Assembly: GCA_937127245.1 (NCBI GenBank)
Contig: CAKZLU010000017.1
Location: forward strand, 3,452-67,451
Source of the DNA: an uncultured Actinomycetes bacterium
GTDB taxonomy: Bacteria > Actinomycetota > Geothermincolia > Fen-727 > JACVIW01
Length of the DNA stretch: 64,000 nucleotides
Direction: 5' to 3'
Positions within the stretch are counted from its first letter, which is position 1. Each line of letters begins with the position of its first letter. Below, one piece after another: positions 1 through 64,000 of the stretch. Under the pieces are notes generated by a model, which was not told the origin of the DNA, did no database searches, and saw nothing but the letters and a program-made list of their open reading frames with translations. Both the position numbers and the translations under genes were made by a program.

Positions 1-300
1 TGTATGGAAGCGCGGGCTCCAATGGCATGACTGAAAGTTTTCCTGCGTGGTTATTTTCCTCATATTTTCCGCGCGATTAATATTCCCCGCGTTTCCTCTT
101 AAGCAAGTTCAGGCCCCATTGCCCGTCATTTCCACTACGGGGCGCAGATTAAAGCGCCCCTGTATCAGGATCCTACCCGTCATTGCCAAATTCCGAATCA
201 GCATTTTTCCTGATTTGTCTGTAAAATAACGGCGTGCTTTAAAAAGCGCGCTGCAACAAGTAATAGCTGAGGCTTTAATCCGTCAAAAGGAGGTCGTAAA

Positions 301-1671
301 TTGACACAGAAAGGAGCCGGGCAAACACAAAAGGCTCTTGAGAACCTCTCAGAATCCATCCGTTTCAGAACGATTTCCTGCGAAGACCCTTCTGAAGAGG
401 ATAAAGCTCAGTTCGAGGCTTTTAGAGGGTTTCTCAAAAAAGCCTATCCCCTGGTCCATGTGCACTTAAAAACTGAAATTGTTGGGGACCAAAGCCTCCT
501 TTACGAATGGAAAGGGTCAAACGAGAACGCGCTCCCGCTTCTTCTTGCGGCGCACATGGATGTCGTGCCGGTGGAGCTGGAAACGCTTAAGCAGTGGACT
601 CATCCGCCCTTCGAGGGCGTGATATCAGACGGCTATATCTGGGGGCGGGGAACGATGGACTGTAAGGGTTTGCTAATCTCCATACTTGAGGCAGTGGAGG
701 CGCTGCTTGTGGACGGTTTCAAGCCCACAAGAACCGTGCTTCTCGCCTTCGGTCAGGACGAAGAGGTAGGGGGCTTGAGAGGAGCGGAAAAGATCGCCGA
801 ACTCTTAAAATCAAGAGGAGTCACCCCGGAGCTGGTCATAGACGAAGGAGGCGCCATTGCTGACCTTGGCATACCCGGGTTCAAGAAACTCATCGCCGGG
901 GTGGGTATCGCGGAGAAAGGCTACCTCACTATAGAACTGGTCGCACGCGCCAGGGGTGGTCATGCCTCAGTTCCGCCAAGACATACTGCCATAGGTCTGC
1001 TTTCTCGCGCCATAACCAGGCTCGAAAAACACCCCTTCCCCTCTAAAGTGGGTGAGATTCCAGCTCTGACCCTTGAGAGGCTCATGCCCGAGCTTCCACT
1101 CTACCTGCGCCTCGCTCTTTCAAGCAGGCTTATCACTTCGCTCATCATGAGAGCTGCATCCAGATACCTCCCGCCGCTCGGGGCAATGCTTCGGACCACT
1201 ACGGCCGTGACGATGGTGAGCGGGGGTACGAAAGACAACGTTCTCCCACAGGAAGCAAGGGCGACGGTCAATCTGAGACTGCTCCCGGGGGAGACCTGTG
1301 AGGACGCGCTTAAAAGGGTCAAAAAGGTGGTGAGAGACAAGAGAGTTGAGGTCCATATCTCTGGAATGGCGGAAAACCCCACGGATATCTCCTCCGTAAA
1401 AACAAGCGGTTTTGAGACGCTTGAGCGCACCATAAAAGAGTGCTTCCCGGAGGTGGTAATTGTCCCGTATTTAGTTGTTGGCATGACCGACTCCCGCCAT
1501 TACTCAAGATTAAGCGATTCCGTGTTCAGGTTCTCACCGGTGAGAGGCAGCAGGAAAGAGCTGGAACTTGCGCATGGCACAAACGAGCGGTTGAGCGTCG
1601 AAAACTTTGCGGAGTTCATAGAGTTCTTCAAAAGGCTCATCAAGAATTCTTCCGCTTCAATTCGTTCCTGA
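301..1671 (+). CDS. M20 family metallopeptidase (carboxypeptidase G2 / deacylase-like)
   Basis: 456-aa ORF starting at TTG 301 with an AGGAGG RBS at 283-288. It carries the M20 motif AAHMDVVPV, metal-binding residues (GQDEEVGG) and a typical dimerisation-domain layout. Confidence 0.8.
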   Translation: MTQKGAGQTQKALENLSESIRFRTISCEDPSEEDKAQFEAFRGFLKKAYPLVHVHLKTEIVGDQSLLYEWKGSNENALPLLLAAHMDVVPVELETLKQWTHPPFEGVISDGYIWGRGTMDCKGLLISILEAVEALLVDGFKPTRTVLLAFGQDEEVGGLRGAEKIAELLKSRGVTPELVIDEGGAIADLGIPGFKKLIAGVGIAEKGYLTIELVARARGGHASVPPRHTAIGLLSRAITRLEKHPFPSKVGEIPALTLERLMPELPLYLRLALSSRLITSLIMRAASRYLPPLGAMLRTTTAVTMVSGGTKDNVLPQEARATVNLRLLPGETCEDALKRVKKVVRDKRVEVHISGMAENPTDISSVKTSGFETLERTIKECFPEVVIVPYLVVGMTDSRHYSRLSDSVFRFSPVRGSRKELELAHGTNERLSVENFAEFIEFFKRLIKNSSASIRS

Positions 1672-2308
1672 GGCTACGTCTTCGCCTTAAGTGTTTTCCA
1701 CGCGGATGTCGTCAAGTCCTGAGTTCAAGCGGTCTCCCGAGCGTAAAGCAGTAAACAATGACATAAGCGAGGAAATTACAGAAAACGGTTGACATTGAGG
1801 GGTGCTCCCTTCATGCACATAAAGAGCATCCTCGCAGCGTTCTCGCTTGGCACTTTGTGGGAAATTAGCTAAGCGCTTCATCTCGCCCTGGGGCCAAATG
1901 ACTTCATAACGACGATACCGGCGGGCTTGGTCTTCTGAACAACCTGAAAAGGGAAAGATCCAGAGCCACCGAAAAAGGATTTGACATCAACTTAACCTGC
2001 CTCGGTCTCAGATGGATTCACCGCTCACTTTCTCATCTTAATAGTGCAAAGTCGCCCGTGTGATGACAACCCCACTGCATTCCAAAACTCGATTCTAAGA
2101 ACAATATGGGCTTATAACAATTTAAGAACAAAGTCCGGGGAAGTGTGCCCTAAACCAATCCGATTTAACAAATCAAACCCGAAACACCTTGCAGCCTGTC
2201 TTCCAAGTGAATATAAGATATAATTAGCATGGCAAACGAACCTGCGCCGTTATATGATCTTTTGGATAGTCGGTGAGAGAATGCGGTTAGAAGAGATATC
2301 GGTAACCA

Positions 2309-2719
2309 TTGGTTTCCCTTCAGCACACGGAGGCAGTACTTTTGTCGTTTGAGCCTTCATATGTATTCACGTTTCTGCGGATTGCATACTCAAAGGGCGT
2401 AATCACCAAGCTCATGCCCATTCTTAACTCTACCGTGAGGCGCGTTGCGGAGAAGACCGGCAAAAGAACCGATGAGCTTTTGGACCTGGTCGATATAGCA
2501 AAAGAGCCTTCTATAGAAAGAGCGGAAAAACTCCTTTTGCGCTCAGGGACTCTGCTCAAGATTGCCTCAAGCGAGCGCTTCATGGGTTTTGTATCTAGGC
2601 TCCTTGACTTAAGTTTCGCAAAGAGAGCGGCGGAAGCAGCACTCGTTTGGTACCTAACGCGGGCGGCGACGCGGGCTCAGAGCGCAGAGAACAGGTCAGT
2701 CATCGGGGGTGGTATGTGA
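2309..2719 (+). CDS. hypothetical protein
   Basis: 136-aa ORF immediately upstream of the FAD oxidase gene with no recognisable motifs. It may be shorter, starting at an internal Met. Confidence 0.25.
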   Translation: MVSLQHTEAVLLSFEPSYVFTFLRIAYSKGVITKLMPILNSTVRRVAEKTGKRTDELLDLVDIAKEPSIERAEKLLLRSGTLLKIASSERFMGFVSRLLDLSFAKRAAEAALVWYLTRAATRAQSAENRSVIGGGM

Positions 2720-4212
2720 CGGACGGTGGGAGAGCCAATGCCGACATCGCAGGGGCGCTTGTCTCGATAGTCGGCGAAGAAAACGTATCCGTTGAGCAGG
2801 ATATTTTAGGAGACCACTCAAGGTGCCTCGGACCATCTCCCGTTGGTGATCCACTTTCGGTGGTCAGGCCTGGGTGCCCCGAGGAGATTCAGCAAATTGT
2901 TAGGCTCGCAAACGAGTTGGAATTCAATATCGTGCCGGCATCCTCGGGCGCCCCGCACCTCAGGGGTGGAGCGGTCCCTTCCGGAGAAGGCGTGATCCTC
3001 GATCTTTCGCGCATGAAAAGAATAATGCGCATCGACAGGCGCAACAAGGTCGCAGTCATAGAGCCTGGAGTCACATTCGGTGAGCTCGAGGAGGGGGCGG
3101 CAAAGGTGGGGTTGAAAGTGCTCACGCCTCTACTGCCGCGTGCGAACAAGTCCGTGCTTGCAAGCTATCTCGACCGCGAGCCGATAACTATTCCAAAATA
3201 CCACTGGGACATGACGGATCCCCTGCTATGCACCGAGATAATCTTTGGAACCGGCGAGTTTTTCCGCACCGGGGCAGCCGCCGGTCCGGGAACACTCGAG
3301 GAGATGTGGAAAGCGGGGTTGGGACTGAAGAATCCGATGGGCCCTTCAGCAACTGACATCGTTCGCCTTGTCCAGGGATCACAGGGGACAATGGGAATCG
3401 TCACATGGGCTTCTGTCAAACTCGAGGTCGCACCCCAAATACGCAGGTGCTACTTCCTAAAGGGCGAAACCTTTGGGCCGCTCATAGATTTCGCCTACAG
3501 AGTGCTTCGAAGAAAAATGACTGATGAGTTCTTCATGCTCAACGCCCCAGCGCTTGCCTCAATGCTTGCGAAGAACAATGACGATATTGCGGCACTCGCA
3601 GCCCCTCAGTCCCCATTCACGATCGTCTTCTGCCTGGCGGGGTACGCACACCTCCCGGAGAAAAGGTTGGCATACCTCGAGAAAGACATTGCTGACGTCG
3701 CCAAGCAATGCGGCGTGGAGATAAAGCGCGAGATACCGGGCGCCGACGGCATGAGAATGATTGAACTAATGGACCATCCATGCTCGGTACCTTACTGGAA
3801 ACATAGAGCGAAAGGGGCTGCTTTCGATATCTTCTTCCTTTCAACCCTGGACAAACTGCCGCAACTCTTGGCAGTTATGACAGGCACCGTGCAGGAAAGT
3901 GGATTCCACGCGGAACGCCTCGGCTTGTACGTCCAGCCTATCCAGCAAGGCAGGGCATGCCATGCAGAGTTCCACCTATATTATGACCCTTCGGACGAAG
4001 CCGAGGCGCGCACAGCGGGTGACATTTTGGCAACAGCATCCGAGAGACTGGCATATGCTGGCGCATTCTTCTCAAGACCGTACTTCCCTTGGGTGGATGT
4101 AGCCTACCGGCGCTGCCCTGATACCGTCTGGATGCTCAAAGAACTCAAGAGAGTATTTGATCCGAAGAATGTGCTGAACCGCGGGAAGCTTTGTTTTTCC
4201 GGGGTGGAATAA
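2716..4212 (+). CDS. FAD-binding oxidase, GlcD/D-lactate dehydrogenase-like subunit
   Basis: Long ORF (frame opens at 2647); the probable start is GTG 2716 after a GGGGGTGG RBS. The N-terminus (VSIVGEENVSVEQDIL...) is typical of FAD-linked oxidases (PCMH-type FAD-binding domain), with a C-terminal FAD-oxidase_C-like region. Confidence 0.8.
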   Translation: MTDGGRANADIAGALVSIVGEENVSVEQDILGDHSRCLGPSPVGDPLSVVRPGCPEEIQQIVRLANELEFNIVPASSGAPHLRGGAVPSGEGVILDLSRMKRIMRIDRRNKVAVIEPGVTFGELEEGAAKVGLKVLTPLLPRANKSVLASYLDREPITIPKYHWDMTDPLLCTEIIFGTGEFFRTGAAAGPGTLEEMWKAGLGLKNPMGPSATDIVRLVQGSQGTMGIVTWASVKLEVAPQIRRCYFLKGETFGPLIDFAYRVLRRKMTDEFFMLNAPALASMLAKNNDDIAALAAPQSPFTIVFCLAGYAHLPEKRLAYLEKDIADVAKQCGVEIKREIPGADGMRMIELMDHPCSVPYWKHRAKGAAFDIFFLSTLDKLPQLLAVMTGTVQESGFHAERLGLYVQPIQQGRACHAEFHLYYDPSDEAEARTAGDILATASERLAYAGAFFSRPYFPWVDVAYRRCPDTVWMLKELKRVFDPKNVLNRGKLCFSGVE

Positions 4213-5489
4213 TGACGCTTGCTGATTATGAGCGGGATATGGCGGGATGCTCGAGGTGCACATGCTGTAAGTGGAGCGCCTTGAGCCAGATTAAAAGCTG
4301 GAGGTATGCCAAGAACTGCCCGTCGGTCACAAAGTACAACTTCCACGCATACTCTGGCGGGGGAAGATTGACCGCGGGACTATCGATAATCAAAGGGAGA
4401 AGCGAGCTCACCGAAGGGGTTGCGGATATCGTATATAAGTGCCAGTTATGCGGTGCCTGCGATACGGCGTGCAAGATATACCGGGACGACATAGACATAA
4501 ACGAGGTTCTTCTTGAGTTCCGCGCAGACTGCGTAGAGCGCGGTCAGCTCGTGCTCGAACATATGCTCATGATCGATGCGCTCAAGAAAGAGGACAACGT
4601 CCTTGGTGAGCCCAAGGCAGCCAGGGACAAGTGGGCGGAGGGGCTCGGGCTCAAAGACGTAAACAAGCAGAGGGCGGATGTATTGCTGCACGCTGGGTGC
4701 CGATACTGCTACGACAAGGACTTGTGGCCATCCATTCGGGCTGCTGTTCGGTTGATTCTCTCTGCGGGGATAAACCTCGGGTTTGCAGGGAAGAACGAGT
4801 CATGCTGCGGGGGAAGAGCATATGAACTGGGATACAGGGGGGAAGCTGAGAAATATGCAGATGACATGCTCTCCAGGGTAAAAGCCTCTGGGGCAATAAC
4901 GCTTCTGACATGCTGTGCGGATGGTTACTCGCATTTCCGCTATCTTTATCCCCGCATGGGAAGGAAACTATCCGTCGATGTCGTCCACATAACCGAATAT
5001 TTGATCAGACTCATACAGGCGGGAAGAATAAGGTTCCAAAGAAAGGTTCCATTAAAAGTCACGTACCATGACCCGTGCCATCTCGGCAGGATGTCCGAGC
5101 CTTTCATCCCTGAGTGGGAGGGGGATAAGCTCTTGCGCCCGTCCTCACTCAAGCGGGCCGGAAGAGGCGGCGTGTACGAACAGCCGAGGGCAGCGCTGCG
5201 TTCAATACCAGGCCTGGAACTTGTGGAGATGGAAAGAATACGCGAATGGTCGTGGTGCTGCGGAGCGGGGGGCGGGGTGTATGAGGCATACCCGGATTTT
5301 TGCTTTTGGACAGCGATGGAGCGAATAGATGAGGCTCGTTCGGCCGGTGCTGAGGCGCTCGTAACCGCATGCCCCTGGTGCGTTCGCGCTTTTCGCGACG
5401 CACTTGAGCAAGCGGGAGAAGCCTTCCCGATTTACGACATGATGGAACTCGTCGCAAAATCCATAGGAATTCCAGAGGAGGAAGTATAA
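4212..5489 (+). CDS. Fe-S oxidoreductase with CCG domains (GlcF-like)
   Basis: 4Fe-4S ferredoxin-type motifs (CQLCGACDTAC) plus two cysteine-rich CCG-type regions (CCGGRAYE, WCCGAGGG). The ATG overlaps the upstream stop (ATGA). GlcF / heterodisulfide-reductase D-like architecture. Confidence 0.8.
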   Translation: MTLADYERDMAGCSRCTCCKWSALSQIKSWRYAKNCPSVTKYNFHAYSGGGRLTAGLSIIKGRSELTEGVADIVYKCQLCGACDTACKIYRDDIDINEVLLEFRADCVERGQLVLEHMLMIDALKKEDNVLGEPKAARDKWAEGLGLKDVNKQRADVLLHAGCRYCYDKDLWPSIRAAVRLILSAGINLGFAGKNESCCGGRAYELGYRGEAEKYADDMLSRVKASGAITLLTCCADGYSHFRYLYPRMGRKLSVDVVHITEYLIRLIQAGRIRFQRKVPLKVTYHDPCHLGRMSEPFIPEWEGDKLLRPSSLKRAGRGGVYEQPRAALRSIPGLELVEMERIREWSWCCGAGGGVYEAYPDFCFWTAMERIDEARSAGAEALVTACPWCVRAFRDALEQAGEAFPIYDMMELVAKSIGIPEEEV

Positions 5490-7130
5490 ATGCTCCCCGA
5501 CCAAGCCTATGAAGCTCTAATCGATGCTGTCGGTCAGGAGAATGTCTCCAGGGAACCCGTGGTGCTCGACGGATACGCCTGGCAACCAACCTTCAACTAC
5601 AACCCGGAGCTCTGGATGGAACGCCCTTCCGCTGTTGTACTCCCCGGCAGCACCGAGGAAGTGCGGCAGACGATCCTCGTATGTAACGAATACGGGCTAA
5701 AGTTTAAGGCTCTCTCCACCGGCTGGTGCGTGACTGCGGCACCCTGGTGCGAGGGCGTCGTGATCCTGGACTTGAGAAGGATGAACAGAATCCTCGAGAT
5801 AGACGAGAAGAACATGTATGTCGTTGTTGAGCCATGCGCGATAGGCGCTCAGATCCAAGCGGAGGTGATGCGCTACGGGCTCAACATCCACATGATAGGG
5901 GCAGGCTGCATAAGCTCACCGCTTGCAAGCGCAACTTCTTTCATGGGACACGGGTGGGACGGAATCTACATGAGCTACAGTCCCCGAAACGTGCTTGGAG
6001 TCGAATGGGTCCTTCCATCAGGCAAGGTGCTAAAGCTCGGCACCCCGGGCTCGGGGCTTGGATGGTTCTCTGGAGACGGACCGGGTCCGTCGCTCAGGGG
6101 CATCATGAGGGGAGCAATAGGTGCGTGCGGCGGAGTCGGAGTCTTCACAAAGTGCGCCCTCAAGTTGTTCAATTGGCCAGGTCCTCCGGTGGTCGAGGCC
6201 GAAGGGCTCGGGCTTGACACGAAAACGGAACTCCCACAGCACTTTAAGGTCTATCTCTGCTTTCTTCCAGACTGGGACTCGTTTGCAGATTCCATGTATG
6301 AGATAGGCGAGGCTGAGATCGGCTACATCATCAACAAAAACGCTCTTGGTCTGCTTCTTTCGGTGATCTTCCCCCGCCTGACCAGGAAAATCGCGAAGAG
6401 GAAGGCGATAAAGGAGACGGTTGACGTCCTCAAGAATGAGTTTGAGATCATCCTCGCTGGTAACTCCGAGCGCGAAATATCCTACCAGGTCGAGGTCCTT
6501 GAGGACATTATCTCCCGCAACGGTGGCTTCCTTTTTGACCTCGGGGACAATCCCCTTGTAGGCATATTCTGGTGGGGTCTTGTAAGGAACTACGCGCCTC
6601 CCATTCTTTTCCGACCGGGAGGACAGTTCATGACCCTCTTCGGCTCAGATGATTCCTTCGATTCTCAGGTCACAGCGGCAAGGCTCGGGGAGAGGATAAA
6701 AAAAGAGTGGCTTGAGAAGGACCTGATCTACGACGACTTGGGCGATACCTCCTGGATGCATATCTTCGAGAATGGCATGTGGGGCCACTGCGAGGTCCCC
6801 TTCATATTCGATCCGCGCAACCGCAGACAGGTCGAGGCGGTTATGCCCGAGGCGATAGAATCCGTGATGGCATCGCTTGAGAAAAACCTCGGCGTGGGTA
6901 TGCTCGCCATGGAACCGCTCATCCGCAAAATCGCAAGCCCAATGCAAGGCAACTATAACAAGTGGCAGAAGGAGTTCCAGCGCATCATCGATCCCAGGGG
7001 AGCCGCAGACTCGGCACTCTACACCGGGGAAGCGGAAATCGACCTCTCGACAATCGACCCGAACAAACTGCAGAAGATGACGGAAATCATAATGAAGAAC
7101 CTATGGACCGAATCCGGACCCCCCAGATAG
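5490..7130 (+). CDS. FAD-binding oxidase, second subunit (GlcE/GlcD-like)
   Basis: 546-aa ORF starting 1 nt after the stop of the Fe-S gene, RBS GGAGGAAG. The N-terminus (DAVGQENVSREPVVLDGY...) is FAD-linked-oxidase-like. Confidence 0.75.
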   Translation: MLPDQAYEALIDAVGQENVSREPVVLDGYAWQPTFNYNPELWMERPSAVVLPGSTEEVRQTILVCNEYGLKFKALSTGWCVTAAPWCEGVVILDLRRMNRILEIDEKNMYVVVEPCAIGAQIQAEVMRYGLNIHMIGAGCISSPLASATSFMGHGWDGIYMSYSPRNVLGVEWVLPSGKVLKLGTPGSGLGWFSGDGPGPSLRGIMRGAIGACGGVGVFTKCALKLFNWPGPPVVEAEGLGLDTKTELPQHFKVYLCFLPDWDSFADSMYEIGEAEIGYIINKNALGLLLSVIFPRLTRKIAKRKAIKETVDVLKNEFEIILAGNSEREISYQVEVLEDIISRNGGFLFDLGDNPLVGIFWWGLVRNYAPPILFRPGGQFMTLFGSDDSFDSQVTAARLGERIKKEWLEKDLIYDDLGDTSWMHIFENGMWGHCEVPFIFDPRNRRQVEAVMPEAIESVMASLEKNLGVGMLAMEPLIRKIASPMQGNYNKWQKEFQRIIDPRGAADSALYTGEAEIDLSTIDPNKLQKMTEIIMKNLWTESGPPR

Positions 7131-7736
7131 CTTATCGGAAATGGCCACGTCTTTTCCTCCTATATCCAAGCGGCCTCCGGCGCAAATAGTATCAACATTT
7201 TTGTCAGTAAGAGCGTAAGAGTTAACAAGGAAGTGACGGTGCAGCTGATTAGGCTCAAGCAAATTCAAGAACCCCGGAAGAAGGCGCTTAGGATGCGTTA
7301 CATTTGAGTGGATGATAGGGTTAAGACGTGGCACTTAACCTATGCAAAACGTTTGCGATGTCTTGAATAATATGTTCGCACCTTACGCACTATGCCCAAT
7401 GAAACCCCTCTCGGGCTCCCGTGTTAGGTCGATGACAGGATCAAATTTTCCCTCAAGACCCCGCAGTAACACATGTTGTATGCATGACGGGCCCTGGGGA
7501 ACCACAAATCATATTGAACTGGGACATTCAATGAAGGTGACTGCCATCCTCGAGGTCAATACCCGCCACATCCTTTGTCAAACCCCGAAAAGCCCCATAA
7601 TCGAACCTTGGTCGTATCCGTACGACGAGATTACAGAGCACTCATCTTCCCTGACACCAATGAATAAATTTTTAGACTATTTGGTGTCATCTGCTGTGCT
7701 CAAACTTGTAGCGTCTGGCAACTGGGGTGATAAAGA

Positions 7737-8288
7737 ATGGTCCGTATAGACTACGCCAGAGACTCTCTCCTCATCGAGGAGGAGCTTTCCAAGGTCTTCA
7801 ACTTCATCTCCAGGGGCGCACAGTACGAGCGGTGGCACCTCGACTACCACCTCGCCGCTCAGATTATGGATATTAAGGAAGGTGGGGTAGGTTCCGTCTT
7901 CTCCATAGAGAACTCATCGGAGGCTTTTACCTCAAGCACGTGGGAAGGGTAGTGGAGTTCGAGCGCAACCGTAAGTTCGTGTGGCTCGGGAGGTTCGCTC
8001 TCTTTCCCCTGGTTTGGATCGGTACTGACTTCACGTTTGATGAACACAAAAAGGGCATCGTTATTACTGAGATACTCTACTTTAAGATGGCGCCCTGGTG
8101 GCTCATCCTCCTTTCCTTTCCTCGGCTTTAAACCTTACTTTACCCGCTCCGCATGCAAGAAACACATCACTGATGAGCTGACCGGCATAAAGAGGATAAT
8201 AGAGTCGAGGGATTACAACCCCGATGACATAGTTTATCCCCTCGAGGACACAAAGCTCATGTCACGGGTTAAGAAATACAAGGGATGA
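7737..8288 (+). pseudogene. SRPBCC (polyketide cyclase/START-like) family protein, split across three reading frames
   Basis: Three consecutive overlapping ORFs (7737-7952, 7940-8131, 8037-8288) in frames 0/2/0. Together they read as one SRPBCC-like protein, implying two frameshifts. Confidence 0.5.
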
Positions 8289-8322
8289 GAGCTGTACACG
8301 GCTTGAAATGTTTAAGCTGCTT

Positions 8323-8436
8323 CGCAGCATAAGATACTCTCTGTTCGACACTTGCTCAACGGCTCGGCTAAAAGTGTGTTTCTGAGTTCCTCGTATCGCG
8401 CATAAGATACTCTCTGTTCAACAATTGCTCAACGGC
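8323..8436. repeat. two ~37-41 bp direct repeats separated by a 36-bp spacer (CRISPR-like geometry, no cas genes)
   Basis: cGCAGCATAAGATACTCTCTGTTCGACACTTGCTCAACGGC at ~8323-8363 and cGCGCATAAGATACTCTCTGTTCAACAATTGCTCAACGGC at ~8397-8436. They differ by 2-3 mismatches. Confidence 0.5.
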
Positions 8437-8673
8437 GCAGAAGCACCAATCTGAGAAACCCTGGACAGCATGCTTAACATCATGGCGAATCAGACCGCAA
8501 GAGTGGAGGTATCTCGTTTTAACAGTTCTTCGCGGAGCTAAGGGATAAATCCCTGCGGGGAACAATTTTTCTCTTCAGCAAAAATGAGCAGTAATTACCT
8601 TCCGGATTTATCTCCGGATAAATTCCCGCGAGGAAATGGTTCTCTCTGCAAAGGGCAAGCCCGTTTTACCAGT

Positions 8674-9060
8674 TCACTCAGAGCCATGCTTTTTGTTCTT
8701 TTCACTCAAATTAAGGGGTCGCGCACTACTGTCAGACTTTTCAACCCATCTCGCACAGCGAATATCCCTCAGGGTCACCACCGAGCCCTGAACCTTACCA
8801 CGCCTGCTCTTGATAGGGGTGGATCGCACTGCCACCGGGACAAGTGATCCATATCCATTCCTTAAAATGCGCCATTCTTCAGAGCCGGATTCCGGGTCCG
8901 GAAGGAAATCGGTGGGTTGCGCGGCAAACAATCCTTCAAAGGTCTGATTGACTATCCTGTCTTCGGGCATCCCCAAAAGTTCAATTGCTACGGGATTCGC
9001 TTTTTGTATCAATCCTTTACCATCAACAAGGAATACCGCATCTTCGCTTCCCTCAAACAT
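8674..9060 (-). CDS. PAS domain protein (stand-alone or truncated sensor fragment)
   Basis: 128-aa ORF with a PAS-fold sequence (DAVFLVDGKGLIQKANPVAIELLGMPEDRIVNQTFEGLF...). No downstream kinase or output domain, so it may be a remnant. Confidence 0.5.
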   Translation of the reverse strand: MFEGSEDAVFLVDGKGLIQKANPVAIELLGMPEDRIVNQTFEGLFAAQPTDFLPDPESGSEEWRILRNGYGSLVPVAVRSTPIKSRRGKVQGSVVTLRDIRCARWVEKSDSSARPLNLSEKNKKHGSE

Positions 9061-9273
9061 CGCTCTTCCCAGGAATAAGGAAACTTGACTCGCAAAGTCA
9101 ATTCGAGGCCCGAGGAAATCCTATGAGAGCGTGAATAGGTTTTCCGTTTACCACTGTCTGAAACGAACTTCCCTTGAATTTTTTCATACAGAATACCGAA
9201 TGTCCGCTATCGGAATTGCTAATATACTCAAAATCTCTTAACTCGCAAAGCTTTATGAGACCCGCTGGGGTTT

Positions 9274-10086
9274 TCAATCCCCGTGCCCCTTCCACTCCTC
9301 CATTGATTTGCTCAAGCCCAATTCGGTCTGGAAGTAATCGAGGAACTTGCGAGGAATAAACGCCCTAAAAACGGGAGCGAGTTTCGGGAAGAGCGGCTCC
9401 GCTAAATATTCCCTGTCTTTCTCGAACGCCCGAAAAATCTTATCCGCCATTTTGTCTGGTTCAAGCCAGGGAAGCCAGGGAGGTGTCTGAACGCCCTCGA
9501 ACATCCCTGTCCGCACAAAAGCGGGACATACGATTAGAAACTTGACCCCGTCTTTTCCGAGATACTTCATCTCCAGGCGCAATGAGTCGGTGAGGTTTAT
9601 TACCGCGGCTTTACTCGCGCAGTATGAGCTTAAGAGCGGTACGTAGGAAAGCCCTGCTGCCGAGGCTATGTTGATTATGTGCCCCTGATTGCGCTCAACC
9701 ATCTCGGGAAGGAAAACCATTATCGTCCGCATGTATGCGTTAACGTTTATCTCCATCGTCTTTATGTGGTCTTCGATCGGTACCTCCAGAAAAGGTCCGC
9801 CGCTAACAAATCCAGCGTTGTTGATGAGGACCTCAACAAATCCGAACCTTTTCTTTATCTCGCTCGCCGCTTTTTGCACTCTTTGGGAATCGGTAACGTC
9901 CACCGAATACCAGTACGCCTCACATTCGTTCTCCTCAAGTTGACAAACCGTATCCTCAAGGTCTTTCTCCGTTCTTGCCCAGAGAATAATCCTCGCTCCC
10001 GCCCGTCCGAACCTGTCGGCAAGCGCCCTTCCAAGCCCGCGGCTTCCACCTGTTATGAGTACCGTTTTTCCTTCCGCTTTGCCCAT
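9274..10086 (-). CDS. SDR family oxidoreductase
   Basis: TGGSRGLGRALA Rossmann motif, NNAG and YCASKAA catalytic motifs. Likely start at MGKAEGK (10086) preceded by a GGAGG RBS. Confidence 0.85.
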   Translation of the reverse strand: MGKAEGKTVLITGGSRGLGRALADRFGRAGARIILWARTEKDLEDTVCQLEENECEAYWYSVDVTDSQRVQKAASEIKKRFGFVEVLINNAGFVSGGPFLEVPIEDHIKTMEINVNAYMRTIMVFLPEMVERNQGHIINIASAAGLSYVPLLSSYCASKAAVINLTDSLRLEMKYLGKDGVKFLIVCPAFVRTGMFEGVQTPPWLPWLEPDKMADKIFRAFEKDREYLAEPLFPKLAPVFRAFIPRKFLDYFQTELGLSKSMEEWKGHGD

Positions 10087-10402
10087 TTCCCCTCCAGTTT
10101 GTCGAGGACCGCAAATCAATGGCTATGGTAGATTTCTCCACTGAGACGTACACTAAGAAAAGTACATTAAGAATATTAAGAATGACAAGTAATCGCCAGG
10201 TGGTTCATTACCCACGGGCAGTGGGCAATGAAAGAACCGAAAACAAAAAAGAGGTGTCAGTATTCCCGCATAAAAGGGTCTGACCAGCCCCGATTAGTCC
10301 GGATGCCCGAGATTTGCCGCTCATTGCCGCTTGACGCAGGAATCCAAGATACGAGATTAGCATGGATAGAAACCTGAGATCATCGCATTTGGTAACGCAT
10401 TC

Positions 10403-11061
10403 TCATTTGCGTTGCCCTCGTTTTTCCGCTCTAAGACCCCTTAAAACAAGGTCCAAAGCGATGTGGTAGAGTTCCGCTTCGCGGAGATCGGGATACTCCT
10501 GGTAAGCTTTGATGACGAACATCCTGTAAATGCTGAATATTACCTGAGTGGCGGGTCAACATCGAGTTTGCGGAAGGTTCCCTCCTCGATGCCCTCTAAG
10601 ATTATGTCGCGGATCACCTTTACAGCCTGATTCTCGACCTCAGGGTATCTCGTGCTCATCCGGAACAGCGCTATCAGTTAGGGGTCGTGCTGCATCAGCA
10701 TTCTCAATTCCGGGTGTTCGAGAAGGTAGGCGAAAGCCTCCCGCCCGAGCGCATAGAACTTCTCTGGCGCGTTCTTCTTCGAGACTTCCTTGTTGATCTG
10801 CTCCTGCCACTTGAACATCGCATACGCGCACGCTTGAAGATACAGGTCTTCCTTGTCCCGGAAGTGGTTGTAGAAAGTGCCGTTCGCTATGCGCGCTTCG
10901 GAGGCTATTTCATCGAGAGTTGTCTTTCGGTAACCGTTTCTGGCAAAAGTTTTAACCGCGGCTTCGAGCAGCCTTTCCCTTCCGCTCCCGGGCCTCCCCC
11001 TTCTCGGTTTTGCGTTTTCTTGATTCAGCCTGTTTGAACTGCCACCCATTTCGAGTCTCAT
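10403..11061 (-). pseudogene. TetR/AcrR family regulator interrupted by an in-frame TAA and a frameshift
   Basis: The N-terminal HTH ORF (10678-11061) ends HDP*. Translation continues in frame after TAA (10678-10680) as LIALFRMSTRYPEVENQAVKVIRDIILEGIEEGTFRKLDV..., then shifts frame to ...YRMFVIKAYQEYPDLREAELYHIALDLVLRGL (stop ~10403). Rejoined, it has the length and layout of a TetR ligand-binding domain. Confidence 0.6.
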
Positions 11062-11522
11062 TCTAATCCCGCGCCGCGGAGGTTGTCTCTTGTGAGAAGC
11101 CCAGACTCCCCCAACTCGTCCGGCGCGCTTTGAAAATAATCGAAATCAACGGGCAGCAGCCCGGTGAGGGGTCTTGCATTCGACTATATGATTAAAAGCA
11201 GTCAGACAATCACATCTCCCATCGAATATTCCGCGGTCAAAAAGATTTCGGCGGAGCAACCCGTTATTGTGAAGTGGTGAGCAACACAGTAGTCATTCCA
11301 AGCGCCAGACGGATACGTTTGGCTCTTGATAGGGCTCGCGCGGCGCTCGCTGTCCACAACCTTACTCAGGGACGTAAGGGACTCGGATGCTCCCTACCAA
11401 CACAGCCCGCTCAACCTTCCGCATGTCAATTATCAATCGGATCCGTATTGGCATATCCATTTCAATCGGAACACCACTTGAGGTCATGAAAGGGACCTGA
11501 GCCGTTAACTCAACTTACAAGC

Positions 11523-12730
11523 GTGAAGAAGAAAGGAGAAAAAATGGAAGGGATAAACACACCCGAAACATCCGCTGACCCTAAGGAGTTAGGGTTTGAC
11601 CCCGACCGGCTTAAGAGCATGAAGCGCTCTATCCAAGCCGATATCGAAAAGGGACTCTACGATGGAGCTGTCTTCATAGTGGCACGGCACGGACAGATTG
11701 CCCTGCATGAGGCGACAGGAAAGACCGACCTGGAGAAAACACGGAATCGAAAACCGATGACATCTTCTTCATCAAGTCCATAAGCAAGCAATTCACAGCC
11801 GTGCGGGTCATGATGGACATCGAGCGGGGCAAAAACGGCTTCAACACGCCCGTCAAAGACATAATCCCCGATTTCGGCAAGAAGGGGAAAGAGCGCGTCA
11901 CGATAGGGCAGATACTGACTCACACGAGCGGTCTGAACAGCGAAATACCCTACGAGCTCCCCGTTGACCAACTCGGCAACATCGAGGCTGTAACAGCCGC
12001 CTGCGCGAACGAGCGCCTCCTGTTCACCCCGGGAGCGATTCTCGCATACAACAGCATCGCGGCATTCTCCATCCTCGGCGTCATCGTGCAGCGCTCTGAT
12101 GAGAAAGGACGTCCTTACCGCCAGATGCTCCGCGAGGATTTGTTCGAGCCGCTCGGAATGGTTGACGCTTATCTGGGTCTGCCCGACACCTCTCGTGAGC
12201 GAATCGTTCCCGTGGCGGTAAGAGACCAAACTCCCGGTCTCTTCGAGCCGATCCTCCTGGATGCAATGAGCTTCAGCGCAAACGAGGAGACTGAACTTCC
12301 CGCCGGGAGCTGCACATCCACCGCAACAGACGTATTCCGCTTCATGGAGATGATGCGCCAGGGCGGTGAGCTGAACGGCGTGAGGATACTGTCGCCCGCG
12401 ATGGTCAAGACAGCCACAACCTGCCAGACAGGCGACATGCGAAACCATCTGCTCGACTACATGAACGAGATGTACGGCTGGAATGATAGCGAACTTTCGC
12501 TCGGCATGGCCTTCTTTGTCAAAAGCGGCAAAGCAAGGGTTACTCCGCCTGTCACCACAACCTCACCTGGCACCTTTGCGGCAATGGGCGCGGGCTCAAC
12601 AATAACCTGGGTTGACCCAGAGCTCGACCTCACTTTCGTGTTCCTGTCAGCGGGACTCCTCGAGGAGGGGGCGAGCATAACACGCCACCAGCGCCTTTCG
12701 GACATGGTGGTAGCGGCAGTGTCGGATTGA
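11523..12730 (+). pseudogene. beta-lactamase-fold serine hydrolase (class C / PBP-like), frameshifted
   Basis: The upstream ORF (11523-11783) is the N-terminus. The SxxK active-site motif (DDIFFIKSISKQFTAV) sits in a third frame that joins directly into the downstream ORF 11801-12730 (MRVMMDIERGK...HTSGL). One indel near 11750. Confidence 0.7.
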
Positions 12731-12752
12731 GTCTTTCAAGGGGGCGATAAGA

Positions 12753-13537
12753 TTGCCGGATTACAGAGACAAGTTCAAGGACAGGGTCGCGCTCGTGACG
12801 GGAGCAGCTTCCGGCATAGGGCTTGAAACCGCGCGGCTGTTCGTGGAAAACGGGGCGAATGTCATCGAGGCGGACCTCGACGAGGAGAGCCTGAGGAAAG
12901 CCGAGTCCGATCTTGGGAAGCGGTTTGCCGGCAAGGTGTGCGACGTCTCAAATGATGAGGACGTAAGGGCGCTCGCAGATTACATCGAGAACGAACGCGA
13001 CAGGCTTGATGTCATCGTGAACAACGCCGGGGTGGGGCGGCTGGCGACGGTCGATCAGATGACCGAGGAGGATTTTTGCTTCCATTACGACGTGAACGTG
13101 AAGGGTCCGATGCTAATGGTGTCCCGATGCCTGAATTGCTTGAGGAAATCGGACTACGCATCGATCGTGAACGTGTCATCGAGCGCGGCCCGGGCGGTCC
13201 TCGGAGGGCTTCACTACCTCTACTCCTCTTCAAAGTAGCGTTTCTTGCATACGCGGAGCACCTTGCGCGCAACCTCCCAGGGATCCGCGCGAATACCATC
13301 CTGCCCGGCTGGATCGACACACCCATATACGAGCGCGCAGGTGTCTCGCGCGAGTTCGTGGAAGAGGTTTACGGCAGGGTGATCCCTAAAATTCCCGCTG
13401 GGAGAATAGGGAATCCACGCGATGTGGCGGAATGCATCGTTTTTCTATGCTCGAAAGCCGCATCATACGTGAACGGGGCTGCTCTCGATGTCGGAGGGGG
13501 ATTGCTCACCGGCGTGGACTGGGCTTGGCCTTTCTGA
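12753..13537 (+). pseudogene. SDR family oxidoreductase, frameshifted at the catalytic YxxxK
   Basis: ORF1 ends ...NVSSSAARAVLGGLHYLYSSSK*. ORF2 (other frame) continues VAFLAYAEHLARNLPGIRANTILPGWIDTP. Rejoined, this gives a canonical SDR catalytic segment with a single-base indel near 13237. Confidence 0.7.
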
Positions 13538-13835
13538 GAAGATTTACGCGATACGGAGGCTTTGGAAATTTAACGCAGAAATTCAAGCGGTTTTGCTGTT
13601 TTCCGCTGGAATCACAAGGCCTTAGGAGAATTAGGGCGAGATGCGAGGGTTTTCAAGTATTCCAAGTAAAAACGGATAACCGGCGTCATCACACCATTGT
13701 TCATGCCAAAAGCGAAATCCTAAAAATACACTTTTGCCCATATGCGGTAGCCGAAGCAAACCCTTATCTCTTCCCTACTTCATCCCTCAATCCGCTCGTT
13801 ACCTTTTCAAAAGAGGGTTTTAAATGCGACCAAGA

Positions 13836-14600
13836 TCACTTCTTGCGCTTCTTGAGGGATTCGAGGAGGGACTCAATGCGGGCTTTGTTGTCATCAGAGC
13901 CGATGTAGGACCTGAACAGCCACTCTTGAGTCCTCATCGCTGTATCAAGGTCCATCCCGAGCACGCTAAAGCCGAGCCGCTTTATCTCCGCGAGGCACTC
14001 TCGGTCGCAGGAAGCCATCTGGCGTGCTATTTCATCAACGGACTCCACAACCTTCCCCTCGGGGAATACCTTGCTTACATAACCAATGCGATAAGCTTCC
14101 TGAGCGTCTATTATCCTGCCGGTGAGCGCAAGTTCTTTAGCCGGTCCCATTCCAACTATCCTCCAGAGCGGGTCGAGCAGGGGAGTAAGCGAGAGAATGA
14201 CTTCCCTCTGCCCGAATCTCGCCCTCTCGGATGCGTAGCGGATGTCGCACATCAAGGTGAGATCGAAACCTCCCGCGATGGCGGGTCCACCAACCGCCGC
14301 TATGACCGGTTGGCCGCAGAAGAGTATGGAACGGTATGCCCTGTGGAAAAGCGCCGTAAATTCCTCATTCGATTCCTTTTTTATGGTCTTGATGTAGTCG
14401 AGGTCAAAACCTGCGGAAAACATCTTCTCCCCGCCCGTGAGCACAATGACGTTAACATCCCTGTTCTGGTCGAGTTCGGTGAAGACATCCTCGATCTCTG
14501 AGAGCACCTCCGGGGACAGAGAATTGCCCTTCTCGGGTCTGTTTATTGTCACAGTCGCGAATTTGTAAGAAATCGAAACAAATAAGTATTTCTCGCCCAT
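13836..14600 (-). CDS. enoyl-CoA hydratase/isomerase (crotonase family)
   Basis: Crotonase-fold motifs (TINRPEKGNSLS, VIVLTGGEKMFSAGFDL, VIAAVGGPAIAGG). Confidence 0.85.
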   Translation of the reverse strand: MGEKYLFVSISYKFATVTINRPEKGNSLSPEVLSEIEDVFTELDQNRDVNVIVLTGGEKMFSAGFDLDYIKTIKKESNEEFTALFHRAYRSILFCGQPVIAAVGGPAIAGGFDLTLMCDIRYASERARFGQREVILSLTPLLDPLWRIVGMGPAKELALTGRIIDAQEAYRIGYVSKVFPEGKVVESVDEIARQMASCDRECLAEIKRLGFSVLGMDLDTAMRTQEWLFRSYIGSDDNKARIESLLESLKKRKK

Positions 14601-14755
14601 GATTAACCTCCTAATCTACACCAAAGTGCCCAATGGTTTGACTAAGCATCGCCATCACCCAGCATCAAGCCTTTTGGCACTGCTATCTTATCAAGAAGCA
14701 TCGCTTTTTAAGACCGCCCCGCCGTGCCGTATCCAAGCACTTTGAAACCACGCTC

Positions 14756-14905
14756 GCCGAGTATATGGCGCTCTTGTGTGTGGCGCACTTGTATATGACG
14801 CTCTTGTATGCGGTGCTCTTGTGCGCGGCGTTATTGTTTGCGGCGCCAATCATTACGCCCTTTATACCGTAATTGGTCAATTGCGCGGTACTCTCGTGTG
14901 CGGCG
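14756..14905. repeat. tandem array of ~10 degenerate 15-bp repeats (consensus GGCGCTCTTGTGTGC)
   Basis: Consecutive 15-mers ggcgctcttgtgtgt / ggcgcacttgtatat / gacgctcttgtatgc / ggtgctcttgtgcgc / ggcgttattgtttgc / ... The array lies 150-300 bp upstream of the crotonase start in a ~1 kb ORF-poor region. Confidence 0.6.
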
Positions 14906-15569
14906 CTCCTTATCTTGACCGCATCGTAAAAGCTGCGCTTGAGAGAACTGGCGAGATTTTTTGATAAAGGGGAGCTTCTGCGGTTTCACGTGTATTAAGG
15001 CAGTGGATGCGTGTTTATGCGCTTGAAAGGGCGTATTCGTGTTTATCCGTATCAAGAAATAAGCGCCGCATGGCGGTCCGATAACAGAGACCCGCCTTTC
15101 ACGCGACAGAATACGATGCGCAGGTAATGAGTGTCCTCCTGTTTGAAAAAAGATTCTCGTTCGGTGGTAATACCGTCATAAGCGTTCTTCCAGTCATTCC
15201 ATCCGATGTAGTGTGTTGGGAAACACAAACCGGTCCTGACAAAAGCCTGAAGCCGCGTATTCAAGGTGCTTACACTCCACTCAGACCATGATTTGTCCGC
15301 GCTTAACGCGCGCTGGACTTTTAAGACTTAATGCCGCCGACTATACCGTCTATACCTATACCCCGATCGCTTCCCTGTTTTCGCTTCCCGTCTTTTAGTA
15401 TCAATGGCTATCGGACTTAACCCAGACCCTAATCAGCGCGAAATAGCCTATCAAAACGCTAATTTTTAGAAAGCAGGCCAAAGGGCTTTGTTGAACGTGC
15501 CACAGCCGCAATTAAGGGTAATTTCCTCAATCTCCTTCCCTAAGGTTAATCTGATTATCTCCAATTGCA

Positions 15570-16139
15570 TTATTCTTGCCGCAATTTGCGTTTGCGCGCT
15601 TCGACCTCTTCGGCTATCACCTCGCGGGGGGAACCCAAATCGCAGAGCGCTTTGAAGTCCGAAATTAAGATGTATAATTCTCGGTCATTGCCTCTCTCGT
15701 CATTGTACTTTATGACAAGGTAGTGTGTTGTGGGGCTGTCCGGAGTATGTTCCTTGACGGTTGTCACATTGTTTATTTTTTCAAGCGGGATAACCGTGAG
15801 CTCATCTCCAAATCGGTATATGAACTCAGAGTCTTTGATCTCTAAATAACATTTATCCGGATGTCTTCTGTGCTCGAAAAATTTTTTGAAAAGACTGGCG
15901 AACACGGCTGCAAATCCTCCCGCGAAAATGCAACCAATGAGCAGGAAAAGAACCATCTTCATGTTCCTGTCGTAGAAATAGACGTTTGCCGCGCCTATAA
16001 GCAAAGCTATTGCGCACAGTGTGGCTGCCGATGTGGCAAAGCCCATGAAAACAACTGATATTATCCCAGGCTTACCTGCAACCACACGGAAAACCTCATC
16101 ATTTGTCTCACCAGATTTTTGCATCTTTTCCATTTCCAA
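15570..16139 (-). CDS. two-TM membrane protein with a C-terminal soluble (bacterial PH-like?) domain, paralog A
   Basis: 189 aa with two N-terminal hydrophobic helices. The C-terminal domain is paralogous to 16721-17278 (shared Y-x-I-x-S-x-F-x-YR ... IPLxKI..VTT ... LVIKY.DE ... S.FK.L...GSP.EVI). Confidence 0.6.
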   Translation of the reverse strand: MEMEKMQKSGETNDEVFRVVAGKPGIISVVFMGFATSAATLCAIALLIGAANVYFYDRNMKMVLFLLIGCIFAGGFAAVFASLFKKFFEHRRHPDKCYLEIKDSEFIYRFGDELTVIPLEKINNVTTVKEHTPDSPTTHYLVIKYNDERGNDRELYILISDFKALCDLGSPREVIAEEVEARKRKLRQE

Positions 16140-16265
16140 AAGGAAAAACGCATTAAGGGTTGCAGATTTTGTATAGATTCTAACACGCGCCAGATCGTCA
16201 ACAAACGCGCAAATGCTCCACGGGAAACTCCTCGAAAGACCGTTAGCATTTCCAGTTTCACCGCA

Positions 16266-16317
16266 GGATTTTTGGGTAACCCCATAGTTCCAAAAAGTGT
16301 TCCAACAATGGAGAGGG
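16266..16317 (-). promoter_or_regulatory. conserved upstream element of paralog A (GGATTTTTGGGTAACCCCATAGTTCCAAAAAGTGTTCCAA...)
   Basis: ~50-nt sequence 127-178 nt upstream of the paralog A start. About 75% identical to the element upstream of paralog B (17374-17425). Confidence 0.35.
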
Positions 16318-16720
16318 AAAAGAGGGAGGAGGTCTGTGGAGCAAAAAGAAGCAACGCATCAGCCCAAAGGAGATAAGCCCACCGCACGCGGCACGCGAGA
16401 TTTCCTTCCGCCCGAAGGGTATTTGAGCAGTCGCCGTAAAACAAAGTTGGTCTTTGTGATGGTAAGAAAACTGCTCATGTAGTTGCTATTAAAAAGATGG
16501 AATTGGGTGTCTTAAAGCCATCGCGCAGGAGGGACAAGGTAGTTTTCGGCATGGAGGGTGTGCCAAAGTAAAGGGATTGCGGCTATGTCTAACTTGCACC
16601 TACCTTTCCAACCCCTTGGTGAACCGCCGGAACTTGGTAATTCCTTTTCGCCCGCGGCTTCGCGGCATTCCCGTGTAACATGAGGCTTCCCTCACGGGGC
16701 TTCCAAAGCGTTCACAACCA

Positions 16721-17278
16721 TCAAGGACGGTGCTCAACTCTACGTTTCTTTATCTCCCGGGTGATCACTTCATCAGGCGAGCCGTACTCGGAAAGGGGTT
16801 TGAAAGACGATAAGGGTATTACAAGTTCTTTCTTTAAATCCTCTTCATCAAAGTACTTGATTACAAGGTCATATGATACCGGGTAGAGTAGATGCGCTCT
16901 TGTTTCTGTAGTAACCTCAGTGATTTTCGCAAGCGGGATAGATGTACAGTTTCTTCTATTTCTGTATGAGAATTTGGAACCGCTAATATCGATGTAATAA
17001 TTTTCCGGGTTTCTCCACTGGTCGAATAAGCTTACGAACACACGAGTGAAACGGTATGCAAGCCCAGAGGCGATGAGGAAAAAGGGAAAGAGCATACCGG
17101 TAATCATAAAGTCCTTCTCGTATATTAAGAGATCCAGAGTGCCGACAAACAAAGCAATCGCACAGATTAAAGGCGTGACCGCCGCGATTGCCCAAGAGGC
17201 AAGTGTTATTGCAACCGCTTTATCGGCAAGCATGTGAAAGGATTCAAGTTCAGGCGAACTTTGATCAGGCATCCGCAT
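16721..17278 (-). CDS. two-TM membrane protein with a C-terminal soluble (bacterial PH-like?) domain, paralog B
   Basis: 185 aa with the same architecture and conserved C-terminal motifs as 15570-16139. Confidence 0.6.
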   Translation of the reverse strand: MRMPDQSSPELESFHMLADKAVAITLASWAIAAVTPLICAIALFVGTLDLLIYEKDFMITGMLFPFFLIASGLAYRFTRVFVSLFDQWRNPENYYIDISGSKFSYRNRRNCTSIPLAKITEVTTETRAHLLYPVSYDLVIKYFDEEDLKKELVIPLSSFKPLSEYGSPDEVITREIKKRRVEHRP

Positions 17279-17373
17279 CCAATCAGATTGCGGTGCCGAT
17301 AGCGCGACAAGGAAACAAGAAGGATTGTATCAAATGAGGAAAATGATTTAGCACCCCAACTTTTTTCAAACAT

Positions 17374-17425
17374 GGATTTGGTCTAAACCCCATAGGACCA
17401 AAAAGTCTTCCAATTGCAGAGAGAC
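17374..17425 (-). promoter_or_regulatory. conserved upstream element of paralog B (GGATTTGGTCTAAACCCCATAGGACCAAAAAGTCTTCCAA...)
   Basis: Matches the element at 16266-16317 and sits 96-147 nt upstream of the paralog B start. Confidence 0.35.
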
Positions 17426-17446
17426 AAGCGGAAAGTGTTCCGCTTC

Positions 17447-17501
17447 ATAAAAAATGAGACACCTCCAAGTTGGATGATATCATCCATAACACTGGGAGGT
17501 G
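17447..17501 (-). terminator. intrinsic terminator candidate downstream of the EVE-fusion gene
   Basis: Stem CACCTCC/GGAGGTG enclosing the perfect palindrome TGGATGATATCATCCA. On the minus strand it is followed by TCTCATTTTTTAT. Confidence 0.4.
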
Positions 17502-17554
17502 GAACACGGAAAAGAAGAGGAAGCGGAACAGTTTAACAGCAGCCAACGAATTCT

Positions 17555-18649
17555 TTACTCCACTTCGAAACAAGGCTCGGCTATTTCATCAATGAACTCG
17601 GGTTTCAAAACATGGAGTAAATCTTTCGCCTGTTCAATTTTTTCTTTCAGTGCCGAGTACGAAATGTATTGACAGCATTCCGACAGCGGCGGTTTTAATC
17701 TCGCAAACGTTGGCCTCATTATTTCTTTAATAACCTTTTCACGCCTCTCCTCTGGCGCAACTATGTACAGTTTTATCTTTATATTCGGTTGCATTGAGAT
17801 AAGATCTGACATTCTAAGAATTCCGCTGTATACCGAACTCGTGTGTTCCACTTCAAACGCCGCAAAGATTGATTTACCATCAAGCCAAACAACATCTATA
17901 TTCTTAATCGTACTATTTGTTGCCTCGTCAAAGTGGAGGGGGATTTCGTCCACGCAGTAATCAGCAAATTTCATTCCTTTGTACTCTTTGTTTTTATCAT
18001 TCCGAGCAACACTTACGTCAAAGCTAAGATTTCTGCCAAGATCAATCAGCAACCACTGGATTTCTTCATGGCTAACTTTAGTCGGCAAACTTTCGATTTC
18101 TGATTCATCCTCCTCGGGAACAGTAACAATGCCCCCTTCGGTTGGATAAGTCGGAAATACTTTGGGAACCCTCCTGTATTTTTTCTCATCATAAGGAAAG
18201 GGCCTTGGATTCTTCTGTGCATTTTCCATCGCTTCTATAACCACACGTGCGTCTTCGGGTTTCATCTTCGCCGGCGATCCCCGAAAATATCCGGTCCATG
18301 CATGGGGGCTTTTCATATCTTGAAAGTACGAAAGCTTATCTTTGAGGTTAAGTATAGGGACTGCATTTTCCGGCTTGAGAAGAATCAATGGCTTGACAGG
18401 GAATCTACACGGAAAAATCTCCTGAGACCATATTGTTTTCTCAGTGTCGTAATAGGTAGGACCAGTCACCTCCAGCAAGCCGATCCACCGTGAAATGCCA
18501 GTACAGTAGCAAAGTAGGTAATCACCGGGCTTTACCTGCTTACAGACCTTTTCTCTTGTTTCCCTGAACCCTGATACGTTGGCCCCTGCCCCGAGAAACT
18601 CATCCCATGTTGTCCCAGTGAACAAGTCAAGCCAGTAACTTCGACCCAT
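17555..18649 (-). CDS. EVE (PUA-like) domain fusion protein; candidate modification-dependent restriction endonuclease
   Basis: The N-terminus (YWLDLFTGTTWDEF...VKPGDYLLCYCTGISRWIGLLEVTG) fits the EVE/PUA-like fold. The C-terminal ~150 aa carry a conserved acidic block (DVVWLDGKSIFAAFEVEHTSSVYSGILRMSDL ... LYIVAPEERREKV) compatible with a nuclease-type domain. The gene is visibly lower in GC than its flanks and has its own terminator. Confidence 0.65.
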   Translation of the reverse strand: MGRSYWLDLFTGTTWDEFLGAGANVSGFRETREKVCKQVKPGDYLLCYCTGISRWIGLLEVTGPTYYDTEKTIWSQEIFPCRFPVKPLILLKPENAVPILNLKDKLSYFQDMKSPHAWTGYFRGSPAKMKPEDARVVIEAMENAQKNPRPFPYDEKKYRRVPKVFPTYPTEGGIVTVPEEDESEIESLPTKVSHEEIQWLLIDLGRNLSFDVSVARNDKNKEYKGMKFADYCVDEIPLHFDEATNSTIKNIDVVWLDGKSIFAAFEVEHTSSVYSGILRMSDLISMQPNIKIKLYIVAPEERREKVIKEIMRPTFARLKPPLSECCQYISYSALKEKIEQAKDLLHVLKPEFIDEIAEPCFEVE

Positions 18650-18937
18650 CCTTAACCCCCATTTCAGCGCGTCTTATTGGGATAATTTAGATATCCCTGG
18701 TGAATTTTACCACATAAGAGGGTTTGGTTTGCTTGGAATAGTCTTCGACTTAGAGCGCTCGGGGGTGGAATTGTTTCGCCCCTTTTATGCGTCTCTCTCC
18801 AAAAAATTATGTGTGTTTAGAGTTTTTAGGCCACCCTGGTCAATTCATTCTCTACTCACAGACGGATACTACCTCTTGTAGTTAAACACACAAAAGCGCC
18901 AACTGCACAACATGGTTAATCCCTGTGCAGGGGAACC

Positions 18938-21610
18938 TCATAACCCGTATCCAAACGAGATGTGCCCCCCTGTGATTCCCTTGTTGTAATTGAAATACAT
19001 CGGCCTTTCGACCACGATGGGCAGATCGGAGTTTACGACCACTCCGGCGTCCATGTTCTCCCCCAGAATGCGGTTGACCGAGAAAGTGCCGCGGGAGAAA
19101 GCCTCAACGCTGGCACTGGCGATTGTCCTGACACCATCGCTTCTTATGAAAGTTATCTCCAACCTCACCCTTTTGCCATTCGGGTTGAACACGCTTAGCC
19201 ACTCCTCGAAACCACCCTTACCCCAGCTCCTTGTTGAGCCTTCAGCGAAGTACGTCCTGCATCCGGCGCAAGGCAAGCCGAGGACCGCGTGACCTCCTGT
19301 CAATCCGTTGCGGTAATTGAAATATACGACCCGCTCCCCGACTATTGGTTCGCCGCTTGAAACCTTGATGGAAACATCGCGGTCGAATCCGATTTCTGCT
19401 GGAACGTGCACTGTCACGCGCCTCATCATGGGCACTATCACGTTTTTCCGAACAAGCTGACCTCCCTGAGAGTAGAAGGAGACGGTCGCGTGGGCATCCC
19501 TTTCGCCGGGATTCTGCAGGCACAGCCACTCATCAGCCCACCTGTAAGTGCATCCCTCCGCGAAGTAGAGTTCGTTTGAAGGATTCCTCGCCCCGAGCGC
19601 GCAACTTCCCCCATCCCAGTCCCTACCGTATTTGAAATAGACGGAGCGTTCGGCGACAACAGGAACGGTGCTTGCAATGCGTATACCGAAATCCTTCTGT
19701 GCCCCGAGAACCTGGTTCAAGTTCATCGTATTCCTCGAGAGCGGGGGTACGGTCAGCCTCTTTCCAACCGGGGCTCCGCTCGCCATCAATAACTCCACTT
19801 TCACTTGAGCGCTTTTCTCGGTGGGGTTCAGAACGCAAAGCCTGGTCTCGAAAGCGGTTCCGTCTCCTGTATGCCTGGTCGTCCCTTCAGCGAAATACCA
19901 CTTGGAGGAAGGTTCAGGCGCGCCAACAACAGCGTGTCCTCCGGTCCATTTGTTGCGATAGTTGAAGTACATGACCCTTTCTGCAACCACGGGCTTGTTA
20001 GCTTCAACAATCGCGGATACATCTTTCTGAAGACCTATGTCGCTTGCCACATCTATCGTGAGCCTCGTGTTTCCCCACATCCTGTACAACTTGCGCATCG
20101 GACTCGAACCCCCGGACACAAGGTAGGTCACTGATAGACTCACGTTCTCCTTGTTCGGATTCAATACTGAAATCCACTCGTAGAATTTCCCGTCGGTTTT
20201 ATTCCTCCGGGTGGTCCCTTCAGCGAAATAGTAAGTTCGGGAAAGACCCGGCATGAAATGGACTTTGTTTGAGCTCCCATAAGAAGTGACAACATACACC
20301 TCTCCCTTGCGGGCGCCTTCCGGGACGCTCAAGACAATCTCTGAAGATGACCAGGTAATAGTATCACCACGCCTTACTCTTATTCCGCAGAACGAGACGT
20401 ACGATTCCGCGCCAGAACCCGCAAGCGCGCTCTCCGTCGGGAAGGAGCCGAGGATTCTTACCCTCGCGCCGATATGGGCGCTTGCAGGCTCTATCCCGTC
20501 GATCCAGGGACCAACCGGGTGTTTCCAAACTTGAAACCCGTAAGGGTTGCCCGTCCCAACAATGTAGTTATTTTTGAAAAGATAGGGTATGAGTATTATG
20601 TTGTTCGGATCGCCAAGACCAGCCTTGCCCCACTGCACGAAACCACCCTGAGCAGATGGTTTGTATAGGACGCCCGTCCCAGATGGACCATTTTTACCAA
20701 AGCCCAGCACTGAAAAGTAAGGCTTATTATTCATAACCACAGGAAGAATAACTGAACTCTCCTTAATGTTAACCCCCGTTTTCACCTTGACCCATGTCCT
20801 TCCGTCATACCTCCACAGCTGAGCACCTGCTGGATTGGCGGTCCCCGCGTATAGGAAATCCTTTGAAGCAGACATGAGAAAACAATCCACGTTTTGTTGC
20901 TCACCGAAGCCAGGCTGAGCGGTCTGTTTCCAAACTCCACTCCCCTCATAGCACAGTGGGATCATCATGCCCGCACCCTCTAATCTTGCGACGAGATGTA
21001 TTTTCCCCTTGTACATAGCGGGGATACAAATCCCGGTGGCGCCCACGCCAAATCCGTCTTCGTTAACTCTCGCAAACTTACTGCCATCGAACGACCACAC
21101 CTTCGCACCGTATTCCCAGTCGCCAACACCGATCAGGAGCCTGTCATTCTGAACCCCGAGCGGATAACATTCACCCCTTGCCGTATCGATTATTCCCTTG
21201 CCTATGTTTTCCCAATTCTTCCCATCCTTTGTGCGCCACAATTGAGCTCCACTGTACCTCGTGGTCGTTCCGCAGTAGAAGTAGCCCTTGTAAACAGGTC
21301 CGGGGAAAAACGCGATGTTGTTCTTGTCCCCGAAGCCATCGGTCGCCGCTTTTTTGAAGCTTATCCCATCGTATTTCCAGATAGGCACCGTTTTGGCGCT
21401 TTCGTCTTCTGAGCCGGGCACCATAAAATAAAGACCGCCATTGAACTCGGTAATCGGGAACATCATGGGGATTTCAGGGTTATCTATACCCTTATCCGCG
21501 ATCTTCTTCCACGGCTCGCTCGCTGGTGCTTCAGCCAGGAATACGCAAGAAAAAGACAGGCTTGAAGCGAGAAAGATAGCATAGAAAATCCAGAAATTTG
21601 ACCGCTTCAT
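18938..21610 (-). CDS. large secreted protein: signal peptide, beta-propeller-like repeats, IPT/TIG domain and 4 C-terminal YFAEGTT...NPN repeats
   Basis: Likely start MKRSNFWIFYAIFLASSLSFS (signal peptide) at 21610. Repeated W..DG.....GFG blocks are followed by a TIG-like segment (VRILGSFPT...VSFCGIRV), then four ~110-aa repeats each beginning (Y/W)YFAEG(T/S)T and containing L.VLNPN. Confidence 0.7.
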   Translation of the reverse strand: MKRSNFWIFYAIFLASSLSFSCVFLAEAPASEPWKKIADKGIDNPEIPMMFPITEFNGGLYFMVPGSEDESAKTVPIWKYDGISFKKAATDGFGDKNNIAFFPGPVYKGYFYCGTTTRYSGAQLWRTKDGKNWENIGKGIIDTARGECYPLGVQNDRLLIGVGDWEYGAKVWSFDGSKFARVNEDGFGVGATGICIPAMYKGKIHLVARLEGAGMMIPLCYEGSGVWKQTAQPGFGEQQNVDCFLMSASKDFLYAGTANPAGAQLWRYDGRTWVKVKTGVNIKESSVILPVVMNNKPYFSVLGFGKNGPSGTGVLYKPSAQGGFVQWGKAGLGDPNNIILIPYLFKNNYIVGTGNPYGFQVWKHPVGPWIDGIEPASAHIGARVRILGSFPTESALAGSGAESYVSFCGIRVRRGDTITWSSSEIVLSVPEGARKGEVYVVTSYGSSNKVHFMPGLSRTYYFAEGTTRRNKTDGKFYEWISVLNPNKENVSLSVTYLVSGGSSPMRKLYRMWGNTRLTIDVASDIGLQKDVSAIVEANKPVVAERVMYFNYRNKWTGGHAVVGAPEPSSKWYFAEGTTRHTGDGTAFETRLCVLNPTEKSAQVKVELLMASGAPVGKRLTVPPLSRNTMNLNQVLGAQKDFGIRIASTVPVVAERSVYFKYGRDWDGGSCALGARNPSNELYFAEGCTYRWADEWLCLQNPGERDAHATVSFYSQGGQLVRKNVIVPMMRRVTVHVPAEIGFDRDVSIKVSSGEPIVGERVVYFNYRNGLTGGHAVLGLPCAGCRTYFAEGSTRSWGKGGFEEWLSVFNPNGKRVRLEITFIRSDGVRTIASASVEAFSRGTFSVNRILGENMDAGVVVNSDLPIVVERPMYFNYNKGITGGHISFGYGL

Positions 21611-22190
21611 ATGACCACTCCGATCTCGCCTCTGAACTTCTGTCTTGCGGCGACACACCTCTGCTTCAAAGCATTTTTGCTCACATAAGATAATTCGGCA
21701 TTTAGACTTCATTTCTTTTCCCGTTAGCGCTATTTACCGATAATCACTTTAAGGCTCCCCTACACGTCTTCCCGTAAGAGAGGTATTCGCGCGTGGAGGT
21801 GAAAACGAATCAGCGGGTGATAATAGGAATCATCCTTTTTCCTTCAAAAGACGAAGACATTTCCCCAATTCTGCCTGTTAATTCATCTATTGGAAATAGT
21901 AAACATTCTTCTTCCTTAAAAAGACGGGGCTCAAAGCATGTGAAGGTGAAGAGATATATCCACCACGCTCACGACGGTCTGGTACGAGGCACTAGGCATG
22001 TTAGGGTGAATATGAATGGGTTCACGGTTATGCCCGTTTTGGACACAAGAAACCGAGTAGGACCTCACAAAACCGCATCAACCTGTTAAATATAAATACT
22101 TACCTTAGTTTCCCCGCCAAAAGAGCGAGTATGACGAAGAAAATCCGCGCCCTGAGCTTCGCGTCATTCCCTAAGCGAAAAACTTCTTAC

Positions 22191-23870
22191 ATATCGGAAC
22201 TCCTTTCGAGCCTCTGCTCAATCTGATAAGGCGTATACTCAGAATTCTGCGATTTAACAAGCGCCGCAGTCATCGGGCACGCCATGGAAGTGCAGAAGAG
22301 AAAGTCATAATCTCGTGGATGGGAAAGATTGTTCAGAATCAAAGTATAGGTGAGCGTCGTGGAGATAATACTCGAACCGGGCGCGGAGACGTCAACGCTT
22401 GCGTTGAAAGCTGAAAAATCGGTTTTCTAATCCCGATTTGTGGTGGCGCCAACCCCTGTCACTTTTTCGCGGCAAGCCAGATAATTCATGACCGAATTAC
22501 AGGTATTTCCCGACGAGGCCAGGACAACAACCGCTCGATTGTGAGCGTAATCGACCGCATACTGGAGCGCATGGGAAAAGGATGATGAGCCGAGAGTCAT
22601 ATTCAAAACATTTGCACCGTTATACGCTGCATGGAAAACAAGCCAAACCAATATCCGCTACGCTGCCCGATCCATTTGAGCCAAGACCTTTAGCGTCATT
22701 ATCCTGGCGCTTGGACAGATACCAGCAATTGTCGTCATGTTATCAGTCTCGGCAGCGATTACGCCCGCGACATGCGTTCCATGTGGGCTCTCATCCAGGG
22801 GGTTAGAGTTAGGATTTGACCTCAACCAAAGGTCTGAATAAGGAACATTTTACCAGGTGGATCTTCATTGTATACAAACTGTTCTCCCCCAGCATACTTG
22901 TCAGCAGCGGCAACCATGCCCACCGTAATGAGGTATTGGTAATAATTGCTTGTGTTCAGATAGTTTATGGAAATTACAAGAAAATAAGTGGTGCCGTTCT
23001 GAAGAGTAACGGAATTTGAAAACTCTTTGTATACTTCAGTCAACGAATACCCCCCTTCGGATGCAGAAATTGAGAATGAGGCAAGGTCTGAACCCGCAAG
23101 ACTGGACCTAACGGAAACAGTAATTTCAGAGGTGGGATTGCTGATCTTTCGAAAACGGAAGCCGGCATGGGTGAGGGCCTGACCCGTGCCGGTTATTGAC
23201 TGCGCGACCATCTGGCTGTTCGCATCAGATCCGCAATTAAAATAACCGACACTTGATGTCAGGAATATGGCAAACCAGTTATATCCAGGAACAATTTTGG
23301 AATCCAATTCCGGATGGCTCGGGTCAATTCCAGTATCTATCACCGCAACCATGGGTTGTCCGGCGCTACCATCTTCAGAGTTCCAAGCTTCCAGCGCATC
23401 AGTATCGGAATCAAATGTCCCGCTGACCCCTTGTATCGTCTGATCCGCATTCCTTAAACCCCATTGATTGGGCAGTTGAGGATCATTCGGAGTGTGAAAA
23501 ATTGTCACTATATAATTTAGTTCTGCGTATTCCATGAAAGGATTGCCCTTGAGAAGCTTCAAGGCTTCGCCCACAGACGTGTCAGTTTTCAGTCAGTAGA
23601 GTTGAACTCTATCACTACCCTTTTGTCCGATATTTCTAAGCACTGAGCGAACGCGAGCAGTGTTCTTCGCTGAATCCTTGTCTTCCTGCGGAGTGTCTTT
23701 TCTGAACTTAATGATATCCTGAACTTGATGATTATTTCTCCCGGGGCATATTCCTCGGCTGATAGGGAGAATTTTGCCGCTTGCACACGGTATTTGACTG
23801 CTCAGGTATTTTGAGAAGCCGCCTCCGCGCTTTCCACCCCAAGCACATTGAAAAATAAGCAAACCATGAG
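22191..23870 (-). pseudogene. S8 subtilase paralog, degraded (in-frame stop plus at least 3 frameshifts; truncated after catalytic Ser)
   Basis: Pieces span several frames: signal-peptide-like MVCLFFNVLGVESAEA...*, propeptide GEIIIKFR, catalytic Asp region VAVIDTGIDPSHPELD, His region HGTHVAGVIAAETDN, and the Ser region TSMACP. Each is homologous to the intact subtilase at 33982-37425. Confidence 0.65.
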
Positions 23871-24125
23871 AGATAAGGCGCTAAGAAGGGAAATAGCCCG
23901 GGCATTGGTCAGGACAATTTCTTGTTTCGAAAAAGTTTCAATTATTTTCCATTCACTAAAAATCTTTGACCCTTATATTTTTTCCTTTTGATTATCGCAT
24001 TGGTTTCTCCCTTATTCTTCATACATAATTAGAAACGAACCTGCGTGGCCTTAGAAACACCCGTTCCCCCTGGTATTTTTCATTTTCGCGCGAACACCCC
24101 TTTTGCCCAGATTGCTCGTGCTAAC

Positions 24126-24515
24126 TCACAGTTTGCACCCGCATCTGCTACAGAAAAGGCTTGCTGGCAAAACCTCCGCTCCGCATCCTGGACAGAATTT
24201 TGCCGTGGGTTTCTGAAAGTCAGGCGCCTTTCCCGGAACCCAGGGCGGGACAAGTCTTTCAGAGGTCTCAGGGATTTTCGCCGTGTAAGAAGGGGGCTTG
24301 AGACCTTCTTCCTCCACTATGGCCTGCGCTTTTGCGCCCTTCTCTCCCCGGTCAACACGGTCTGCGGGATCCTCCAGCCCGCCGGTTCCTCCGGTTTTCT
24401 CTTCTGTTTGAGTAGCGGGAATAAGGGCTTCCTTAGGTTTCTTGAACCTGATAACAGCGAAGGAAAACCCGCCGAGGAATAAAAGCGTGAGGAGCCCCGA
24501 GAGAATCGAAAGCAA
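24126..24515 (-). CDS. small membrane protein with a C-terminal zinc-ribbon (CPGCG...CSRCGC)
   Basis: 129 aa with an N-terminal hydrophobic helix and a C-terminal C-x2-C...C-x2-C motif. Confidence 0.45.
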   Translation of the reverse strand: MLSILSGLLTLLFLGGFSFAVIRFKKPKEALIPATQTEEKTGGTGGLEDPADRVDRGEKGAKAQAIVEEEGLKPPSYTAKIPETSERLVPPWVPGKAPDFQKPTAKFCPGCGAEVLPASLFCSRCGCKL

Positions 24516-24611
24516 ATTTTTATTTTCGGCAAAAAAGCCGTAATCAACGTCGTAAGGAGTCAGCTCATAATTAATAGATTTTCTTTTCTCATTGTAAACA
24601 ACGTCTTTTGT

Positions 24612-25091
24612 TCACGCGGGGAGTATTACCTCCCTTACTTTCATCACCGGCAAAACGAGGTGAAGCGTTAAATCTCCCCTTCCCAAAAATTTTTCAGAGA
24701 ACTCGAGCCTGTTTCCGGATGTCGATTTCGGCTTGACAGGAAAATCTGGTATCTCCCAGTAATCTTTCCGTTTGTACGCGAATCCGGGGCAAGTGTAGCT
24801 GACGAGCACCGCCCGCTCATCCTCATCAAGAACCGCTTTTGGGTTTTTGAACTCCTGAAAACTTTCACAGCCAGTATATTTTCTTGTCAGGTATTCTGGG
24901 TGTCGCGAGCATATTCTCTTAACAGCCCTGAAGAGCGATTCGGACAGGGTGAATTTTCCGGTTATTTTCGCGACACCGAGAATGTCAACAATTATGCTGT
25001 ATTTAAGCAGAACCTGAACATCTTCTTCAGAATCGCTTAGCGCGCCCTCAAGGGAAACAAGCGCCAACAAAAATGCAATTATCATCAACAA
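24612..25091 (-). CDS. hypothetical secreted protein
   Basis: 159 aa with an N-terminal signal-like hydrophobic segment and no recognisable motifs. Confidence 0.4.
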   Translation of the reverse strand: MLMIIAFLLALVSLEGALSDSEEDVQVLLKYSIIVDILGVAKITGKFTLSESLFRAVKRICSRHPEYLTRKYTGCESFQEFKNPKAVLDEDERAVLVSYTCPGFAYKRKDYWEIPDFPVKPKSTSGNRLEFSEKFLGRGDLTLHLVLPVMKVREVILPA

Positions 25092-25156
25092 CGCTCAAAA
25101 AACTACCGCATAATAAGCGCGTGTATGAGTTTTTTTCGTGGGAATTTCAAATGGTA

Positions 25157-26146
25157 TCACCACGGTGGAACAACCCCCCTCCTCCACCAGAGCTCAAGGT
25201 CGATCCAGGTTTGCGGGTAATTCTCATCATCGTTCAACTCGTCTTTTGCATACTCAATAGCCTGTTCGGGACCGAAGATGTCCCCATACTCTACTCCTGT
25301 CGATTCAATTGGCACTATATCGCCGCTCTCCGGAAGCTGTATTGCGGGCAGAGCATGACCGGGTATGAAGATGACGTAAGACTTAACTCCTACTGCCTCC
25401 ATCATGGATGCTACACACAGCAATATCAAGGCACGTACCAGCTTTTCTGTTTATGGTGTCCTTCGGGTATTGGACGTACTGTGCCGCCTCCCCGCCCAGA
25501 AGGCGTAAGGCTCGTGGACGTATCTCACACGGTGGACATACAGTGTGCGATAAACAGCGCAAAGAGCCTCAATCGCCTCCTCATCGCTCGAGGAAGGCGC
25601 AAGTCCCCCTGTGGCAAGCTACGCAAAAGACTTTGTCGTCTCCTCGTTCGGCGTGCAGAACGCCGCGACGAAGGGATAATTCTCGTCCCTGTCTGCCGCT
25701 GTGACCTTGTCCTCCTCGCGAAGTGATGAGAACGTGTAATCGTTTCTTCCGAGAAAGAATATCTTGTGGCGCTCCTCGACGGGCTTGGAAAGACCTCTGT
25801 ACTCGTGTTTTATCACAAATTCCGCCGGGGTTCTCGTTGTTATACCCATCACCTTTTCGCCGGCGAACACCGGGTAATAAAAGTCACGCATGGTCTGCCC
25901 CGGAATTATCTCGGGGTAAGTGTCGTTCGAAGTCCAATCAGTGTAGCCAATCACCCGGTATGAAAGCTTCAAATCATAGACGGGAATCTTCCCCATGTTC
26001 TTGATTACTGTTTTCCCAAGCCAGAAACTCCAGGTATCATCACCGTACACCTTGTACGCGCACGTAAGTATCTTCTCCCGAGATTGCAGCTCAAATTCTA
26101 ACCTGACCTTGGACGGGTCATACGAAGCGCCAGCTCGCGTGAGCAT
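25157..26146 (-). pseudogene. transglutaminase-like cysteine protease-fold protein, frameshifted
   Basis: The active-site Cys segment (KAGTCLDIAV) and the His segment (FIPGHALPAIQ) lie in different frames around 25430-25620. N-terminal part 25619-26146, C-terminal part 25157-25429. Confidence 0.5.
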
Positions 26147-26713
26147 GAAGCTGAAAAACCCGAGAGAGCAGCGACAAAGACTCCCGCATAAAACCGCTGG
26201 GCCGATAAAAAGCTTTTTTTGCCGAGGTTAGCCGACAGCCCCTCCTTTGAGATAAAAAGGGCAAAGCACGCTTCTTTAATAGCGGGGTTTGTACAGTTTG
26301 CCGGAACGCATCGTATAAACCTCTCTGCGTCAGAAATGCCGCAACCAATGAACCAGCTTCAATTCATTTTATAATCTTCGCAAGAATCCCAACAGATAAA
26401 AATAGATTCATAAGCTTTCCTGAAGAAGGTCCAATCCGCTCTTCCTTGGAACCTAAACCCGCCTCCAAAAGCAAGAAAACGGGAAGAGGGCGATAACAAT
26501 CCACATGTTAAGATCGCATCCGAGCGTGGTGCGCTGGAACAGAACTTTAAAACAAACTGATTGGAAGAAACCAAATAAAACTCCCGGTCACAATGTGCCG
26601 TTGAGATAAGTGGAGGCAAGCATAAGCAAAAAATTGCTCCTGATTTGAGAATGAGGAATAAAGCCCCGGGAAAGAACATAACAAATTGCCGAGAAAGAAT
26701 CGCCCAACATTTG

Positions 26714-26742
26714 CTATTGACCCTGTTTTGGGGCTGTGCTAT
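26714..26742 (+). promoter_or_regulatory. sigma70-like promoter candidate upstream of the beta-oxidation genes
   Basis: TTGACC - 17 nt - TATTGT, about 100 nt upstream of the acyl-CoA dehydrogenase start. Confidence 0.3.
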
Positions 26743-26842
26743 TGTGCATTTCACTTCATAGGACGTCTCGGTTCAAATTGGAAAAATACATCTAACGCGT
26801 CCGTAACGTCGAGGGTCAGTGACAATTCTTAAAGGTGAAAAA

Positions 26843-28027
26843 ATGGTATCACGCACTCAATCGGAGGGAATCAACTTCGAACTGACCCCGGAGCAGCAAA
26901 TGGTCCAGAAAACGGCTGCCGATTTTGTCGATAGAGAGATCCTTCCGAAAATCACGGAACTCGACCGAAAGCACATCCTGAGTTTCGACATAATCCGGGG
27001 CATGGCAAAACTGGGGATGCTCGGCGCCCCGATACCCGAGGAGTACGGGGGCTCCGGACTTGATTTCATCGCCACCGCTTTGATTTGCGAGGAGATCGAG
27101 CGAGGAGACGGGGGATTTAGAACTCTGCTTTCGGTACATCTTGGTCTCAATTCACTTACACTTCTAAAATTCGGCACCGAGGACCAAAAGCGGAGATATC
27201 TCATAGACCAGGCGCGCGGCGATAAGATTGCATGTTTCGGGCTTACGGAACCTGGCGCGGGCTCTGACGTGGCGTCAATCGAGTCAACCGCGCGAAGGGT
27301 CGGTGATCGCTATATTCTAAACGGACAAAAGACATGGATTTCTTACGCGAACGTGGCGGACCATTTCCTCGTCTTCGCCAAGACAGACAAGAACGCCAGT
27401 CACAGGGGTATTTCCGCCTTCCTCTTGGACCGCTCAATGGAAGGTATAGAAACAAGGGACATAGAACACAAGCTCGGGGTTTGGGCGGGCTCCACCGGTG
27501 AGATATTCTTGTCAGACGTGGAAGTACCCGTGGAAAATCGCCTGGGGGAAGAAGGCGAGGGATTCAAGATAGCGATGTACGCGCTCGACATGGGGAGGTT
27601 TACGGTCGCGGCAGGGGCGCTTGGGACCATCCGCGCCGCTCTTGATGCGTCAATAAAATATGCCAATCAAAGAATAGCGTTTGGAAAACCCATCGGTCGA
27701 TACCAGTTCATTCAAGAGAAAATAGCCGAAATGGTGAGGGGACTTGAAACATCCCGACTTCTCGTATACAAGGCGGCATGGCTTAAGAACAAGGGAGTTA
27801 AAAATACGCTTGAAACCTCTCTTGCCAAATGGCATGCGACGGAGTGCGCGTTCAACGCGGCTCACGCGGCGGTGCAAATACATGGTGCCTACGGGTATTC
27901 GGCCGAGTATCCGGTCGAAAGAATTTTCCGCAACGCGAGGGCTCCTTTAATCTATGAGGGTACAACCGAAATTCACAAGATGATCCAGGCAGAACACGCC
28001 CTTGGATACCGGAAAGTCAACGGCTAA
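26843..28027 (+). CDS. acyl-CoA dehydrogenase
   Basis: Canonical ACAD N-terminus (FELTPEQQMVQ) with a C-terminal catalytic-base region (YEGTTEIHKMIQ). The frame opens at 26819. Confidence 0.85.
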   Translation: MVSRTQSEGINFELTPEQQMVQKTAADFVDREILPKITELDRKHILSFDIIRGMAKLGMLGAPIPEEYGGSGLDFIATALICEEIERGDGGFRTLLSVHLGLNSLTLLKFGTEDQKRRYLIDQARGDKIACFGLTEPGAGSDVASIESTARRVGDRYILNGQKTWISYANVADHFLVFAKTDKNASHRGISAFLLDRSMEGIETRDIEHKLGVWAGSTGEIFLSDVEVPVENRLGEEGEGFKIAMYALDMGRFTVAAGALGTIRAALDASIKYANQRIAFGKPIGRYQFIQEKIAEMVRGLETSRLLVYKAAWLKNKGVKNTLETSLAKWHATECAFNAAHAAVQIHGAYGYSAEYPVERIFRNARAPLIYEGTTEIHKMIQAEHALGYRKVNG

Positions 28028-28196
28028 ACAATTTGGCGCCTTAAGCTCTTTTTAATCGAGATGAAAACGCCTGGCGAAATGATATCTCTGCGGCAATAAC
28101 TTTAATCGTTCCAGGAACCGACTCGAACGCCTTTGCTCTTTTACAAAGCAATACAGCGAAAGGTATGGTCCGGCTCAGTTTTTAAAGGAGGGTATT

Positions 28197-28982
28197 ATGG
28201 AATTAGAAGACGTCATCTATGAGGTGAAGGACGGGATAGCCACAATCACAATCAACCGCCCCGAGCGCCACAACGCCTTCAGGTCAAAAACCCTCGACGA
28301 GCTAACCCAGGCTTTCGAGGCGGCGGAGGAAGACAGGACCGTCGGTGTGGTCGTTCTAACCGGCGCGGGCGAACGCGCTTTTTGCGCGGGTGGAGACATC
28401 TCGGAGATGGGCGCCCTCGATCCCCATGTTGGAAGAAAATTTCTGGGAAAGTGCCTGAAACTATCCAACACTATGAGGTCTCTTTCCAAACCGATAATCG
28501 CGGCAGTCAACGGCTATTGCCTGGGCGGAGGCAATGAGTTAAACCTCTTATGCGACCTGACCATCGCATCTGAAAACGCCGTCTTCGGTCAGACGGGACC
28601 GTCGGTGGGGAGCGCGCCCATCTGGGGAGGAACTCAGATGCTTCCACGCGTTGTCGGCGAAAAGAAGGCAAGGGAAATGTGCTTCCTTTGCCTGCGATAC
28701 ACGGCAGAGGAAGCGGAGAAAATGGGGCTTTGCAATAAGGTCGTCCCGCAAGAAAAACTGATGGAAACGGCGCTGGAGTGGGCAAACAGAATTCTTGACA
28801 TGAGCCCGCAATCGATAAAACTCACGCGAACCTCAATGAACTTTGAATCAGACCTCCTATACAGTTCATTCACGCATGGACGTGAGATGCTCGCGCTCGC
28901 CTACGGCTCGGAGGAGCTGACCGAGGGGATGAAATCATTCGAAGAGAAGCGCAAACCAGATTTCCGAAAGTTCAGGAAGTAG
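28197..28982 (+). CDS. enoyl-CoA hydratase (crotonase family)
   Basis: TINRPERHNAF, VVVLTGAGERAFCAGGDI, IAAVNGYCLGGG motifs. Confidence 0.85.
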   Translation: MELEDVIYEVKDGIATITINRPERHNAFRSKTLDELTQAFEAAEEDRTVGVVVLTGAGERAFCAGGDISEMGALDPHVGRKFLGKCLKLSNTMRSLSKPIIAAVNGYCLGGGNELNLLCDLTIASENAVFGQTGPSVGSAPIWGGTQMLPRVVGEKKAREMCFLCLRYTAEEAEKMGLCNKVVPQEKLMETALEWANRILDMSPQSIKLTRTSMNFESDLLYSSFTHGREMLALAYGSEELTEGMKSFEEKRKPDFRKFRK

Positions 28983-29021
28983 GAATATGTTAAGCCGAAC
29001 AGGCGGAAGGCTACTGCTGGT

Positions 29022-29894
29022 TTGAACAAGGAGAGCCAGATGGATTTTAAAAAGATTCTCGTGGTCGGAGCCGGAGTGATGGGAAGAGGAATCGCCCAAG
29101 TATTCGCAAGCCGCGGATATGAAGTTTTATTGATGGACATCTCAAAGGAGTTAGCGAAAAAGGGTGTTGAGAACATAGAAAAATCGCTAAACCACGCGGT
29201 GGAAAAGGGGAAGATCGAAGCGAGCATGAAGATGGAAATAATAGGAAAGATCACGCCCACCTCAGACTGGTCACGCGCTGCGGAAGCCGATTTTGTGGTT
29301 GAAGCGGTATTCGAAGACTTGGAAGTGAAAAAGGAGGTCTTTGCAAAGCTTGACGAAACCTGCCGTCCGGAAGTCATCATTGCCACCAATACTTCCTCTC
29401 TACCCATAACCCCAATTGCCTCCGCGACCAGAAGACCGGATAAAGTCATCGGTATGCACTTTTTCAATCCGGCACCGGCAATGAAACTTGTTGAGGTAAT
29501 ACGGGGACAGCTCACAAGTGATGAGACATGCCGGACAGTGGTCGAACTTGCAACCCAGCTCGGCAAGACTCCTGTTGAAGTGAACGATTGGCCTGGCTTT
29601 GCCATGAGCCGCATTTTCTGCGTGATGATCAACGAGGCCATATTTTGCCTATATGAGGGGGTGGGCACTCCCGAGGCAATAGATAATGTAATGAAACTCG
29701 GCGCCGGTCACCCCATGGGACCCCTCGAGGTAGCCGACCTGCTTGGTCTTGATATTGTCCTGCATATAATGGACATTCTCTACAAAGAGTTCGGCGACCC
29801 CAAATACCGAGCCTGTCCGCTTTTAAGAAAAATGGTTGCCGCGGGGCAGTTGGGAAAGAAGAGCGGGAAGGGATTTTATACCTACAAGCAATAA
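29022..29894 (+). CDS. 3-hydroxyacyl-CoA (3-hydroxybutyryl-CoA) dehydrogenase
   Basis: NAD-binding VVGAGVMGRGIAQ with a C-terminal 3HCDH domain (GFAMSRIF, GAGHPMGPLEVADLLGLD). Confidence 0.85.
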   Translation: MNKESQMDFKKILVVGAGVMGRGIAQVFASRGYEVLLMDISKELAKKGVENIEKSLNHAVEKGKIEASMKMEIIGKITPTSDWSRAAEADFVVEAVFEDLEVKKEVFAKLDETCRPEVIIATNTSSLPITPIASATRRPDKVIGMHFFNPAPAMKLVEVIRGQLTSDETCRTVVELATQLGKTPVEVNDWPGFAMSRIFCVMINEAIFCLYEGVGTPEAIDNVMKLGAGHPMGPLEVADLLGLDIVLHIMDILYKEFGDPKYRACPLLRKMVAAGQLGKKSGKGFYTYKQ

Positions 29895-30428
29895 CTAATT
29901 TTCATAAAGGATAAAGTAGGAAAGTTGGAAAAGAAAAGCGTGAAGGGATTCTATTCCTACCGTTAAGCTTCCAAATAAGGCTGGAAAGACAAGGGCCCGT
30001 CAAGGAACAGCACTTTCCGGGCAGTGCCGCTCATGGTCGCAAGAAATCGTGGTACTGAAAAAAGGATTGGCCTATCCCTAAAATGCTTAGGGAGATCCAA
30101 AGACTATTCTTTCGTGAGCTCCAGTCGGTAACCTCGAAGGAAATAAACCGGACGGGAAGACTTTATCTGAAAAGTTCGCACTTTCATAAGGAAAAACACG
30201 TTTGCGCTTGGCATTCTTCTTTCAGATGAGGCGCGAAGACTCAATCCGAATACCGTGTCCACCTGTTTAAATGAGCGAGATTGAGAAACGCTTTTTCTTG
30301 TACCAATAACGTTTCAAGTTCTCCTCTTTCTTCCTCTCAAATCTTTAAGTAAGTCTCTAAGCGAAACCAACACTGTCTGTGGACAAGCATTACCTATAAA
30401 ATAAAGAAAAAACTCCGGGGTCTTAAAA

Positions 30429-30887
30429 ATGAGCGAAGAGGCAAAGATCTGGGGTATTGAAACCAAAATGCAGGAAGAAGAATTTAAAAGAATCATCTGC
30501 GAGCGTGTCACCGATGCACCCTTTTACAAACACATGGGTTTTTCTGTGATTGGACTCGGTCCCGGCGAGGCGCACTTGAAAATGAAAGCAAACCCTCGTG
30601 TATGCGATGAGTCAGGCGCGGTCGAAAGAGGAGCGATTGCGGCTTTGGCGGATGCTGCATCCGGCGTTTCTGCGGCGACCGTTTTCCCCAAATCCTCTAA
30701 GCGGGTGGTCACGGTTGAGCAAAAAGTGACTTTCATGGCGCCTGTAAGCGGAGGTGAACTGGTCGCGATCGGCAAAGTTCTTTTCTCAGACGAAAATATC
30801 GTCGTATCCGAGGCAGTTGTAAGAGATCGCGAGGGGAAAATTGCCGCAAAGAGCCTTGCCACTTTCACCGTTGTGTCAAGGAAATAA
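30429..30887 (+). CDS. PaaI-family hotdog-fold thioesterase
   Basis: 152 aa with a hotdog thioesterase layout (HMGFSVIGLGPGEAHLKM...GAIAALADAASG...VAIGKVL). Confidence 0.75.
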   Translation: MSEEAKIWGIETKMQEEEFKRIICERVTDAPFYKHMGFSVIGLGPGEAHLKMKANPRVCDESGAVERGAIAALADAASGVSAATVFPKSSKRVVTVEQKVTFMAPVSGGELVAIGKVLFSDENIVVSEAVVRDREGKIAAKSLATFTVVSRK

Positions 30888-31053
30888 CATTTACCTGACA
30901 GACAAGCCACGCTTCGCTAAACGCATCGAACTTATCTCACTCGAGGCAAAAGCTAACGCGAGAAATGGTCAGAAAAGTCCCGCTTTCCCGAACGCATCGA
31001 AAATGCCGAAGATGCATTTAAACGAAGCCTTTCTGCTCTGGTTTGAGAATGAG

Positions 31054-32084
31054 TCAACCTGATGGAGGGACCCTGTAGAATACGCCCTTCTTCGTTTGTT
31101 CGGCAACAATCTTCTTTTCCTCAATGAGACGTGAAAGAACCTTCATAACCTCCAGCTCGCTTGCTTCGGCAATCTTAGCTATTTCAAATAGCCTGCAAGG
31201 TCTGATCCTTAGAACACCCAGGATTTTTTCCTCGTCAATAACACCGATGTGCCCACCGCGAGAATCGGGTTCGCTTTCCGTGAGCACCTCCGCTCTCACC
31301 CCGTGCTCACGGAAAAATTCGGCAATCTCAGAAAGCCTTTCTTCCCCTGACGATTTTGCGTAACCCTCTGAAGCTGGTCTTAAGACCGTGTTCAAGTGGA
31401 CGATATCGGGTGCTATGTCCCGGACAAGCGCGGCGATTTTTCGATACTTTCATCCCCCGAGTTAATGCGGTCAATGACCATGATCTCAAGCCATAAACGA
31501 CCCTTGTAGCAGGACGAAAACCGCATAATGCCTTCAACCATTTTCTTGAAATCTATTTCGCGGCAAGGCCTGTTTACCTTCTCAAACATCCGCTCATCAC
31601 CGGCGTCAAGCAATGGGAACACCAGGTCAGCCATCATGCACGCTTGAGCGACTAGTTGTTCCCACAAAAGCGATCCGTTCGTCAGCACCGCCACAGGTAT
31701 TTCCGTGATTTCCTTGATGCCTGATATCACAGCCGAAATTTCGCTGTTCAATGTTGGCTCGCCCGAACCCGCGACAGTTATGTAGTCGATACGACTTCCT
31801 TCGGCTTGCCTAAAGAAGAAGGCTTCGAGGCCAGAGATAACTTCGTCCGCGCTTATGTAAGGGGCTATGCGGGCGGTCTTCACGGTCGTCCTCCCGAGTT
31901 GGCAGTATATACAGTCGTAATCGCAGGTTTTCATCGGGATAATATCAACGCCGAGGGAAGCGCCCAGTCTGCGCGAGAAAATCGGACCGTATATGAGCTT
32001 TTTCACCGATTCGTAAGGCGTTGTCATTATCATTCCTCCGCGGTTGTCCTCAAATTTACTGAACGGAAAACCACGTTTGGGCAA
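31054..32084 (-). pseudogene. radical SAM protein with a C-terminal winged-helix-like region, split by a frameshift near 31400
   Basis: ORF 31413-32084 has a CDYDCIYC (CxxxCxxC) radical SAM core and a GSGEPTL glycine-rich motif, and ends abruptly. The adjacent ORF 31054-31395 in another frame supplies a plausible C-terminal domain. Combined length is about 336 aa. Confidence 0.5.
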
Positions 32085-32206
32085 CCCCGAGAGAGGCTCA
32101 AAAGCTTGGATTAACTCTCATGAAAATCCATGACTTAGACCCGCTGTCAGTATGCGCATTCTTGACGGGTACTCCTTTTAACAATAAATACAGGGCGCGA
32201 GGCCGA

Positions 32207-32960
32207 CTACTTAAGGTCATGCTCGATGATACTCTTTCCAACACTCGCCTCAATGAAAGCCTCGCCGTAAGCCCCCTTAAACAAGCCAATCGTTAAATCA
32301 CCATTGCAGTGACACGGCGCAACTCTTTCAACACCGAGCGCCTTGAGGCGACCAATTATTCCTCTTATCTCTTTTGGGCTTGCCCCACCCAAATGAAAGC
32401 CCCCGAGCAACAAAGCAACCTTGCGTCTAGAAATGTTTAAAGCTTCCTCAACCATTCTTAACACGCCCGGATGAGCGCAGCCGGTTATTATGACCATACG
32501 CAAACGGTGCTCGATGAGAAGAGCCTGCTCTCCGGTTTGTCCCGCGTACTTGGTTCCAATCTCTCAGGTTGACCAAACCCACTCGCATATCGAACAAGCT
32601 CGCGATACCTCTATGAGATTTGCTCAGGCTTTCAGCACCTGACTTCCTAAAGCGGAACCGTAGGAGGCAGGAGCATAAACGTCGATACGTGGGTTTGATT
32701 TGAGGATCCCTGGAACACCCCCATCATGGTCACCGTGATTATGCGAGAACACCAACGCATCTATTGAACCGGGCTCGATTCTAAAAAGCCACATGTTGTC
32801 TGAAAGAACCGAGAAATCAGGCCCGTATCGAATAGAATCCTCTTCCCACTCACGCAAACAAGACAGGAGAATCCTCATGAGGGTTTCAATCCCGCGGCAA
32901 AGACCCTGTTGTCGTAGATGACCGTAATTTTCAGGTCATTTTTAGCATTTCTATCCTCGA
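32207..32960 (-). pseudogene. MBL-fold metallo-hydrolase (COG1237-like), split over three frames
   Basis: N-terminal fragment LKITVIYDNRVFAAGL (within ORF 32875-33210), middle fragment with HNHGDHDGG (32624-32878), C-terminal fragment with GCAHPGVL (32207-32503). Confidence 0.5.
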
Positions 32961-33134
32961 GCATCTCCCTCGAGTCGATTTCAGGTGTTGTAGGAGTTTG
33001 GGTCTTTCTTGCACCGCAACCCAATCTCGCTGGGGCAATCTCAATGAGCGGCGCAAAAAGGGCAATGAAGATAACCTTTGATCTGCGCTTTGACGTAGGT
33101 CTCCGGTAAGGGTTCCACCGGGAGTGGAGATTGA

Positions 33135-33563
33135 TCACTTCCCTGTCCTTCTTCTTCTCTCCACCATAACGCAAATGTCGTGAAGAACTTTTATGCCGTG
33201 TTCCTTGCAAAATGAGATAGCCTCCTCGGACTCCGCTCCGGGCTGCATCCAGGCTTTATCCACACCGAGCGCCGGAAGACGTTTAACAAGCTTTGAGGTA
33301 ACATCAGGAGGGCACACGAATTCGACCACTTCGGGTTCCTCGGGGAGCGAATCCAGATCGGGGTAACATTTTTCACCGAATATATCGGGATACATCGGGT
33401 TCACCGGATAAACGATGTAACCGCCCTGTTTCAAGTCTTCATATACCTTATACCCGTATTTCTCTTTGTTGGTGGAAACGCCCACCACCGCAAAGACTCT
33501 GCTACGGAGGAACTCATCAATCAGACCTGAAGAAAAAGTCTCGTCTGTCATATCGTCGCTCAT
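33135..33563 (-). CDS. CoA-binding domain protein (COG1832-like)
   Basis: Sequence is FAVVGVSTNKEKYGYKVYEDLKQGGYIVYPVNP with a C-terminal GVDKAWMQPGAESEE segment. Confidence 0.75.
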   Translation of the reverse strand: MSDDMTDETFSSGLIDEFLRSRVFAVVGVSTNKEKYGYKVYEDLKQGGYIVYPVNPMYPDIFGEKCYPDLDSLPEEPEVVEFVCPPDVTSKLVKRLPALGVDKAWMQPGAESEEAISFCKEHGIKVLHDICVMVERRRRTGK

Positions 33564-33981
33564 ACAAGTACCCTCTACTCTTCGTCACCCGATCGTTCCT
33601 TAAGTCTGCCGTAATAAGATTTCGCTGTGTATAATACCGCCGCGGGATTGTGACCGGTAACACGGTCCTTTGCGACCAAAACAGTTGTAAAGCCTTCTTT
33701 GAACTTGAAGAAAAGAGAATCGTGACCCACGTAAAGTCCGATTAAAACGTTTAAATCACAGCCCTCTTTGTTTAAGATCAGCCCTGTGCTATCGGATTAC
33801 AGTATGATTCGTTCGTTTTTGGCAATACTTTTTCGCAGTCCCGTATCTCGAAGCTTTCCTTGGGCTCTCCCCCAACTTCACAGCAGACCGATACCACCTC
33901 AAAACCTCTGCTTTTTGCAATCCCCGCAAAGACCCTCGCTTCATTTTCGAATGATTGGGGTTACCCTTGCAGCTGAAATCT

Positions 33982-36900
33982 TCAGTCGCTGTAACCGCCA
34001 ATCGTCGCCGTGCCCATGAACATCCCGTACCCCTGAATGAGCGCGTACATCGCGCGTTCAACCATTATCTTCTTCCCCGCTGTCTTCGAACTCACCATCA
34101 CGGAGGCGCGACCGTCCTGTATGACGTCCGCCATAAAATAGGTTTTTCTCGAGTTCGCCGGCACCGTGTCGGTTATCGATTTTTCCCCGGAACCGTCCTC
34201 GGGTAGATACGTTACCTCGACCGCAACCTCTTGATCATTCGGGTTCTGAACGAGAGTCCAGGTTTGAACCTCGCCCATCAGACCAGCCTCGGGATGCATG
34301 CCCGCTTCTCCATCGGGAAGATAGAAAGTCTTATGCGCGGCAGAAAGACCGATAGAATCGTGGCACTTCTCCCCGAAAATAGTCCCCTCCCCCCAGTACA
34401 TGGCGCGTTCGGCTATTATCGGTCGGTCGCCCGTCACTTTCGTTGAGAAGTCCCTTGGTGGAAGATAGTCATTGACCCTGATTGTTTTTCTCGAGTTGGG
34501 CGGCATGAGAATGGGGCTTTCAGGGTGAGTTATCGGACCCTCGTTCGTCATGTAGGTGAGGACCACGCTCGTAGGCTCGCTGTTTGGGTTTTGTACCAGA
34601 ACATACGTTGTGAAACCCCAGGCGGTCGTCCCCTCAGCAAGGTAATAGTTCAAGGAGGGAGAGGTTGTGCCCACCGAGTCATGTCCGCTTTTTCGATTGT
34701 TTCTATACATTGCCCTCTCGGGGATAACGGGTAAATTCGAGCTAACTTTTATTGAGGCGTCTTTTGCACCTATGTGCTCGGCCATGTTGAAAGTTGCGCG
34801 AGAGTTTGCCGGCACAGAAACCTTCACGCTTGAGGGACCTTCGTTCTCAATCATGTAGGTTATATCGCAGCTTGCCGTACTGCTGTTCGGATTCTGGATA
34901 AGAAGCCAGCACTCGAAGCCCCAGGCTGTGGAGCCCTCCGGCAGATACCAGGTTTTAGCCGGAGAGGTCACGCCTATTGAGGAGTGAGCGTCCCCTATGT
35001 CCTCCTCCAAACCCCAGAACATCGTCCTGTCAACCGCGATTGTTTTCCCCTCAAGGCACTCGACCTTTGTGGAGAAATCTTCCTCTCCCAGATCCTCCCA
35101 TGGGAAGATTGTGGCTTGGCTCATCGGAGCCATCCTGAAATCGGGCTTAACAACCGGACCGCTTTTCGTCTGATATGTCATGCGAATCGTAACTTCCGTG
35201 GAGTTCGGGTTCGCGATAGATATATAAGTCTCGAAGCCCCAGTCGGTGGAACCCTCCGCCAGATACCATGTGGATAGCGGATTCTTTTGAACGACCGTAA
35301 AGCTCTTTGAATTTGATTTTCCACCCGCGGTAGTGACCGTCACAGCAACTTTTCCAGAAACGCCGGTCGGAACTTTCACCTTCAAGCGGTTGTTCGCCCA
35401 TGAGAGATAACTTGACACCCTCTTTGTGCCGAAGCTCACATATGAGGAGCCCCTCGTAGAACCAAATCCGGACCCGTATATGGTGACATTGGCACCCGCG
35501 CTTCCGCTACTTGGCGACAAAGATGAAATGACCGGTTTTGGCAGAGCGGTAATTTTTTTAAGGGCAGCATATGCATTTATCCGCCCGTAACCGAAATAAT
35601 CATCCCGACCGGACGCCCCTAAATCTTTCGCTGTGCTTTCAAGCGTTTGCTGAACTTTCAAGGGCGTAAGGGAGGGTTTTTCAGATAAAAGCAGGGCTGC
35701 GCTGCCCGCCGCCATGGGAGAAGCCATGGATGTGCCATCCATAAAAGAGTAATTCTGAGTATATCCGAGAGCATTCAGGCTCGCGCTGTAGGTGGGCATC
35801 GCGGAATAGATGTCCTTGCCGGGCGCCGAGATGTCCACGCTCGAGTTGTATGTCGAGAAGACAGCCCTCTCGTCCCTGTTCGTGGTAGCGCCAACCCCAA
35901 TCACATTCGAATAGCCCGCCGGATACATGAGCGTGGAGTCCGAGGTGTTGCCCGCCGAAGCGAATATCGCAGCACCTTTGCCGTAAGCATAAGTGATTGC
36001 GTTCTGGACAAGCGAAGAGTGGGATTCGCTCTGCAAACTCATGTTTATGACGTCAGCACCGTTATCCGCGGCATAGTAAATGGCATCAATTATGTGGGAC
36101 GCATAAGCTCCGCCGCTTGAGTCAGTGACTTTCAGGGGCATAACCCTGACTTTCAAACCAGGCGCAACGCCCACAACCCCCTGGGCGTTCTCAGAGGCAG
36201 CCACTATTCCAGCGCAGTGCGTTCCGTGCGCGTTATTGTCATGGGGATAGAAGTAAGGGTTTGTCCTGAAGTAAAAGTCTTTAGCGTAGAGGGAGGTCCA
36301 TCCAGACCCCGTCCACTGCCACGCCTCTCCCTCGTGATAAGTATGCCACGTACCTTCTTCCGTTCCCCAGTTGTCGTAGATACGGTAGTAATCTGAGGCG
36401 CTCGCCTGACTTGTCCAGAAGATAAGGTAGTAAGGAAGTCCCGCGTCAAGGTTAAGTGGTGTCGATAGTGCTTTGTAGATTTCGGTGATCCCTGTTGAGG
36501 AAATCTCTGAATAATCTATCACGTACGATGAAAGGTCCGATCCGGTAAGTGAGGTGCGGACGACAACATTTATCGGTAAAGTGGGGTTTCCTATCTTCCT
36601 CAAGGCTATTCCAACGTGGGTAAGCCTCTGTTTATGTCCCGGGGTAGCCCGAGCCGTAAACGATTGGGCAAACATCTGCTGAGTAATACTGGTGCCGAAA
36701 TTTTCATACGAGTTCACCCATGCGCTTCCGTTCCAGTACGTGCAGTTGTACTGGGAGATACCCGCCCAGTTATACCCGTTCCTATCGTCAACAAAACCGT
36801 TCCCATCATCATCCAACCCATTCCCCGCAGTTTCGTCTGAGTTCACCCAGATTCTCGAGGAAAGATCGGGATGGGAAAAATCAATGCCGGAATCGATGAC

Positions 36901-37425
36901 GGCGACCGTGACATCGTTGGAGGTTCCTTTTTCGATATCCCAGGCATCAGGCGCATCAATGTCGGCATCCGCAACCCCAACAGACCCCCCTATTACTTGA
37001 CCGGTGTTATGCAACCCCCACTGCTTTGGAAAATCAGGGTCAGTCGGAGTGTGAGCAATCTTGTATATGAAGTTGGGCTCGGCATACTCGATCATGTGGC
37101 TGGAGGAAAGTTCTTGAACCGCTTTTTCAACACTCACGCCGGGTTTAAGTTTCAAAACCTCAATATCCTTTTTGTCGCGTGGACCTATCTTTCCTAAAAC
37201 GGATGCGCCAGCCTCTGATTTAATCTCGTCGGCTGAGGATTTCCTTATACCTTCTTTAAACTTCACAAGTACCTCGCCAGGCTTATAGACGCATAAAGGC
37301 GTGCCGGGCATCAGACCGCTGGCCTTAGCCAAAAGTTTGCCCGGTGAGGAAGTGGCATGAGAAGTTAACGGAAAACCAAGTGTAATTAGATGAAGCAAAA
37401 TAAGAATGCATAATAAACGTTTCAT
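33982..37425 (-). CDS. secreted S8 family subtilisin-like serine protease with PA-like insert, TIG domain and 4 C-terminal YLAEGST...NPN repeats
   Basis: ATG at 37425 with a GGAGG RBS and signal peptide MKRLLCILILLHLITLG. Propeptide, catalytic triad segments VAVIDSGID / HGTHCAGIVAA / GTSMASPMAAG, an IPT/TIG-like segment (VISSLSPSSGSAGANVTIYGSGFG), then four ~110-aa repeats beginning (W/Y)YL(A/P)EG. Confidence 0.9.
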   Translation of the reverse strand: MKRLLCILILLHLITLGFPLTSHATSSPGKLLAKASGLMPGTPLCVYKPGEVLVKFKEGIRKSSADEIKSEAGASVLGKIGPRDKKDIEVLKLKPGVSVEKAVQELSSSHMIEYAEPNFIYKIAHTPTDPDFPKQWGLHNTGQVIGGSVGVADADIDAPDAWDIEKGTSNDVTVAVIDSGIDFSHPDLSSRIWVNSDETAGNGLDDDGNGFVDDRNGYNWAGISQYNCTYWNGSAWVNSYENFGTSITQQMFAQSFTARATPGHKQRLTHVGIALRKIGNPTLPINVVVRTSLTGSDLSSYVIDYSEISSTGITEIYKALSTPLNLDAGLPYYLIFWTSQASASDYYRIYDNWGTEEGTWHTYHEGEAWQWTGSGWTSLYAKDFYFRTNPYFYPHDNNAHGTHCAGIVAASENAQGVVGVAPGLKVRVMPLKVTDSSGGAYASHIIDAIYYAADNGADVINMSLQSESHSSLVQNAITYAYGKGAAIFASAGNTSDSTLMYPAGYSNVIGVGATTNRDERAVFSTYNSSVDISAPGKDIYSAMPTYSASLNALGYTQNYSFMDGTSMASPMAAGSAALLLSEKPSLTPLKVQQTLESTAKDLGASGRDDYFGYGRINAYAALKKITALPKPVISSLSPSSGSAGANVTIYGSGFGSTRGSSYVSFGTKRVSSYLSWANNRLKVKVPTGVSGKVAVTVTTAGGKSNSKSFTVVQKNPLSTWYLAEGSTDWGFETYISIANPNSTEVTIRMTYQTKSGPVVKPDFRMAPMSQATIFPWEDLGEEDFSTKVECLEGKTIAVDRTMFWGLEEDIGDAHSSIGVTSPAKTWYLPEGSTAWGFECWLLIQNPNSSTASCDITYMIENEGPSSVKVSVPANSRATFNMAEHIGAKDASIKVSSNLPVIPERAMYRNNRKSGHDSVGTTSPSLNYYLAEGTTAWGFTTYVLVQNPNSEPTSVVLTYMTNEGPITHPESPILMPPNSRKTIRVNDYLPPRDFSTKVTGDRPIIAERAMYWGEGTIFGEKCHDSIGLSAAHKTFYLPDGEAGMHPEAGLMGEVQTWTLVQNPNDQEVAVEVTYLPEDGSGEKSITDTVPANSRKTYFMADVIQDGRASVMVSSKTAGKKIMVERAMYALIQGYGMFMGTATIGGYSD

Positions 37426-37752
37426 TTTTCCTCCGTAAAAATTAGCTAGCTCGATAAACTTTCCCACAAAATCTAGATTCTGTCATTTTTAAAACATTTG
37501 TGTCGAACATCGACAGACCTGTTTTCGAGCTTGACCATGATCCAAGAGTCATTCGAGGGTTTGAGAGATTCCCGTGTCGAGAATTCTCGCATCACCCGAA
37601 AGAGTGATTTTGTTAATCCAAAATCTCCGTGTTAGAATAAAAAGGTTGCAAAAGAAAGATGCGACAACGAAGAAAGTCTTTAAGAAATATTTTCTAAAAC
37701 TCCTCTTCGTTTCCCTATCTTTTACGCGTCAGACCTCATTTGACGACAACTT

Positions 37753-40269
37753 GTGTATTTAAAAGAGTGCGTTTTTGCATTAGGAAAGGAGAAAAGGAAA
37801 ATGAAAAAAACAATCAAATCAGTATCTCTGCTTTTGGCACTTCTTATGCTTGTTCTGTGCGCTTTCATCCCTGGTTTGGCTGCCGAAAATGAAAGCTCCA
37901 CAAGCGTTCTTGAGAAAGGCACAGCTCGCTTAGACCCCGCCCAAGAACCAATAGCCCTCAACACAGGAGAGGTGATAGTCAAATTCGAGGAGGGTGTAAC
38001 AAAAGACCGCATGTCAGGGATATGCTCTGGCGCGGGGGCATCCTCCATATTGAAAAGAATCGGACCGGAAACTTAGAGAACGTATCTTTTAAAGTTGAAA
38101 CCGGAAGTGAGTTTGAGCAGCGCCATTGAATCCCTTAACGCAAGTGACGGGGTGGCGTTTGCCGAACCAAATTACTTAAGGAAATTATTGTACACTCCTT
38201 CGGATCCTGATTTCCCAATACAATGGGGTCTTCATAACACCGGGCAAACCATTGGGGGTGTTCCGGGAACCCCTGATGCTGATATCGATGCTCCAGAGGC
38301 ATGGGATGTTGAAAAGGGAAGCAACTCCACTGTATATGTTGCCGTGATCGATTCAGGAATTGATCTTAACCACCCCGACCTTGACGGAAGGATCCGCGTG
38401 AACACCTACGAAATCCCAGGGAACAACAAGGATGATGAAGGTAACGGATATGTTGATGACGTAAACGGGTACAACTTTGCCGGGATTTCACAGTACAGAT
38501 ACTATTATTACGTTGGAAGTACTATATACTATACGTTCTGGTACTTTGGTCGCTATACAATAACGCAGATGCTCGCCCAGTCTTTCACCGCGCGCGCGAG
38601 CAGCGGTCACAAGCAAAAGCTCACGCACCTGGGCATTATGCTCAGCAAAATCGGAAATCCAACGTCCACTATAACGGTTTCAGTCCGTTCTTCTCTTTCC
38701 GGTTCTGACCTCGCATCCTTTACCATCTCCCCTGGTGAGGTAATAAGCAGGGAGGTCTACAAGAGATTTTCCAAAGAACTCTACCTAACACCCGGGAGCA
38801 CTTACTACTTCGTTTTCCGTACCGACAGCGTTGACTCCTCGAACTACTATCATCTAGGCCATAATGCAGGCAGTGTTTCAGAAAATTACCACACCTACCA
38901 CGAGGGGACTGAATGGCAGTGGAACGGCTCAGACTGGGTTGAATGGCCCAAAGACGACTTCTACTTCAGGACAAATCCTTACTTCTATCCCCATGACAAC
39001 AACGGTCACGGAACGCACTGCGCAGGGATAATAGCCGCGGAGAATAACAATGCGGGTTGTGTTGGCGTGACACTTGGCAACAACGTGAAGATCATGCCCA
39101 TAAAAGTCGGTGACTCGAGCGGCTGGCTGAGAGATGACCATATTTTGGAGTCGATTTATTATGCCGCCGATAACGGCGCGAAAGTCATAAGCATGAGCTT
39201 TGGTGGTTCGGTGTATTCAAGCGCAGAACAGGATGCTGTCAATTACGCCTACAACAAGGGAGCAATTCTTTTTGCCTCCGCCGGAAATTCCGGTGATTCC
39301 ACCATGCGATACCCCGCAGGTTACGCGAACGTTGTAGGGGTCGGTGCGACAACCAACAAAGACGAGAAAGTAACATTCTCAACGTACAACTCGAGCGTTG
39401 ATTTATCAGCACCCGGAAAGGACGTCTATTCAACAATGCCGACATACCCGGTTTGCGGAAATGATTTAGGCTACACGCAGAATTACTCATACATGTCCGG
39501 GACCTCCATGGCTTGTCCGATGGCAGCCGGGCTTGCCGCGCTTATACGCTCAAGGAACCGCTCCTGGACGGCGGCTCAAGTTCAAACTGCAATGCAGAAC
39601 AACGCCGATGACCTTGGGACACCGGGCAGGGATGACTACTTCGGTTACGGGAGGATAAACGCCAAAAGGACGATCGACACCGTTCCCCTTCTGCCCGTCC
39701 CGGCAATCTCAACCATAAACCCCACAATGGGATACGTGCGCTCAGAGGTAACAATATCAGGAAAGAATTTTGGATCGACCCGCGGAAGCTCTTACGTAAA
39801 GTTCGGGACAAAGAAGGTCACAGCCTATGTATCCTGGAGCTCCACGAAAATCAAGGTGAAAGTTCCTGACGGTGTCTCGGGAGAAGTGCCTGTGAAAGTA
39901 TATACACTCGCTGGAGGGTCCAACTCAAAAGTCTTCAGCGTGAAACCAAAGATAAATGCGATATCACCGATTTCGGGTTCCATCGGCTCCTACGTGACGA
40001 TCTCCGGAAGGGGATACGGCTCTCTGAGAGGTACCTCATATGTGACATTTGGAAGCAAGAGGGTATCAACTTACTCAAGCTGGACTGATACAAAACTAAA
40101 AGTGAAGGTACCCTCAGGAATTCCAAAGGGTAAGACAACCACAAAGGTGACAACATCGGGAGGGGAAAAACCTCAAAGCAATAATGGAAAAGATGTGAGC
40201 CATGGAATTACAACTGAAGATGCTATAGCGGAGCATAACCCGCATAAGCAATCCACGAAACATATGTGA
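37753..40269 (+). pseudogene. S8 subtilase paralog with an in-frame TAG (38074-38076) in the propeptide; catalytic domain plus two TIG domains
   Basis: ORF 37753-38076 encodes the signal peptide (MKKTIKSVSLLLALLMLVLCAFIPGLAA) and propeptide (GEVIVKFEEG). It is in the same frame as ORF 38095-40269 (DSGIDLNHPD, HGTHCAGIIAAE, GTSMACPMAAG, two TIG-like domains), separated by a single TAG. Homologous position in the paralog: GKIGPRDKKDIEVLKLKPGVS. Confidence 0.6.
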
Positions 40270-40311
40270 AAGCCTTGAAGCGCGAAGCCAGCGAAAAAAG
40301 AAGAGGCAGAC

Positions 40312-41397
40312 TCACTCCCACCGAAAGAAGCGCACAGAAGCAGCGAAACAGACAACGAGCATCCCCACAAGAACGAGTATATCCTGCCATACCGCCCCAA
40401 GGCCCTTGCCCCTTATAATCACCTCTCGGAGCGCATCCCCCAAATAATAAAGGGGCAGAACCTTTGCGACAGCCGCGAGGGGCCTGGGGAGCATCGCGAG
40501 CGGAAAATAGACACCGGCCAGGAACATCATGGGGAAGTTGATAGCCGCAGCAGCTGTCTCTGCGGTTTTGGCAGAGCCTGAAACCGAACTGACCAGAAAA
40601 CCGAGCGACAGAAAAGCCACCGAGCCGAGGGTGATTATGAACGCGATATTAAGAAGGTTCCCGTTAACCTGGATGCGAAAGACAAGCCAGCCCAATAAAA
40701 GAAGGATGAAAGACTGCAAAAGCGATATCAAAAGCGCCGCAAAAAGTTCCCCTGAGAGAAAGTGCGCGAGGGGAATCGGCGTAACTTTTATTCTTCTCAA
40801 TATTCCCTTCTCGCGATAGATAACGAGACTTATCGCCAAGCCCATCAGTGCCGACTGCATAATTGTTATCGCGATTATTCCCGGCACTATGAAATCGAGA
40901 TACTTCAGTTCCTTGGATTCGACAGACATCTGCTTAAGCACTACCTCTTCTTTTAAACCCCGCATTCTTCCCACGACATCCACAAGCACCTGCCTGACCG
41001 TGTTCAAAGCAACTTGCGTCAAAGTTGGATTTGACCGGTCAAGATATATTTGTGCCGATGCCGCATTGCCCAGTCGCACAGAATCTTCAAACCCCTTACT
41101 TATTACCAGCACGGCATTAAGGCGAGCATCCCGAAGCTGCTTGAGAAGCTCGTTTTTGCCCCCTTTTTTGACCGTGAAAACATCTATATCCTCAAAGACT
41201 CCTACGACAATCCTTGAGACTTGGCTCTTGTCGAGATCAACAATCCCGAGATTCATGTTAACCTCTCCACTCTTTCCAAAGATGGAACCAATAATTAGCA
41301 TGAGCGCTATCGGAAACATGAACATCCAGAAAAGCGCGACTTTATCGCGCAAAGTCATTTTCAAACTTGCCCCAACTACCCCGATAAGTCTTTTCAT
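40312..41397 (-). CDS. ABC-2 type transporter permease
   Basis: About 360 aa with an N-terminal TM helix, a large periplasmic loop and C-terminal TM helices. Start MKRLIGVV overlaps the ATPase stop (ATGA). Confidence 0.8.
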   Translation of the reverse strand: MKRLIGVVGASLKMTLRDKVALFWMFMFPIALMLIIGSIFGKSGEVNMNLGIVDLDKSQVSRIVVGVFEDIDVFTVKKGGKNELLKQLRDARLNAVLVISKGFEDSVRLGNAASAQIYLDRSNPTLTQVALNTVRQVLVDVVGRMRGLKEEVVLKQMSVESKELKYLDFIVPGIIAITIMQSALMGLAISLVIYREKGILRRIKVTPIPLAHFLSGELFAALLISLLQSFILLLLGWLVFRIQVNGNLLNIAFIITLGSVAFLSLGFLVSSVSGSAKTAETAAAAINFPMMFLAGVYFPLAMLPRPLAAVAKVLPLYYLGDALREVIIRGKGLGAVWQDILVLVGMLVVCFAASVRFFRWE

Positions 41398-42308
41398 TGT
41401 CTTATTCTCCTGCCGGTGAGGCGCAAAAAGACATCCTCGAGGCTCGCTCTTTTTATCGTTACCTCTTTCAGCAAGCATCCCTTCTCGGTTGCCAGATCAA
41501 ATATTTCCATGAGCGCTTTTTGGGGAGAGTCAGTCCTGAGGGCATAAATACCCTCGTCTCGCTCAACGCCCTTAACCCCCGGCATCCTAAGTAGAATCTC
41601 ATCGTCCAGTGGAGGCTCAAGTCTGAAAAAAACTTTGCTCTCCGGCACGTAGTTGTTTATCAAGTCCCTTGGGGTTCCGGAGGCGATAATCTTACCGTGG
41701 TCCATTATCGCCACACGGTCACAGAGCTCCTCGGCTTCCTCCATGTAATGAGTTGTGATCACGACAGTCTTTCCCTTTACCCGAAGCTTTTCCACGATTT
41801 CCCACACGCGCCTTCGCGCCTGGGGGTCAAGGCCTGTGGTGGGTTCATCGAGGAATATGATTTCAGGGTCGTTGATGAGCGCAAGGGCAATCGAAAGTCG
41901 CTTCTGCTGACCCCCAGAAAGGGTCTCGACGAGCGCATCTTTCTTCTCATCCAACCCTACGGTCTTAAGCATTTCGAGGACGGAAGCGGTCCTCCTGTAG
42001 AATGACGCGAAAAGATTTAAGGTTTCCAAAACGGTGAGCCTGGGAAAAAGAGATGTGTCCTGAAGCTGAACACCGATTTTATCTTTCAATGCTCGGGCCT
42101 CTTTTCTCAGGTCCTTTCCCATGAGATAAATCTCTCCAGAATCCGGTTTACGCAGCGTCTCAATAATCTCAAGAGTTGTGGTCTTGCCAGCACCGTTGGG
42201 TCCAAGTATCCCGAAGACCTCGCTCTTTCGTACATCAAAGGAGACGCCGTCAACAGCGCGGACTTCGCCGTAGTATTTTCTCAAATCCCGGACTTCTATT
42301 TCAGACAT
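41394..42308 (-). CDS. ABC transporter ATP-binding protein
   Basis: Walker A GPNGAGKTT, ABC signature LSGGQQKRLSIA, Walker B IIFLDEPTTGLD. Confidence 0.9.
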   Translation of the reverse strand: MSEIEVRDLRKYYGEVRAVDGVSFDVRKSEVFGILGPNGAGKTTTLEIIETLRKPDSGEIYLMGKDLRKEARALKDKIGVQLQDTSLFPRLTVLETLNLFASFYRRTASVLEMLKTVGLDEKKDALVETLSGGQQKRLSIALALINDPEIIFLDEPTTGLDPQARRRVWEIVEKLRVKGKTVVITTHYMEEAEELCDRVAIMDHGKIIASGTPRDLINNYVPESKVFFRLEPPLDDEILLRMPGVKGVERDEGIYALRTDSPQKALMEIFDLATEKGCLLKEVTIKRASLEDVFLRLTGRRIRQ

Positions 42309-42432
42309 GGCGACCCTTCAAGTCGTCTGTATAACCTTTTACAGCGATTTGCCAAAAATACGAGAGGAAAAGCATTTAAAGAATATTAATAAAAGTTTGT
42401 TGAAACCGTCACATTCAACCATCCCGGGTAAA

Positions 42433-43521
42433 TCAAATAGAGCCATGCTTACTGCAAGAAACCTTGAGGGTGTCAGGTGTCGTGTCAGGCGCGGAATAAT
42501 CATACTCCCCTCCGGACGGACATGATGGAACATCCCCAATCTCGGAAAGATTATCTGGCAGATGCCCATTTGTATCGTAATATTCGATAAGTTTCTTTTT
42601 CAATAACGCCTGGTTCCTCCTGCAGGTTTCCCTATTCTGATCCTCAAGTACGCCGTACTTAGTACTTCTACTTCTGCACTCTTTGATAACGCTTTCGGCA
42701 AGATAAATTACCTTCTCTATATCATCTGCGCTCGAGGCTCTCTCAAGTTCCTCCTCCGCCTCCTCAACCTCCCGAGCAAGATCCTCCGCGCTGATCTTCT
42801 TTTCAATCAGTTTCCCGACTTCTGAATCAGCCTCAAGAATCTTTTGAAGAGCTTGTCTTCTTAACGCATCGATATCGTACTCACCTGAGGTCTTCTCTCC
42901 AACGTGAAACGTCAAATATCTGCTTTTTTTCACGGTTTCGCCGCCGCTTACTACCGACAGCACTACCTGAAGCCTAAAGGTTTCCCCCGCGCTTCCTTCA
43001 ATGCGGAGATCCGCTTCGTAAACTTGGACCGCATCGCTTGATTCAACTCTTTGGGACGTCCTCCAGCACCTGTTGCCTTTAGCGTCAATAACAAGGACGT
43101 CAAGCCTCGATCTCCCCCCTTTTTCAAACCGCGCAAGGCAGCGCACTTTGGCAGTCAGGTACTTCCCCAAAGGGATATTATCAAGGCTTAATGGGTTTCC
43201 CTGGCTGTCAGTCAGGGCAACCCCCTTTATGTCACAGCGCAATCCTCGGGAAACAACCGAGTGCCAAAGAAGCACTCCCACGGTCAACCCCACAACCGCC
43301 ACAAGGCTTACCACCAGGATTGTCAGATAAAGCCACTTCTTGTTTGCCGCCTGTGCTGGCGCAATGCGTTCGCGCGTCTCGCGTCCCATCCGGGTACCGC
43401 CGCCTGCTGAATAATCCCGAGCGCCAGCGCTCGGATTTTGTAAGGGAGCAACAGGCGTGCCGCATGTCCCGCAGTAAAAAGAATCATCAGGAATCTCTCT
43501 TCCGCATCCCGAACACTTCAT
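42433..43521 (-). CDS. membrane protein: N-terminal double zinc-ribbon, one TM helix, extracytoplasmic domain ending in a pseudopilin-like motif
   Basis: Sequence opens MKCSGCGREIPDDSFYCGTCG and has a TM at ~aa 60-85. The C-terminus CRRNQALLKKKLIEYYDTNGHLPDNLSEIG...SCPSGGEYDY...VSCSKHG is shared with the ORF at 43773-44159. Confidence 0.55.
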   Translation of the reverse strand: MKCSGCGREIPDDSFYCGTCGTPVAPLQNPSAGARDYSAGGGTRMGRETRERIAPAQAANKKWLYLTILVVSLVAVVGLTVGVLLWHSVVSRGLRCDIKGVALTDSQGNPLSLDNIPLGKYLTAKVRCLARFEKGGRSRLDVLVIDAKGNRCWRTSQRVESSDAVQVYEADLRIEGSAGETFRLQVVLSVVSGGETVKKSRYLTFHVGEKTSGEYDIDALRRQALQKILEADSEVGKLIEKKISAEDLAREVEEAEEELERASSADDIEKVIYLAESVIKECRSRSTKYGVLEDQNRETCRRNQALLKKKLIEYYDTNGHLPDNLSEIGDVPSCPSGGEYDYSAPDTTPDTLKVSCSKHGSI

Positions 43522-43772
43522 TCTTTATTCTCCGCGGATTTCCCCGAAAATCATGTGATTGCCCATGAACCTTAACGGGCATATTAGAGCTTGAATTTCC
43601 CGGGCCAGAACCGAAAGGAAGTTTCGCCATAATCGGCATAAATATGAAGCACTCAAAAATCACCTGCTGGAAGTAGGTTAGAAACGATAAGATGCCATTA
43701 TGCTACGAAATCAACCTTACCCGCAAGCAATGTGTCCCCCGCCACTTTTCAGCAAGCGCTTTTCACAACCAC

Positions 43773-44159
43773 CTACTTAGGAATGCCGTGTTTCGAGCAT
43801 TTCACCTGCGGGGGATCGCCGGGAATCCATATGTATTTACCGCCCTCAGGGCAGCTGCCCATAGTACCTGCAAGGTATGGCACTTTTTTAAGGTCCTCAA
43901 GGCTCTTCGGGTATTCCCCTTTTTCCTCCTTGTACGCTTTTATTGCCCCATCAATCGAGCGCTGATTCATGTAGCATATTTCTTCGGGCGACAGTTTAGC
44001 GCCCTTCCTGCCACAACTACCCGAAAAAAGCGCAAGGACAGCGACCGAAATCATACAGGCAATCGTAAACAGTGCCGCGACCTCTCTGCGCCTGACAAGC
44101 ATCTTCATCACCCCGCAAGACCTCACCGACAACGCTGAAACTCGATACTTAAATACCAC
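43773..44159 (-). CDS. small membrane-anchored protein with a pseudopilin-like C-terminal motif
   Basis: Probable start MKMLVRRREVAALFTIACMISVAVLALFSG (internal Met; signal/anchor). C-terminus AIKAYKEEKGEYPKSLEDLKKV...SCPEGGKYIWIPGDPPQVKCSKHG. Confidence 0.5.
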   Translation of the reverse strand: MVFKYRVSALSVRSCGVMKMLVRRREVAALFTIACMISVAVLALFSGSCGRKGAKLSPEEICYMNQRSIDGAIKAYKEEKGEYPKSLEDLKKVPYLAGTMGSCPEGGKYIWIPGDPPQVKCSKHGIPK

Positions 44160-44455
44160 CGACCGTATACTTTTTTCTAAAACCTCTATTTCCTTTAACG
44201 AAAAATATTATCCTACAATGATTATCCCACAATGGCGGATTGCTGATTTGAGCTTGAAATCAAAGTAGCCCTTACTTTGAAAAGTGAATACCCATGGTAA
44301 ATTTTTGTCCTTTTAAAAAGCCGATTCCATAAGGCTTGAATTCTCTCACTCTTTCGCCATAAGAGCTCCCTCCACTTCTACAGCGCATTTCTCAATTAAA
44401 ACGGTGAAGGAAGCCTCTCGCGCTTTCTTGCAATAAAAAGGTTAGCGGGGACTCT

Positions 44456-45112
44456 TTGAGTAATAAGATAATGAACGAGCTCAAGACAGCGGAAAAACTG
44501 AGGCACTATCGTAATCTACTCACCGCTTTGGAGGTGACCGAAATGGCATCAAGGATGGGAAGGAAATACGCCTCAATAATCATTACGCTTTTTGCCATTG
44601 TGGTTATTCTCATTATCCCGGTAACGGCTCAACCTTTCGGTCGTGAGTTTACCTCAAGTCTTTCCTCGGTTCCCGTCCGCACTCGACAAGAAAAGGCAGA
44701 GGAATGGAAGGAGCGCGTACGTCAGCGCGTTACTTTGATAATCCAACGATATGAGGCAAACAAAACGCGACACATAGAAAACTACAATCGAATTAAGGAG
44801 AAATTGAAGCAAATCGTTTCCGAGATCGAAAAATTGGGCCTGGACGTATCGAAACTGCGCGAATCCTGTCAGAAACTCGAAGAGATGATACTTATTTGCG
44901 CCAAGGATTATGAGACCTTCATCGCAAAACTAAGAGAGATACTAAACCTTGGACCTCAGGAGCCGGCATACAAATACAGGCAGATCATATCGGAGGCGAG
45001 GGCTCTTTTCAAAATATTCAGGGCTAACCTAAGGCAAGTTCGCACGTTTTTCAAGACGAACATCCATCCAGAAATCATTCGTCTCAGAAACGAAATTTCC
45101 TCAGGCGCTTAG
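44456..45112 (+). CDS. hypothetical membrane-anchored coiled-coil protein
   Basis: 218 aa with one TM helix followed by a charged helical region. No motifs. Confidence 0.4.
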   Translation: MSNKIMNELKTAEKLRHYRNLLTALEVTEMASRMGRKYASIIITLFAIVVILIIPVTAQPFGREFTSSLSSVPVRTRQEKAEEWKERVRQRVTLIIQRYEANKTRHIENYNRIKEKLKQIVSEIEKLGLDVSKLRESCQKLEEMILICAKDYETFIAKLREILNLGPQEPAYKYRQIISEARALFKIFRANLRQVRTFFKTNIHPEIIRLRNEISSGA

Positions 45113-45164
45113 AAACAATCTTGAGGAGCGTGACAGACGGGAATAAGATCAGAGGAGGAGACGG

Positions 45165-45467
45165 ATGGGCGATAAAAGAAAAGCCTCAGGTTTGCTTCAA
45201 TCCATTATTTCATTTTTGATTCTTACGGCGCTCCTTTTCGGAGTGTGCTTCCTTCTTTCCTCTTGCAGGAAATCCAGCGCGCCAGGGGACTTAGGCGAAG
45301 GAAAGAAAGCGGAAAGGGACGCGTCTTCAGAAAAAATAAAAAGCGCTGAGACTATCGAGAAATTAGACGAGATCGTGCGTGACATAGACAATGTGCTTAA
45401 TGGTTTGAACGAAAACGATTTCAGCGAAAACGATCTTGTCGAAATTGAGTCGGAAATAGGTAGGTAG
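45165..45467 (+). CDS. small putative lipoprotein
   Basis: 100 aa with a hydrophobic N-terminus ending LLSSC (lipobox-like), then a charged tail. Confidence 0.35.
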   Translation: MGDKRKASGLLQSIISFLILTALLFGVCFLLSSCRKSSAPGDLGEGKKAERDASSEKIKSAETIEKLDEIVRDIDNVLNGLNENDFSENDLVEIESEIGR

Positions 45468-45643
45468 GGGCTTTACTGATTTAGCTTGAACAATAATTTT
45501 TACGTTTGTTGAGCCCAATCTTTTTTTGCGCTTTTGCCTGCCGCCTCCGCTATCTGTCCTTTCCCTGTCGTCTTAATATAAATGCTCTTTGAAGTAGGTT
45601 ATCTCGAAAAAGTGACGTATGAGTTTGCCACTTCCTTTGTGCC

Positions 45644-46537
45644 TTAAAATAGATGCTCTTTCAAAAAACGCGACTCTATCTCAACCACTTTTTCAAACGC
45701 GTCCCCCCAGTAAACGTCAAAATGACCCACGGGAAGCGTGACCAGTTGCGCGCCTTTTATCATTCCCGCCATCCTCTTCACCGCATCGGCTGGAATGAGC
45801 GTGTCTTTCTCCGCGCACACAATAAGGGCGGAGCATGAAATTTTTGGTGCGCTTCTTACCGGTCTGTATGTTGAGGCGGTGAACAATATCCGAGCGGGAC
45901 ATTTGTTCTCCCAGGATGAACCCTCAGGAACAATGGACATGTAGCCGTCGTAGGAATCCGCCGTGTTCATTACAGCCAGCTCATCTGGTTTCCCCACCAC
46001 GGGTACGTAATGCGGTTCGCGGAAGGTGAGCATTCTTACAATGTCGCGGAGCCCCTCGGGAAGCGCTTTCAACAGAAAACGGGCTCCCAAAAGGCGCGCC
46101 GTGGCGAAACCATCCACGAAGGGAACCTGTGAGACGACCGCTGATATGCCTGGGACTCTTGAAGCCGTCACGAGCACGTGACCCCCGCTGAAAGAACTAC
46201 CCCAGAGGGCTATCCTACCGCCGTCAATCTCTTTTAGAATTTTTACGTACTGTACCGCGGATTCCCAGTCTTGCAAGTGCCTTCTCGGGCTGACCAGGTT
46301 TCTCGGTTCTCCCTCGCTGTCGCCAAAATTGCGGTAGTCAAAAACAAAAGCTGCGATTCCTTCTGAGGCGAACCGTTCGGCGAAAGCCTCCAGCCTGAAA
46401 GTGCGCTCCGCAGCGAAACCGTGCGCCATTACGACAACCGGAGGTTTCTCTTTTGAATCCGGCAGATAGAGCCACCCGGCACACATTAACCCACCGCTTA
46501 AGAAATTGTAGTCAATCCTTCTCATCCCGACCTCCAC
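45644..46537 (-). CDS. alpha/beta hydrolase (dienelactone hydrolase / BAAT-like)
   Basis: Nucleophile elbow GSSFSGG and an alpha/beta-hydrolase length and pattern. Confidence 0.75.
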   Translation of the reverse strand: MEVGMRRIDYNFLSGGLMCAGWLYLPDSKEKPPVVVMAHGFAAERTFRLEAFAERFASEGIAAFVFDYRNFGDSEGEPRNLVSPRRHLQDWESAVQYVKILKEIDGGRIALWGSSFSGGHVLVTASRVPGISAVVSQVPFVDGFATARLLGARFLLKALPEGLRDIVRMLTFREPHYVPVVGKPDELAVMNTADSYDGYMSIVPEGSSWENKCPARILFTASTYRPVRSAPKISCSALIVCAEKDTLIPADAVKRMAGMIKGAQLVTLPVGHFDVYWGDAFEKVVEIESRFLKEHLF

Positions 46538-46743
46538 TCTTTTTGGAGGGAAATTCCCACAGTCTCAGAACTCTGCGCGAAATCAAACCAGTATCGTGCG
46601 CTAACCCAATTAGTGAATCTTTAAATCCGCAAATTTATCACTAGGGGATTGGACATATTATAGTATTTTTTTAACATATTTATTGGCGGCATCATTTGTG
46701 TTTTATTTGGAAAGATCCAATCCTTGAGCTAAAGGGGGTTCAT

Positions 46744-47154
46744 ATGGCTAAACTTACCGAGGTTGTTGATTCTTTTTTAAATGAGATGGGAATCGATCCC
46801 CGAAAATGCACAAACAGCGCTTTCCCTTTCTGTCGCTTTCTTAAAGTTGAAAACGCTGAGATGGTTGTAATCGCTCGGGAAGACCCCGGACTCGGGAGAA
46901 CCCTCGGTTTCGTGGGAAAGTTGGATGATTACACGCCAAAAGAACCGGAAAGATATTACCGCGAGCTTCTCATGCTCAACTTCGAGCTCATACACGGCGC
47001 ATTTGCGATCGACAGAAAGACAAACAAAGTGGTGGTGATAGACAACCTCCAGGCTGACCATATCGACTTTGACGAATTCTACGCCTCGGTAAGAAGGGTA
47101 CTCGAGGTAGCCTCTAGGTATAACATGAAGGTTAAGGAGGGTTACTTTGATTGA
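46744..47154 (+). CDS. YbjN-like / T3SS-chaperone-like small protein
   Basis: About 136 aa from MAKLTEVVDSFL. Pattern LLMLNFELIHGAFAIDRKTNKVVVIDNL is typical of the YbjN putative sensory-transduction-regulator fold. Confidence 0.45.
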   Translation: MAKLTEVVDSFLNEMGIDPRKCTNSAFPFCRFLKVENAEMVVIAREDPGLGRTLGFVGKLDDYTPKEPERYYRELLMLNFELIHGAFAIDRKTNKVVVIDNLQADHIDFDEFYASVRRVLEVASRYNMKVKEGYFD

Positions 47155-48208
47155 CATCGGACCGATTAAGCCAGCCGCGGGGAAGGCAAAGGATTTCGAG
47201 GACTTAATCAAGAGCGCAAGGGTCATGCTTTGCTCGCCTTACGGCGAATGCGATATTCCACATGAAAACATTGGTGCGTTTGTCAATAGAATAGAAACGC
47301 TTCCCGTTAAACCAGCATTCGAAGCCGAATTATGCTCGGATTCAACGGAATCGTGCTGGAGCCAGTTGGTCAAAATCTATGACGCTTTGCTCGGTAAACA
47401 CATAGAGCGCTTGCTTGAAGAGATTTCTTCAGTCCATAGAAAAATTCTCGACACCATTATCCTGGAACATGGGATCAAAAGCGATTCCCTCCAAGATGAT
47501 ACCATTGCCTGCCTGCGCGCGGCTTTTTATCTTCTGCGCATAAAAAAAGAATGCCTAAATCGGCATCAAGTTGACCAGGCTTGTATAGCGATAGAAGCTT
47601 TCAAGGGACTCGAAATTGAGATAAAGCAGAAGCTGAAGCCACGTATCGAGGAGCGTTACGACCTTCTTAGGCAATCGGTCAACATAATCACTGAAGAAGG
47701 GAAAGTTGACGATATTGTGGATCACTTACACAAAAATAATTTTTTAAACGTAAAAGAGGGGATGATCAAACCAGTCACTTCCGTCATCGATGACATAAGA
47801 AGCGGGCTTGAGGCCCGAAAAATTACAGAGGGTATGTTCAAGTGCGCATTGATTCTTGCCCTTTTCGGGCATGAATACACATATAAATCGAGTCTCACGG
47901 GCATGCCTATCGCGATTTCCAACCCGCTTGGATGTGAATTAACAAACCCTGAAGGAAAGAAGATATCATGGATATGCAGGAAATTTTGTTCGCTTCAAAA
48001 GATGCGAAACGAGCTCGTTCACGAAAAAACTTACGTGCCTACCAAATCCAGAGTGGAGAAAGTTAACGAAATCGTGACGGACTGCATAGAGGTGCTATCC
48101 GTCCTACAGGATTTGAAGTTCATACCCTTTGAGCCCAAGGGCTCCCCCTCGTCTCGCAGTAAAGAGGTCACCTCTGACAAGACGAATGTTTCGGGGCGGA
48201 AAGAGTGA
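47147..48208 (+). CDS. hypothetical protein with a C-terminal HEPN-like R-x4-H motif; translationally coupled to the upstream gene
   Basis: TTG start at 47147 overlaps the upstream stop by 8 nt, with AAGGAGGG 6 nt upstream. The C-terminal MRNELVHEKTY...VEKVNEIVTDCIEVLSVLQDL matches the HEPN R[ND]xxxH signature followed by a terminal helix. Confidence 0.5.
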   Translation: MIDIGPIKPAAGKAKDFEDLIKSARVMLCSPYGECDIPHENIGAFVNRIETLPVKPAFEAELCSDSTESCWSQLVKIYDALLGKHIERLLEEISSVHRKILDTIILEHGIKSDSLQDDTIACLRAAFYLLRIKKECLNRHQVDQACIAIEAFKGLEIEIKQKLKPRIEERYDLLRQSVNIITEEGKVDDIVDHLHKNNFLNVKEGMIKPVTSVIDDIRSGLEARKITEGMFKCALILALFGHEYTYKSSLTGMPIAISNPLGCELTNPEGKKISWICRKFCSLQKMRNELVHEKTYVPTKSRVEKVNEIVTDCIEVLSVLQDLKFIPFEPKGSPSSRSKEVTSDKTNVSGRKE

Positions 48209-48336
48209 CTGCGTGGAAAACTTATTAATCTTTTCAAGGCGACTACCGTCAAAGGTTTCTCACGTTCTCCTTGGTTCTGTTAGTATTAAACAACAGGAAT
48301 TGGAAAAGGTCCGGTCTTTTATGGTCCCTTGCGCAA

Positions 48337-48978
48337 ATGAGCCATCAAGATTTCGTTATCAGACCGTTCGAACCTGAAAAAGACCTCGAAGCCGCATACA
48401 AATGCTATGTCAGCGGATTCTATCACTGCCTATGGCCGCTCATCGATCACGCTGAAAAGAGGTTCACTCATGAAATCATACTCATGTCACATGCGATTTC
48501 CGACGTTTCTCTCATCGCAGAGGCGGACGGCGAGGCCCGCGGTATCCTCATGGGATTTTTCCCGCGTGAACTAAAATCCCTCCTGAGGGCAGCCCTGCAT
48601 TCAATAGCTTTCAACGTGCAGGTTTTACTAAGAAAGTACAAAATGAGTCCTTTCGCCAAAGCAGCGTACTGGCAGGGCATTCGCGGAGACCTTTCAAATA
48701 TATTGCACGGAACTGAATCGGTTGCGGAGGTTCTACTTCTGACCTCGCAGAAGGATTACCGGAAAGGTATCGGCACGGCGCTGATGGATGCCTGGGTAGA
48801 GGAGGTTAGAAAGCGCGGTTACAAAAAGACGACTCTCTGCACCGACTCCACCGTAAACTGGAGGTTTTACGAGAAGTACGGTTTTAAAAGAATAGCAGAA
48901 TACCCTTTGAAATCATTCTATTACGCGCTTCCCGGGGTGGATGTTACCGGCTACAGATATGTTCTTGAACTCGATTAG
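48337..48978 (+). CDS. GNAT family N-acetyltransferase
   Basis: Sequence is RKGIGTALMDAWVEEVRKRGYKKTTLCTDSTVNWRFYEKYGFKRI (acetyl-CoA binding motif A region). The frame opens at 48271. Confidence 0.7.
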   Translation: MSHQDFVIRPFEPEKDLEAAYKCYVSGFYHCLWPLIDHAEKRFTHEIILMSHAISDVSLIAEADGEARGILMGFFPRELKSLLRAALHSIAFNVQVLLRKYKMSPFAKAAYWQGIRGDLSNILHGTESVAEVLLLTSQKDYRKGIGTALMDAWVEEVRKRGYKKTTLCTDSTVNWRFYEKYGFKRIAEYPLKSFYYALPGVDVTGYRYVLELD

Positions 48979-49052
48979 GAAAATCGCGGAAAACTTAGTT
49001 GAAAACTGAAATATTTGCCTGATGCAAGCTGCACAGATGACAGGAGGACGAG

Positions 49053-49964
49053 ATGGTTCAGGTTGACATTTTTTGGTCCTACGCTATCGGCTCCAGTTTC
49101 GCGCTTTCCGCTTTCCGCCAGTTAAGAAAAATCACGCGGGAAAATCCGCCGAAAACTAATGATTTCAACTGGCGGGATTTCAGACGCATGGTGCGCGAAA
49201 TTGAGCATGGGGGCGCTGCATTCCACAATCCGTACTTCCTTAAAACGCTTCTATTCCTTTCTCTTCTCTTCGTGCCATCAGGCGCGGTGCTACTATGGTC
49301 AAACCCCGAATGGGAAACGATGCAGGTCGGTCGCTACGAGACCATTCCGGGATGGCTTGTGGGAGCCTTCACCATAACTAACGTGACCCAGGGGATTTTA
49401 GGATACTGGGTCACATACAACCTCCTTATGAAAGGAAAGTATTTCAGAGCCGCTCTTCAAGTGGTTCTCTCTTATTTTGGTTTCTGGTTCATACTGGTAA
49501 ACGGGTGGGATAAGACCGGTTACAGGCGTTTCTTTTCCAGGTCAAGAGGAGAGTTTGAAAACTGGCGTCCGTCAAACGTTTTCAGGTGGCTTTCAAGTGA
49601 CGTGGTAAGAATCCTTTTGTTCTTCGGAATAGGCTTTATACCGCTGATGCTTTACTGGACATCAAAGTGGTTAATGGAGGGCGCTATAAACAAAGGAATA
49701 ATTGAGCCGCTTACCCCAGCAGAGCGAAAAAGTAGGATGCTGAAAATTTCCGGAAAGCTTCTCGGAGCGGTCGCGGGAACCACTCTCGGGCTTGCCATCT
49801 GCTCAACCGCGCTCATAAGAAAGCTTGGGTGGGTAGCGGGGACAGCCGCCTCTGCGGCGTTCATTTACGCAGTCGTATTTCGAGACGGTAGCCTTGCTCG
49901 CAGGCTGACAGAGGAAATCATGATGGTCGACACCCTCGAAGTGCCCTGCGTGCTGGAAGGCTAA
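49053..49964 (+). CDS. hypothetical multi-pass membrane protein
   Basis: 303 aa with at least 6 hydrophobic helices. No motifs. Confidence 0.5.
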   Translation: MVQVDIFWSYAIGSSFALSAFRQLRKITRENPPKTNDFNWRDFRRMVREIEHGGAAFHNPYFLKTLLFLSLLFVPSGAVLLWSNPEWETMQVGRYETIPGWLVGAFTITNVTQGILGYWVTYNLLMKGKYFRAALQVVLSYFGFWFILVNGWDKTGYRRFFSRSRGEFENWRPSNVFRWLSSDVVRILLFFGIGFIPLMLYWTSKWLMEGAINKGIIEPLTPAERKSRMLKISGKLLGAVAGTTLGLAICSTALIRKLGWVAGTAASAAFIYAVVFRDGSLARRLTEEIMMVDTLEVPCVLEG

Positions 49965-50063
49965 CTCTTAAGGCGGAATTACACGTGATAAGCCCTTTTT
50001 CTCTTGAAAAAAAGCAAGTTAGGATTCCAGCGGTCGAACCTTATCGGTGGCGGTCCTTTCTGG

Positions 50064-51416
50064 TTAAGAGCGAATGACCCCCAAAAGCTCTTTAACCTTT
50101 TCATCAAGCAACTCTTTTGCCTTGGCTTCCACATTCAAACGGATAAGCGGCTCGGTGTTTGAAGGGCGCACATTAAACCACCAGTCCTCATAAGAGACCG
50201 TAATTCCGTCAATGTGGTCTATTTTTCCATCGGAATACCGCTCCTCAATTTCGGCAAGTTTGGCGGGAATATTGTCCACCCTACTGTTTATCTCACCCGA
50301 GGCAAAGTATTTCTTGAAAGGCTTCAATATTTCCGAAAGAGGCTTGCCCTCCACACTTATAATCTCAAGCACCATCACAGCCGCGATAAGCCCGGAATCC
50401 GCGTTGTAATTGTCCCTGAAGTAATAATGTCCGCTGTGCTCACCCGCAAAAATAGCCCCTGTCTGAAGCATTGTTTGCTTAATAAATGAATGCCCAACTC
50501 TCTCCCTTATTGGTATTCCGCCTTTCGCTTCAATGGTCTCGGGCACGGTCCAGCTGTTTATCGCGTTGTAGATTACTTTCTCTCCCGGGTTCTTTTCAAG
50601 AATTCTGTTTATGAGTATCGCATTGGTGAGTGACCCGCTTATCGGTTCGCCATGGTCGTCAACCAGAAATACCCTGTCGGCGTCTCCGTCAAAAGCCATC
50701 CCCAAATCAGCGTTATTCTCTTTCACCCACGCCGAAAGAAGCTTTATGTTCTCCGGATCAATCGGGTTGGGTTGATGATGAGGGAATGAGCCGTCAAGCT
50801 CAAAGCAGTAACCGACCAGTTCGCACGGTAGCTTTTCAAAAATCGCGGGAACTATCATGCCCGCCATGCCGTTGCCCGCGTCAACAACCACCTTCAAAGG
50901 TCGAATTGACCCAATGTCTATAAATCCAAGGACGTGCTCGACGTAGCGCTCAAGCATTGGCTCTTCCAAGCGTGAGCCACGCCTTGATGGTTTTGGAAAC
51001 TTTCCCTTAAGGGTCATATCCCTTATCTGTCCGAGACCAGTGTCAATGCTTATCGGTCTTGCGAGCCTGCGGCAGAACTTTGCACCGTTGTATTCCTTTG
51101 GATTGTGAGAGGCGGTAAACATCACGCCTGGAAGATTAAGAACGCCAGACGCAAAATAGAGCATATCAGTTGAGCAAAGCCCGACGTCGACGACATCCGC
51201 GCCCTGCTGGAGCGCGCCATCTATGAAAGCCCCTGAAAGCGCCGGTGAAGAAAGACGCATGTCCCTGCCAACCACGATCTTGTCCTCGCGCAGAAACGCG
51301 ACAAACGCCCTGCCCACACTCCTCATGATTTCCTCATTCACCTCATCAGGGTATATGCCTCTAATGTCGTACGCTTTGAATACCCCCGGATCAATCTCCC
51401 TCATATCCTCGCTCAT
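50064..51416 (-). CDS. phosphoglucomutase/phosphomannomutase
   Basis: Active-site Ser loop FTASHNPKEYNG, metal-binding DGDADR and a four-domain PGM/PMM layout. Confidence 0.85.
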   Translation of the reverse strand: MSEDMREIDPGVFKAYDIRGIYPDEVNEEIMRSVGRAFVAFLREDKIVVGRDMRLSSPALSGAFIDGALQQGADVVDVGLCSTDMLYFASGVLNLPGVMFTASHNPKEYNGAKFCRRLARPISIDTGLGQIRDMTLKGKFPKPSRRGSRLEEPMLERYVEHVLGFIDIGSIRPLKVVVDAGNGMAGMIVPAIFEKLPCELVGYCFELDGSFPHHQPNPIDPENIKLLSAWVKENNADLGMAFDGDADRVFLVDDHGEPISGSLTNAILINRILEKNPGEKVIYNAINSWTVPETIEAKGGIPIRERVGHSFIKQTMLQTGAIFAGEHSGHYYFRDNYNADSGLIAAVMVLEIISVEGKPLSEILKPFKKYFASGEINSRVDNIPAKLAEIEERYSDGKIDHIDGITVSYEDWWFNVRPSNTEPLIRLNVEAKAKELLDEKVKELLGVIRS

Positions 51417-51934
51417 CTCCTTAAGTTTCCGCCCTCACTTCCAGGGGTTCATCCTCCCCGACGGACGGAAGCGCACCTTCCTTCGCTTCGAATATGGACC
51501 GAATAATATTATCCAACATCCACAACTCGTTATCACCTGCTTTGGGTGTGACGCCCCTTTGAATCTTCCGCCGGTCTCGAAGGGTAGGACATTGCCCGGA
51601 AACCAGCCGCAGGCATACCCCCTGAGAGAAATTTTCGGGGCTCCTTGGGTGGATCTCAAGGGGGATCGCTCAAGGGTGGAAAAAGGAGAGAGTTCACGCC
51701 ATCATCGGATGCCTATTGTGCTGGTCCGCCGGGGCTGGTAAAATATTTACAAGCCTCCCGCTTTTCGATGGTCCGCTTTTCTTGTCTGCCAGAGGTAAGT
51801 CAGGGAGGCTTCTGTTACATATGATCGATTGTTTTCTTCTTGAACTCGCTGGGCGAGGAGATTACAATGAGGAACCCTGTGGATCTTCAGTATACTCTTA
51901 GGCAGCAAACGAAAGGCAATCTTCATCATTACTC

Positions 51935-52948
51935 ATGGATATGCCGTTGCCATCTCGGGGTCCAAGTAGAGGTCGTCTCTTTCACCGGCGAGCAGTGCAG
52001 CGTCGCAAGCACCGCGGATGCGTAGTGAAGGACTCCCAGGGGGAGTCCGGCAAAGTTTCTCTTAATCCCCCCTCTGGAGAGAAAACCATACTACCACAGG
52101 ATGTAGCGGTGAGGCACAAAAGAAAGAACACGGATAAGCCCGCACCTGTTCCCGTTGAACACTATTCCAGGGAATACTATCTGACGTCGTTCGAGGATGA
52201 ACATCTGTTCGAGGACAGGGATTTCCGGGCGCCGGAGCGTGTCCTTGGCGCGTTGGATCTGGCGGGGGAATTGAAGGGTAAGCGCGTACTCGATGTCGGA
52301 TGCGGGCGCGGAATTCTTGCCTGCGACGCGGCCAAACGAGGCGCTCATGTTGTGGGCATCGACATCTCGGAGGCGGCTGTGGAGCTTGCCCACGAACTTC
52401 TTTCAGAGATGGATCCGGGGGATGCCGCGAGGGTCGAAATTCGCCTGCACGACGCGAAAAGCCTTCCTTTTCCACCGGACACCTTTGACGTTGTCTTCAT
52501 GATTGATATATGGGAGCACCTGCATCACCACGAAATTGAGAAAGTCCTCAGGGAAGTGAAGAGGGTGCTGCGAAGCGGGGGTCGTTTGATCGTCCACACG
52601 GGACCTAATACCTGGTTCTATAGCTACGGTTACCCGATTACAAAGTTCCTGGCGCGCGTGATTCTAAGACGCAAACTCCCCGAGACTCTCCGCAAGGAGT
52701 CTGATGCGGTGATGCACGTGAACGAACAAAGCCCGCTGTCGCTCTTCATGGCTCTCAGGGATGAGGGCTACCGGGCGAAAATACTTCCGAGGAGTTACCT
52801 GGTGGGAATAAACCCTTGCCGTTGGGAACGACTGGTCATGAAAGTGCTCTTTTCCAGGCCGGCAGGATATTTCTTCTGCACGAGCCTGATGGCCGTTGCG
52901 AAGCCCAATGAACGTAGCGCCGGCCAAGCAAGAGAACCCGCTCCTTAG
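51935..52948 (+). CDS. class I SAM-dependent methyltransferase
   Basis: Motif I VLDVGCGRGILA and motif II/post-I VVGIDIS, with a glycine-rich Rossmann fold. The true start is probably downstream of 51935. Confidence 0.7.
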   Translation: MDMPLPSRGPSRGRLFHRRAVQRRKHRGCVVKDSQGESGKVSLNPPSGEKTILPQDVAVRHKRKNTDKPAPVPVEHYSREYYLTSFEDEHLFEDRDFRAPERVLGALDLAGELKGKRVLDVGCGRGILACDAAKRGAHVVGIDISEAAVELAHELLSEMDPGDAARVEIRLHDAKSLPFPPDTFDVVFMIDIWEHLHHHEIEKVLREVKRVLRSGGRLIVHTGPNTWFYSYGYPITKFLARVILRRKLPETLRKESDAVMHVNEQSPLSLFMALRDEGYRAKILPRSYLVGINPCRWERLVMKVLFSRPAGYFFCTSLMAVAKPNERSAGQAREPAP

Positions 52949-53067
52949 GGAATCCATCTTCTTGCTTTCAATACCGGTGCCTGGCACCGATGTTGAATTC
53001 AGACCCGCTCATTCATGCAACCGAGAAGATGTGCGATACACGGCACAGGCAAGCCCCGGGTCATATT

Positions 53068-53853
53068 CTACGTCGCACCATCGAGGTTTGAGCTCTCCCA
53101 TGCCTTTCGGACCTTGTCCCTTGCAAGAAGAACGTACTCCTTCTCAGACACAAACGCCTCAAGCGTTATGGTTCCATCATAGAAGGTCTTTAAAAGTTTG
53201 AGATCTCTTCTCCAGTCTGTGGTTCCGCAGCCCAGCGGAAGATGAAGGTCATCCCGCCGGTTATTGTCGCTCATATGTACATGCCTTATCTTTTCCTTCA
53301 TGAGGTTGATGAAATCCGCCGGTCTGAATCCATTAAGGTTTGCGTGCCCCGTATCCAGATTAAGGTATAACTCCGGCACGCTTTCAAGAATAACCTTCGT
53401 GTTTTCCGGAGAATCATCAGGACCTATTCCATGCTCGAACATAATCCTGATGCCGAAAGAGTCAGCAACCTCAACAATCCTTTTCAAAGTTTCTACTTGA
53501 TAGTCGATTCTTTTCTCGAGAGAAAAAAGCGCGCCGGGAGCCCAGTTGGAATGAACTGTCACGTAGTTCGCGCCGAGACGCGCAAAGATGCCAAGCGCCC
53601 TTTTCACTTCACGTACCGATGCGTCTCTCAACGTCTTAAAAGGCGATCCGACAGGTATGTAGTAGGCGGTGTGACCCACAATCCCAAGACCGTAGCGGGA
53701 AAGCTGTCTTTCAATTTTCTTAGTGTCAATTAACTCGGGTACCGCTTTGTCCTCCTCTATGAAAAGATCGAGAAAATCAAATCCATTCTCCCCGATCCAT
53801 GCTATCTCCCCAGAGAGGTCCTTTGCCGGATTGTTTGGATAACCGATTTTCAC
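53068..53853 (-). CDS. sugar phosphate isomerase/epimerase (xylose isomerase-like TIM barrel)
   Basis: 261 aa with the AP-endonuclease 2 / xylose-isomerase-like TIM pattern (NYVTVHSNWAPG...FEHG...LNLDTGH). Confidence 0.75.
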   Translation of the reverse strand: MKIGYPNNPAKDLSGEIAWIGENGFDFLDLFIEEDKAVPELIDTKKIERQLSRYGLGIVGHTAYYIPVGSPFKTLRDASVREVKRALGIFARLGANYVTVHSNWAPGALFSLEKRIDYQVETLKRIVEVADSFGIRIMFEHGIGPDDSPENTKVILESVPELYLNLDTGHANLNGFRPADFINLMKEKIRHVHMSDNNRRDDLHLPLGCGTTDWRRDLKLLKTFYDGTITLEAFVSEKEYVLLARDKVRKAWESSNLDGAT

Positions 53854-54271
53854 TGCGTCCGCTGGATGGTATCTCCAGCCTCCTCCCTTCGTTCATCCAT
53901 GCCGCAACATAGTAATTCAACCTTTAAGACAATTATGAGTTATCACACGCCTATTAGATTTATATTGAAACCAGGACGCGTCATCGCACTTAAACGGTTT
54001 AATTTACTTATTTATTTTTACGGAAATCAATCGCGGAAAACTCATTTGGTCTCAAGCATTCTTCTTTTGATGAGAAAAATGTATAATCTGTGAAAATCGG
54101 TCAACAAAAACTGATGTTGCGCTCTCTGGAGAACGTAACAAAGTTTTACAAACAACGGGCAATCGGGGGGTTATCCTGAAACAACAAAAGCTTCCTTTCT
54201 GGGCAAAGTTAGCTTACAGCTCCGGCTCGGCGGGATTTTCTCTTATAGACAGAATAGTAATCACCTGGCTT

Positions 54272-55492
54272 ATGTACTATTACGTGACAGGGGTCGGGGA
54301 TGGAAAAACTCTCGTCGGCCCAGCTGCGTTCGGCGCGATAATGCTTTTTGGAAGAATAGTTGACGCGATAGCCGACCCGCTCGTTGCCCTGTGGTCAGAC
54401 AATCTCGAAAGCAAACGCGGCAGAAGGACCCCATTTCTTCTTGCGGGCGGCATAACCTACGTCGTAATCTACATCGCGCTGTTCCTCCCCCCTGTCAAAA
54501 GAAATTCTCCCTGGAACGCCGCCTATCTTGCCCTTTTTCTCGGTTTGTACTTCTTCATATTCACAGTGTACGTTTGCCCTTATCTTGCTCTTCTGCCGGA
54601 AATCGCGCGGACCAACAAGGACAGGGTTGACCTTTCCACGATAAAAGCGGCTTTCAGCCTTTTTGGAGTCGCTGTTGCCATGATAGGTTCCGGCTTACTC
54701 ATCGGAGCGTTGGGTTTCCACGGCATGCTGATTGTCCTTGGAATATTTTCGCTGGTGCTTCTCTACATCCCGCTTTTGGTGAAAGAAAAAGAATATGCGC
54801 ATGCTCAACCCGCAACATTGAAACTGGTAAGAGCTATTAAAACAACTTTCAAAAACCGAGCTTTCCGCATATATCTGGTCGCCAATGTTGCTTTCTGGCT
54901 TGGCTTTAACATAATCACGCTGGGAGTCCCATTTTATGTGACGGTTCTGCTCGGAAAATCAGAAGAAGCCACAGCGCTTTACTTTGGGGTGATACTCGGA
55001 GTGTCCGCCCTCGCCTTCCCCTTCGTGAACATATTCGCAAAAAGATATGGTCTGAAGCTTTCCATGATTGTCTCGATGCTTCTGTTTGTCATCATGCTCC
55101 CTCTCATCTACTTTGTGGGGAAACCCGCTGTGGGTCTTTCCAAAGAAATGTTCGCTCTTCTGGTAATGGGAATAGCCGGAGTTCCGCTCGCTGGGCTTTT
55201 CGTTGTGCCCGATGCGATAGTTGCTGCCGTGTCCGACCTGGAGGAAAGGCTCTCTGGGGAAAGGCGCGAGGCGATGTACTTCGGCACCCAGGGTTTCATT
55301 CTCAAAGCCGCCATGGGACTTTCGACACTGCTTACTGGCTTACTTTTCCAACTGTTCGGCAAGAGCACCGCGCGCCCGCTCGGGATCCAGCTCACCGGGG
55401 TGGTTGCGTCTCTGTTCATACTTGCCGGTCTCCTCTCTTTCCTGCGGTATCCCGAAAAGGAAGTAAATGAGGTGCAGCTTAGGCAAACATGA
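54272..55492 (+). CDS. MFS transporter, GPH (glycoside-pentoside-hexuronide:cation symporter)-like
   Basis: Twelve-TM pattern with GPH-like loop motifs (SKRGRRTPFLL). The open frame extends upstream to 54140 (...KLPFWAKLAYSSGSAGF) with no canonical start there. Confidence 0.7.
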   Translation: MYYYVTGVGDGKTLVGPAAFGAIMLFGRIVDAIADPLVALWSDNLESKRGRRTPFLLAGGITYVVIYIALFLPPVKRNSPWNAAYLALFLGLYFFIFTVYVCPYLALLPEIARTNKDRVDLSTIKAAFSLFGVAVAMIGSGLLIGALGFHGMLIVLGIFSLVLLYIPLLVKEKEYAHAQPATLKLVRAIKTTFKNRAFRIYLVANVAFWLGFNIITLGVPFYVTVLLGKSEEATALYFGVILGVSALAFPFVNIFAKRYGLKLSMIVSMLLFVIMLPLIYFVGKPAVGLSKEMFALLVMGIAGVPLAGLFVVPDAIVAAVSDLEERLSGERREAMYFGTQGFILKAAMGLSTLLTGLLFQLFGKSTARPLGIQLTGVVASLFILAGLLSFLRYPEKEVNEVQLRQT

Positions 55493-55914
55493 TTCTTTTG
55501 TTGACCCGAGGGAAGGTGGCTCACCTAAAATGCGAACCGCTTTGGGAAAACGTTACTCGACGAGCTTTCATGCCGCTGATGCGTGGCGTTGACGACATCT
55601 ACACGAACCACACTATACTCTGTGTTTTTTCTGCCGCTGATGCGCGGCATGGACACAGCAAAACGGTTCAAGGTTAGCTATCCAATAATTTGAAGGGGCA
55701 AACCTTCAGGGCTAAAATCCAGATAAGCAAAAAAGAGCGAAGGAAAAGCGCTTCCGGAATGGAGCCATCAAAGAGAAATGTCTTAAAAGAAAACCCTTGC
55801 GAAAACGGGTAAGCCACCCATAATTAATAAAATTTCCCCGCTTATTCTTTTTCTATTTGTCTTATGCTTCTTTCTTTTATTTCAAATCCCGGTTGCTGGC
55901 AGTGAAGTGCCTTT

Positions 55915-57143
55915 TTATTCATGCGGCGGGGTGGGAGTGAACCTGTACCCGGACGATCTGGGTGCGGATTTTCAGTCGTCGTGCGCCACGCTCGAAAGGG
56001 TTACAGACCTCGGGTTTCGTTTTTTAAGAACTGATTTTCCCTAAAGCGAGCTTGAACCCAGCCCTGGAAGATGGGACGAGAACAGATTCGAGTGGTTAAA
56101 GGGGTATCTTGAGATTGCCGAAAGTAGAGGTTGTTTTAGGAGCCGCGCCAGAATGGGCTCGCGCGCTGTACCGCGAAAATCCCACTTCTTTTTTCCGCAG
56201 ATTTTGTAAATATTCAAAGGAGGTCGCCAGAAAGTTTGGCATTCACGTCCATTATTATCAAGTGTGGACGAAGCCATCAGCCCCCTCGATTTCGTGCTTC
56301 CATGGGATGACCCCAAAGTTTTCTGGGCGTGTTCTCTTAGAGTCAAAGCGGCGGACGCAAGTTCAGAGATAATCGTAAATTTAATTTCCTCAGTGCCCTG
56401 GTGGGAGCTCATTCTCAACTACTGGATGCTTACGCCTGGCGACCGGATAGACATCATCGGTCTCGACCATTATCCCGGAACCTGGTATTTCGGCAAATAC
56501 TCAGACTGGGCTCCGCTTGAGAGAATCTGCGCCAAAACCCTTGACCGACACGACCCATGCTTCAGGAAACACGCCGTACAGGAAACCGGATTTTCCACGT
56601 TCCTGCCCTTTTTTCACAGCGAGGAGAATAAAAAAGTGGATCGAGACATCACTTGGAGCGGTCAAGAGGATGAATTGACAACCACAATCTCTCATCACCA
56701 TCTAAAATCCTTTCCGTCTGTTTTTACGAGCTTTATGACGCGGGCTTCAAACCTGGCTTCTGGGTCGAGGACTACTTCGGGATTATCAGAAAAGATAGTT
56801 CCGAAAAGCCCGGTTATCAAAGCCTTAAAAGATGCGTGAGCGATTTCGGCTAAGACGCCGAGCCGCCGGTTGGCTCGGTTCTCATAAACGGGGGAGCCCC
56901 CTCACGCTTTCGAGACGCGTTAGGCTCAAGATAGAGGCAAGTGATTTTTCGGGTGTTTCGCAAATGTGTGTCTCAGACAACGAACCCGCAAGACCTGATT
57001 CCTGTCGGTGGCAGCATTACGACGAGAACCTGAGATGGACACTTAACCCAGGACCCGGATTAAAAACGGTTTACGTGCTCCTTGAGGATTATTGGGGTAA
57101 TACGTCCTCGCCGCTTTGCGCAAGCATTCTGCTGGTGAGATGA
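55915..57143 (+). pseudogene. TIM-barrel glycoside hydrolase-like gene fragmented by multiple frameshifts
   Basis: Overlapping ORFs in three frames (56109-56372, 56264-56839, 56832-57143 and unlisted fragments from ~55915). They carry GH-like segments (IDIIGLDHYPGTWYF, GFWVEDYFGIIRKD). Confidence 0.4.
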
Positions 57144-57163
57144 GTTAATTTCCTCCGCTTAGC

Positions 57164-58060
57164 TTACGCCTCCCCTCGCAGATTCTCGGAGAAGGATTCG
57201 GCTATTTCCTCGCCCCCAAACCGTGAAAGAAGCGCCGTTCCTAAAAGTATCACCGAGAATGCGACAATCCTGATCGCAGACATTGCCCTTTCCTGCGGCA
57301 GGGCTTCGCCCAGAGCGATAATCCCGCCGATTATCGCAACAACCTTATTGAGCACAGCCTCCAAGGACACGACTATGAGCGCCTTTCCGTGCTGAAAGCC
57401 GCTTTGCATCACCCCAATTCCAACCAGATAAGAAAAGATCAAAACTGGCAGACAGATGAGATACGCAAGAAGGGGCTTTCCCGCCTCGGCGCATAGAAAC
57501 ATGGCTTTGATGAAAAGCGCGCCGAGTCCAACGAAAAGCCCGGATACCATGCCCAGAAGCGAATCTACCCTTAAAGCGCCAAGCTTCCCCCTCCTCCCAA
57601 GAAGATAAGAAATAAGAGAAATTGCCAGTATCGCCGCGGTAATGAGGATCAGGCGAAACCACTCAGGGGTTATCCCGCGAACTTTCTCCTCTCCCGCGGT
57701 GCTCACCCCCAGAAGGACCATGCCAACTATCATCCCGAAGACCGCGATCCATTCGAGGGCTTTTATCTTTTCCTTCAGGTAAAAGACGCTGAAGACCGCG
57801 AGCACCGCAAGCCCTACCCCGAGCGTCGGCTGGATTATCGAGATTGGAGCGAACTTGGTGCTGACGAAGAAAAGACCCCAGCCGCCCAGAAGAGCTCCAG
57901 TTCCGGCAAGCCATACGCGGCTTGTGAAGAAGGCTTTGACCACTCCCTTCTCGCTGCCGATCTTCGGCAATTTCGAAGCGCCTCTTTTCTGGAGAGCCAT
58001 TCCGAAATTCATTAAAGATGTCGCAAGCACCGCAAGTAGGATAGCCTGCCATACGGTCAT
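57164..58060 (-). CDS. NIPA-like / DMT-superfamily membrane transporter
   Basis: 298 aa with ~9 TM helices. N-terminus LMNFGMALQKRG is reminiscent of NIPA Mg2+ transporters. Confidence 0.5.
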   Translation of the reverse strand: MTVWQAILLAVLATSLMNFGMALQKRGASKLPKIGSEKGVVKAFFTSRVWLAGTGALLGGWGLFFVSTKFAPISIIQPTLGVGLAVLAVFSVFYLKEKIKALEWIAVFGMIVGMVLLGVSTAGEEKVRGITPEWFRLILITAAILAISLISYLLGRRGKLGALRVDSLLGMVSGLFVGLGALFIKAMFLCAEAGKPLLAYLICLPVLIFSYLVGIGVMQSGFQHGKALIVVSLEAVLNKVVAIIGGIIALGEALPQERAMSAIRIVAFSVILLGTALLSRFGGEEIAESFSENLRGEA

Positions 58061-58111
58061 CTTATCCTCCTTTGGAGAACGGTGAGAACTCCTTCTTACC
58101 TGATAGGGGCT

Positions 58112-58933
58112 TTAATCAAATTTCACATGGGCGCGGATGCGCTCGTAGGCGTTTTCAAGAAAATCCGCGTCCTCGATAATAATGCATATGTTTTTGCGGG
58201 GACAAACCTCCACGCACCGACCGCACCCGCGGCACCTCTCTGAAATCCGCGCCTTGCCTTCTTTTATGGTGATCGCCTGAATATAGCAGCGCTCGGCGCA
58301 CTTACCGCAAGCGGCGCAATCATCCCCCGCTTGTATTTTCAACCCGTCAAGCCTGGGAAAGAGGTCGTCAAGAACGCGCATCGGCGCGTGAGACGTGAAA
58401 CGCGTAATGCAGCAGCACTCGCAGCAAAAACAAACCGTAAGAAGCCTTCCCCTATCCGGTATTGAAAACAGAGCGTTATCTATGCGAGCTTTGCCTACGA
58501 CCGGCACGAGACCGGCATCAACAGCGCGCCGTGCGTGCTCCTTCGCCTCCTGAACGCTTACCTCACGGCAAGATTTTGAGCGACCTTCAACAGCGGAATC
58601 CCCCATGAGCAAACATCCAATCTCCACCGGATAATTTCTGCAGGAGTAAGCCTCCCTGCAGCCGCAGTAGGTGTAAATCACTCTGTGGGAAGCCTCTTCG
58701 ATAAGCCTACCCAGAAGACTTAAAGGCAGGGGCGCGTTTTCCGGCATCTCAATTTCAGCGTTAATTGGAAGCCAGCGCATGTCCGTCTTTCCGGGATCAA
58801 ACCAGGGGTGGTAGCGCATGAAGGGAAACCTGGCAAGCCTGAAAACCTTTTCGATAAGGTCAAGCGAGAATCTGAGCGTCTTTTTATCTCTCTTGTCCAA
58901 GATTTTGCTTCCCCTCATCAAGAAACTCTCCAC
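58112..58933 (-). CDS. 4Fe-4S dicluster domain protein
   Basis: Two CxxCxxCxxxCP ferredoxin motifs (CAACGKCAERC, CRGCGRCVEVCP) plus an N-terminal cysteine-rich domain. Confidence 0.6.
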   Translation of the reverse strand: MESFLMRGSKILDKRDKKTLRFSLDLIEKVFRLARFPFMRYHPWFDPGKTDMRWLPINAEIEMPENAPLPLSLLGRLIEEASHRVIYTYCGCREAYSCRNYPVEIGCLLMGDSAVEGRSKSCREVSVQEAKEHARRAVDAGLVPVVGKARIDNALFSIPDRGRLLTVCFCCECCCITRFTSHAPMRVLDDLFPRLDGLKIQAGDDCAACGKCAERCYIQAITIKEGKARISERCRGCGRCVEVCPRKNICIIIEDADFLENAYERIRAHVKFD

Positions 58934-59221
58934 GTTGAAGTGGCACAGCCACCTCTCATCAAGCGGACCGTCCGGTCGCTTCTCGAAAAAGCGCTGCGCT
59001 ATAACCTGATTTCTTTAATCAAAAAACGCCCTCGCTTACGCTGAAAGCGACCCGACCTCCCCTAAAAACGGCATGAACTTATTTCAGGTTGGCCACTATC
59101 TATCACAAATGACAAAGATGCGCTAATCTTTTGGAACGTCTGATGATAAGTCTGATGGTTGTAAAGATGTTTGATAGGCTTACGGGTCTAACCGAGATCC
59201 CGAGATTCTTAGGGAAATGAG

Positions 59222-60478
59222 ATGGGAAAAAGGAATTTTTACTACGGCTGGTTGATTGTGGGCGTTGCTTTCTTCGCCCTTTTTCTCAATTACGGAATCA
59301 GAAACACAAGTACGGTCCTTTTCAAAGACGTTGTCAAAGACATCGGGGTGAGCAGGGGCGCTGGCTCCATTCCCTTTACGGTGATGGTCGCCCTCTACGC
59401 CATCGGCGCGCCAATCGTAGGAAAACTGATTGACAAGTTCGGACCCAGTCGAATCCTGCCGACCGGTCTTGCCCTCGCGGGGTTGGGGCTTTGTCTTTGC
59501 TCGAAGATATCCAATCTTGCGACCTTCATCCTTTTTTTCGGAATAATATTCGGGATTGGAGGAAACGGCATCGGGCTTGTTCCCACCAATACGGCGGTCG
59601 CCTCATGGTTCAGACGCAGGATGGGTCTTGCGCTCGGTATCGCCTCCGTGGGCATAGGGCTCGGAACGGTCATCATACCTCCCCTCACCCAATGGGTGCT
59701 TTCAACCTGGGGATGGAGAGCATCTTTCCTTTTTTTGGGATTATTAACCTCAGTCAGCGCGATACCCGCTTACCTCATAATGAGAAAAGAAAGAGACCAA
59801 AGAAACATAAATCATTTAAATGATTTTCCGGATAACTCTGGGGGAATCAAGCGAAATCTCTCCGATGCTCCCTCAGTTCTGCCCGATGGTGACTGGACCC
59901 TTCGCGAAGCGCTGCGCTCCGCAAATCTCTGGAAAATATTCTTTTCCTTCGTAATCCTTGTCGTCGCTCTCTACGGCGTTCTGCTTCATCAGGTTCCCTA
60001 CGCCACTGACAAAGGCATAAGCAAATCAATGGCGACCCTATCCGTCACGGTTGCCGGAATCTCAAGCATCGCGGGAAGGTTTTTCTTCGGGTGGCTTTCG
60101 GACAAGACAAAAACAAGAAAACTCGCTATATATCCCGCCTACATAATGGTGACAATCGCGCTGGTAATTCTCATATACATCAAAAATAGCTTAATGCTTT
60201 TTGCCTACGCAGCGGTCTATGGTTTGGGTTATGCCGCTTACGGTCCGGTGCTGCCCGCCATTGTTGCGGACATTTTCGGCAAGAAAAACATGGGCTCGAT
60301 ATTCGGAGCGGTAACGGCCGGGGGCGCGATCGGGGGCGCTGTGGGACCTTACGTAACGGGACTACTATACGATTTGACGGGCGGGTATGCATATGCCTGG
60401 CTTCTCGGGATAATTTGCTCGCTCATCTCGTTCGCTCTGATAGCAAGCGTTAAATATCCCTCGCGCCTCAAGCCCTAA
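59222..60478 (+). CDS. MFS transporter, oxalate/formate antiporter (OFA)-like
   Basis: N-terminus NFYYGWLIVGVAFFALFLNYG is typical of the OFA family. Twelve predicted TMs. Confidence 0.8.
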   Translation: MGKRNFYYGWLIVGVAFFALFLNYGIRNTSTVLFKDVVKDIGVSRGAGSIPFTVMVALYAIGAPIVGKLIDKFGPSRILPTGLALAGLGLCLCSKISNLATFILFFGIIFGIGGNGIGLVPTNTAVASWFRRRMGLALGIASVGIGLGTVIIPPLTQWVLSTWGWRASFLFLGLLTSVSAIPAYLIMRKERDQRNINHLNDFPDNSGGIKRNLSDAPSVLPDGDWTLREALRSANLWKIFFSFVILVVALYGVLLHQVPYATDKGISKSMATLSVTVAGISSIAGRFFFGWLSDKTKTRKLAIYPAYIMVTIALVILIYIKNSLMLFAYAAVYGLGYAAYGPVLPAIVADIFGKKNMGSIFGAVTAGGAIGGAVGPYVTGLLYDLTGGYAYAWLLGIICSLISFALIASVKYPSRLKP

Positions 60479-60611
60479 AAGGAACCTTTAATTTACGCAC
60501 CTAAACGTGCAGGAGGAGGGCGCCTCACCACGGGAATTATCCCTTTAAGATTTGCCTTTTTTAAAACGCTTGCCAAACGCGCGCTTTCGAAAGGGAATAC
60601 GAGGTCGCTTT

Positions 60612-62108
60612 TTAGTCGGAGCGCGAGAAAACTTTTCTTACAAGCCTTGCCGCAAAAAGGGCAAGAAGCGCCGTTTGACCTAACAAAATCGGGCGCAGCG
60701 AGTTCATCATGATCTCGTAAGGTCTGTAGTCCACATTAAGCGACAGGCTTTTGCCAAGCCGATCCATCGCGATTAATTCCGCCACGCGATTCGCCGTCCA
60801 TATAGCCGCTTCCATTCCTCCAGAGCTTACGGGCGTCTTCGTGTAATCTCCGGCAAGGTAAAAATTTAGGAAGGGGGTTCTCTGGAACGGTCTGTACCTC
60901 TCCATTCCCGGGAACGGGCGGTAAACACCCTGTCTTACCCTGACAAGCTTCCATTTGTTCACCTCGGCGTTTTTAGCCTCTGGGAAAATCTCCAAAAACT
61001 GCTTGTAGGCTTGATCGAAAATCACCTTGTCTGAAAGACCAAGCAGGTAGTCAGCCGGCGATATGACCAACTCGAACATGCTTCCGCCTTTGAACACATG
61101 CGGAATCACGTTAGATAGGTCAGCGTAAGTGTTGAATATGCAACCGTTTGAAAAGAATGTGCAGTCGATATCGGTCAATTTTCTGTCGAACCAGATTTGA
61201 AGCGACATTGAAGGAGCCATCTTGAAGTGAACAAGCTGCCTGAAGTACTCGAAGCCGAGCGCTTCTGCAGGAAGTATCCGAAGAAGTGAATGCGGATCGA
61301 TAGCCGAGACGAATATGTCCGCCTCGAGCTTTTCTCCGTCCTCGGTTAAAGCGCTTTTAACCTCAAGTCCTCGCACCTCAAGAGCGCTCAAGCGCTTGTT
61401 TTTCCAGGCTTCACCGCCGCGCTCACGAATGTATTTAAGGCAGTTGTCAACCCATATGTCCCCCAGACCGCCATTAGCAAAGCCTATGCGTGAGTTTTTC
61501 GCGGAAACGAACATCTTGGTAAACCAGTTAACCATCACTTTCGCTGAGACCTCATAAGGCAGACTAAAAGTCAGCCCTCTGATGGCCGGCTCCATAAGCG
61601 GGCGCATGGCGTCGTAAAACGTGTAGCGGCACAGCAGTGATTCCATGCTTATTTCATCGAGCCTGTCCAGATTCAAAAGACCTCTTAAAACACCTATTCC
61701 GAGCGGTAAAAGGCTTGCCAGCACTTTCCATCTGGGGACTTCGTCAAAATCTTTAAGCAAATGCAGAAAAGCGTAAATCGCGTGACCTGGAGGAGGCAAG
61801 GGGGCGAATTTGAGAACCGCCTGACGCCCTCCCTTCATCGCGTAGTAGAAAGAGGTATCCTTCCAAATGATATTTTCGGAGATGCCGAGTTTATCAAAGA
61901 AGTTTAAGAGGTTGACATAGTAGGGCATGAAAACGTGTAAAGCGTTGTCAACCGTGTCCCCGTCCTCATCAATCCATGAACTTGCCCTCCCCCCGAAAAT
62001 CTCATCCGCCTCGTAAAGCGATACCTCTAGACCCAAGTCCAAAAGATTGATCGCGGTTGCAAGCCCGCTCATCCCTCCGCCAATCACGACAGCCTTCACC
62101 TTTCCCAC
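60612..62108 (-). CDS. FAD-dependent oxidoreductase (amine oxidase / phytoene desaturase-like)
   Basis: Dinucleotide-binding motif VVIGGGMSGLATA...LYEADEIFGGRA. Likely GTG start at 62108; the annotated frame extends to 62324 with a non-homologous extension. Confidence 0.75.
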   Translation of the reverse strand: MGKVKAVVIGGGMSGLATAINLLDLGLEVSLYEADEIFGGRASSWIDEDGDTVDNALHVFMPYYVNLLNFFDKLGISENIIWKDTSFYYAMKGGRQAVLKFAPLPPPGHAIYAFLHLLKDFDEVPRWKVLASLLPLGIGVLRGLLNLDRLDEISMESLLCRYTFYDAMRPLMEPAIRGLTFSLPYEVSAKVMVNWFTKMFVSAKNSRIGFANGGLGDIWVDNCLKYIRERGGEAWKNKRLSALEVRGLEVKSALTEDGEKLEADIFVSAIDPHSLLRILPAEALGFEYFRQLVHFKMAPSMSLQIWFDRKLTDIDCTFFSNGCIFNTYADLSNVIPHVFKGGSMFELVISPADYLLGLSDKVIFDQAYKQFLEIFPEAKNAEVNKWKLVRVRQGVYRPFPGMERYRPFQRTPFLNFYLAGDYTKTPVSSGGMEAAIWTANRVAELIAMDRLGKSLSLNVDYRPYEIMMNSLRPILLGQTALLALFAARLVRKVFSRSD

Positions 62109-62401
62109 CCCCTTGAAGGTCGATGACCCCAAACACAATAAGTGAAATATTTGGACCTGTTTTCCGCAAAAAACCTGAATGTTTAAGTAATTATATATTC
62201 CAAAGAGCGCAAATCCGTGGCTTTTCAATTTAATAACCGGTTTCGTATCAGGCGATGCCGGTGGGGCTAAAATATCATAAGAAGGTTTGATATTTCTCCA
62301 CGTTTTGGAAAATGGCAAAGCCAATCACGTTAGGATTAAATATCAAGTCTGGATGTCGTAAGACGGAAAAGGACTAACGAGCCGTATGAATTGGAGGATA
62401 G

Positions 62402-63793
62402 ATGGATACTACGCTTAAAAGACAACTTGACAGGATATTCAAGCCCCGCTCAGTCGCCGTGATGGGGGTTTCCTCACGGATTGATAACCCCGGCACGCTA
62501 CTGCTCAGATCGCTAATGGACATGGAGTTTTCAGGACCGCTTTACCCCGTAAATCCAAAATACGACGAAATACTCGGCTTGAAATGCTACCCGTCGGTTA
62601 GCGAAATCCCGCAGCCACCCGACCTCGTGATTCTTTCCATTCCCCCAAAAGCGGTTCCAGCCGCGCTTGAAGACTGTGCGCGCGCCGGGGTCACGGGCTG
62701 CATCGTCAACACGGCAGGTTTCTCGGAGCTGGGAACATCAGAGGGTCTTGAACTTGAGAGAAAGGTCAGAAAAGTACTCGAAAGGACTGGGATCCGAATA
62801 ATCGGTCCCAACTGCATGGGAGTTTACTCGTCAAAGGGCAGGCTTGCCACTTTTGCCGGACAAAAATCTTCGGATGGAAAAATAGGCTGCATATCCCAGA
62901 GCGGCTCAATCGTGAACTTCCTCTACATTCTCGGGCTTGAAAGGGGAATCCAATTTTCCAAGATGGTTTCGAGCGGAAACGAGCTCGACTTAAACTGCAC
63001 CGATTTTCTCGAGTATTTCGCGGAAGATGATGAGGTGGAGATAATTGTCTCCTATTTCGAGCAAATACGAGACCCGAGGCGCTTTCTGAAAATCGCGCTC
63101 GAATTGAAAGGGAAAAAGCCACTCTTAATCTGGAAGGCAGGGCTTACCGAAAGGGGAAGGAAAGCCGCGGCCTCCCATACCGGAGCGATGGCGGGAAGCC
63201 CCCAAATATGGGAAGCGGTGAGAAAACAAGCCGGGATCGTAAGCGTCTCGGATCTTGCGGACGCGATAAACATCACAGCCATGTTCGCGCATTTAAGAAA
63301 GCCGCGCGGAAGGAAGGTATGCGTGATAAGCCCGCCGGGGGGAGTTGCCGTCAATACGGCTGACATGGTCGAACAAAGCGGTCTTGTAATGGCCGACCTC
63401 TCGCAAGAGACAATCGCAAATCTCCGAGAGATCCTGCCGAAAGAAGGAACCGCCGTTGGCAACCCGGTGGATATGGGATTTGGGTCGGTCGTGCCGGAGA
63501 ACTTATACAGGGTGACAAGAGCAGTAGCGGATGACGAAAGCACGGATATCATTCTCATAGTCGGCAGCGCCCCCGCTTCGAGGGACGGAGATCTCGGACT
63601 AATGAAGATGCAATCATCCGAGATCAAAAGGGCGAAAAACGAAATTGAAAAGCCGATTGTCGCGGTCGGGATACCGAGCGGTTTCGCGTTTCCATTCATA
63701 TCGGACCTCAGCTGGTCGAAAATACCTGTTTACATGTCCCCGAAAGAGGCGTGTTCATCGCTTGCGCGGCTTGTGGATTACTACGGGGTTTAG
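62402..63793 (+). CDS. ADP-forming acetyl-CoA synthetase (acetate--CoA ligase family), alpha subunit / CoA-binding plus ligase-CoA domains
   Basis: CoA-binding N-terminus (RSVAVMGVS...LYPVNPKYDEILGLKCYPS), followed by a succinyl-CoA synthetase-like ligase domain. Confidence 0.75.
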   Translation: MDTTLKRQLDRIFKPRSVAVMGVSSRIDNPGTLLLRSLMDMEFSGPLYPVNPKYDEILGLKCYPSVSEIPQPPDLVILSIPPKAVPAALEDCARAGVTGCIVNTAGFSELGTSEGLELERKVRKVLERTGIRIIGPNCMGVYSSKGRLATFAGQKSSDGKIGCISQSGSIVNFLYILGLERGIQFSKMVSSGNELDLNCTDFLEYFAEDDEVEIIVSYFEQIRDPRRFLKIALELKGKKPLLIWKAGLTERGRKAAASHTGAMAGSPQIWEAVRKQAGIVSVSDLADAINITAMFAHLRKPRGRKVCVISPPGGVAVNTADMVEQSGLVMADLSQETIANLREILPKEGTAVGNPVDMGFGSVVPENLYRVTRAVADDESTDIILIVGSAPASRDGDLGLMKMQSSEIKRAKNEIEKPIVAVGIPSGFAFPFISDLSWSKIPVYMSPKEACSSLARLVDYYGV

Positions 63794-64000
63794 TCCAAAC
63801 GAGGCAAGTGCCGCAAACCGTCTATAAACCGTCTATAAAAAGCGAAAATCTCATGACCTTCGCAAGGGGGAGACCCCTTTTCCCTATTCTCAGGCAAAGT
63901 TGAGATAAGTCATGGGATTGCGGCAAAGACAAGCGGAAAATAAAAAAGAAATAGATGGCTCAAAAACGGGTTGTAAGAATTCTCGTGATCGATGTGAAAA

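Follow-up and report, generated by a model that had tools for sequence, protein, structure and literature searches.

We asked whether the many interrupted reading frames in a 64-kb stretch of DNA (the window) reflect decay of the genes or errors in the sequence. Frameshifts or stop codons disrupt about one in five genes in the window. Disrupted genes were located with stop-to-stop ORF maps and three-frame threading, and all ten genes named as disrupted in the original prediction were found where it had placed them. That list was incomplete. It overlooked an eleventh pseudogene, a DUF1847 remnant, and gave too few lesions for several genes. The 2.2 kb ORF that it counted as intact (38095-40269) belongs to the second subtilase, of which it forms the portion downstream of the interrupting TAG. 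The pseudogene load is 11 of approximately 50 genes (about 22%), with approximately 32 lesions comprising 13 in-frame stops, 17 frameshifts, and 2 truncations (Table 1). Of the window, 61% is intact coding sequence and 18% pseudogenes, with 21% remaining; in a 20-kb locus from a relative, by the gene table of L086, coding sequence reaches about 92%. Both the lesions and the low intact coding density are direct observations. Very probably the broken genes are true pseudogenes that have become fixed in a natural population of an uncultured bacterium, and the mechanism that we infer is relaxed selection on accessory genes.

Table 1. Positions of the pseudogenes and other features in the window, with their lesions or the evidence used to define them.
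Feature	Position	Strand	Lesions or evidence
SRPBCC/AHSA1-like pseudogene	7737..8285	+	2 frameshifts: about 7893-7900 (net -1), about 8108-8120 (net +1)
TetR-family regulator pseudogene	10406..11061	-	In-frame TAA, 10678-10680; frameshift, about 10545-10560
Beta-lactamase-fold (class C/esterase-like) hydrolase pseudogene	11523..12730	+	One net -1 frameshift within 11711-11780
Short-chain dehydrogenase (SDR) pseudogene	12753..13537	+	One net -1 frameshift, 13230-13238, directly 3' of YSSSK motif
Only indel difference between assemblies	14560	-	1-bp deletion, TT to T, ENA contig
First subtilase (S8) pseudogene, apparently old	22190..23880	-	5 in-frame stops: 23802-23804 (TGA), 23593-23595 (TGA), 22850-22852 (TAA), 22658-22660 (TAG), 22427-22429 (TAG); 2 frameshifts: imperfect 17-bp tandem duplication, 23699-23732, and about 22855-22870; 3' truncation (tblastn with paralogues, threading, codon checks)
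Transglutaminase-like pseudogene	25160..26146	-	TAG, 25619-25621; frameshifts, about 25470-25485 and about 25420-25430
Intact beta-oxidation-type cluster	26819..30887	+	Lies between pseudogenes (Pfam)
Radical SAM pseudogene	31054..32084	-	Single frameshift, 31437-31441
Metallo-beta-lactamase (MBL)-fold hydrolase pseudogene	32207..32962	-	3 in-frame TGA: 32875-32877 (a Trp position), 32624-32626, 32564-32566; 1 frameshift, about 32815-32822 (threading)
DUF1847 remnant	33578..33971	-	Pfam PF08901, E=1e-22, two stretches (six-frame gap scan); frameshift, about 33778-33785 (threading)
Intact subtilase paralogue, 1109-1161 aa	33982..37467	-	Pfam Peptidase_S8, TIG, DUF5719, Fervidolysin pro-domain
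Second subtilase pseudogene	37753..40269	+	Single in-frame TAG, 38074-38076
Clan-A-like glycoside hydrolase pseudogene with C-terminal Ig-like domain	55787..57143	+	2 TAA: 56042-56044 (a Trp position), 56851-56853; 5 frameshifts: about 56115-56125, 56266-56272, 56628-56640 (A6), 56665-56680, 56900-56910 (threading)

When repaired, the broken frames match intact homologues or full-length domain models end to end. The two fragments of the SDR cover positions 1-147 and 147-235 of Pfam adh_short_C2, and the repaired protein gives a single match to positions 1-235 of 236 (175.5 bits). The repaired beta-lactamase-fold gene matches positions 5-313 of 329 of Pfam Beta-lactamase with 176 bits, the large fragment alone covering 44-313. 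Its frameshift had been thought to split the SxxK motif. We found this motif, SISK, whole in the downstream frame, with the frameshift lying somewhere in the interval given in Table 1; the lesion is common to four other assemblies. The radical SAM lesion is consistent with the loss of one base from a run of A that is now A5 (T5 on the plus strand). After repair, 95-97% of the protein can be aligned with intact homologues of 310-330 aa and all invariant columns are kept, and the lesion occurs in both JGI samples (L003/L005, L100).

The family labels of the SRPBCC, transglutaminase-like, and glycoside hydrolase genes rest on weak or threshold-level profile matches. The repaired SRPBCC protein matches Pfam AHSA1 across its first junction with 22.1 bits, exactly at threshold, and its second frameshift sits in a CCTTT CCTTT repeat; the sequence is the same in L093-L096 with one SNP at 8101. 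For the TetR regulator, TetR_N scored 59 bits and TetR_C models cross both the stop and the frameshift in the repaired protein; the 127-aa fragment from its N-terminus has identical records in NCBI, JGI, Logan, and ENA. The repaired transglutaminase-like protein matches Pfam DUF553 with 22 bits (cut-off 20.5), spanning both frameshifts, and its lesions are present in JGI contig L005 with no gaps. The DUF1847 remnant lacks the N-terminal approximately 65 profile positions, and its GLCVGHD motif reads GLYVGHD with loss of the conserved Cys; it is common to L003/L005 and L100, with a SNP at 33641. Residues 7-246 of 252 of the repaired MBL hydrolase align to PDB 7dck_A (E=6.6e-43), and its lesions are common to both JGI samples, with a SNP at 32854. 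The glycoside hydrolase, for which Pfam GH42 and GH1 matches were below threshold, retains WDE/ETG motifs in the repaired protein. Its catalytic part aligns over 14-357 to an intact 359-aa homologue (P0273, E=8e-91), crossing most junctions; the last two lesions are downstream, in the C-terminal domain. This gene is identical in L001 and L002, and a 191-aa fragment of it is recorded in NCBI, Logan, ENA, and GEM.

The intact subtilase, which has SNP clusters between assemblies at 36578-36874, provided the reference for both broken paralogues. The first subtilase is 37-41% identical to its two paralogues over residues 34-613 by tblastn and has lost its 3' end, which would have encoded the TIG domains and the C-terminal part of the catalytic domain. 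Its GTSMA motif is changed to CTSMA, replacing the conserved Gly before the catalytic Ser. It is the same in JGI (L005) and ENA (L097) contigs except for a SNP at 23459. The single TAG in the second subtilase separates the signal peptide, together with the beginning of the pro-domain, from the remaining protein. This protein is 56% identical to paralogue 1 in an alignment that crosses the stop, and the JGI contigs call it as two genes of 107 aa and 724 aa.

Codon checks on the threaded pseudogenes identified 13 nonsense codons (4 TAA, 4 TAG, 5 TGA), and nearly half of all lesions are substitutions. Stop codons of 36 intact genes are TGA (15), TAA (13), and TAG (8); the genetic code is standard. 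The occurrence of all three stop codons both in-frame and at the ends of intact genes argues against the genes being functional through programmed ribosomal frameshifting, read-through, stop reassignment, or the reassembling of split genes. Rescue at a low level could be envisaged for the radical SAM gene, with its A run and a full set of invariant residues, and for the second subtilase with its one TAG. However, the frameshifts are in both directions and share no motif among junctions, several genes have 4-8 lesions plus truncations, and conserved residues have been lost from the first subtilase (GTSMA to CTSMA) and the DUF1847 remnant (Cys). Thus, recoding is extremely unlikely.

A homopolymer of five or more bases (A5, A6, or C5) is present in only 3 of 16 frameshift windows, the longest run at any junction is six, and one frameshift arises from the 17-bp tandem duplication. 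Several affected genes, such as the subtilases and glycoside hydrolase, encode secreted proteins, and a few junctions are in short runs or the CCTTT repeat, as might be expected of phase variation in which reversible slipped-strand mispairing at short repeats controls surface or secreted proteins. We find this scarcely credible: no junction has a long simple-sequence tract or showed an on/off length polymorphism among five assemblies, the damage extends to cytoplasmic enzymes and a regulator, and nearly half of the lesions are nonsense.

The lesions are also clustered. When 28 lesions were placed uniformly across the coding bases of 49 genes, about 20 of the 49 were predicted to be hit; the observed lesions fell on 10, and in each of 200,000 simulations more than 10 genes were hit (P<5e-6). 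This over-dispersion agrees with the earlier argument that a uniform indel rate fails to explain the pattern.

Contigs of two JGI metagenomes (3300010288 and 3300025104), an ENA assembly (ERZ27245459), and an NCBI MAG (GCA_036733065.1) match the window at 99.8-100% identity and together span all of it. Those of JGI 3300010288 cover positions 1-6999, 7023-19893, and 19573-64000 and those of JGI 3300025104 cover 7103-14557, 31093-36592, 38129-51183, and 55422-64000, in both cases with no gaps; the NCBI and ENA contigs each cover about 7-24.5 kb with no gaps and one gap, respectively. Across these assemblies, each within its covered part of the window, we found no indel difference at any lesion. 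The one indel that does differ lies in codon 14 of an otherwise intact enoyl-CoA hydratase gene (13836-14600), which is called as 238 aa, not 254 aa, in the ENA contig. Because each assembly has private SNPs, at least four SNP-distinguishable haplotypes share every lesion. This reproducibility across assemblies and haplotypes was observed directly, and because the same breaks occur in every independent assembly fetched, we attribute them to real gene decay and not to sequencing error. The validation is by agreement between assemblies, not reads, and the independent read sets possibly number only two, since the NCBI third-party MAG, the ENA MEGAHIT contig, and Logan may re-use JGI reads.

The original prediction had left a choice between genuine pseudogenization and assembly or homopolymer errors. 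Consensus errors from low coverage or homopolymer miscalls in genes that are really intact deserve consideration, given that the sequence is metagenome-derived, that three frameshifts are in A5, A6, or C5 runs, and that spurious pseudogenes, including ones with internal stops, are common in public assemblies (PMC11017572). Such errors are nevertheless a very unlikely explanation: five assemblies with different SNPs agree at the lesions, the sole indel difference is elsewhere, the lesions are concentrated in few genes, and they include 13 stop-codon substitutions, a 17-bp duplication, and two large truncations. Artefactual pseudogenes depend on assembler, platform, and coverage, and are diagnosed by nearly identical genomes differing in pseudogene counts (Cooley & Wright 2024, PMC11017572). 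In a single assembly they look identical to the genes described here, with frameshifts and internal stops in canonical genes, but they vary between near-identical assemblies and scale with overall error, whereas five assemblies agree here. The evidence therefore favors genuine pseudogenization of the two.

The intact genes in the window encode core functions (beta-oxidation, ABC transport, phosphoglucomutase, and flavoprotein/FeS oxidoreductases), whereas disruption is seen in accessory genes (secreted proteases, a glycosidase, hydrolases, and a regulator). The beta-oxidation-type cluster contains an acyl-CoA dehydrogenase, an enoyl-CoA hydratase, a 3-hydroxyacyl-CoA dehydrogenase, and a thioesterase; many homologues of the dehydrogenase share 80-86% identity with it, and those that are named come from Actinomycetota MAGs. 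The organism is tentatively Actinomycetota-related and is without a close sequenced relative; a search with the radical SAM pseudogene, the sole one so used, found nothing above about 50% protein identity. IS elements often accompany early genome erosion; we found no IS elements or transposases within the 64-kb window, and no integrase, tRNA, or other island boundary in the window and gene tables.

It is possible, though we think it the less probable reading, that decay is local and that the window is a flexible accessory "gene graveyard" of horizontally acquired or duplicated genes in an otherwise ordinary, gene-dense genome, in which case the pseudogene density would say little about the whole organism. 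Relatives share only the acyl-CoA dehydrogenase/thioesterase/hydratase core with no other synteny, suggesting a variable neighborhood, and many neighbors are lineage-specific secreted or hypothetical proteins or belong to paralogue families (subtilases, DUF5719 proteins). Genes are densely packed and all intact in the left-hand 7 kb of the window, and the 4 kb just past the window's right-hand end looks intact too. By contrast, the pseudogenes extend over 50 kb in four separate clusters among housekeeping-type genes (beta-oxidation, PGM, ABC transporter), come from unrelated families, and have no island boundary of the kinds sought in the window.

Mycobacterium leprae is a pseudogene-rich bacterium that recently became host-restricted. 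Another is Sodalis glossinidius, with about 40-50% pseudogenes (PMC7067036, PMC8092579). The window resembles both in being dense in pseudogenes and low in intact coding sequence, and in its apparent mixture of young single-hit and old multi-hit pseudogenes, but these two species are host-associated and documented genome-wide, whereas our data are for 64 kb only. Some host-restricted lineages have many IS elements, unlike the 64-kb window, where we found none. "Streptomyces philanthi", a host-restricted defensive symbiont of beewolves, has 36.7% pseudogenes genome-wide, mostly with one frameshift per gene and validated by read coverage; its coding density has fallen to 78%, and the classes most heavily eroded include regulators, glycoside hydrolases, and protease genes (PMC8092579). 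As in the window, itself possibly from an actinobacterial genome, disruption there falls preferentially on accessory genes, regulators, glycoside hydrolases, and proteases and spares core metabolism, coding density is lowered, and pseudogenes are interleaved with intact genes. The two differ in that nonsense codons in the window are nearly as frequent as frameshifts and several genes are multi-hit, and in that our figure is for 64 kb and rests on agreement between assemblies.

Background pseudogenes in free-living bacteria are a few per cent of genes. They have the same mutational origin as those in the window (small indels, nonsense mutations, and truncations), but their density here is several times the usual and multi-hit ones are retained, not deleted. 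Kuo & Ochman (2010, PMC2916853) report that the youngest Salmonella pseudogenes are selectively removed.

The functional bias of the broken genes matches described genome erosion (PMC8092579), and we favor relaxed selection as the probable cause of the decay. Selection would have been relaxed on a set of accessory genes encoding two secreted subtilases, the glycoside hydrolase, the transglutaminase-like protein, the MBL-fold and beta-lactamase-fold hydrolases, the SDR, SRPBCC, DUF1847, and radical SAM proteins, and the TetR regulator. Each gene would have taken a first inactivating hit and, once dead, may have gathered more stops and small indels, as well as a duplication and terminal deletions. 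The lesion numbers suggest an age series in which the single-hit radical SAM, SDR, beta-lactamase-fold, and second subtilase genes would be young, the SRPBCC, TetR, DUF1847, and transglutaminase-like genes with two or three lesions intermediate, and the multi-hit first subtilase, glycoside hydrolase, and MBL hydrolase genes old. Long intergenic stretches without recognizable domains are probably still older wreckage. Gene decay of this sort is a known process, of which the window is a new example.

Stop-to-stop ORF maps and three-frame threading bore out each of the ten disrupted genes named in the original prediction, and an eleventh pseudogene absent from it, a DUF1847 remnant, lies directly downstream of the intact subtilase. 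The lesions that had been reported were all present, and the number given for them was too low. We counted about 32 lesions in total, comprising 13 in-frame stops (4 TAA, 4 TAG and 5 TGA), 17 frameshifts and two terminal truncations. For the SDR, beta-lactamase-fold, MBL hydrolase, glycoside hydrolase and radical SAM genes, the rejoined pieces form one full-length protein when compared with intact homologues or models. The cleanest case is the SDR, whose two fragments match positions 1-147 and 147-235 of Pfam adh_short_C2 and, when joined after YSSSK, give a single match to positions 1-235 of 236 (175 bits). Repair of the beta-lactamase-fold gene extended its Pfam match from positions 44-313 to 5-313 of 329; the SxxK motif, which had been described as split, is unbroken and belongs to the downstream frame. 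The repaired radical SAM protein aligned over 95-97% of its length with intact homologues of 310-330 aa and keeps all invariant residues. Its junction reads SIEKIAALV against a consensus of SIEKIxEL, and the lesion would be consistent with the loss of one A from an A run that is now A5. The repaired MBL hydrolase aligned over 7-246 of 252 positions to PDB 7dck_A (E=7e-43), and the first of its TGA codons stands at a Trp position.

The glycoside hydrolase gene, labeled as such only from sub-threshold GH42 and GH1 similarity, had no Pfam match in any single fragment. Its threaded sequence matched an intact 359-aa protein at 14-357 (E=8e-91), which spans the first five of its seven lesions, and it retains the W-D/N-E and E-T-G motifs. 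The C-terminal ~95 residues form a domain of which giant metagenomic proteins (1,000-6,000 aa) have up to 40 copies; one of these proteins has, somewhere along its length, the bacterial Ig-like Pfam domains Big_7 and Big_13. The first subtilase is an old paralogue, 37-41% identical to the other two. One of its frameshifts is an imperfect 17-bp tandem duplication (ATCATCAAGTTCAGGAT / ATCATTAAGTTCAGAAA), and removal of one copy brings back the pro-domain frame, PGEIIIKFRKD. A 2.2-kb ORF that had been counted as intact is the tail of the second subtilase. The lesions of these genes and the positions of other features are collected in the table.

Features of the window, and one on a contig of a relative, with positions in window coordinates unless stated
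Feature	Position	Strand	Observation
Flavoprotein	2647-4212		Suspected pseudogene, rejected
Assembly break	6938-7103		Contigs of four other assemblies end (6938; 6999 and 7023; 7023; 7103)
PAS-only ORF	8674-9060	-	128 aa, PAS domain alone
Enoyl-CoA hydratase gene	13836-14600	-	Otherwise intact; 1-bp deletion (TT to T) at 14560, codon 14
Suspected pseudogene pair	15570-16139 / 16061-16444		Rejected
DUF5719 protein	18938-21712		Intact, 924 aa
Contig overlap	19573-19893		Two JGI contigs break and overlap
SNP clusters	19675-19790; 36578-36874; 37258-37270; 38215-38219; 39546-39573		Within subtilase and DUF5719 paralogues
First subtilase			Five in-frame stops, two frameshifts, 3' end gone
17-bp duplication, first subtilase	23699-23732	-	One of the two frameshifts
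DUF1847 remnant	33578-33971	-	First ~65 profile positions missing; one frameshift, in a G run; conserved GLCVGHD changed to GLYVGHD
Intact subtilase	33982-37467		1109-1161 aa
Second subtilase	38074 (stop)		One TAG
Glycoside hydrolase C-terminal domain	~56850-57140		Repeated domain
SRPBCC gene			Two frameshifts; family match at threshold only
TetR gene			TAA and one frameshift
Transglutaminase-like gene			TAG and two frameshifts
Response regulator of relative GCA_936414285.1	1823-2520 (contig L090)		Two adjacent genes: receiver, 101 aa, then Trans_reg_C, 115 aa

Nearly half of the lesions are substitutions to stop codons. Reading of the frames by eye gave 12 net -1 shifts (including the +17 duplication) and five net +1 shifts, and we infer that this excess fits the usual deletional bias. 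A homopolymer run of at least 5 bases was found in just 3 of 16 frameshift windows. The indels are neither concentrated in long homopolymers nor spread by sequence length, as would be the case for artefacts. It had been proposed that a uniform random rate could not produce the pattern, and this held when 28 lesions were placed uniformly on the coding bases of 49 genes in 200,000 simulations. The observed 28 lesions fall in 10 of the 49 genes, the uniform model expects ~20 genes to be hit, and none of the 200,000 simulations affected 10 genes or fewer (P<5e-6). Genes with multiple lesions stand beside clean ones, an over-dispersion that is expected of pseudogenes, and the pseudogenes fall into four separate clusters spread over 50 kb.

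We located contigs of the same population by exact-protein look-ups in public assemblies. These were three contigs of JGI metagenome 3300010288 (covering 1-6999, 7023-19893 and 19573-64000 of the window), five contigs of JGI 3300025104, one 63-kb contig of ENA ERZ27245459 and one 71-kb contig of the NCBI MAG GCA_036733065.1, all 99.8-100% identical to the window. SNPs private to each assembly distinguish at least four haplotypes. Across these haplotypes and all assemblies compared there were zero indel differences at lesions. This agreement is one between contigs, and some of the assemblies may have been built from common reads. Public assemblies often contain spurious pseudogenes, and pseudogene counts often differ substantially between nearly identical genomes (Cooley & Wright, PMC11017572). 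Here, pseudogene calls did not vary among near-identical assemblies and every lesion was identical in all of them, so the lesions are not spurious by that criterion. The sole indel difference anywhere was the deletion in the enoyl-CoA hydratase gene, seen in the ENA contig only (labeled L094/L097); this is either a recent frameshift that is still polymorphic or a mistake in the ENA assembly. The original prediction had left open whether the genes were broken by pseudogenisation or by assembly and homopolymer errors. The second explanation is essentially excluded by the absence of indel differences at lesions and by the scarcity of homopolymer runs at frameshifts. The lesions common to all assemblies, the nonsense substitutions, the 17-bp duplication and the clustering all argue for the first, and we are highly confident that the ten-plus broken genes are genuine pseudogenes.

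Two other features emerged when the assemblies were compared. SNPs between assemblies occur roughly once per 1-5 kb, except for tight clusters within the paralogues of the subtilase and DUF5719 families, one such cluster holding 28 differences in 300 bp. This suggests gene conversion between paralogues, or their mixing during assembly. The segment at which the contigs of the other assemblies end is bridged only by the window's assembly and has no repeat elsewhere in the window. GC content is 53.6% on its left and 49.4% on its right, and on the left the genes are closely spaced and none is disrupted. Because the contigs abut in a common orientation, the join is probably correct.

We also considered whether the interrupted frames could be read through. 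An alternative genetic code or programmed recoding was rejected on stop-codon usage. TGA, TAA and TAG terminate 15, 13 and 8, respectively, of 36 intact genes, and each of the three is found in-frame within broken genes as well, which excludes stop-codon reassignment. The frameshifts go in both directions, with no common motif and up to five per gene, which is not the pattern of recoding. Phase-variable loci were rejected as well: the longest tract at the junctions is 6 bases, and no junction varied in length in the five assemblies. Scans for tRNA, tmRNA and Rfam families, which also served to look for island boundaries and recoding RNAs, found no tRNA, tmRNA or Rfam-recognizable RNA in the window.

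The window has a GC content of ~50% and ~50 genes, of which ~39 are apparently intact. Among the intact genes are those for an M20 peptidase, a flavoprotein / FeS / flavoprotein oxidoreductase trio, an SDR, two enoyl-CoA hydratases, an acyl-CoA dehydrogenase / 3-hydroxyacyl-CoA dehydrogenase / thioesterase cluster, an ABC transporter, a phosphoglucomutase, MFS transporters, a subtilase and a DUF5719 protein. Two suspected pseudogenes were rejected. One flavoprotein has a partial Pfam match, yet its 521 aa equal the length of the best-matching solved oxidoreductases and it has no in-frame stop and no frame change. A pair of overlapping ORFs proved to be one intact small membrane protein and a shadow ORF. 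The DUF5719 protein and the C-terminus of the intact subtilase have in common a repeated DUF5719/ASRT-like beta-sandwich module that is also carried by a 694-aa polysaccharide deacetylase on contig L090 of a relative; this family of large secreted proteins is typical of the lineage.

Intact coding sequence makes up 61% of the window, pseudogenes 18%, and other DNA with no recognizable domain 21%; this intact coding density, measured within the 64 kb, is reduced, as expected under genome erosion. A 20-kb locus of a relative (L086) is ~92% coding by its gene table. When ~10 kb of "empty" DNA was scanned in six frames against Pfam, just the DUF1847 remnant and an orphan PAS ORF were found. The latter has ~0.6 kb of featureless DNA around it and no neighboring output domain, and could be all that remains readable of a sensor protein that has decayed. 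No transposase or integrase was found among the Pfam matches of called genes across the window or in six-frame scans of the gaps. Proliferation of IS elements, which is frequent but not obligatory in early genome erosion, was not seen in the window.

Those proteins of the window that were looked up among ~15 billion proteins at 90% identity were singletons or paired only with variants from the same population. The best radical SAM homologue in a search of 5.8 billion proteins was 52-53% identical, and the best named match was "Actinobacteria bacterium". A profile scan of GTDB representative genomes found radical SAM homologues of at most 47% identity, in many phyla, and an exact-peptide scan of these genomes with the repaired protein gave no match. 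Speculatively, if erosion is genome-wide, broken genes could lower the quality score of such a genome and so explain this absence from the GTDB representatives. Many metagenomic proteins are 80-86% identical to the highly conserved acyl-CoA dehydrogenase, and the named ones are from Actinobacteria/Actinomycetota MAGs such as RBG_19FT_COMBO_54_7. Homologues of these two genes make a placement related to Actinomycetota plausible. The sample and assembly accessions had no match in the literature that would give environment or taxonomy. On contigs with 84-86%-identical acyl-CoA dehydrogenases, synteny is limited to a dehydrogenase / thioesterase / hydratase core, and these contigs showed no readable orthologues of the broken genes. 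One relative has a response regulator that is called as two adjacent genes, and there too a gene may have been split.

The pseudogenes are most likely of different ages. The radical SAM, SDR, beta-lactamase-fold and second subtilase genes carry a single hit and otherwise look perfect; the SRPBCC, TetR, DUF1847 and transglutaminase-like genes have two or three lesions; and the first subtilase, glycoside hydrolase and MBL hydrolase genes have 4-8 lesions and have lost conserved residues or ends. The broken classes (secreted proteases, a glycosidase, miscellaneous hydrolases, a small-molecule-binding protein and a regulator) are accessory, and intact beta-oxidation, transport and sugar-phosphate genes lie between them. 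The actinobacterial symbiont "Streptomyces philanthi" has pseudogenes as 36.7% of its genes and a coding density of 78%, with heavy erosion of regulators, glycoside hydrolases and protease genes (PMC8092579). The window is similar in the functional bias of its broken genes and in its lowered coding density. Given this likeness, and accessory genes that are broken around an intact core, relaxed selection on dispensable functions would be the most economical mechanism of the decay. By a hand count involving small numbers and uneven assembly coverage, scattered SNPs have densities of ~0.36/kb in intact coding sequence, 0.76/kb in pseudogenes and 0.62/kb in intergenic DNA. This roughly twofold difference is in the direction of relaxed constraint and is suggestive only.

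How far the decay extends can be read in two ways. The window may be a variable accessory region, a local gene graveyard, since synteny with relatives is lost outside the three-gene core and the leftmost 7 kb is dense and intact, as the 4 kb past the right-hand end also appears to be. On the other hand, the four pseudogene clusters lie among housekeeping-type genes, and no island boundaries or mobile-element genes were seen in the window. Tentatively, and with a probability below even, this deep-branching, uncultured lineage could be at an early stage of erosion throughout its genome, ~15-25% of its genes being pseudogenised and intact coding density being ~60%, judging from the 64-kb window and ~4 kb of flank. 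Such erosion would be unusual in a lineage known only from environmental metagenomes. To our knowledge, nearly all documented cases of this state come from symbionts and pathogens that recently became host-restricted.

The broken genes of the window add one more case to a well-known phenomenon and do not represent a new kind of system. Their density in this metagenome-derived sequence reflects biology rather than assembly error, which settles the earlier question, and near-identical contigs from other public assemblies provide a cheap test of such cases without reads. Fragments are called as separate ORFs, so automatic annotation of the MAG over-counts genes and would over-state its proteolytic, glycosidase and hydrolase capacity. 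If erosion is genome-wide, this would be a rare environmental case of ongoing erosion outside known symbioses, useful for learning how and why free-living-looking bacteria lose genes, and a warning that eroded genomes are under-represented after quality filtering. It would then suggest that the lineage lives in concealed association with a host, depends obligately on a partner, or has passed through a severe population bottleneck.

Follow-up and report, generated by a model that had tools for sequence, protein, structure and literature searches.

Two neighboring genes on the minus strand of a 64-kb window (the whole stretch of 64,000 nucleotides analyzed here) encode related small proteins, and a short noncoding element lies upstream of each. 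What keeps this element nearly constant while the genes beside it have drifted apart, and what might the two proteins do? The features that bear on these questions are as follows.

15570..16139, minus strand: paralog A gene, 189 amino acids from the TTG at 16139 (open reading frame list and BLASTP paralogy)
16721..17278, minus strand: paralog B gene, 185 amino acids, ATG start, architecture as in A
16278..16305, minus strand: upstream element copy A, TTGGAACACTTTTTGGAACTATGGGGTT (pattern and repeat searches; ECF reading GGAAC-N18-GTT)
17386..17413, minus strand: upstream element copy B, TTGGAAGACTTTTTGGTCCTATGGGGTT (pattern and repeat searches; ECF reading GGAAG-N18-GTT)
16262..16320, minus strand: longer block of noncoding conservation that surrounds element A; flanks CTCTC (5′) and AAATCC (3′) (MAFFT, nhmmer, six-frame count)
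17368..17428, minus strand: extended conserved block around element B (MAFFT, nhmmer, six-frame count)
17555-18649, minus strand: EVE gene, directly upstream of the paralog B unit

The initial annotation called the two open reading frames clear paralogs. Pairwise BLASTP bore this out, with 62 identities over 183 gapless positions (34%) at an E value of 9e-34. Paralog A can also start at the in-frame ATG codons at 16133 and 16124, as alternatives to TTG 16139. In a codon alignment, the coding DNA of A and B was 51% identical overall and 37% identical at third positions, and synonymous sites between the two are saturated. The duplicated unit repeats with a period of ~1.1 kb, with gaps of 275 to 580 nt between the EVE gene, B, and A. 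A tblastn search found no third copy within the 64-kb window, and the DNA between B and A held no relic of the EVE gene or of any other window sequence.

Upstream of both paralogs lies an element with the consensus TTGGAAsACTTTTTGGnnCTATGGGGTT, whose copies match at 25 of 28 bases. A search of the 64-kb window with TTGGAASACTTTTTGGNNCTATGGGGTT, in which as many as 3 mismatches were tolerated, returned only 16278-16305 and 17386-17413, both on the minus strand, while none of 100 shuffled controls contained a match. The conserved upstream element claimed at the outset is therefore real, and a repeat search recovered the same pair at 89% identity. MAFFT alignment added the flanking blocks CTCTC (5′) and AAATCC (3′); as both copies share them, the conserved region extends to about 50 nt. 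The best 28-nt window in the coding DNA of A and B reached 21/28, compared to 25/28 for the element, which makes the element the best-conserved stretch of the repeated unit. With the proteins at 34% identity and synonymous sites saturated, this degree of conservation implies that the element was selected as DNA and not as coding sequence. Copy A is 139 to 145 nt from the start of A, depending on the start codon chosen, and copy B is ~108 nt upstream of the B start and ~142 nt downstream of the EVE stop. The elements had been described as lying at a similar distance from their genes, which holds only roughly given these spacings. Taken together, the gene and its upstream element form one unit that was duplicated in tandem and anciently diverged, as had been proposed, with the element kept throughout. 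The finding is genuine yet fairly ordinary.

Searches beyond the window did not add to these two copies of the element. An exact search with its core, ACTTTTTGGNNCTATGGGGTT, gave 4 matches in 596 Gb of genome contigs, which is about the chance expectation; three lay within long open reading frames, with LFGSMGF as the translation in one of them, and one was intergenic. The same core had no matches in metagenome contigs or in viral contigs, and blastn found no copy of the element in plasmids. An nhmmer profile of the element, run over all fetched loci, returned the known copies only. The element was absent upstream of the distant protein relatives, at least two of which carry ordinary sigma-70-like promoters instead. 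Near-identical copies of paralog B occur in other assemblies. The other assemblies of the A/B locus (L005 and L006) are 99.9% identical to the window, so they hold no comparative information and are no independent test of the element.

An AlphaFold2 model of paralog A (pLDDT 89, pTM 0.73) has an N-terminal strand, helices at residues 26 to 57 and 60 to 92, six strands, and a C-terminal helix at residues 171 to 188. On this model, A is a small inner-membrane protein with a two-transmembrane (TM) hairpin and a predicted cytoplasmic PH-like beta-sandwich. The hairpin would anchor the PH-like domain, one strand of which would come from the N terminus, ahead of the hairpin. This N-terminal strand forms part of the domain that is conserved across the family alignment, which means that the shorter of the gene calls begin too late. 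Foldseek returned the eukaryotic NOX2 chaperone EROS (8kei_D) as the top match with both models (E values of 3e-4 and 1.4e-4, the latter with a probability of 1.0), followed by PH/PTB domains, including the bacterial PH protein 3dcx. Both the model and these matches support the two TM helices and PH-like C-terminal domain that had been noted from the sequence.

EROS consists of antiparallel helices H1 and H2, six strands, and a C-terminal helix (bioRxiv 10.1101/2023.09.11.557130). EROS (CYBC1) and its relative Ycf4 of plants and cyanobacteria are membrane-anchored PH-domain chaperones or assembly factors, and the layout predicted for A and B is identical to theirs. The EROS alignment spans the full length (~180 columns), but the TM-scores are low (0.36 to 0.41), identity in the structural alignment is 15%, and no relationship is detectable from sequence. 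A further difference is that the host of A and B is apparently a nonphotosynthetic, fatty-acid-degrading bacterium. By analogy with EROS, A and B are probably adaptors or chaperones that are anchored in the membrane and keep hold of another membrane protein as their partner, and they may work as a pair.

The family to which A and B belong is very small, rare, and uncatalogued, with ~9 clusters among 1.84 billion representatives. It has no sequence match in Pfam, NCBIfam, PADLOC, or the PDB; the family profile found nothing below an E value of 0.3 among PDB sequences. When 9 family members were searched against Pfam-A with hmmscan, no bPH, Ycf4 (PF02392), or EROS model was matched even at an E value of ≤10, and the only matches were weak and driven by the TM helices. 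A comparison with bPH_2/YdbS-like models had been suggested, and this profile search gave membership of that group no support. Like A and B, the bPH_2 (PF03703) proteins YdbS and YdbT of Bacillus subtilis are small and join a TM hairpin at the N terminus to a PH-like domain in the cytoplasm; however, in A and B one strand of the domain is predicted to precede the hairpin. Genes for bacterial PH-domain membrane proteins often occur as adjacent paralogous pairs. Such proteins are also found in leaderless-bacteriocin clusters (PMC8657885), but A and B have no bacteriocin or transporter genes nearby. Several relatives adjoin membrane-protein genes (Caroten_synth, Rce1-like, and TauE are among these neighbors), and the neighbors vary among relatives. 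In a protein-based locus search, the alignment designated A3 was too divergent for search patterns, and the 417 pattern matches obtained with the one designated A2 included none that was confirmed. With A and B, the PH-like proteins anchored in bacterial membranes would gain a family that is uncatalogued and extremely rare, and their EROS-like layout could bear on the origin of that architecture. The practical value is modest: the locus suggests a definition for a family of the Pfam type and, in an uncultured lineage, a candidate marker of an ECF regulon.

What, then, is the element? Several promoter classes were compared before one of the ECF type fitted. Copy A reads GGAAC-N18-GTT (it was also caught by regular expression) and copy B reads GGAAG-N18-GTT, so that both fit the sigmaE/sigmaH/sigmaR-type GGAAN-N18-GTT exactly. 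The conserved block opens with the −35 motif, (TT)GGAAC or GGAAG, and closes with the −10 motif, GTT; the ends of the motif are the ends of the block. The published ECF consensus is GGAAC/T-N18-19-GTT, and sigmaH accepts GGAAN (PMC10012870). This consensus was drawn from Actinobacteria and has C or T at −31, where copy B has G. A GGAAG −35 element is reported for the Corynebacterium glutamicum sigmaH-dependent rshA promoter, which reads GGAAGA-N17-GTT (PMC10012870). The −35 motif is followed by a T-tract, a feature common among ECF promoters, and membrane-protein genes such as A and B are typical ECF targets. An ECF match arose in only 0.2 to 0.7% of composition-matched shuffles of the conserved block, although GGAAN-N17-19-GTT is a low-information motif with 39 occurrences on both strands of the window. 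The initial annotation had offered a sigma-54-type promoter or another specialized promoter, and the second option is the better half of that guess.

We propose that each gene most likely has its copy of the element as promoter, for use by an alternative sigma factor of the ECF type (sigmaE/H/R-like). The start of transcription would fall a few bases past the GTT, giving 5′ leaders of about 100 to 135 nt. A sigma factor whose gene lies outside the window would then activate the two paralogs jointly, each from its own promoter. The window open reading frames scanned included none for a sigma or anti-sigma factor. Our joint reading is that of an old tandem duplication in which the element is an ECF-type promoter and the proteins are membrane-anchored adaptors or chaperones, and we favor it tentatively, at a little under an even chance. 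If true, it is a clean natural case of promoter selection, in which a 28-nt element stayed near constant while the genes drifted to 34% identity.

A promoter alone leaves the conserved 18-nt spacer unaccounted for; ECF promoters need no conserved spacer. Because the spacer is unusually conserved, the data suggest that a putative binding site for a regulator overlaps it. A more far-reaching version of this proposal holds that A and B could be founders of a family, very rare and bacterial, that shares the architecture of EROS/Ycf4, in which a TM hairpin splits the PH domain. They would be membrane-protein chaperones outside photosynthetic organisms and eukaryotes, with a dedicated alternative-sigma promoter and an overlapping operator of an as yet undescribed type. 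We regard that version as doubtful.

The element could instead be an operator, a transcription factor site lying apart from or overlapping the true promoter. Conservation runs through all 28 nt and takes in the spacer, a pattern seen more typically where a protein binds than in a bare promoter. Candidate features are a direct repeat, TTGGAA-N6-TTGG(A/T)(A/C), in which TTGG recurs at 12 nt from start to start in both copies, and an imperfect dyad, TTTTTGG-N12-14-CCAAA. Both copies also retain a 7-bp inverted repeat, through different base pairs in each. However, the two copies do not agree in where the arms of the dyad lie or in how far apart they are, and no regulator gene adjoins the locus, the nearest being TetR and PAS genes 5 to 8 kb away in other operons. 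We think an operator explanation unlikely, while recognizing that nothing tells it apart from a promoter and that both may hold.

The element could also act at the level of RNA, as a hairpin or protein-binding motif in a 5′ leader whose transcription begins farther upstream; it would control how both mRNAs are translated or how stable they are. A 7-bp stem that encloses the conserved loop CUAUGGGGUU can form in each copy, with base pairs that differ in part, and RNAalifold found a common 5-bp hairpin (GGGUU/AAUCC). Against this, the consensus energy was only −5 kcal/mol with one compensatory pair, the folding energies were no better than those of shuffles (z scores of −1.5 and +0.3), and the minimum-energy structures differed between the copies. 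The best-conserved bases are linear and unpaired. With Rfam 15, nothing relevant was found at an E value of ≤10 in 14500-19000 and nothing reached the gathering score across the window. A role as an RNA motif therefore seems to us quite unlikely. Other candidates were rejected as well. An integron attC-like or REP-like element did not fit, as there are two copies only, RYYYAAC/GTTRRRY cores are absent, and the open reading frames scanned include no integrase; a terminator did not fit, as the hairpin is followed by a T-run on neither strand.

The other half of the original promoter guess was a resemblance to sigma-54-type −24/−12 sites, with TGGAAC as the −24 element, TTGG as the −12 element, and a distant enhancer-binding protein. 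Compared to sigma-54 promoters (TGGCAC-N5-TTGC), both copies do have T-GG (−26 to −24) and TTG (−15 to −13) with the correct GG-to-G spacing, and ~140 to 400 nt of upstream noncoding DNA leave room for an activator site. The resemblance breaks down at −12. The sigma-54 consensus is tGGcacg/tTGCt with a near-invariant GC at −12 (PMC4641369). Both copies read TGGAA(C/G)A-CTTT-TTGG, i.e., GG-N10-GG with G and not C at −12, so the doublet that defines the class is missing. Positions −23 and −20 are also off consensus, and the conserved CTATGGGGTT is left without explanation. Since the bare doublet GG-N10-GC occurs in 4 to 9% of block shuffles, little weight could be placed even on a complete match. 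Moreover, the 64 kb yielded no canonical sigma-54 promoter, and the ~50 window open reading frames scanned yielded neither a Sigma54_activat domain nor any other domain of an enhancer-binding protein. We judge a sigma-54 promoter very unlikely here. A sigma-70 promoter was rejected as well, there being no acceptable −10 hexamer 16 to 18 nt from TTGGAA and no hit in a minus-strand promoter scan, and the Bacteroidetes −33/−7 and sigma-28 consensus sequences did not fit by eye.

The position of the EVE gene raises another explanation, this one for the proteins, in which A and B work with the neighboring EVE-nuclease, as its effectors or immunity proteins, in a phage defense module. The EVE protein has a C-terminal restriction-nuclease domain (PF27126 NmeDI_C; PADLOC REase_II, 3e-18), all three genes lie on the same strand, and G+C content is 0.45 at 16001-18000, compared to 0.49 to 0.56 in neighboring 2-kb windows. 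The adjacency to the EVE gene that had been pointed out is correct for this locus, where it lies directly upstream, but it is not conserved in any relative; the seven distant relatives all lack a neighboring EVE or nuclease gene. In addition, A and B have no PADLOC match and no phage or plasmid relative was found for them, and each paralog has its own upstream element, with 275- to 580-nt gaps between the genes. The chance that A and B belong to a defense module thus appears slim.

The weakest explanation, which we consider extremely improbable, is that the conserved block is nonregulatory, encoding a short peptide (e.g., MG(L/F)..NP..K from a common ATG inside the element) or being a relic of coding sequence that gene conversion has kept alike: one frame does give 11/21 identical residues (E value of 8e-6, single comparison) and the frame of A is open for ~72 codons upstream, through the element, but the candidate reading frames are unequal (36 versus 74 amino acids), the frame in copy B has no canonical start codon before the block, the peptide similarity ends where the DNA similarity ends, and from gene conversion one would expect a longer tract, nearer to 100% identity. 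The reading frame from the element to the gene differs between A and B, and in tblastx three minus-strand frames and one plus-strand frame of the block matched similarly (E values of 0.013 to 0.42). By the six-frame count, no frame had a synonymous excess, with at most 3 of 9 differing codons synonymous in any frame. The conservation of the element is explained by no reading frame, and within the block conservation is no lower at third positions than at the first and second.

The small membrane proteins encoded by A and B are paralogs, as the initial annotation had proposed. They align end to end and gapless with 34% identity (E 9e-34), and tblastn found no third copy in the window. The locus contains the following features:

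15570-16139 (-), paralog A, 189 aa
16278-16305 (-), element A, conserved 28-nt sequence upstream of A
16721-17278 (-), paralog B, 185 aa
17386-17413 (-), element B, its counterpart upstream of B
17426-17445 and 17520-17534, 8-mer sites between the EVE stop and element B
17555-18649 (-), EVE-nuclease fusion, 364 aa, EVE residues 4-140 (NF002008, 6.7e-10)

In a codon alignment, the coding DNA of A and B was 51% identical, with 37% at third positions, and codons with the same amino acid agreed at the third position in only 44%. Elements A and B match at 25 of 28 positions, compared with 21 of 28 for the best 28-nt window within the coding DNA. Given this coding divergence against the match of the elements, the duplication is old, and the element is the best-conserved piece of the repeated unit. 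Thus, the proposal that element and gene were duplicated together and then diverged holds: the locus is an ancient tandem duplicate of a promoter-like element plus gene, and the finding is real.

Neither A nor B had a match in Pfam, NCBIfam, or PADLOC. Among 5.8 billion clustered proteins, each matched its own near-identical cluster only, and these clusters trace to a single organism that was assembled three or four times; two of these assemblies were 99.9% identical to the window across 3.9 kb. When 1.84 billion representatives were searched exhaustively with a profile, only seven distant relatives turned up, matching A and B in size (E 8e-9 to 6e-4), along with a few repeat-protein false positives. 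The family is new, very rare, and in no catalogue. Its architecture, in which a membrane hairpin is combined with a PH-like domain, is of a known kind.

We obtained a confident AlphaFold2 model from the family alignment (pLDDT 89, pTM 0.73) with these parts:

residues 16-20, short N-terminal strand
residues 26-57 and 60-92, two long helices
six strands and one short helix
residues 171-188, C-terminal helix

The top Foldseek match in the PDB from both models was the NOX2 chaperone EROS (8kei_D; E 3e-4 and 1.4e-4, ~180 aligned columns), followed by PH/PTB domains (Rtt106, FACT Spt16/SSRP1, EPS8, ICAP1, and the bacterial PH protein 3dcx). The EROS structure paper describes antiparallel H1/H2 helices and a PH domain built from six strands and a C-terminal helix, and relates EROS to Ycf4. 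The predicted A/B structure has the same layout (H1/H2, six strands, C-terminal helix), and it is closest in shape to EROS. The model and the PH/PTB matches support the two transmembrane helices and PH-like domain previously annotated. Membership in bPH_2 was not borne out by sequence, as none of nine family members matched it at E <= 10; the same nine gave no match to Ycf4 or EROS at that threshold, and a profile search of PDB sequences with the family found nothing. A basic stretch follows the second helix (KKFFEHRRHPDK in A, with RRN kept throughout the family alignment), which by the positive-inside rule would place the PH-like domain in the cytoplasm. By analogy, the proteins are putative membrane-anchored adaptors or chaperones.

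The genes beside the distant relatives, several of them for membrane proteins or carotenoid synthesis, hint at a role with membrane enzymes. One relative adjoins Caroten_synth and lycopene cyclase (L009, 782-2882), and another adjoins two CrtI-like amine oxidases in a carotenoid context (L015, 2630-6826). A third lies in an operon with an Rce1-like protease overlapping by 8 nt and then TauE (L012, 5196-7352). The L010 relative has a DsbH-type thioredoxin gene nearby, and that at L007 is isolated. No single partner was conserved among these neighbors.

The element reads TTGGAA(C/G)ACTTTTTGG(AA/TC)CTATGGGGTT and lies about 110-145 nt upstream of the ORF start in both copies; flanking CTCTC (5') and AAATCC (3') stretch the similarity to ~50 nt. 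A conserved element before each gene was confirmed; these were the sole two matches in 64 kb at <=3 mismatches (0/100 shuffles). With no other full or partial copy in the window, a dispersed repeat was rejected. The element is not a family trait, being absent upstream of 7/7 distant relatives, at least two of which have ordinary sigma-70-type promoters (TTGACA-N17-TAAAAT at L010 and one with an extended -10 at L007).

Both copies exactly match an ECF sigmaE/sigmaH/sigmaR-type promoter, as GGAAC-N18-GTT in A and GGAAG-N18-GTT in B. In published work (PMC10012870), ECF promoters follow the consensus GGAAC/T-N18-19-GTT, sigmaH accepts every base at -31, and the Corynebacterium glutamicum rshA promoter is GGAAGA-N17-GTT. 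Consistent with an ECF promoter, the -35 motif opens the conserved block and the -10 GTT closes it, the single base that varies near the 5' end falls at the permissive -31 position, and a T-tract lies downstream of the -35 motif. T-tracts at this place are common in ECF promoters. The motif is low in information, with 39 matches in the window on both strands; only 0.2-0.7% of conserved-block shuffles matched it, several promoter classes having been compared beforehand. None of the window ORFs scanned was a sigma factor gene. A promoter by itself would not account for the conservation of the 18-nt spacer between A and B. Probably there is also an overlapping operator, with a TTGG direct repeat and a 7-bp imperfect dyad, kept by different pairs in A and B, as candidates. 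From its sequence, the element is best explained as an alternative-sigma (ECF-type) promoter that an operator may overlap, a tentative assignment that we place just short of an even chance.

The initial annotation had loosely likened the element to a sigma-54 (-24/-12) promoter (consensus tGGcacg / tTGCt) or another specialised one. Although the spacing fits sigma-54, both copies have GG as the -12 doublet, and because the defining GC is absent, the sigma-54 assignment fails and is very improbable. The window had no canonical sigma-54 promoter, and no sigma-54 activator gene was present among the ORFs scanned. We therefore read the element as ECF-type in preference to sigma-54.

A coding element was rejected: it is in frame with ORF A and out of frame with ORF B, tblastx gave similarly weak matches in four frames, three on the minus strand and one on the plus strand (E 0.013-0.42), the best peptide match ends exactly where the DNA match ends, and at most 3 of 9 differing codons are synonymous in every frame, the best frame holding a conserved stop. 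A known or convincing RNA was likewise rejected, with no Rfam match, folding energies within shuffle expectation, minimum-energy structures that differ between copies, and a weak consensus fold (-5 kcal/mol).

Upstream of the TTG start, the frame of A remains open for ~72 codons (16140-16355, minus strand), passing through the element; this stretch (chance ~3%) lacks ATG, GTG, or TTG, and the family alignment speaks against a longer N terminus. The sole external look-alike, probably due to chance, is intergenic TTGAAATACTTTTTGGGACTATGGGGTT in an uncultured Bacteroidales MAG (CAZOHR010000092.1, locus L002, 2772-2799, plus strand), which has a lipoprotein gene ~150 nt downstream and agrees at 24/25 fixed positions. 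It came from a 19-base core pattern with ~4 matches expected by chance; its flanks gave an additional 5/6 match (p ~0.02).

At its C terminus, the EVE protein has a restriction-nuclease domain (PF27126 NmeDI_C; PADLOC REase_II, 3e-18), and the fusion would plausibly act as a modification-dependent (type IV-like) restriction enzyme. The gene does adjoin the duplicated module upstream, as annotated, but all distant relatives lack an EVE or nuclease neighbor, so the adjacency is probably incidental cohabitation of an island. The G+C content is 0.45 in 16001-18000, 0.49 and 0.51 in the adjacent 2-kb windows, and 0.56 in 12001-14000; genes of fatty-acid and CoA metabolism make up the wider surroundings.

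The 8-mer AAGCGGAA or its complement is found three times in the stretch separating the EVE stop codon from element B. This stretch includes a perfect 8-bp hairpin (17426-17445) whose end lies ~12 nt upstream of element B in the direction of transcription, and its segment 17438-17445 can alternatively pair with 17521-17528. It was rejected as a classical terminator for want of a T-run, and copy A lacks a counterpart. Upstream of the EVE gene, a 924-aa protein (18938-21712, minus strand) has repeated DUF5719/ASRT-like domains in common with a 1161-aa S8 subtilase 13 kb off (33982-37467, minus strand).

Paralog A and an enoyl-CoA hydratase gene are separated by a gene-poor gap of ~970 nt, in which there is a tandem array (14761-14846) of ~5 copies of the 15-nt unit GGCGCTCTTGTATGC (73% matches), spanned by a 62-aa ORF (14776-14964, plus strand) annotated by one gene caller. 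A short-chain dehydrogenase gene (12753-13537, plus strand) is split by an apparent frameshift into overlapping ORFs of 161 and 153 aa. The same split occurs in the JGI assembly L005 (161 and 59 aa), and the gene is probably a real pseudogene and not a sequencing error.

Follow-up and report, generated by a model that had tools for sequence, protein, structure and literature searches.

The 64,000-nucleotide stretch of DNA analysed here (the window) encodes a 364-aa protein in which an N-terminal EVE-fold sensor is fused, through an acidic linker, to a C-terminal nuclease domain of the NmeDI_C family (Table 1). The protein is a candidate single-protein restriction enzyme, pairing a putative modified-base reader with a predicted DNA-cutting domain. 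We consider it probable that the gene product is a stand-alone, single-polypeptide, NTP-independent, modification-dependent (Type IV) endonuclease built from these two modules; its dependence on modification would follow from the domain architecture and from precedent. A preliminary description of this DNA had proposed a modification-dependent, type IV-like restriction enzyme, and the in silico evidence assembled below supports that proposal. The ORF itself is as first described, with both of the peptides quoted there present in its translation, and all 33 aligned homologs (33/33) share a common start 3-4 residues ahead of the motif YWLDLF.

Table 1. Features of the EVE-NmeDI_C gene and its surroundings, in window coordinates.
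Feature	Position	Strand	Basis
Complete ORF, 364 aa, EVE(UPF0310)-linker-NmeDI_C fusion	17555..18649	-	ORF listing
EVE/YTH-fold sensor domain, residues 1-165, UPF0310 clade	18155..18649	-	AF2, Foldseek, profile matches
WSQEIF motif with W74 and F79, retained aromatic-cage residues of putative base-binding pocket	18413..18430	-	Translation, alignment
Interdomain segment, residues 166-189: conserved VTVPEE motif, then variable-length acidic linker	18083..18154	-	Translation
NmeDI_C PD-(D/E)xK nuclease domain, residues 190-364	17558..18082	-	
Predicted catalytic core DVVWLDGKSIFAAFEVE	17846..17896	-	Translation; strand positions from model
Terminator-like hairpin (17461-17500), then U-tract (17449-17454), ~55 nt past stop codon	17449..17500	-	Sequence, RNA fold
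Two-TM paralog genes	16721-17278 and 15570-16139	-	
Low-GC island: nuclease gene and two paralogous two-TM protein genes	15200..18950	.	GC 0.452 vs window 0.499

The EVE/PUA-like N-terminus reported in the preliminary description is weak by Pfam and strong by structure and profile search. Residues 1-165 are modelled by AF2 with pLDDT mostly above 90 and adopt a PUA-like pseudo-barrel, which Foldseek matched to PH1033 (E 1.5e-9, TM-target 0.80), MJECL36 (4.8e-9), YTHDF2 (~4e-6) and VcaM4I (6yex; 2e-4), with further matches to YTH domains and to the EVE structures 2gbs, 1zce and 2ar1. A family profile searched against the PDB likewise recovered MJECL36 (4.9e-10) and PH1033 (3.6e-8). The Pfam EVE model (PF01878) scored 19.1 bits (E 1.4e-3), under its 23-bit gathering threshold; a precomputed PF01878 match is present in many homologs at 55-58% identity. 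The NCBIfam model PRK00809 (UPF0310) aligned across positions 2-144 of 146 with an E-value of 6.7e-10, scoring 38.8 bits against a curated cutoff of 139. Judged by these profile scores, the N-domain represents a clade related to the PRK00809/UPF0310 model and not an equivalog of it. MJECL36 and PH1033 (both UPF0310; PDB 2p5d and 1wmm), its closest solved relatives by profile and by structure, are stand-alone archaeal proteins of ~145 aa that carry no nuclease, unlike the fusion described here.

In all 34 aligned sequences the putative base-binding pocket has the same two aromatic residues, W74 and F79; these align with F79 and F90 of MJECL36 in the family profile search of the PDB, and with W465 and W470 of YTHDF1. 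The two MJECL36 residues belong to its aromatic cage (PMC6112328). The third cage position, W25 in MJECL36, aligns with an invariant serine, S26, so that two of the three cage aromatics are kept and shared with MJECL36 and PH1033. Since one cage aromatic has become Ser, the ligand of the sensor need not be a methylated base. Binding of m6A by MJECL36 itself was not detected, in an assay that we read as RNA-based (PMC6112328). This result, the invariant Trp-to-Ser exchange in the cage and the unusual conservation of the family between archaea and bacteria raise a further possibility, reasonable if unlikely, that the sensor reads some other modified base that is widespread, a bulky hypermodified pyrimidine or a 7-deazapurine for example, instead of 5mC, 5hmC or 6mA.

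The C-terminal half of the protein, which the preliminary description called uncharacterised and could not place, falls in a named family. An identical protein in public collections (P0001) carries a precomputed match to Pfam NmeDI_C (PF27126), and the PADLOC REase_II model PDLC03534 aligned to the domain at model positions 168-324 of 351 with an E-value of 3e-18. The structure model, in which a restriction-endonuclease-like core was to be looked for, contains one: its topology is alpha-beta-beta-beta-alpha-beta, D252 opens beta2 and E266-x-E268 closes beta3, and both this predicted fold and the placement of the acidic residues are those of the PD-(D/E)xK superfamily core. The family alignment shows no variation at D252, W255, E266, E268, G276 or R279, and these six residues are equally constant in 52 NmeDI_C proteins whose N-terminal domains are unrelated. 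Metal-dependent cleavage by the putative nuclease is predicted from the invariance of D252, E266, E268 and R279. The module is also found fused to Mrr_N and HARE-HTH, DNA-binding heads typical of restriction enzymes.

The best structural neighbours of the nuclease domain are all DNA endonucleases, and NucS and Vsr occur among its distant ones. A Foldseek search of the C-domain against the PDB returned no match at E <= 1e-3, its profile found nothing meaningful among PDB sequences, and we know of no structure for any NmeDI_C domain. Alignment of the profile with the FokI cleavage domain in hhalign, using an approximate FokI sequence, gave a probability of 1.9%, as for unrelated domains; the likeness to FokI and BspD6I is therefore at the level of fold only. 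Between sensor and nuclease, residues 172-189 have pLDDT values below 50 in the AF2 model, and V175 and P178 are invariant in the family alignment while the length of the linker varies.

Under the Type IV reading, the EVE/YTH-fold sensor would extrude a modified base from the duplex and seat it in the pocket lined by W74 and F79, with S26 in place of a third aromatic, and the flexible acidic linker of ~20 residues would tether this sensor to the nuclease. The PD-(D/E)xK nuclease, with its motif D252...E266-x-E268 and R279, would by analogy with NmeDI have no sequence specificity of its own; it may act as a dimer and break both strands, the cut falling at a more or less constant spacing from the modified base. 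We infer that DNA is the substrate, that the nuclease dimerises and cuts at a distance, and that the role is one in defence. The host would possess no cognate methyltransferase, and phage or plasmid DNA bearing the modification would be cut; self-DNA would be spared because the target modification is absent from it. There is precedent for several of these steps: the EVE-HNH enzyme VcaM4I flips 5mC and 5hmC into an equivalent pocket, which is hydrophobic, and restricts T4gt (PMC7897488), a published list of predicted Type IV restriction enzymes includes EVE-PD(D/E)XK fusions (PMC7641849), and PUA-nuclease ORFs typically lack an adjoining methyltransferase (PMC6765204).

Like the window protein as predicted here, enzymes of the VcaM4I/TspA15I group are two-domain and NTP-independent, an EVE sensor at the N-terminus being joined through a linker to a nuclease at the C-terminus. 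Both lack a cognate methyltransferase, and the putative pocket of the window protein is placed equivalently to theirs. The two differ in the nuclease, which is HNH in that group and PD-(D/E)xK (NmeDI_C) here; in the EVE domain, which here belongs to the UPF0310 (MJECL36/PH1033) clade and lies nearer to YTH; and in the linker, helical in that group and acidic and disordered here. YenY4I (an EVE-DUF3427-DUF3883 PD-(D/E)XK MDRE) and the SRA-nuclease fusions of the MspJI/AbaSI type likewise join a PUA-superfamily sensor to a PD-(D/E)xK-type nuclease, and they act solely on modified DNA, as the window protein may also do. In MspJI and AbaSI the spacing between the modified base and the cut is known to be fixed. 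Their sensor clades (SRA in MspJI/AbaSI, a TspA15I-type EVE in YenY4I) are different from that of the window protein, as are their nuclease families, and YenY4I, at ~600 aa, has an extra DUF3427 domain.

The nuclease half, in turn, is homologous to the C-terminal cleavage domain of R.NmeDI from Neisseria meningitidis (12/7 RCCGGY 7/12), a dsDNA endonuclease shown by experiment to cut 12/7 on both sides of RCCGGY (PMC2095814) and placed by a review among the symmetric Type IIS enzymes, its C-terminal cleavage domain being non-specific (PMC4081073). The two proteins, of 351 and 364 aa respectively, share a layout of N-terminal recognition and C-terminal cleavage. The N-terminal domain of R.NmeDI, however, reads unmodified RCCGGY and is unrelated to the EVE sensor: the NmeDI model aligned only at positions 168-324 and nowhere over its N-terminal 167 positions, so the recognition domains are unrelated, and the window protein has no NmeDI-homologous N-terminal recognition domain such as would mark it as a Type II/IIS enzyme of that kind. 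In the NmeDI operon the nuclease gene overlaps that of the C5-methyltransferase (PMC2095814); the window gene, by contrast, has no linked methyltransferase. In core architecture and predicted role, the window protein agrees with the EVE-PD(D/E)XK class of Bell, Wolf & Koonin (2020, BMC Biol 18:159), a census in which NmeDI is mentioned 0 times and no experimental test is reported (PMC7641849).

The family is large and widely distributed. At least 3,516 homolog clusters share the ~365-aa architecture, and its carriers, at least 588 of 185,579 species genomes, span bacterial phyla and archaea at 45-60% identity. This distribution is patchy, cross-domain and AT-biased: at 62 of 70 loci the gene has a higher AT content than its flanks (p = 4e-9). 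Mean column identity in the family alignment is 63%, unusually high for a defence gene; EVE domains in defence contexts are described as fast-evolving (Bell, Wolf & Koonin 2020, PMC7641849), and we count this difference against the Type IV reading. So, too, do we count the near absence of the family from viral contigs, plasmids and cultured phages. The idea of a phage-borne gene was rejected, as neither PHROGs nor cultured phage genomes gave a match and IMG/VR gave only six distant ones (30-44% identity).

Across 78 loci, no neighbour family recurs in more than six, and the commonest single one, methyltransferase, accounts for only 4 of 150 immediate neighbours. About 95% of loci are without a linked methyltransferase, and a crude motif scan of window ORFs of >=150 aa found no methyltransferase motif. 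A conserved operon or a cognate methyltransferase was accordingly rejected; over the 78 loci, the 150 neighbours and the window ORFs, the absence of a cognate protective methyltransferase is that of a Type IV gene, and the linkage of a restriction gene to its cognate methyltransferase that characterises Type II/IIS genes is not seen. Of the six homologous proteins traced to metagenome or genome contigs, five adjoin defence or mobile genes, the settings of close relatives including a Cmr CRISPR operon, a PycTM (Pycsar) gene with an MmeI-like enzyme, a Dcm/Type ISP cluster and integrase/resolvase genes. Ordinary metabolic genes flank many homolog loci as well as the window gene, without a recognisable defence island, which counts against the Type IV reading; among the genes flanking many loci are core metabolic or informational ones such as CTP synthase, tRNA synthetase and gyrase B. 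The preliminary description had named two outcomes that would undo its proposal, a non-nuclease C-terminal domain and consistently housekeeping contexts, and neither arose: the NmeDI_C and PADLOC matches, the fold and the invariant acidic cluster speak for a nuclease, and the 78 loci have no recurrent neighbour, with five of six relatives beside defence or mobile genes.

At the locus itself, the ORF has a GC content of 0.437 and a GC3 of 0.452, placing its GC at the 2.3rd percentile among windows of the same size; GC3 is 0.45-0.51 in the three island genes and 0.52-0.70 in the other measured ORFs. The gene had been described as markedly AT-richer than flanks of about 58% GC. The direction of this claim stands, but the contrast was overstated, as the flanks vary from about 0.50 to 0.57, and the lowest-GC stretch of the whole window lies not in the gene but at 16.8-17.4 kb. 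The proposed stem-loop/T-tract terminator also survives in part. The hairpin is stable (dG -21.8 kcal/mol, z -3.1, with 1 of 200 shuffles equally stable) and a U-tract follows it; a consensus terminator scan, however, did not flag it, and the U-run begins 6 nt past the stem, so we describe the element as terminator-like and not as a canonical terminator. A 15-nt inverted repeat (17432-46 and 17520-34) brackets the hairpin. No integration-site signature was found, there being no Rfam match in 14.4-19.1 kb and no tRNA in the window.

The duplicated membrane-protein module beside the gene is genuine: identity between the paralogs is 34% (E 9e-34), both contain a pair of hydrophobic segments, and a shared 28-nt element lies upstream of each. 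They have no Pfam, PADLOC or PHROG matches and are absent from all other loci fetched, and were on both grounds rejected as a functional partner of the nuclease; a gene of ~183 aa downstream of one homolog (P0008), considered as their counterpart, is not homologous to them and was rejected as well. The membrane paralogs are co-located cargo, without evidence of a functional link.

Several other explanations deserve to be weighed against the Type IV reading. The protein might be a conventional, modification-blocked Type II/IIS restriction enzyme like NmeDI, its EVE fold reading an unmodified sequence and its protective methyltransferase encoded elsewhere in the genome. Homology of the nuclease module to a true Type II enzyme, the PGAP label 'type II restriction endonuclease' on plasmid-borne NmeDI_C proteins, and the rank of methyltransferases as the top single neighbour family would all accord with such an enzyme, which we nevertheless regard as improbable: the NmeDI gene overlaps its methyltransferase gene, whereas nearly all loci here have none linked; the N-terminal recognition regions are unrelated; a putative EVE/YTH-type cage is kept, and such a cage reads modified bases in characterised nuclease fusions; and horizontal transfer of an unlinked, lethal restriction enzyme would be difficult, whereas this family is clearly mobile. 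We likewise assign a low probability to an RNA-directed nuclease, in which the EVE/YTH-like domain would read modified RNA (tRNA, rRNA or phage transcripts) and the RNA would be cleaved, as by an abortive-infection toxin. In its favour are the frequent binding of RNA by PUA, YTH and EVE relatives, the reading of m6A RNA by eukaryotic YTH domains, the JGI annotation of homologs as 'predicted RNA-binding protein', and the RNA targeting predicted for some Type IV-related systems (PMC11090510). But the sole characterised sequence homolog of the nuclease domain cuts dsDNA, the best structural neighbours are DNA endonucleases without exception, prokaryotic YTH-McrB and EVE-HNH fusions bind modified DNA, and MJECL36 did not bind m6A in what we read as an RNA-based assay.

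A housekeeping nuclease of DNA repair or processing, acting like NucS/EndoMS or Vsr on damaged or aberrantly modified host bases and having no part in defence, would suit the high sequence conservation between archaea and bacteria, the core metabolic and informational neighbours at many loci, and the presence of NucS and Vsr among the distant structural neighbours. It would sit poorly with the patchy spread of the family, its lack of synteny, a GC content systematically below that of the flanks, the CRISPR, RM, Pycsar and mobile genes that adjoin the closest relatives, and a sensor-plus-nuclease layout that is the architecture of a restriction enzyme; we hold it to be quite improbable. It is very improbable indeed that the protein is catalytically inactive, or purely DNA-binding or regulatory, and has simply retained a nuclease-like fold. 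The third residue of its motif is Glu (E-x-E) in place of the canonical Lys of (D/E)xK, which counts against the Type IV enzyme and favours inactivity; D...ExE is, however, a functional variant in BamHI. Several DUF3427-PD-(D/E)XK fusions have little or no nuclease activity in vitro (PMC6765204). Against this, more than 50 divergent superfamily members all retain the acidic triad together with R279, as expected of an active site and not of a degenerate one, and NmeDI, an active enzyme, carries this same module.

The design is already known, having been predicted in 2020, and the general principle is established; the finding is in this respect incremental. We know of no biochemically characterised enzyme in which an EVE sensor is joined directly to a Type IIS cleavage module. 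The literature searched contained no paper on the biochemistry of the family, and none under PF27126, NmeDI, PH1033, UPF0310 or MJECL36 that characterises the EVE-NmeDI_C architecture. Should the Type IV reading hold, the protein might serve as a fixed-distance, modification-dependent cutter for epigenomic mapping; were its sensor instead to read an unusual base, it would bring a new MDRE specificity with a measured-distance, Type IIS-like cut, and could provide a new mapping enzyme comparable to MspJI or AbaSI. As a Type IV enzyme it would also widen the repertoire of PUA-nuclease MDREs from HNH to NmeDI-type PD-(D/E)xK nucleases, and would suggest a likely role for the UPF0310 EVE clade (MJECL36/PH1033). 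The family as a whole would then constitute an abundant and phylogenetically very broad group of one-protein Type IV systems, with at least 3,500 clusters in archaea and many bacterial phyla.

The N-terminal sensor of the window protein has the EVE/YTH fold and belongs to the archaeal UPF0310 clade, since NCBIfam, structural and profile matches all lead there. NCBIfam PRK00809 (the PH1033 family) aligned end to end (E 6.7e-10), with its curated cutoff not reached. The AlphaFold2 model, built from 34 sequences, is confident here (whole-protein mean pLDDT 86.7); Foldseek matched the domain to PH1033 (E 1.5e-9, TM-target 0.80) and also to MJECL36, followed by YTH domains and the EVE-HNH enzyme VcaM4I. 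A family profile of the domain recovered MJECL36 (4.9e-10), PH1033 (3.6e-8) and, much more weakly, YTHDF proteins. The EVE/PUA-like N-terminus proposed in the preliminary description is thus borne out, albeit below the Pfam EVE threshold (19.1 bits vs 23).

The aromatic cage of MJECL36 (W25/F79/F90) superimposes on the m6A cage of YTHDC1, and no m6A binding is detectable for MJECL36 (review, PMC6112328). In the HMMER alignment, F79 of MJECL36 falls on W74 of the window protein, F90 on F79 and W25 on S26; W74, F79 and S26 are invariant in the 34-sequence family alignment. The W74/F79 pair also aligns to two YTHDF1 residues that we take to be W465 and W470. With W74/F79 aligned to the cage and S26 at the W25 position, the base pocket appears, on alignment evidence, to be retained yet remodelled; that the sensor has a new modified-base specificity seems unlikely. 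Beyond the sensor domain lies a VT[VI]P[ED]E motif in which V175 and P178 are invariant and which might serve as a docking strand or in autoinhibition, directly followed by a linker that is acidic, variable in length among aligned homologs and disordered in the AlphaFold2 model (residues 172-189, pLDDT <50).

The C-terminal half had been described as an uncharacterised acidic-motif domain that could not be assigned to a named nuclease family; the motif stands, but the domain can be placed. Pfam PF27126 (NmeDI_C) is recorded for the identical protein in public collections (P0001), and the PADLOC Type II REase model PDLC03534 matches residues 183-338 (E 3e-18), a match confined to positions 168-324 of the model's 351, the same length as NmeDI. 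R.NmeDI, a characterised 351-aa enzyme, cleaves 12/7 nt either side of RCCGGY (PMC2095814), and in the review by Pingoud et al. it counts as a "symmetric Type IIS enzyme", that is, a recognition domain with a non-specific C-terminal cleavage domain (PMC4081073). A separate AlphaFold2 model of residues 190-364 (pLDDT 88.1, pTM 0.86) contains an alpha-beta-beta-beta-alpha-beta restriction-endonuclease core, with D252 ahead of beta2 and E266-x-E268 at the close of beta3; it was this core and acidic geometry that the preliminary description had proposed looking for. The comparison table for the C-domain model lists the Hna nuclease domain (9.3), N.BspD6I (9.2), the R.BspD6I small subunit (9.0), FokI (7.8), NgoMIV (7.6), SdaI (7.4) and AF1548 (7.4). 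BamHI is a known case of the ExE variant of ExK.

Searching 1.84 billion representatives with a C-domain profile in HMMER returned 2,235 clusters (E <= 1e-3; clustering at 50% identity). The module is C-terminal in all hits inspected and carries an EVE head in 43 of the best 150 (representative-library hits P0122-P0271). A census of 52 other NmeDI_C proteins, each with an N-terminal region >100 aa, found Mrr_N (11), TPR arrays (5), HARE-HTH (2) and a different EVE (2). Because it is C-terminal in those hits and joined to EVE, Mrr_N, TPR or HARE-HTH, NmeDI_C seems to behave as a portable effector nuclease with interchangeable DNA-reading heads, the pattern expected for a sequence-non-specific cleavage domain. 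Other PUA-like domains also occur among the heads, and the N-terminus of one NmeDI_C protein (P0265) may resemble a TIR domain.

Both peptides quoted in the preliminary description occur in the ORF translation, and the start codon is sound, as all 33 aligned homologs start at the same position. The gene has GC 0.437 and GC3 0.452, at the 2.3rd percentile of GC among equal-sized windows; the window average is 0.499, and GC3 is 0.52-0.70 in the other measured ORFs (the three island genes left out). It is therefore AT-rich as described, but the "~58% GC flanks" were put too high (local flanks 0.50-0.57). The lowest GC of the entire 64 kb lies directly downstream, at 16.8-17.4 kb. The stem-loop and T-tract attributed to the gene are present (dG -21.8 kcal/mol, z -3.1 in RNA folding); a canonical terminator is not, since the consensus terminator scan gave no call, and we term the hairpin terminator-like. 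An inverted repeat flanks it in the gap that separates the nuclease gene from the first of the membrane-protein genes; the compound structure of ~100 nt may be a small repeat element, or it may serve as a terminator or 5'-UTR element.

Features in and around the low-GC island (window coordinates)
Feature	Coordinates	Strand	Remarks
Nuclease-gene ORF	17555-18649	minus	364 aa; ORF listing
Interdomain segment, residues 166-189	18083-18154	minus	translation
Terminator-like hairpin	17461-17500		40 nt; ~55 nt past nuclease-gene stop codon, then UCUCAUUUUUU
Inverted repeat	17432-17446 / 17520-17534		15 nt; 93% complementary, arms 73 nt apart
Membrane paralog	16721-17278	minus	185 aa; upstream 28-nt element 17386-17413
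Membrane paralog	15570-16139	minus	189 aa; upstream 28-nt element 16278-16305
Sub-threshold sbrA	14862-14913		Rfam, E 0.9
Tandem array	14761-14846		15-nt unit, ~5.3 copies, consensus GGCGCTCTTGTATGC, 73% matches
924-aa protein gene	18938-21712	minus	GC 0.52

The duplicated membrane-protein module reported beside the gene was also recovered: two paralogs (34% identical, E 9e-34), each combining two hydrophobic segments with a soluble C-terminal half, low in GC like the nuclease gene and preceded by 28-nt elements that are 89% identical. They had no match in Pfam, PADLOC or PHROG, and none was found in ~90 other fetched loci. We rejected them as a conserved partner; because other loci lack them and the analogous gene downstream of the homolog P0008 is unrelated, they are co-located cargo. 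At the island edge, the tandem array sits inside an ORF-poor stretch (14600-15570), where sbrA was the only Rfam match nearby. The 924-aa protein, encoded directly upstream of the nuclease gene, combines an N-terminal hydrophobic segment with repeated DUF5719 / Anabaena sensory rhodopsin transducer (ASRT)-fold modules; the GC of its gene is normal, which places it outside the island.

A word-indexed search returned at least 3,516 clusters (90% identity), almost all of them 360-375 aa long and alike in architecture; of 185,579 species-representative genomes, 588 or more carry a relative. Carriers include Acidobacteriota, Chloroflexota, Planctomycetota, Actinomycetota, Bacteroidota, Desulfobacterota and Chlamydiota, and among archaea Methanothrix, Methanobacterium, Methanophagales, Methanolinea and Aenigmatarchaeota, all at 45-60% identity to the window protein. 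This distribution does not follow taxonomy, implying horizontal spread. At 62 of the 70 loci compared, GC content is lower in the gene than in its flanks (mean -4.6 GC points, Wilcoxon p = 4e-9). The full EVE-NmeDI_C architecture was found neither in PLSDB plasmids, where 106 records hold the C-terminal module only, nor in cultured phages, and is rare in IMG/VR (6 distant hits).

We read the observed identity of both domains, the conserved residues, the lack of a partner gene, the distribution and the composition as those of a modification-dependent restriction enzyme (MDRE), a five-step proposal built on analogy that is the best supported of those weighed and that we consider somewhat probable; the initial observation is confirmed, and the first interpretation of the protein is supported in silico. 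The EVE domain would scan DNA and flip a modified base into the pocket of W74 and F79; the flexible acidic linker would place the nuclease; the NmeDI_C domain, probably a dimer like other two-domain MDREs (PMC7897488), would cleave at a roughly fixed distance from that base; and host DNA would be spared, as the modified base is missing there. We infer a role in defence that needs no methyltransferase, because host DNA would lack the mark. Precedents include the EVE-HNH enzyme VcaM4I, a two-domain MDRE (PMC7897488), and PUA-nuclease ORFs, which are seldom near methyltransferases (PMC6765204); EVE-PD(D/E)XK is on a list of predicted Type IV classes (PMC7641849).

A Type II or IIS enzyme with an unlinked methyltransferase is improbable. 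N6_N4_Mtase is the commonest Pfam among 150 immediate neighbours, with 4 members, the remainder being mixed housekeeping and mobile genes; no neighbour family recurs in more than 6 of 78 loci; and the three inspected plasmid NmeDI_C proteins labelled "type II restriction endonuclease" (L093-L095) have no adjacent methyltransferase. An NmeDI-type RM system as such was rejected, because no methyltransferase is linked and the recognition domain is unrelated to NmeDI's. An RNA-directed nuclease is equally improbable.

A housekeeping repair nuclease is slightly less probable again. In the window itself the flanking genes are metabolic ones (enoyl-CoA hydratase, SDR, acyl-CoA dehydrogenase) and gave no PADLOC matches; surroundings are defence- or mobile-rich for 5 of 6 homologs looked up on metagenome or genome contigs, and the closest relatives adjoin other defence systems. 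P0004 (L097, GCA_014360655.1) adjoins a type III-B Cmr operon and a transposase fragment, P0006 (L098) PycTM and an MmeI-like Type IIG enzyme; P0003 (L096) comes after genes for an SNF2 helicase, AAA and S8 protease, and P0008 (L002/L003) lies near Fic genes and a Dcm/HATPase_c_3/Type ISP cluster. P0110 is flanked by an integrase, an Mrr_cat-helicase and a resolvase, and the context of P0066 is mostly uninformative. An inactive DNA binder is very improbable: D252, W255, E266, E268, G276 and R279 are invariant across 52 proteins of the superfamily whose N-termini are unrelated, and the putative active site is conserved well outside EVE fusions.

The modification-dependent enzyme proposed here is a member of NmeDI_C and, by fold, of the EVE/PUA superfamily; it would work like VcaM4I- or MspJI-type MDREs, with a cutter from the NmeDI lineage. 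The EVE-PD(D/E)XK class was already predicted bioinformatically in 2020, and database models exist for both domains; a search of the accessible literature found no characterisation of the EVE-NmeDI_C architecture. The sole PUA-PD-(D/E)XK example of Lutz et al., YenY4I, differs in architecture. Of real interest are NmeDI_C itself, a family without any structure; the apparent remodelling of the cage, where Ser invariably stands for Trp, in a clade without an assigned ligand; the apparent pairing of an EVE sensor with a measured-distance Type IIS cutter; and the existence of a large, broad family of predicted enzymes.

Follow-up and report, generated by a model that had tools for sequence, protein, structure and literature searches.

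HEPN RNases are recurrent effectors of bacterial immunity and toxin-antitoxin systems, generally requiring dimerisation and operating under the control of partners as diverse as nucleotidyltransferases, CARF sensors, and small binding proteins. In the anti-phage RnlA-RnlB and LsoA-LsoB systems, the toxin is restrained by direct binding of a small protein. Type II antitoxins typically, though not universally, carry a DNA-binding domain for autoregulation, and GNAT toxins also exist in toxin-antitoxin systems. A chaperone is built into the tripartite toxin-antitoxin-chaperone (TAC) module, while class I chaperones of type III secretion systems (T3SS) show a classical arrangement, with an adjacent client gene and a client N-terminus that is unstructured. 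The HEPN definition includes a conserved Rx4-6H motif, in which N, D, or H follows the arginine, and an Ex3[KR] signature belonging to helix-2; in the corresponding layout, the first motif lies at a helix end followed by a loop and another helix, Ex3[KR] lies in the preceding long helix, and an insert may be placed between them (PMC3710099). T3SS/YbjN-type ("TY") chaperones, designated TY-Chap1-3, have been assigned to systems built around ADP-ribose-processing enzymes, without mention of a pairing with HEPN (Iyer et al. 2022, PMC9503650). The initial annotation of the present locus knew of no YbjN-HEPN pairing, and no CesT/YbjN-HEPN pairing was found in the literature searched.

Within the window, meaning the whole 64,000-nucleotide stretch of DNA analysed, a 1.5 kb gene pair encodes a small TY-type chaperone followed by a protein carrying HEPN motifs (Table 1). 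At roughly even odds (a probability of about 0.5), this pair represents a conflict module of two genes, belonging with toxin-antitoxin or abortive-infection systems, in which a divergent, metal-independent HEPN-type RNase would be held by its chaperone; it is probably a new kind of toxin or defence module.

Table 1. Features of the chaperone/HEPN-motif gene pair, in window coordinates.
Feature	Codons	Position	Strand	Details
Promoter candidates, sigma-70-like		46635..46677	+	two, overlapping; TTATCA-18-TATAGT and TGGACA-16-TAACAT; candidates only
Chaperone gene		46744..47154	+	ATG start, 136 aa; acidic, T3SS class I/YbjN ("TY") type, Pfam CesT_Tir_1
Shine-Dalgarno sequence AAGGAGGG		47134..47141	+	lies within the chaperone gene; 5 nt separate it from the TTG of the HEPN-motif gene
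HEPN-motif protein gene		47147..48208	+	TTG start, 353 aa; 8-nt overlap with the chaperone gene
N-terminal segment, proposed chaperone-binding region	1-67	47147..47347	+	predicted unstructured, conserved motif
EAFKGLEIEIK	150-160	47594..47626	+	E156-x3-K160 fits the second HEPN signature, Ex3[KR]; within helix 145-169 (model)
RNELVH, candidate catalytic R-N-x3-H	287-292	48005..48022	+	C-terminal end of helix 273-292, then loop and helix 300-320 (model)

As initially annotated, both reading frames are present with the described overlap (TTGATTGA), the chaperone gene ending in a TGA stop at 47152-47154, and a ribosome-binding site is located within the upstream gene. The TTG start is supported because the N-termini of homologues begin at the same alignment position. 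By this arrangement of stop, start, and ribosome-binding site, the two genes are translationally coupled. The promoter candidates, placed in the 206-nt gap between a divergent hydrolase gene and the chaperone gene, are not above chance (2 found versus 3.0 expected in shuffled sequence), and no flanking repeats or mobile-element marks were found around the pair.

The family of the 353-aa protein is tiny: about 15 billion proteins contain homologues from only four deep lineages, and identity between lineages is 24-32%. Scans of species-representative genomes with both proteins, and of viral contigs and plasmids, yielded no relatives, and a metagenome scan recovered only the L008 contig, already among the loci. 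In all three lineages with upstream DNA available, the chaperone gene is the immediate upstream neighbour and overlaps the HEPN-motif gene, giving two co-directional genes with the small acidic protein first, as in type II toxin-antitoxin systems. The P0004 loci L010-L014 share the TTGAnTGA geometry of the window, and the overlap in L004-L009 and L007 is 11 nt. The start has a conserved AAGGAGG ahead of it both in the window and, with matching spacing and a GTG start, in L004-L009, and a weaker G-rich version is found in the P0004 loci. Because the same chaperone gene stands upstream wherever upstream DNA is available, the two genes are a conserved unit; their conservation as neighbours, a check named beforehand, was borne out in every readable locus.

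Inactivating mutations were identified in either gene, in different lineages. The P0009 lineage (L005, L006) carries an in-frame TAG (CAG to TAG) in the chaperone gene in two independent samples, with an intact HEPN gene, while L007 has a frameshifted HEPN gene beside an intact chaperone gene. The nonsense allele, as read in L005 and L006, argues against a simple essential antitoxin, while the L007 combination hints the other way, at a toxin that does harm when unaccompanied. The chaperone, 43-66% identical to its partners in homologous loci, is better conserved than the putative toxin at 24-32%. This order of conservation is the reverse of that in many toxin-antitoxin pairs.

The upstream protein had been called YbjN/T3SS-chaperone-like, an assignment upheld by its match to Pfam CesT_Tir_1 (PF22550) above the gathering threshold (E 5.3e-11; 43 bits, cut-off 27), the YbjN match itself being sub-threshold (15 versus 22). 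Precomputed PF22550 matches exist for P0002 and P0003, and the L007 partner matches CesT, CesT_Tir_1, YbjN, and weakly TY-Chap1. With a mass of 15.8 kDa and a pI of 5.3 (homologues, pI 4.2-4.3; mass of these proteins about 15.5 kDa), the protein resembles T3SS chaperones in being a small (about 15 kDa) acidic protein encoded beside its presumed client, an adjacency that is conserved. An invariant block, HGAFAxD...DNxQADHxDFDEFYA, runs through the chaperone partners, and the top PDB profile match is Tll0839 (2plg; E 0.13). No DNA-binding domain (HTH, RHH, AbrB) was found in the Pfam search, which returned chaperone-family matches only.

In the larger protein, a HEPN signature had been proposed from the C-terminal peptide MRNELVHEKTY. 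The peptide is present, and R287-N288-x3-H292 conforms to Rx4-6H with a polar residue (N/D/H) after the arginine, but the "HxY" part known from HepT is unmatched. Across the window reading frames that are 150 aa or longer, 19,025 aa in total, RNxxxH occurs only once. On its own the motif is weak evidence, because about 0.02 (RNxxxH) or 0.06 (R[NDH]xxxH) occurrences are expected by chance per 353 aa; what counts is its invariance across homologues, Q284, R287, N288, and H292 being invariant in an alignment of six members at 24-32% identity. In EAFKGLEIEIK, the invariant columns are E150, A151, K153, E156, I157, and K160, and E156-x3-K160 supplies the second acidic signature, Ex3[KR], in what the model predicts to be helix-2.

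Structure prediction with AlphaFold was based on an alignment of six sequences only, giving a model with a pTM of 0.68 that is confident and mostly helical over residues 100-330; a single-sequence model was discarded (pLDDT 40). The aligned-input model follows the HEPN layout, with helix 273-292, loop 293-299, and helix 300-320, and a predicted insert at 170-272 (about 100 aa) between the two hairpins, so that in the model the two motifs fall at the positions expected for HEPN helices 3 and 2. The putative HEPN domain appears to span about residues 115-325, with predicted helix-1/2 at 117-169 and helix-3/4 at 273-320 on either side of the insert; it is not confined, as earlier proposed, to residues 250-353, the invariant Ex3K lying in helix-1/2. 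Residues 1-67 have pLDDT below 50 even with the alignment, yet a motif, P-[IM]-K-P-[AG]-G-x2-A-x-[DS]-[FY], is conserved there in the three lineages with an available N-terminus, and it is proposed that this segment binds the chaperone.

The HEPN fold of the 353-aa protein is putative. Pfam, NCBIfam, and PDB-sequence searches with the full protein, each member, and the insert-less core identified no HEPN family, and a DUF3336 match (E 0.02-0.06) was dismissed as chance. Comparison by hhalign with two L007 HepT proteins aligned only the 15-residue motif (probability 6-10%), and phmmer of an L007 HepT against the PDB, run for a larger reference alignment, found nothing. Foldseek of the aligned-input model against the PDB and viral models (BFVD) returned nothing beyond noise (farnesyl-diphosphate synthases and flagellin, for example). 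The sole PADLOC matches were marginal ones to CARF-HEPN models; removal of the insert improved them about ten-fold, two different members then reaching E 6.2e-4 and 4.2e-4.

The window neighbours of the pair are ordinary metabolic genes, with no defence island. Genes for Fe-S proteins and acyl-CoA metabolism suggest that the hosts are anaerobic environmental bacteria. The L007 pair lies between two toxin-antitoxin pairs of the MNT/HepT type and a set of defence genes (DUF3800, DruE-like, and DpdE/DrmD-like). The region had been described as AT-richer than its flanks, which is marginally correct (GC 45.8% versus a window mean of 49.9%, sd 2.9) but not significant, the pair falling at the 7.5th percentile of equal-sized windows; AT-richness was consequently rejected as a sign of horizontal transfer, and the 44.0-45.7 kb stretch is just as AT-rich. 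A GNAT gene, for which gene callers place the start at ATG 48337 (213 aa), follows on the same strand after a 128-nt gap, with no predicted terminator between. No homologous locus has a GNAT gene in the downstream position. What follows there is, in L010/L011 and L015, unrelated proteins that belong to no family; in L004, small ORFs and then a dehydrogenase; and in L007, DUF3800, encoded on the other strand.

Compared with HepT-MntA (HEPN-MNT), two such pairs of which adjoin the L007 homologue, the window pair likewise comprises two genes that overlap, the one for the small partner leading, and a presumed toxin carrying R-N-x3-H, its MRNELVH resembling MRNKLIH and MRNILVH in the L007 HepT proteins. 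The window partner, however, is a T3SS/YbjN-type chaperone with no NTP_transf_2 match and not an MNT nucleotidyltransferase, while the HEPN-motif protein is three times larger, with an N-terminal extension and the insert, and lacks both the HxY part and a Pfam HepT match. RnlA-RnlB and LsoA-LsoB resemble the module as proposed here in that their toxin is a multidomain HEPN RNase, about 350 aa long, which a small protein restrains by direct binding, and in their anti-phage role (PMC8266594, PMC3710099), but their toxin gene comes first, their antitoxin is unrelated to CesT/YbjN, and no similarity to RnlA/LsoA was detected in PADLOC, Pfam, and PDB searches. With the CARF-HEPN CRISPR ancillary RNases (Csx1/Csm6), the protein shares a similar motif variant, RNxxxHS, and marginal similarity (E 4-6e-4) from helix-2 to helix-4 without the insert, too weak for membership, whereas it has neither a CARF sensor domain nor a CRISPR context. 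T3SS chaperone-client pairs resemble the locus in the Pfam family (CesT/Tir), small size, and acidity of the chaperone and in its position beside a presumed client with an unstructured N-terminus; they differ in that no secretion apparatus can be seen here, the client has RNase signatures, and one homologue resides in a defence island. T3SS/YbjN-superfamily chaperones in predicted prokaryotic immunity are also exemplified by TY-Chap1-3 in ADP-ribosylglycohydrolase-centred systems (PMC9503650), TY-Chap1 being the one weakly matched by the L007 partner. TAC (HigB-HigA-SecB-like) likewise has a dedicated chaperone within a toxin module, but its chaperone, of SecB fold, targets the antitoxin, whereas the window pair shows no separate antitoxin and its chaperone would target the toxin itself.

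The reading as a conflict module is favoured because the pair is conserved although the HEPN proteins share only 24-32% identity, because the chaperone belongs to its family above the cut-off, and because both HEPN signatures are invariant and laid out as in PMC3710099. It is further favoured because the only PADLOC matches, marginal as they are, are to CARF-HEPN models, because L007 combines MNT/HepT pairs with defence genes, because extreme rarity and inactivating mutations in either gene indicate an accessory character, and because residues 1-67 are predicted to be unstructured yet hold a conserved motif. Physical binding of the two proteins, RNase activity and toxicity of the larger one, and whether control inhibits or stabilises are inferences. 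Through coupled translation, in which the second gene's start, preceded by a strong ribosome-binding site, overlaps the stop of the first, the chaperone would be at hand while the RNase is being made. In the manner of class I T3SS chaperones, it would grip the conserved, unstructured N-terminal ~65 residues, keeping the RNase stable but inactive, for example by preventing its dimerisation. Were the chaperone lost, titrated, or displaced, for instance during phage infection, the RNase would be freed, RNA would be cut, and growth would stop. A more specific version, rather doubtful as a whole, is that the TY chaperone, in place of a classical antitoxin, gates the RNase via the disordered tail and doubles as a sensor: a competing phage protein or unfolded peptide in its peptide-binding groove would release the RNase, leading to abortive infection by a previously undescribed class of module.

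The conflict-module reading is disfavoured because no significant HEPN match emerged from Pfam or PDB sequences, Foldseek gave none, and hhalign aligned the motif only; because the window neighbours are metabolic; because the P0009 chaperone carries a TAG beside an intact HEPN gene, which an indispensable antitoxin would be unlikely to tolerate; because conservation is higher in the chaperone than in the putative toxin; because a DNA-binding domain through which the chaperone could regulate its own operon is absent; and because the model was built from only six aligned sequences. The first three of these points also speak for a chaperone with a non-toxic, non-nuclease client, namely a helical regulatory or structural protein requiring a YbjN-type stabiliser, in which RNxxxH and Ex3K would serve binding or structure. 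YbjN-family proteins are general protein stabilisers outside secretion (as cited in PMC9503650; PMC5398634), which would suit such a role. This explanation nevertheless appears somewhat unlikely, given that both HEPN signatures are invariant and on the helices predicted for them, that the only weak matches are to CARF-HEPN models, that L007 has a defence-island context, and that the sparse, patchy distribution is typical of accessory conflict genes.

A genuine secretion chaperone with its effector, the HEPN-like protein being exported by a type III or other system into another cell and delivered by the chaperone via an N-terminal signal region, would account for the CesT/Tir-chaperone family of the partner, the adjoining genes, and the predicted unstructured client N-terminus. 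It is improbable, however, as neither the Pfam scan of 37 window ORFs nor the gene calls for L004 and L007 revealed any secretion-system gene, the gene content is that of anaerobic environmental bacteria and not of known T3SS hosts, and the L007 context is one of intracellular defence. A three-gene module with the GNAT as a second toxin or RNase modifier is very improbable and was rejected, since the annotated GNAT does follow the pair, on the same strand and with no predicted terminator, but across a 128-nt gap with no translational coupling, and the comparative data, with no GNAT at any homologous locus, already contradict its membership.

The general importance of a chaperone-held conflict module would be limited by its rarity, as it is confined to a handful of metagenomic lineages. 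If the reading is true, a HEPN effector under a secretion-type chaperone would constitute a new control principle, in which a toxin is held by its unfolded tail. It would also provide a cytoplasmic, non-secretory role for the CesT/YbjN chaperone superfamily, which is poorly understood outside secretion.

The open reading frames of 136 and 353 amino acids, their 8-nt overlap (TTGATTGA) and the ribosome-binding-type sequence inside the upstream gene, all described in the initial annotation, were confirmed, with the chaperone stop codon (TGA, 47152-47154) lying within the 353-aa gene. A chaperone homologue is located directly upstream of, and overlapping, the gene for the larger protein in every locus with upstream DNA, so that the adjacency on which the annotation had staked its proposal held wherever such DNA remains. 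At L007 (GCA_015711715.1), a full chaperone of 137 amino acids, 44% identical to that of the window, precedes the partner gene, and 11-nt overlaps join the two genes at L004, L005 and L006, as well as at L008, which retains the C-terminal part of the chaperone. The 50 nt of upstream sequence at L009 encode ...EYDDRLKEEFGES and a stop codon, while the chaperone at L010-L014, the loci of the homologue P0004, ends in ...KVGEGYFD before its stop, a near-match to the end of the window chaperone. The junction itself is kept: an 8-nt TTG/TGA overlap is found in both the window and the P0004 loci, where the true start probably lies 24 nt downstream of the called ATG, and the clade of P0005, P0008, P0009 and P0007 carries AAGGAGGA followed by GTG, with an overlap of 11 nt. 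P0006 stands outside this comparison, as its contig begins within the gene. Across loci the chaperone is 43-66% identical, versus 24-32% for its partner. By sequence comparison, the two genes are a conserved unit.

Coordinates of the pair, its predicted protein features, neighbouring genes and altered alleles (window positions unless a locus or residues are named)
Feature	Coordinates	Strand	Remarks
Chaperone gene	46744-47154	+	ATG start, 136 aa
HEPN-motif protein gene	47147-48208	+	TTG start, 353 aa
Ribosome-binding-type sequence AAGGAGGG	47134-47141	+	5 nt 5' of the TTG of the 353-aa gene
Predicted helices (AlphaFold)	residues 117-139, 145-169		Ex3K in 145-169
Predicted insert (AlphaFold)	residues 170-272		helices and three short strands
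Predicted helices (AlphaFold)	residues 273-292, 300-320		RNELVH at the end of 273-292; loop between
GNAT acetyltransferase gene	48271-48978		downstream of pair; ATG 48337 by gene callers (213 aa), TTG 48271 also possible (235 aa); Acetyltransf_1, E 1.5e-7, match confined to C-terminal acetyl-CoA-binding part; N-terminal 150 aa without assignment
Predicted membrane protein, 303 aa	49053-49964		recently defined AF_1499 family (PF27259), directly 3' of GNAT
Subtilases (S8) with TIG/IPT domains, divergent	33982-37467; 38095-40269	-; +	one of the two with fervidolysin-like prodomain and DUF5719 segment
ORF, 924 aa	18938-21712		DUF5719/ASRT-like segments again
AT-rich stretch (about 44% GC)	44456-45467		218-aa coiled-coil protein with N-terminal membrane helix; 100-aa small protein with signal or membrane segment; neither with a family
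ComGC-like pseudopilin gene	43773-44159	-	just upstream of the AT-rich stretch
ORF, 364 aa	17555-18649	-	weak sub-threshold EVE match, E 0.0014; EVE domains are modified-base or RNA-binding modules, frequent in conflict systems
Island at L007	L007:3258-17910		also a separate MZB (DUF1998) protein after the DruE-like helicase, and a 1346-aa gene
Frameshift in HEPN-like gene	L007:7820-7920		1 nt, in a G-run
Chaperone with in-frame TAG	L005:47-460; L006:3-209		P0009 lineage
Chaperone allele of L001	L001:513-977		

The larger protein belongs to a very sparse family. Among 5.8 billion cluster representatives, word-indexed searching matched only the protein itself; HMMER, run exhaustively against 1.84 billion representatives, yielded four relatives, and a profile search added two more. 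Four deep lineages were distinguished, namely that of the window, P0004 (32% identical to the window protein), the P0005/P0008/P0009/P0007 clade (24-26%) and P0006 (about 27%). No relatives turned up in species-representative genomes or viral contigs, each scanned twice, or in searches of plasmids, and a metagenome scan re-found the L008 contig only.

The RNxxxH motif proposed initially as a HEPN signature stands: R287, N288 and H292, together with Q284, are invariant in a six-sequence alignment, with a chance expectation of about 0.02 RNxxxH motifs per protein of this size. E156-x3-K160 is equally invariant, as are E150 and K153; the reference study of HEPN proteins (PMC3710099) gives an Ex3[KR] motif in helix-2 as their second conserved feature. 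An AlphaFold model built on the same alignment (pTM 0.68; pLDDT 80-93 across residues 100-330) predicts helices around a large insert. PADLOC matched members of the family to CARF-HEPN models only, through the first hairpin in the window protein (E 0.007) and through the C-terminal part with the RNDYAH motif in P0006 (E 0.003). Removal of the insert lowered these E-values to 6.2e-4 and 4.2e-4, which are still marginal, and the alignment of the insert-less window protein spans helix-2 and the motif into helix-4. No HEPN-family match was obtained in Pfam, NCBIfam or PDB sequences, and hhalign against two HepT proteins aligned the motif and nothing beyond. With a probability of about 0.65, the protein carries a HEPN domain that is divergent and interrupted by a large insert; the putative domain would occupy approximately residues 115-325 rather than the C-terminal 100 residues to which it had been confined.

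The suggestion that the small protein is YbjN/T3SS-chaperone-like was borne out by a CesT_Tir_1 match above the Pfam threshold (43 bits against a cut-off of 27, E 5e-11). YbjN and CesT matches fell below threshold, and the top PDB profile match was the structural-genomics protein Tll0839 (E 0.13). The protein is acidic (pI 5.3 in the window, 4.2-4.3 in homologues) and of about 15.5 kDa. Match and acidity together place it, by sequence, in the T3SS class I/YbjN ("TY") chaperone superfamily.

Other parts of the toxin/defence-module proposal fared less well: the GNAT and the AT-richness could not be sustained, in contrast to the pair and the HEPN motif. The GC content of the pair (45.8%, versus 49.9% on average across the window, sd 2.9) lies at the 7.5th percentile among equal-sized windows, so the region is only marginally AT-richer. 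The GNAT gene, 128 nt beyond the pair from its gene-caller start, was rejected as a third component, since no GNAT lies downstream of any homologue (L004, L007, L010/L011, L015), where mutually dissimilar genes occur instead: two unrelated proteins without family at L010/L011 and L015, small ORFs and a dehydrogenase at L004, and an oppositely oriented DUF3800 gene at L007. Neither tRNAs nor Rfam families, flanking repeats or mobile-element genes were found at the pair region. In the window, the pair is neighboured by a hydrolase, the GNAT, the AF_1499-family membrane protein and a phosphomannomutase; the remaining genes serve ordinary metabolism and transport or encode two large subtilases, and no secretion system was detected among the ORFs scanned.

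At L007, the pair lies immediately 3' of two MNT/HepT toxin-antitoxin pairs and an NYN-domain gene, and is followed by DUF3800, a DruE-like helicase (E 1.5e-86) and a DpdE/DrmD-like SNF2 protein (E 3.8e-198); by gene content, these surroundings are a dense defence island. In some lineages, inactivating changes occur in either gene of the pair. The frameshifted HEPN-like gene of L007 was called at 239 aa, the C-terminal part being read as a 123-aa ORF of its own in a different frame; the gene may be a genuine pseudogene, or the assembly may contain an error. The L001 chaperone is 96% identical over residues 66-119 to that upstream of P0004, has a differing C-terminus (...NAVAGFLWTAHSDS) and is followed by 72 nt without a HEPN-like gene; it is an orphan or rearranged copy, unless the contig is chimeric. 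In the P0009 lineage, two independent samples carry TAG in place of the CAG (Gln) of relatives, upstream of an intact HEPN-like gene, reflecting a chaperone loss that is tolerated, or else read-through of the stop codon. Decay of either gene is typical of dispensable accessory modules.

Class I T3SS chaperones, which grip the N-terminal region of their clients, provide a model for how the pair may work. The N-terminal ~65 residues of the 353-aa protein are predicted to lack structure (pLDDT below 50) and contain a conserved PxKPAG-x2-A-x-[DS]-[FY] motif. By analogy, the chaperone would bind this segment, coupled translation supplying it while the client emerges; the bound putative RNase would be stable and inactive, and once released it would cut RNA and arrest growth. 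The P0009 nonsense allele beside an intact HEPN gene speaks against a strictly essential antidote role for the chaperone, and is better matched by the opposite direction, in which the chaperone would be required for the stability or activity of the HEPN protein.

In its presumed working, a chaperone-restrained RNase would resemble the HEPN toxin modules HepT-MntA and RnlA-RnlB, although the partner is neither MNT nor RnlB, and also T3SS chaperone-effector pairs, although no secretion system is in view; the pair is a member of neither group. Other predicted conflict systems, centred on ADP-ribosylglycohydrolase, include TY-chaperones but no HEPN (PMC9503650); among the papers searched for HEPN together with YbjN, CesT or a T3SS chaperone, that study alone was returned, and it describes no HEPN pairing. 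The pair thus represents a putative two-gene HEPN module whose partner is of a new class, in a very rare family; its control principle would be new and easily testable.
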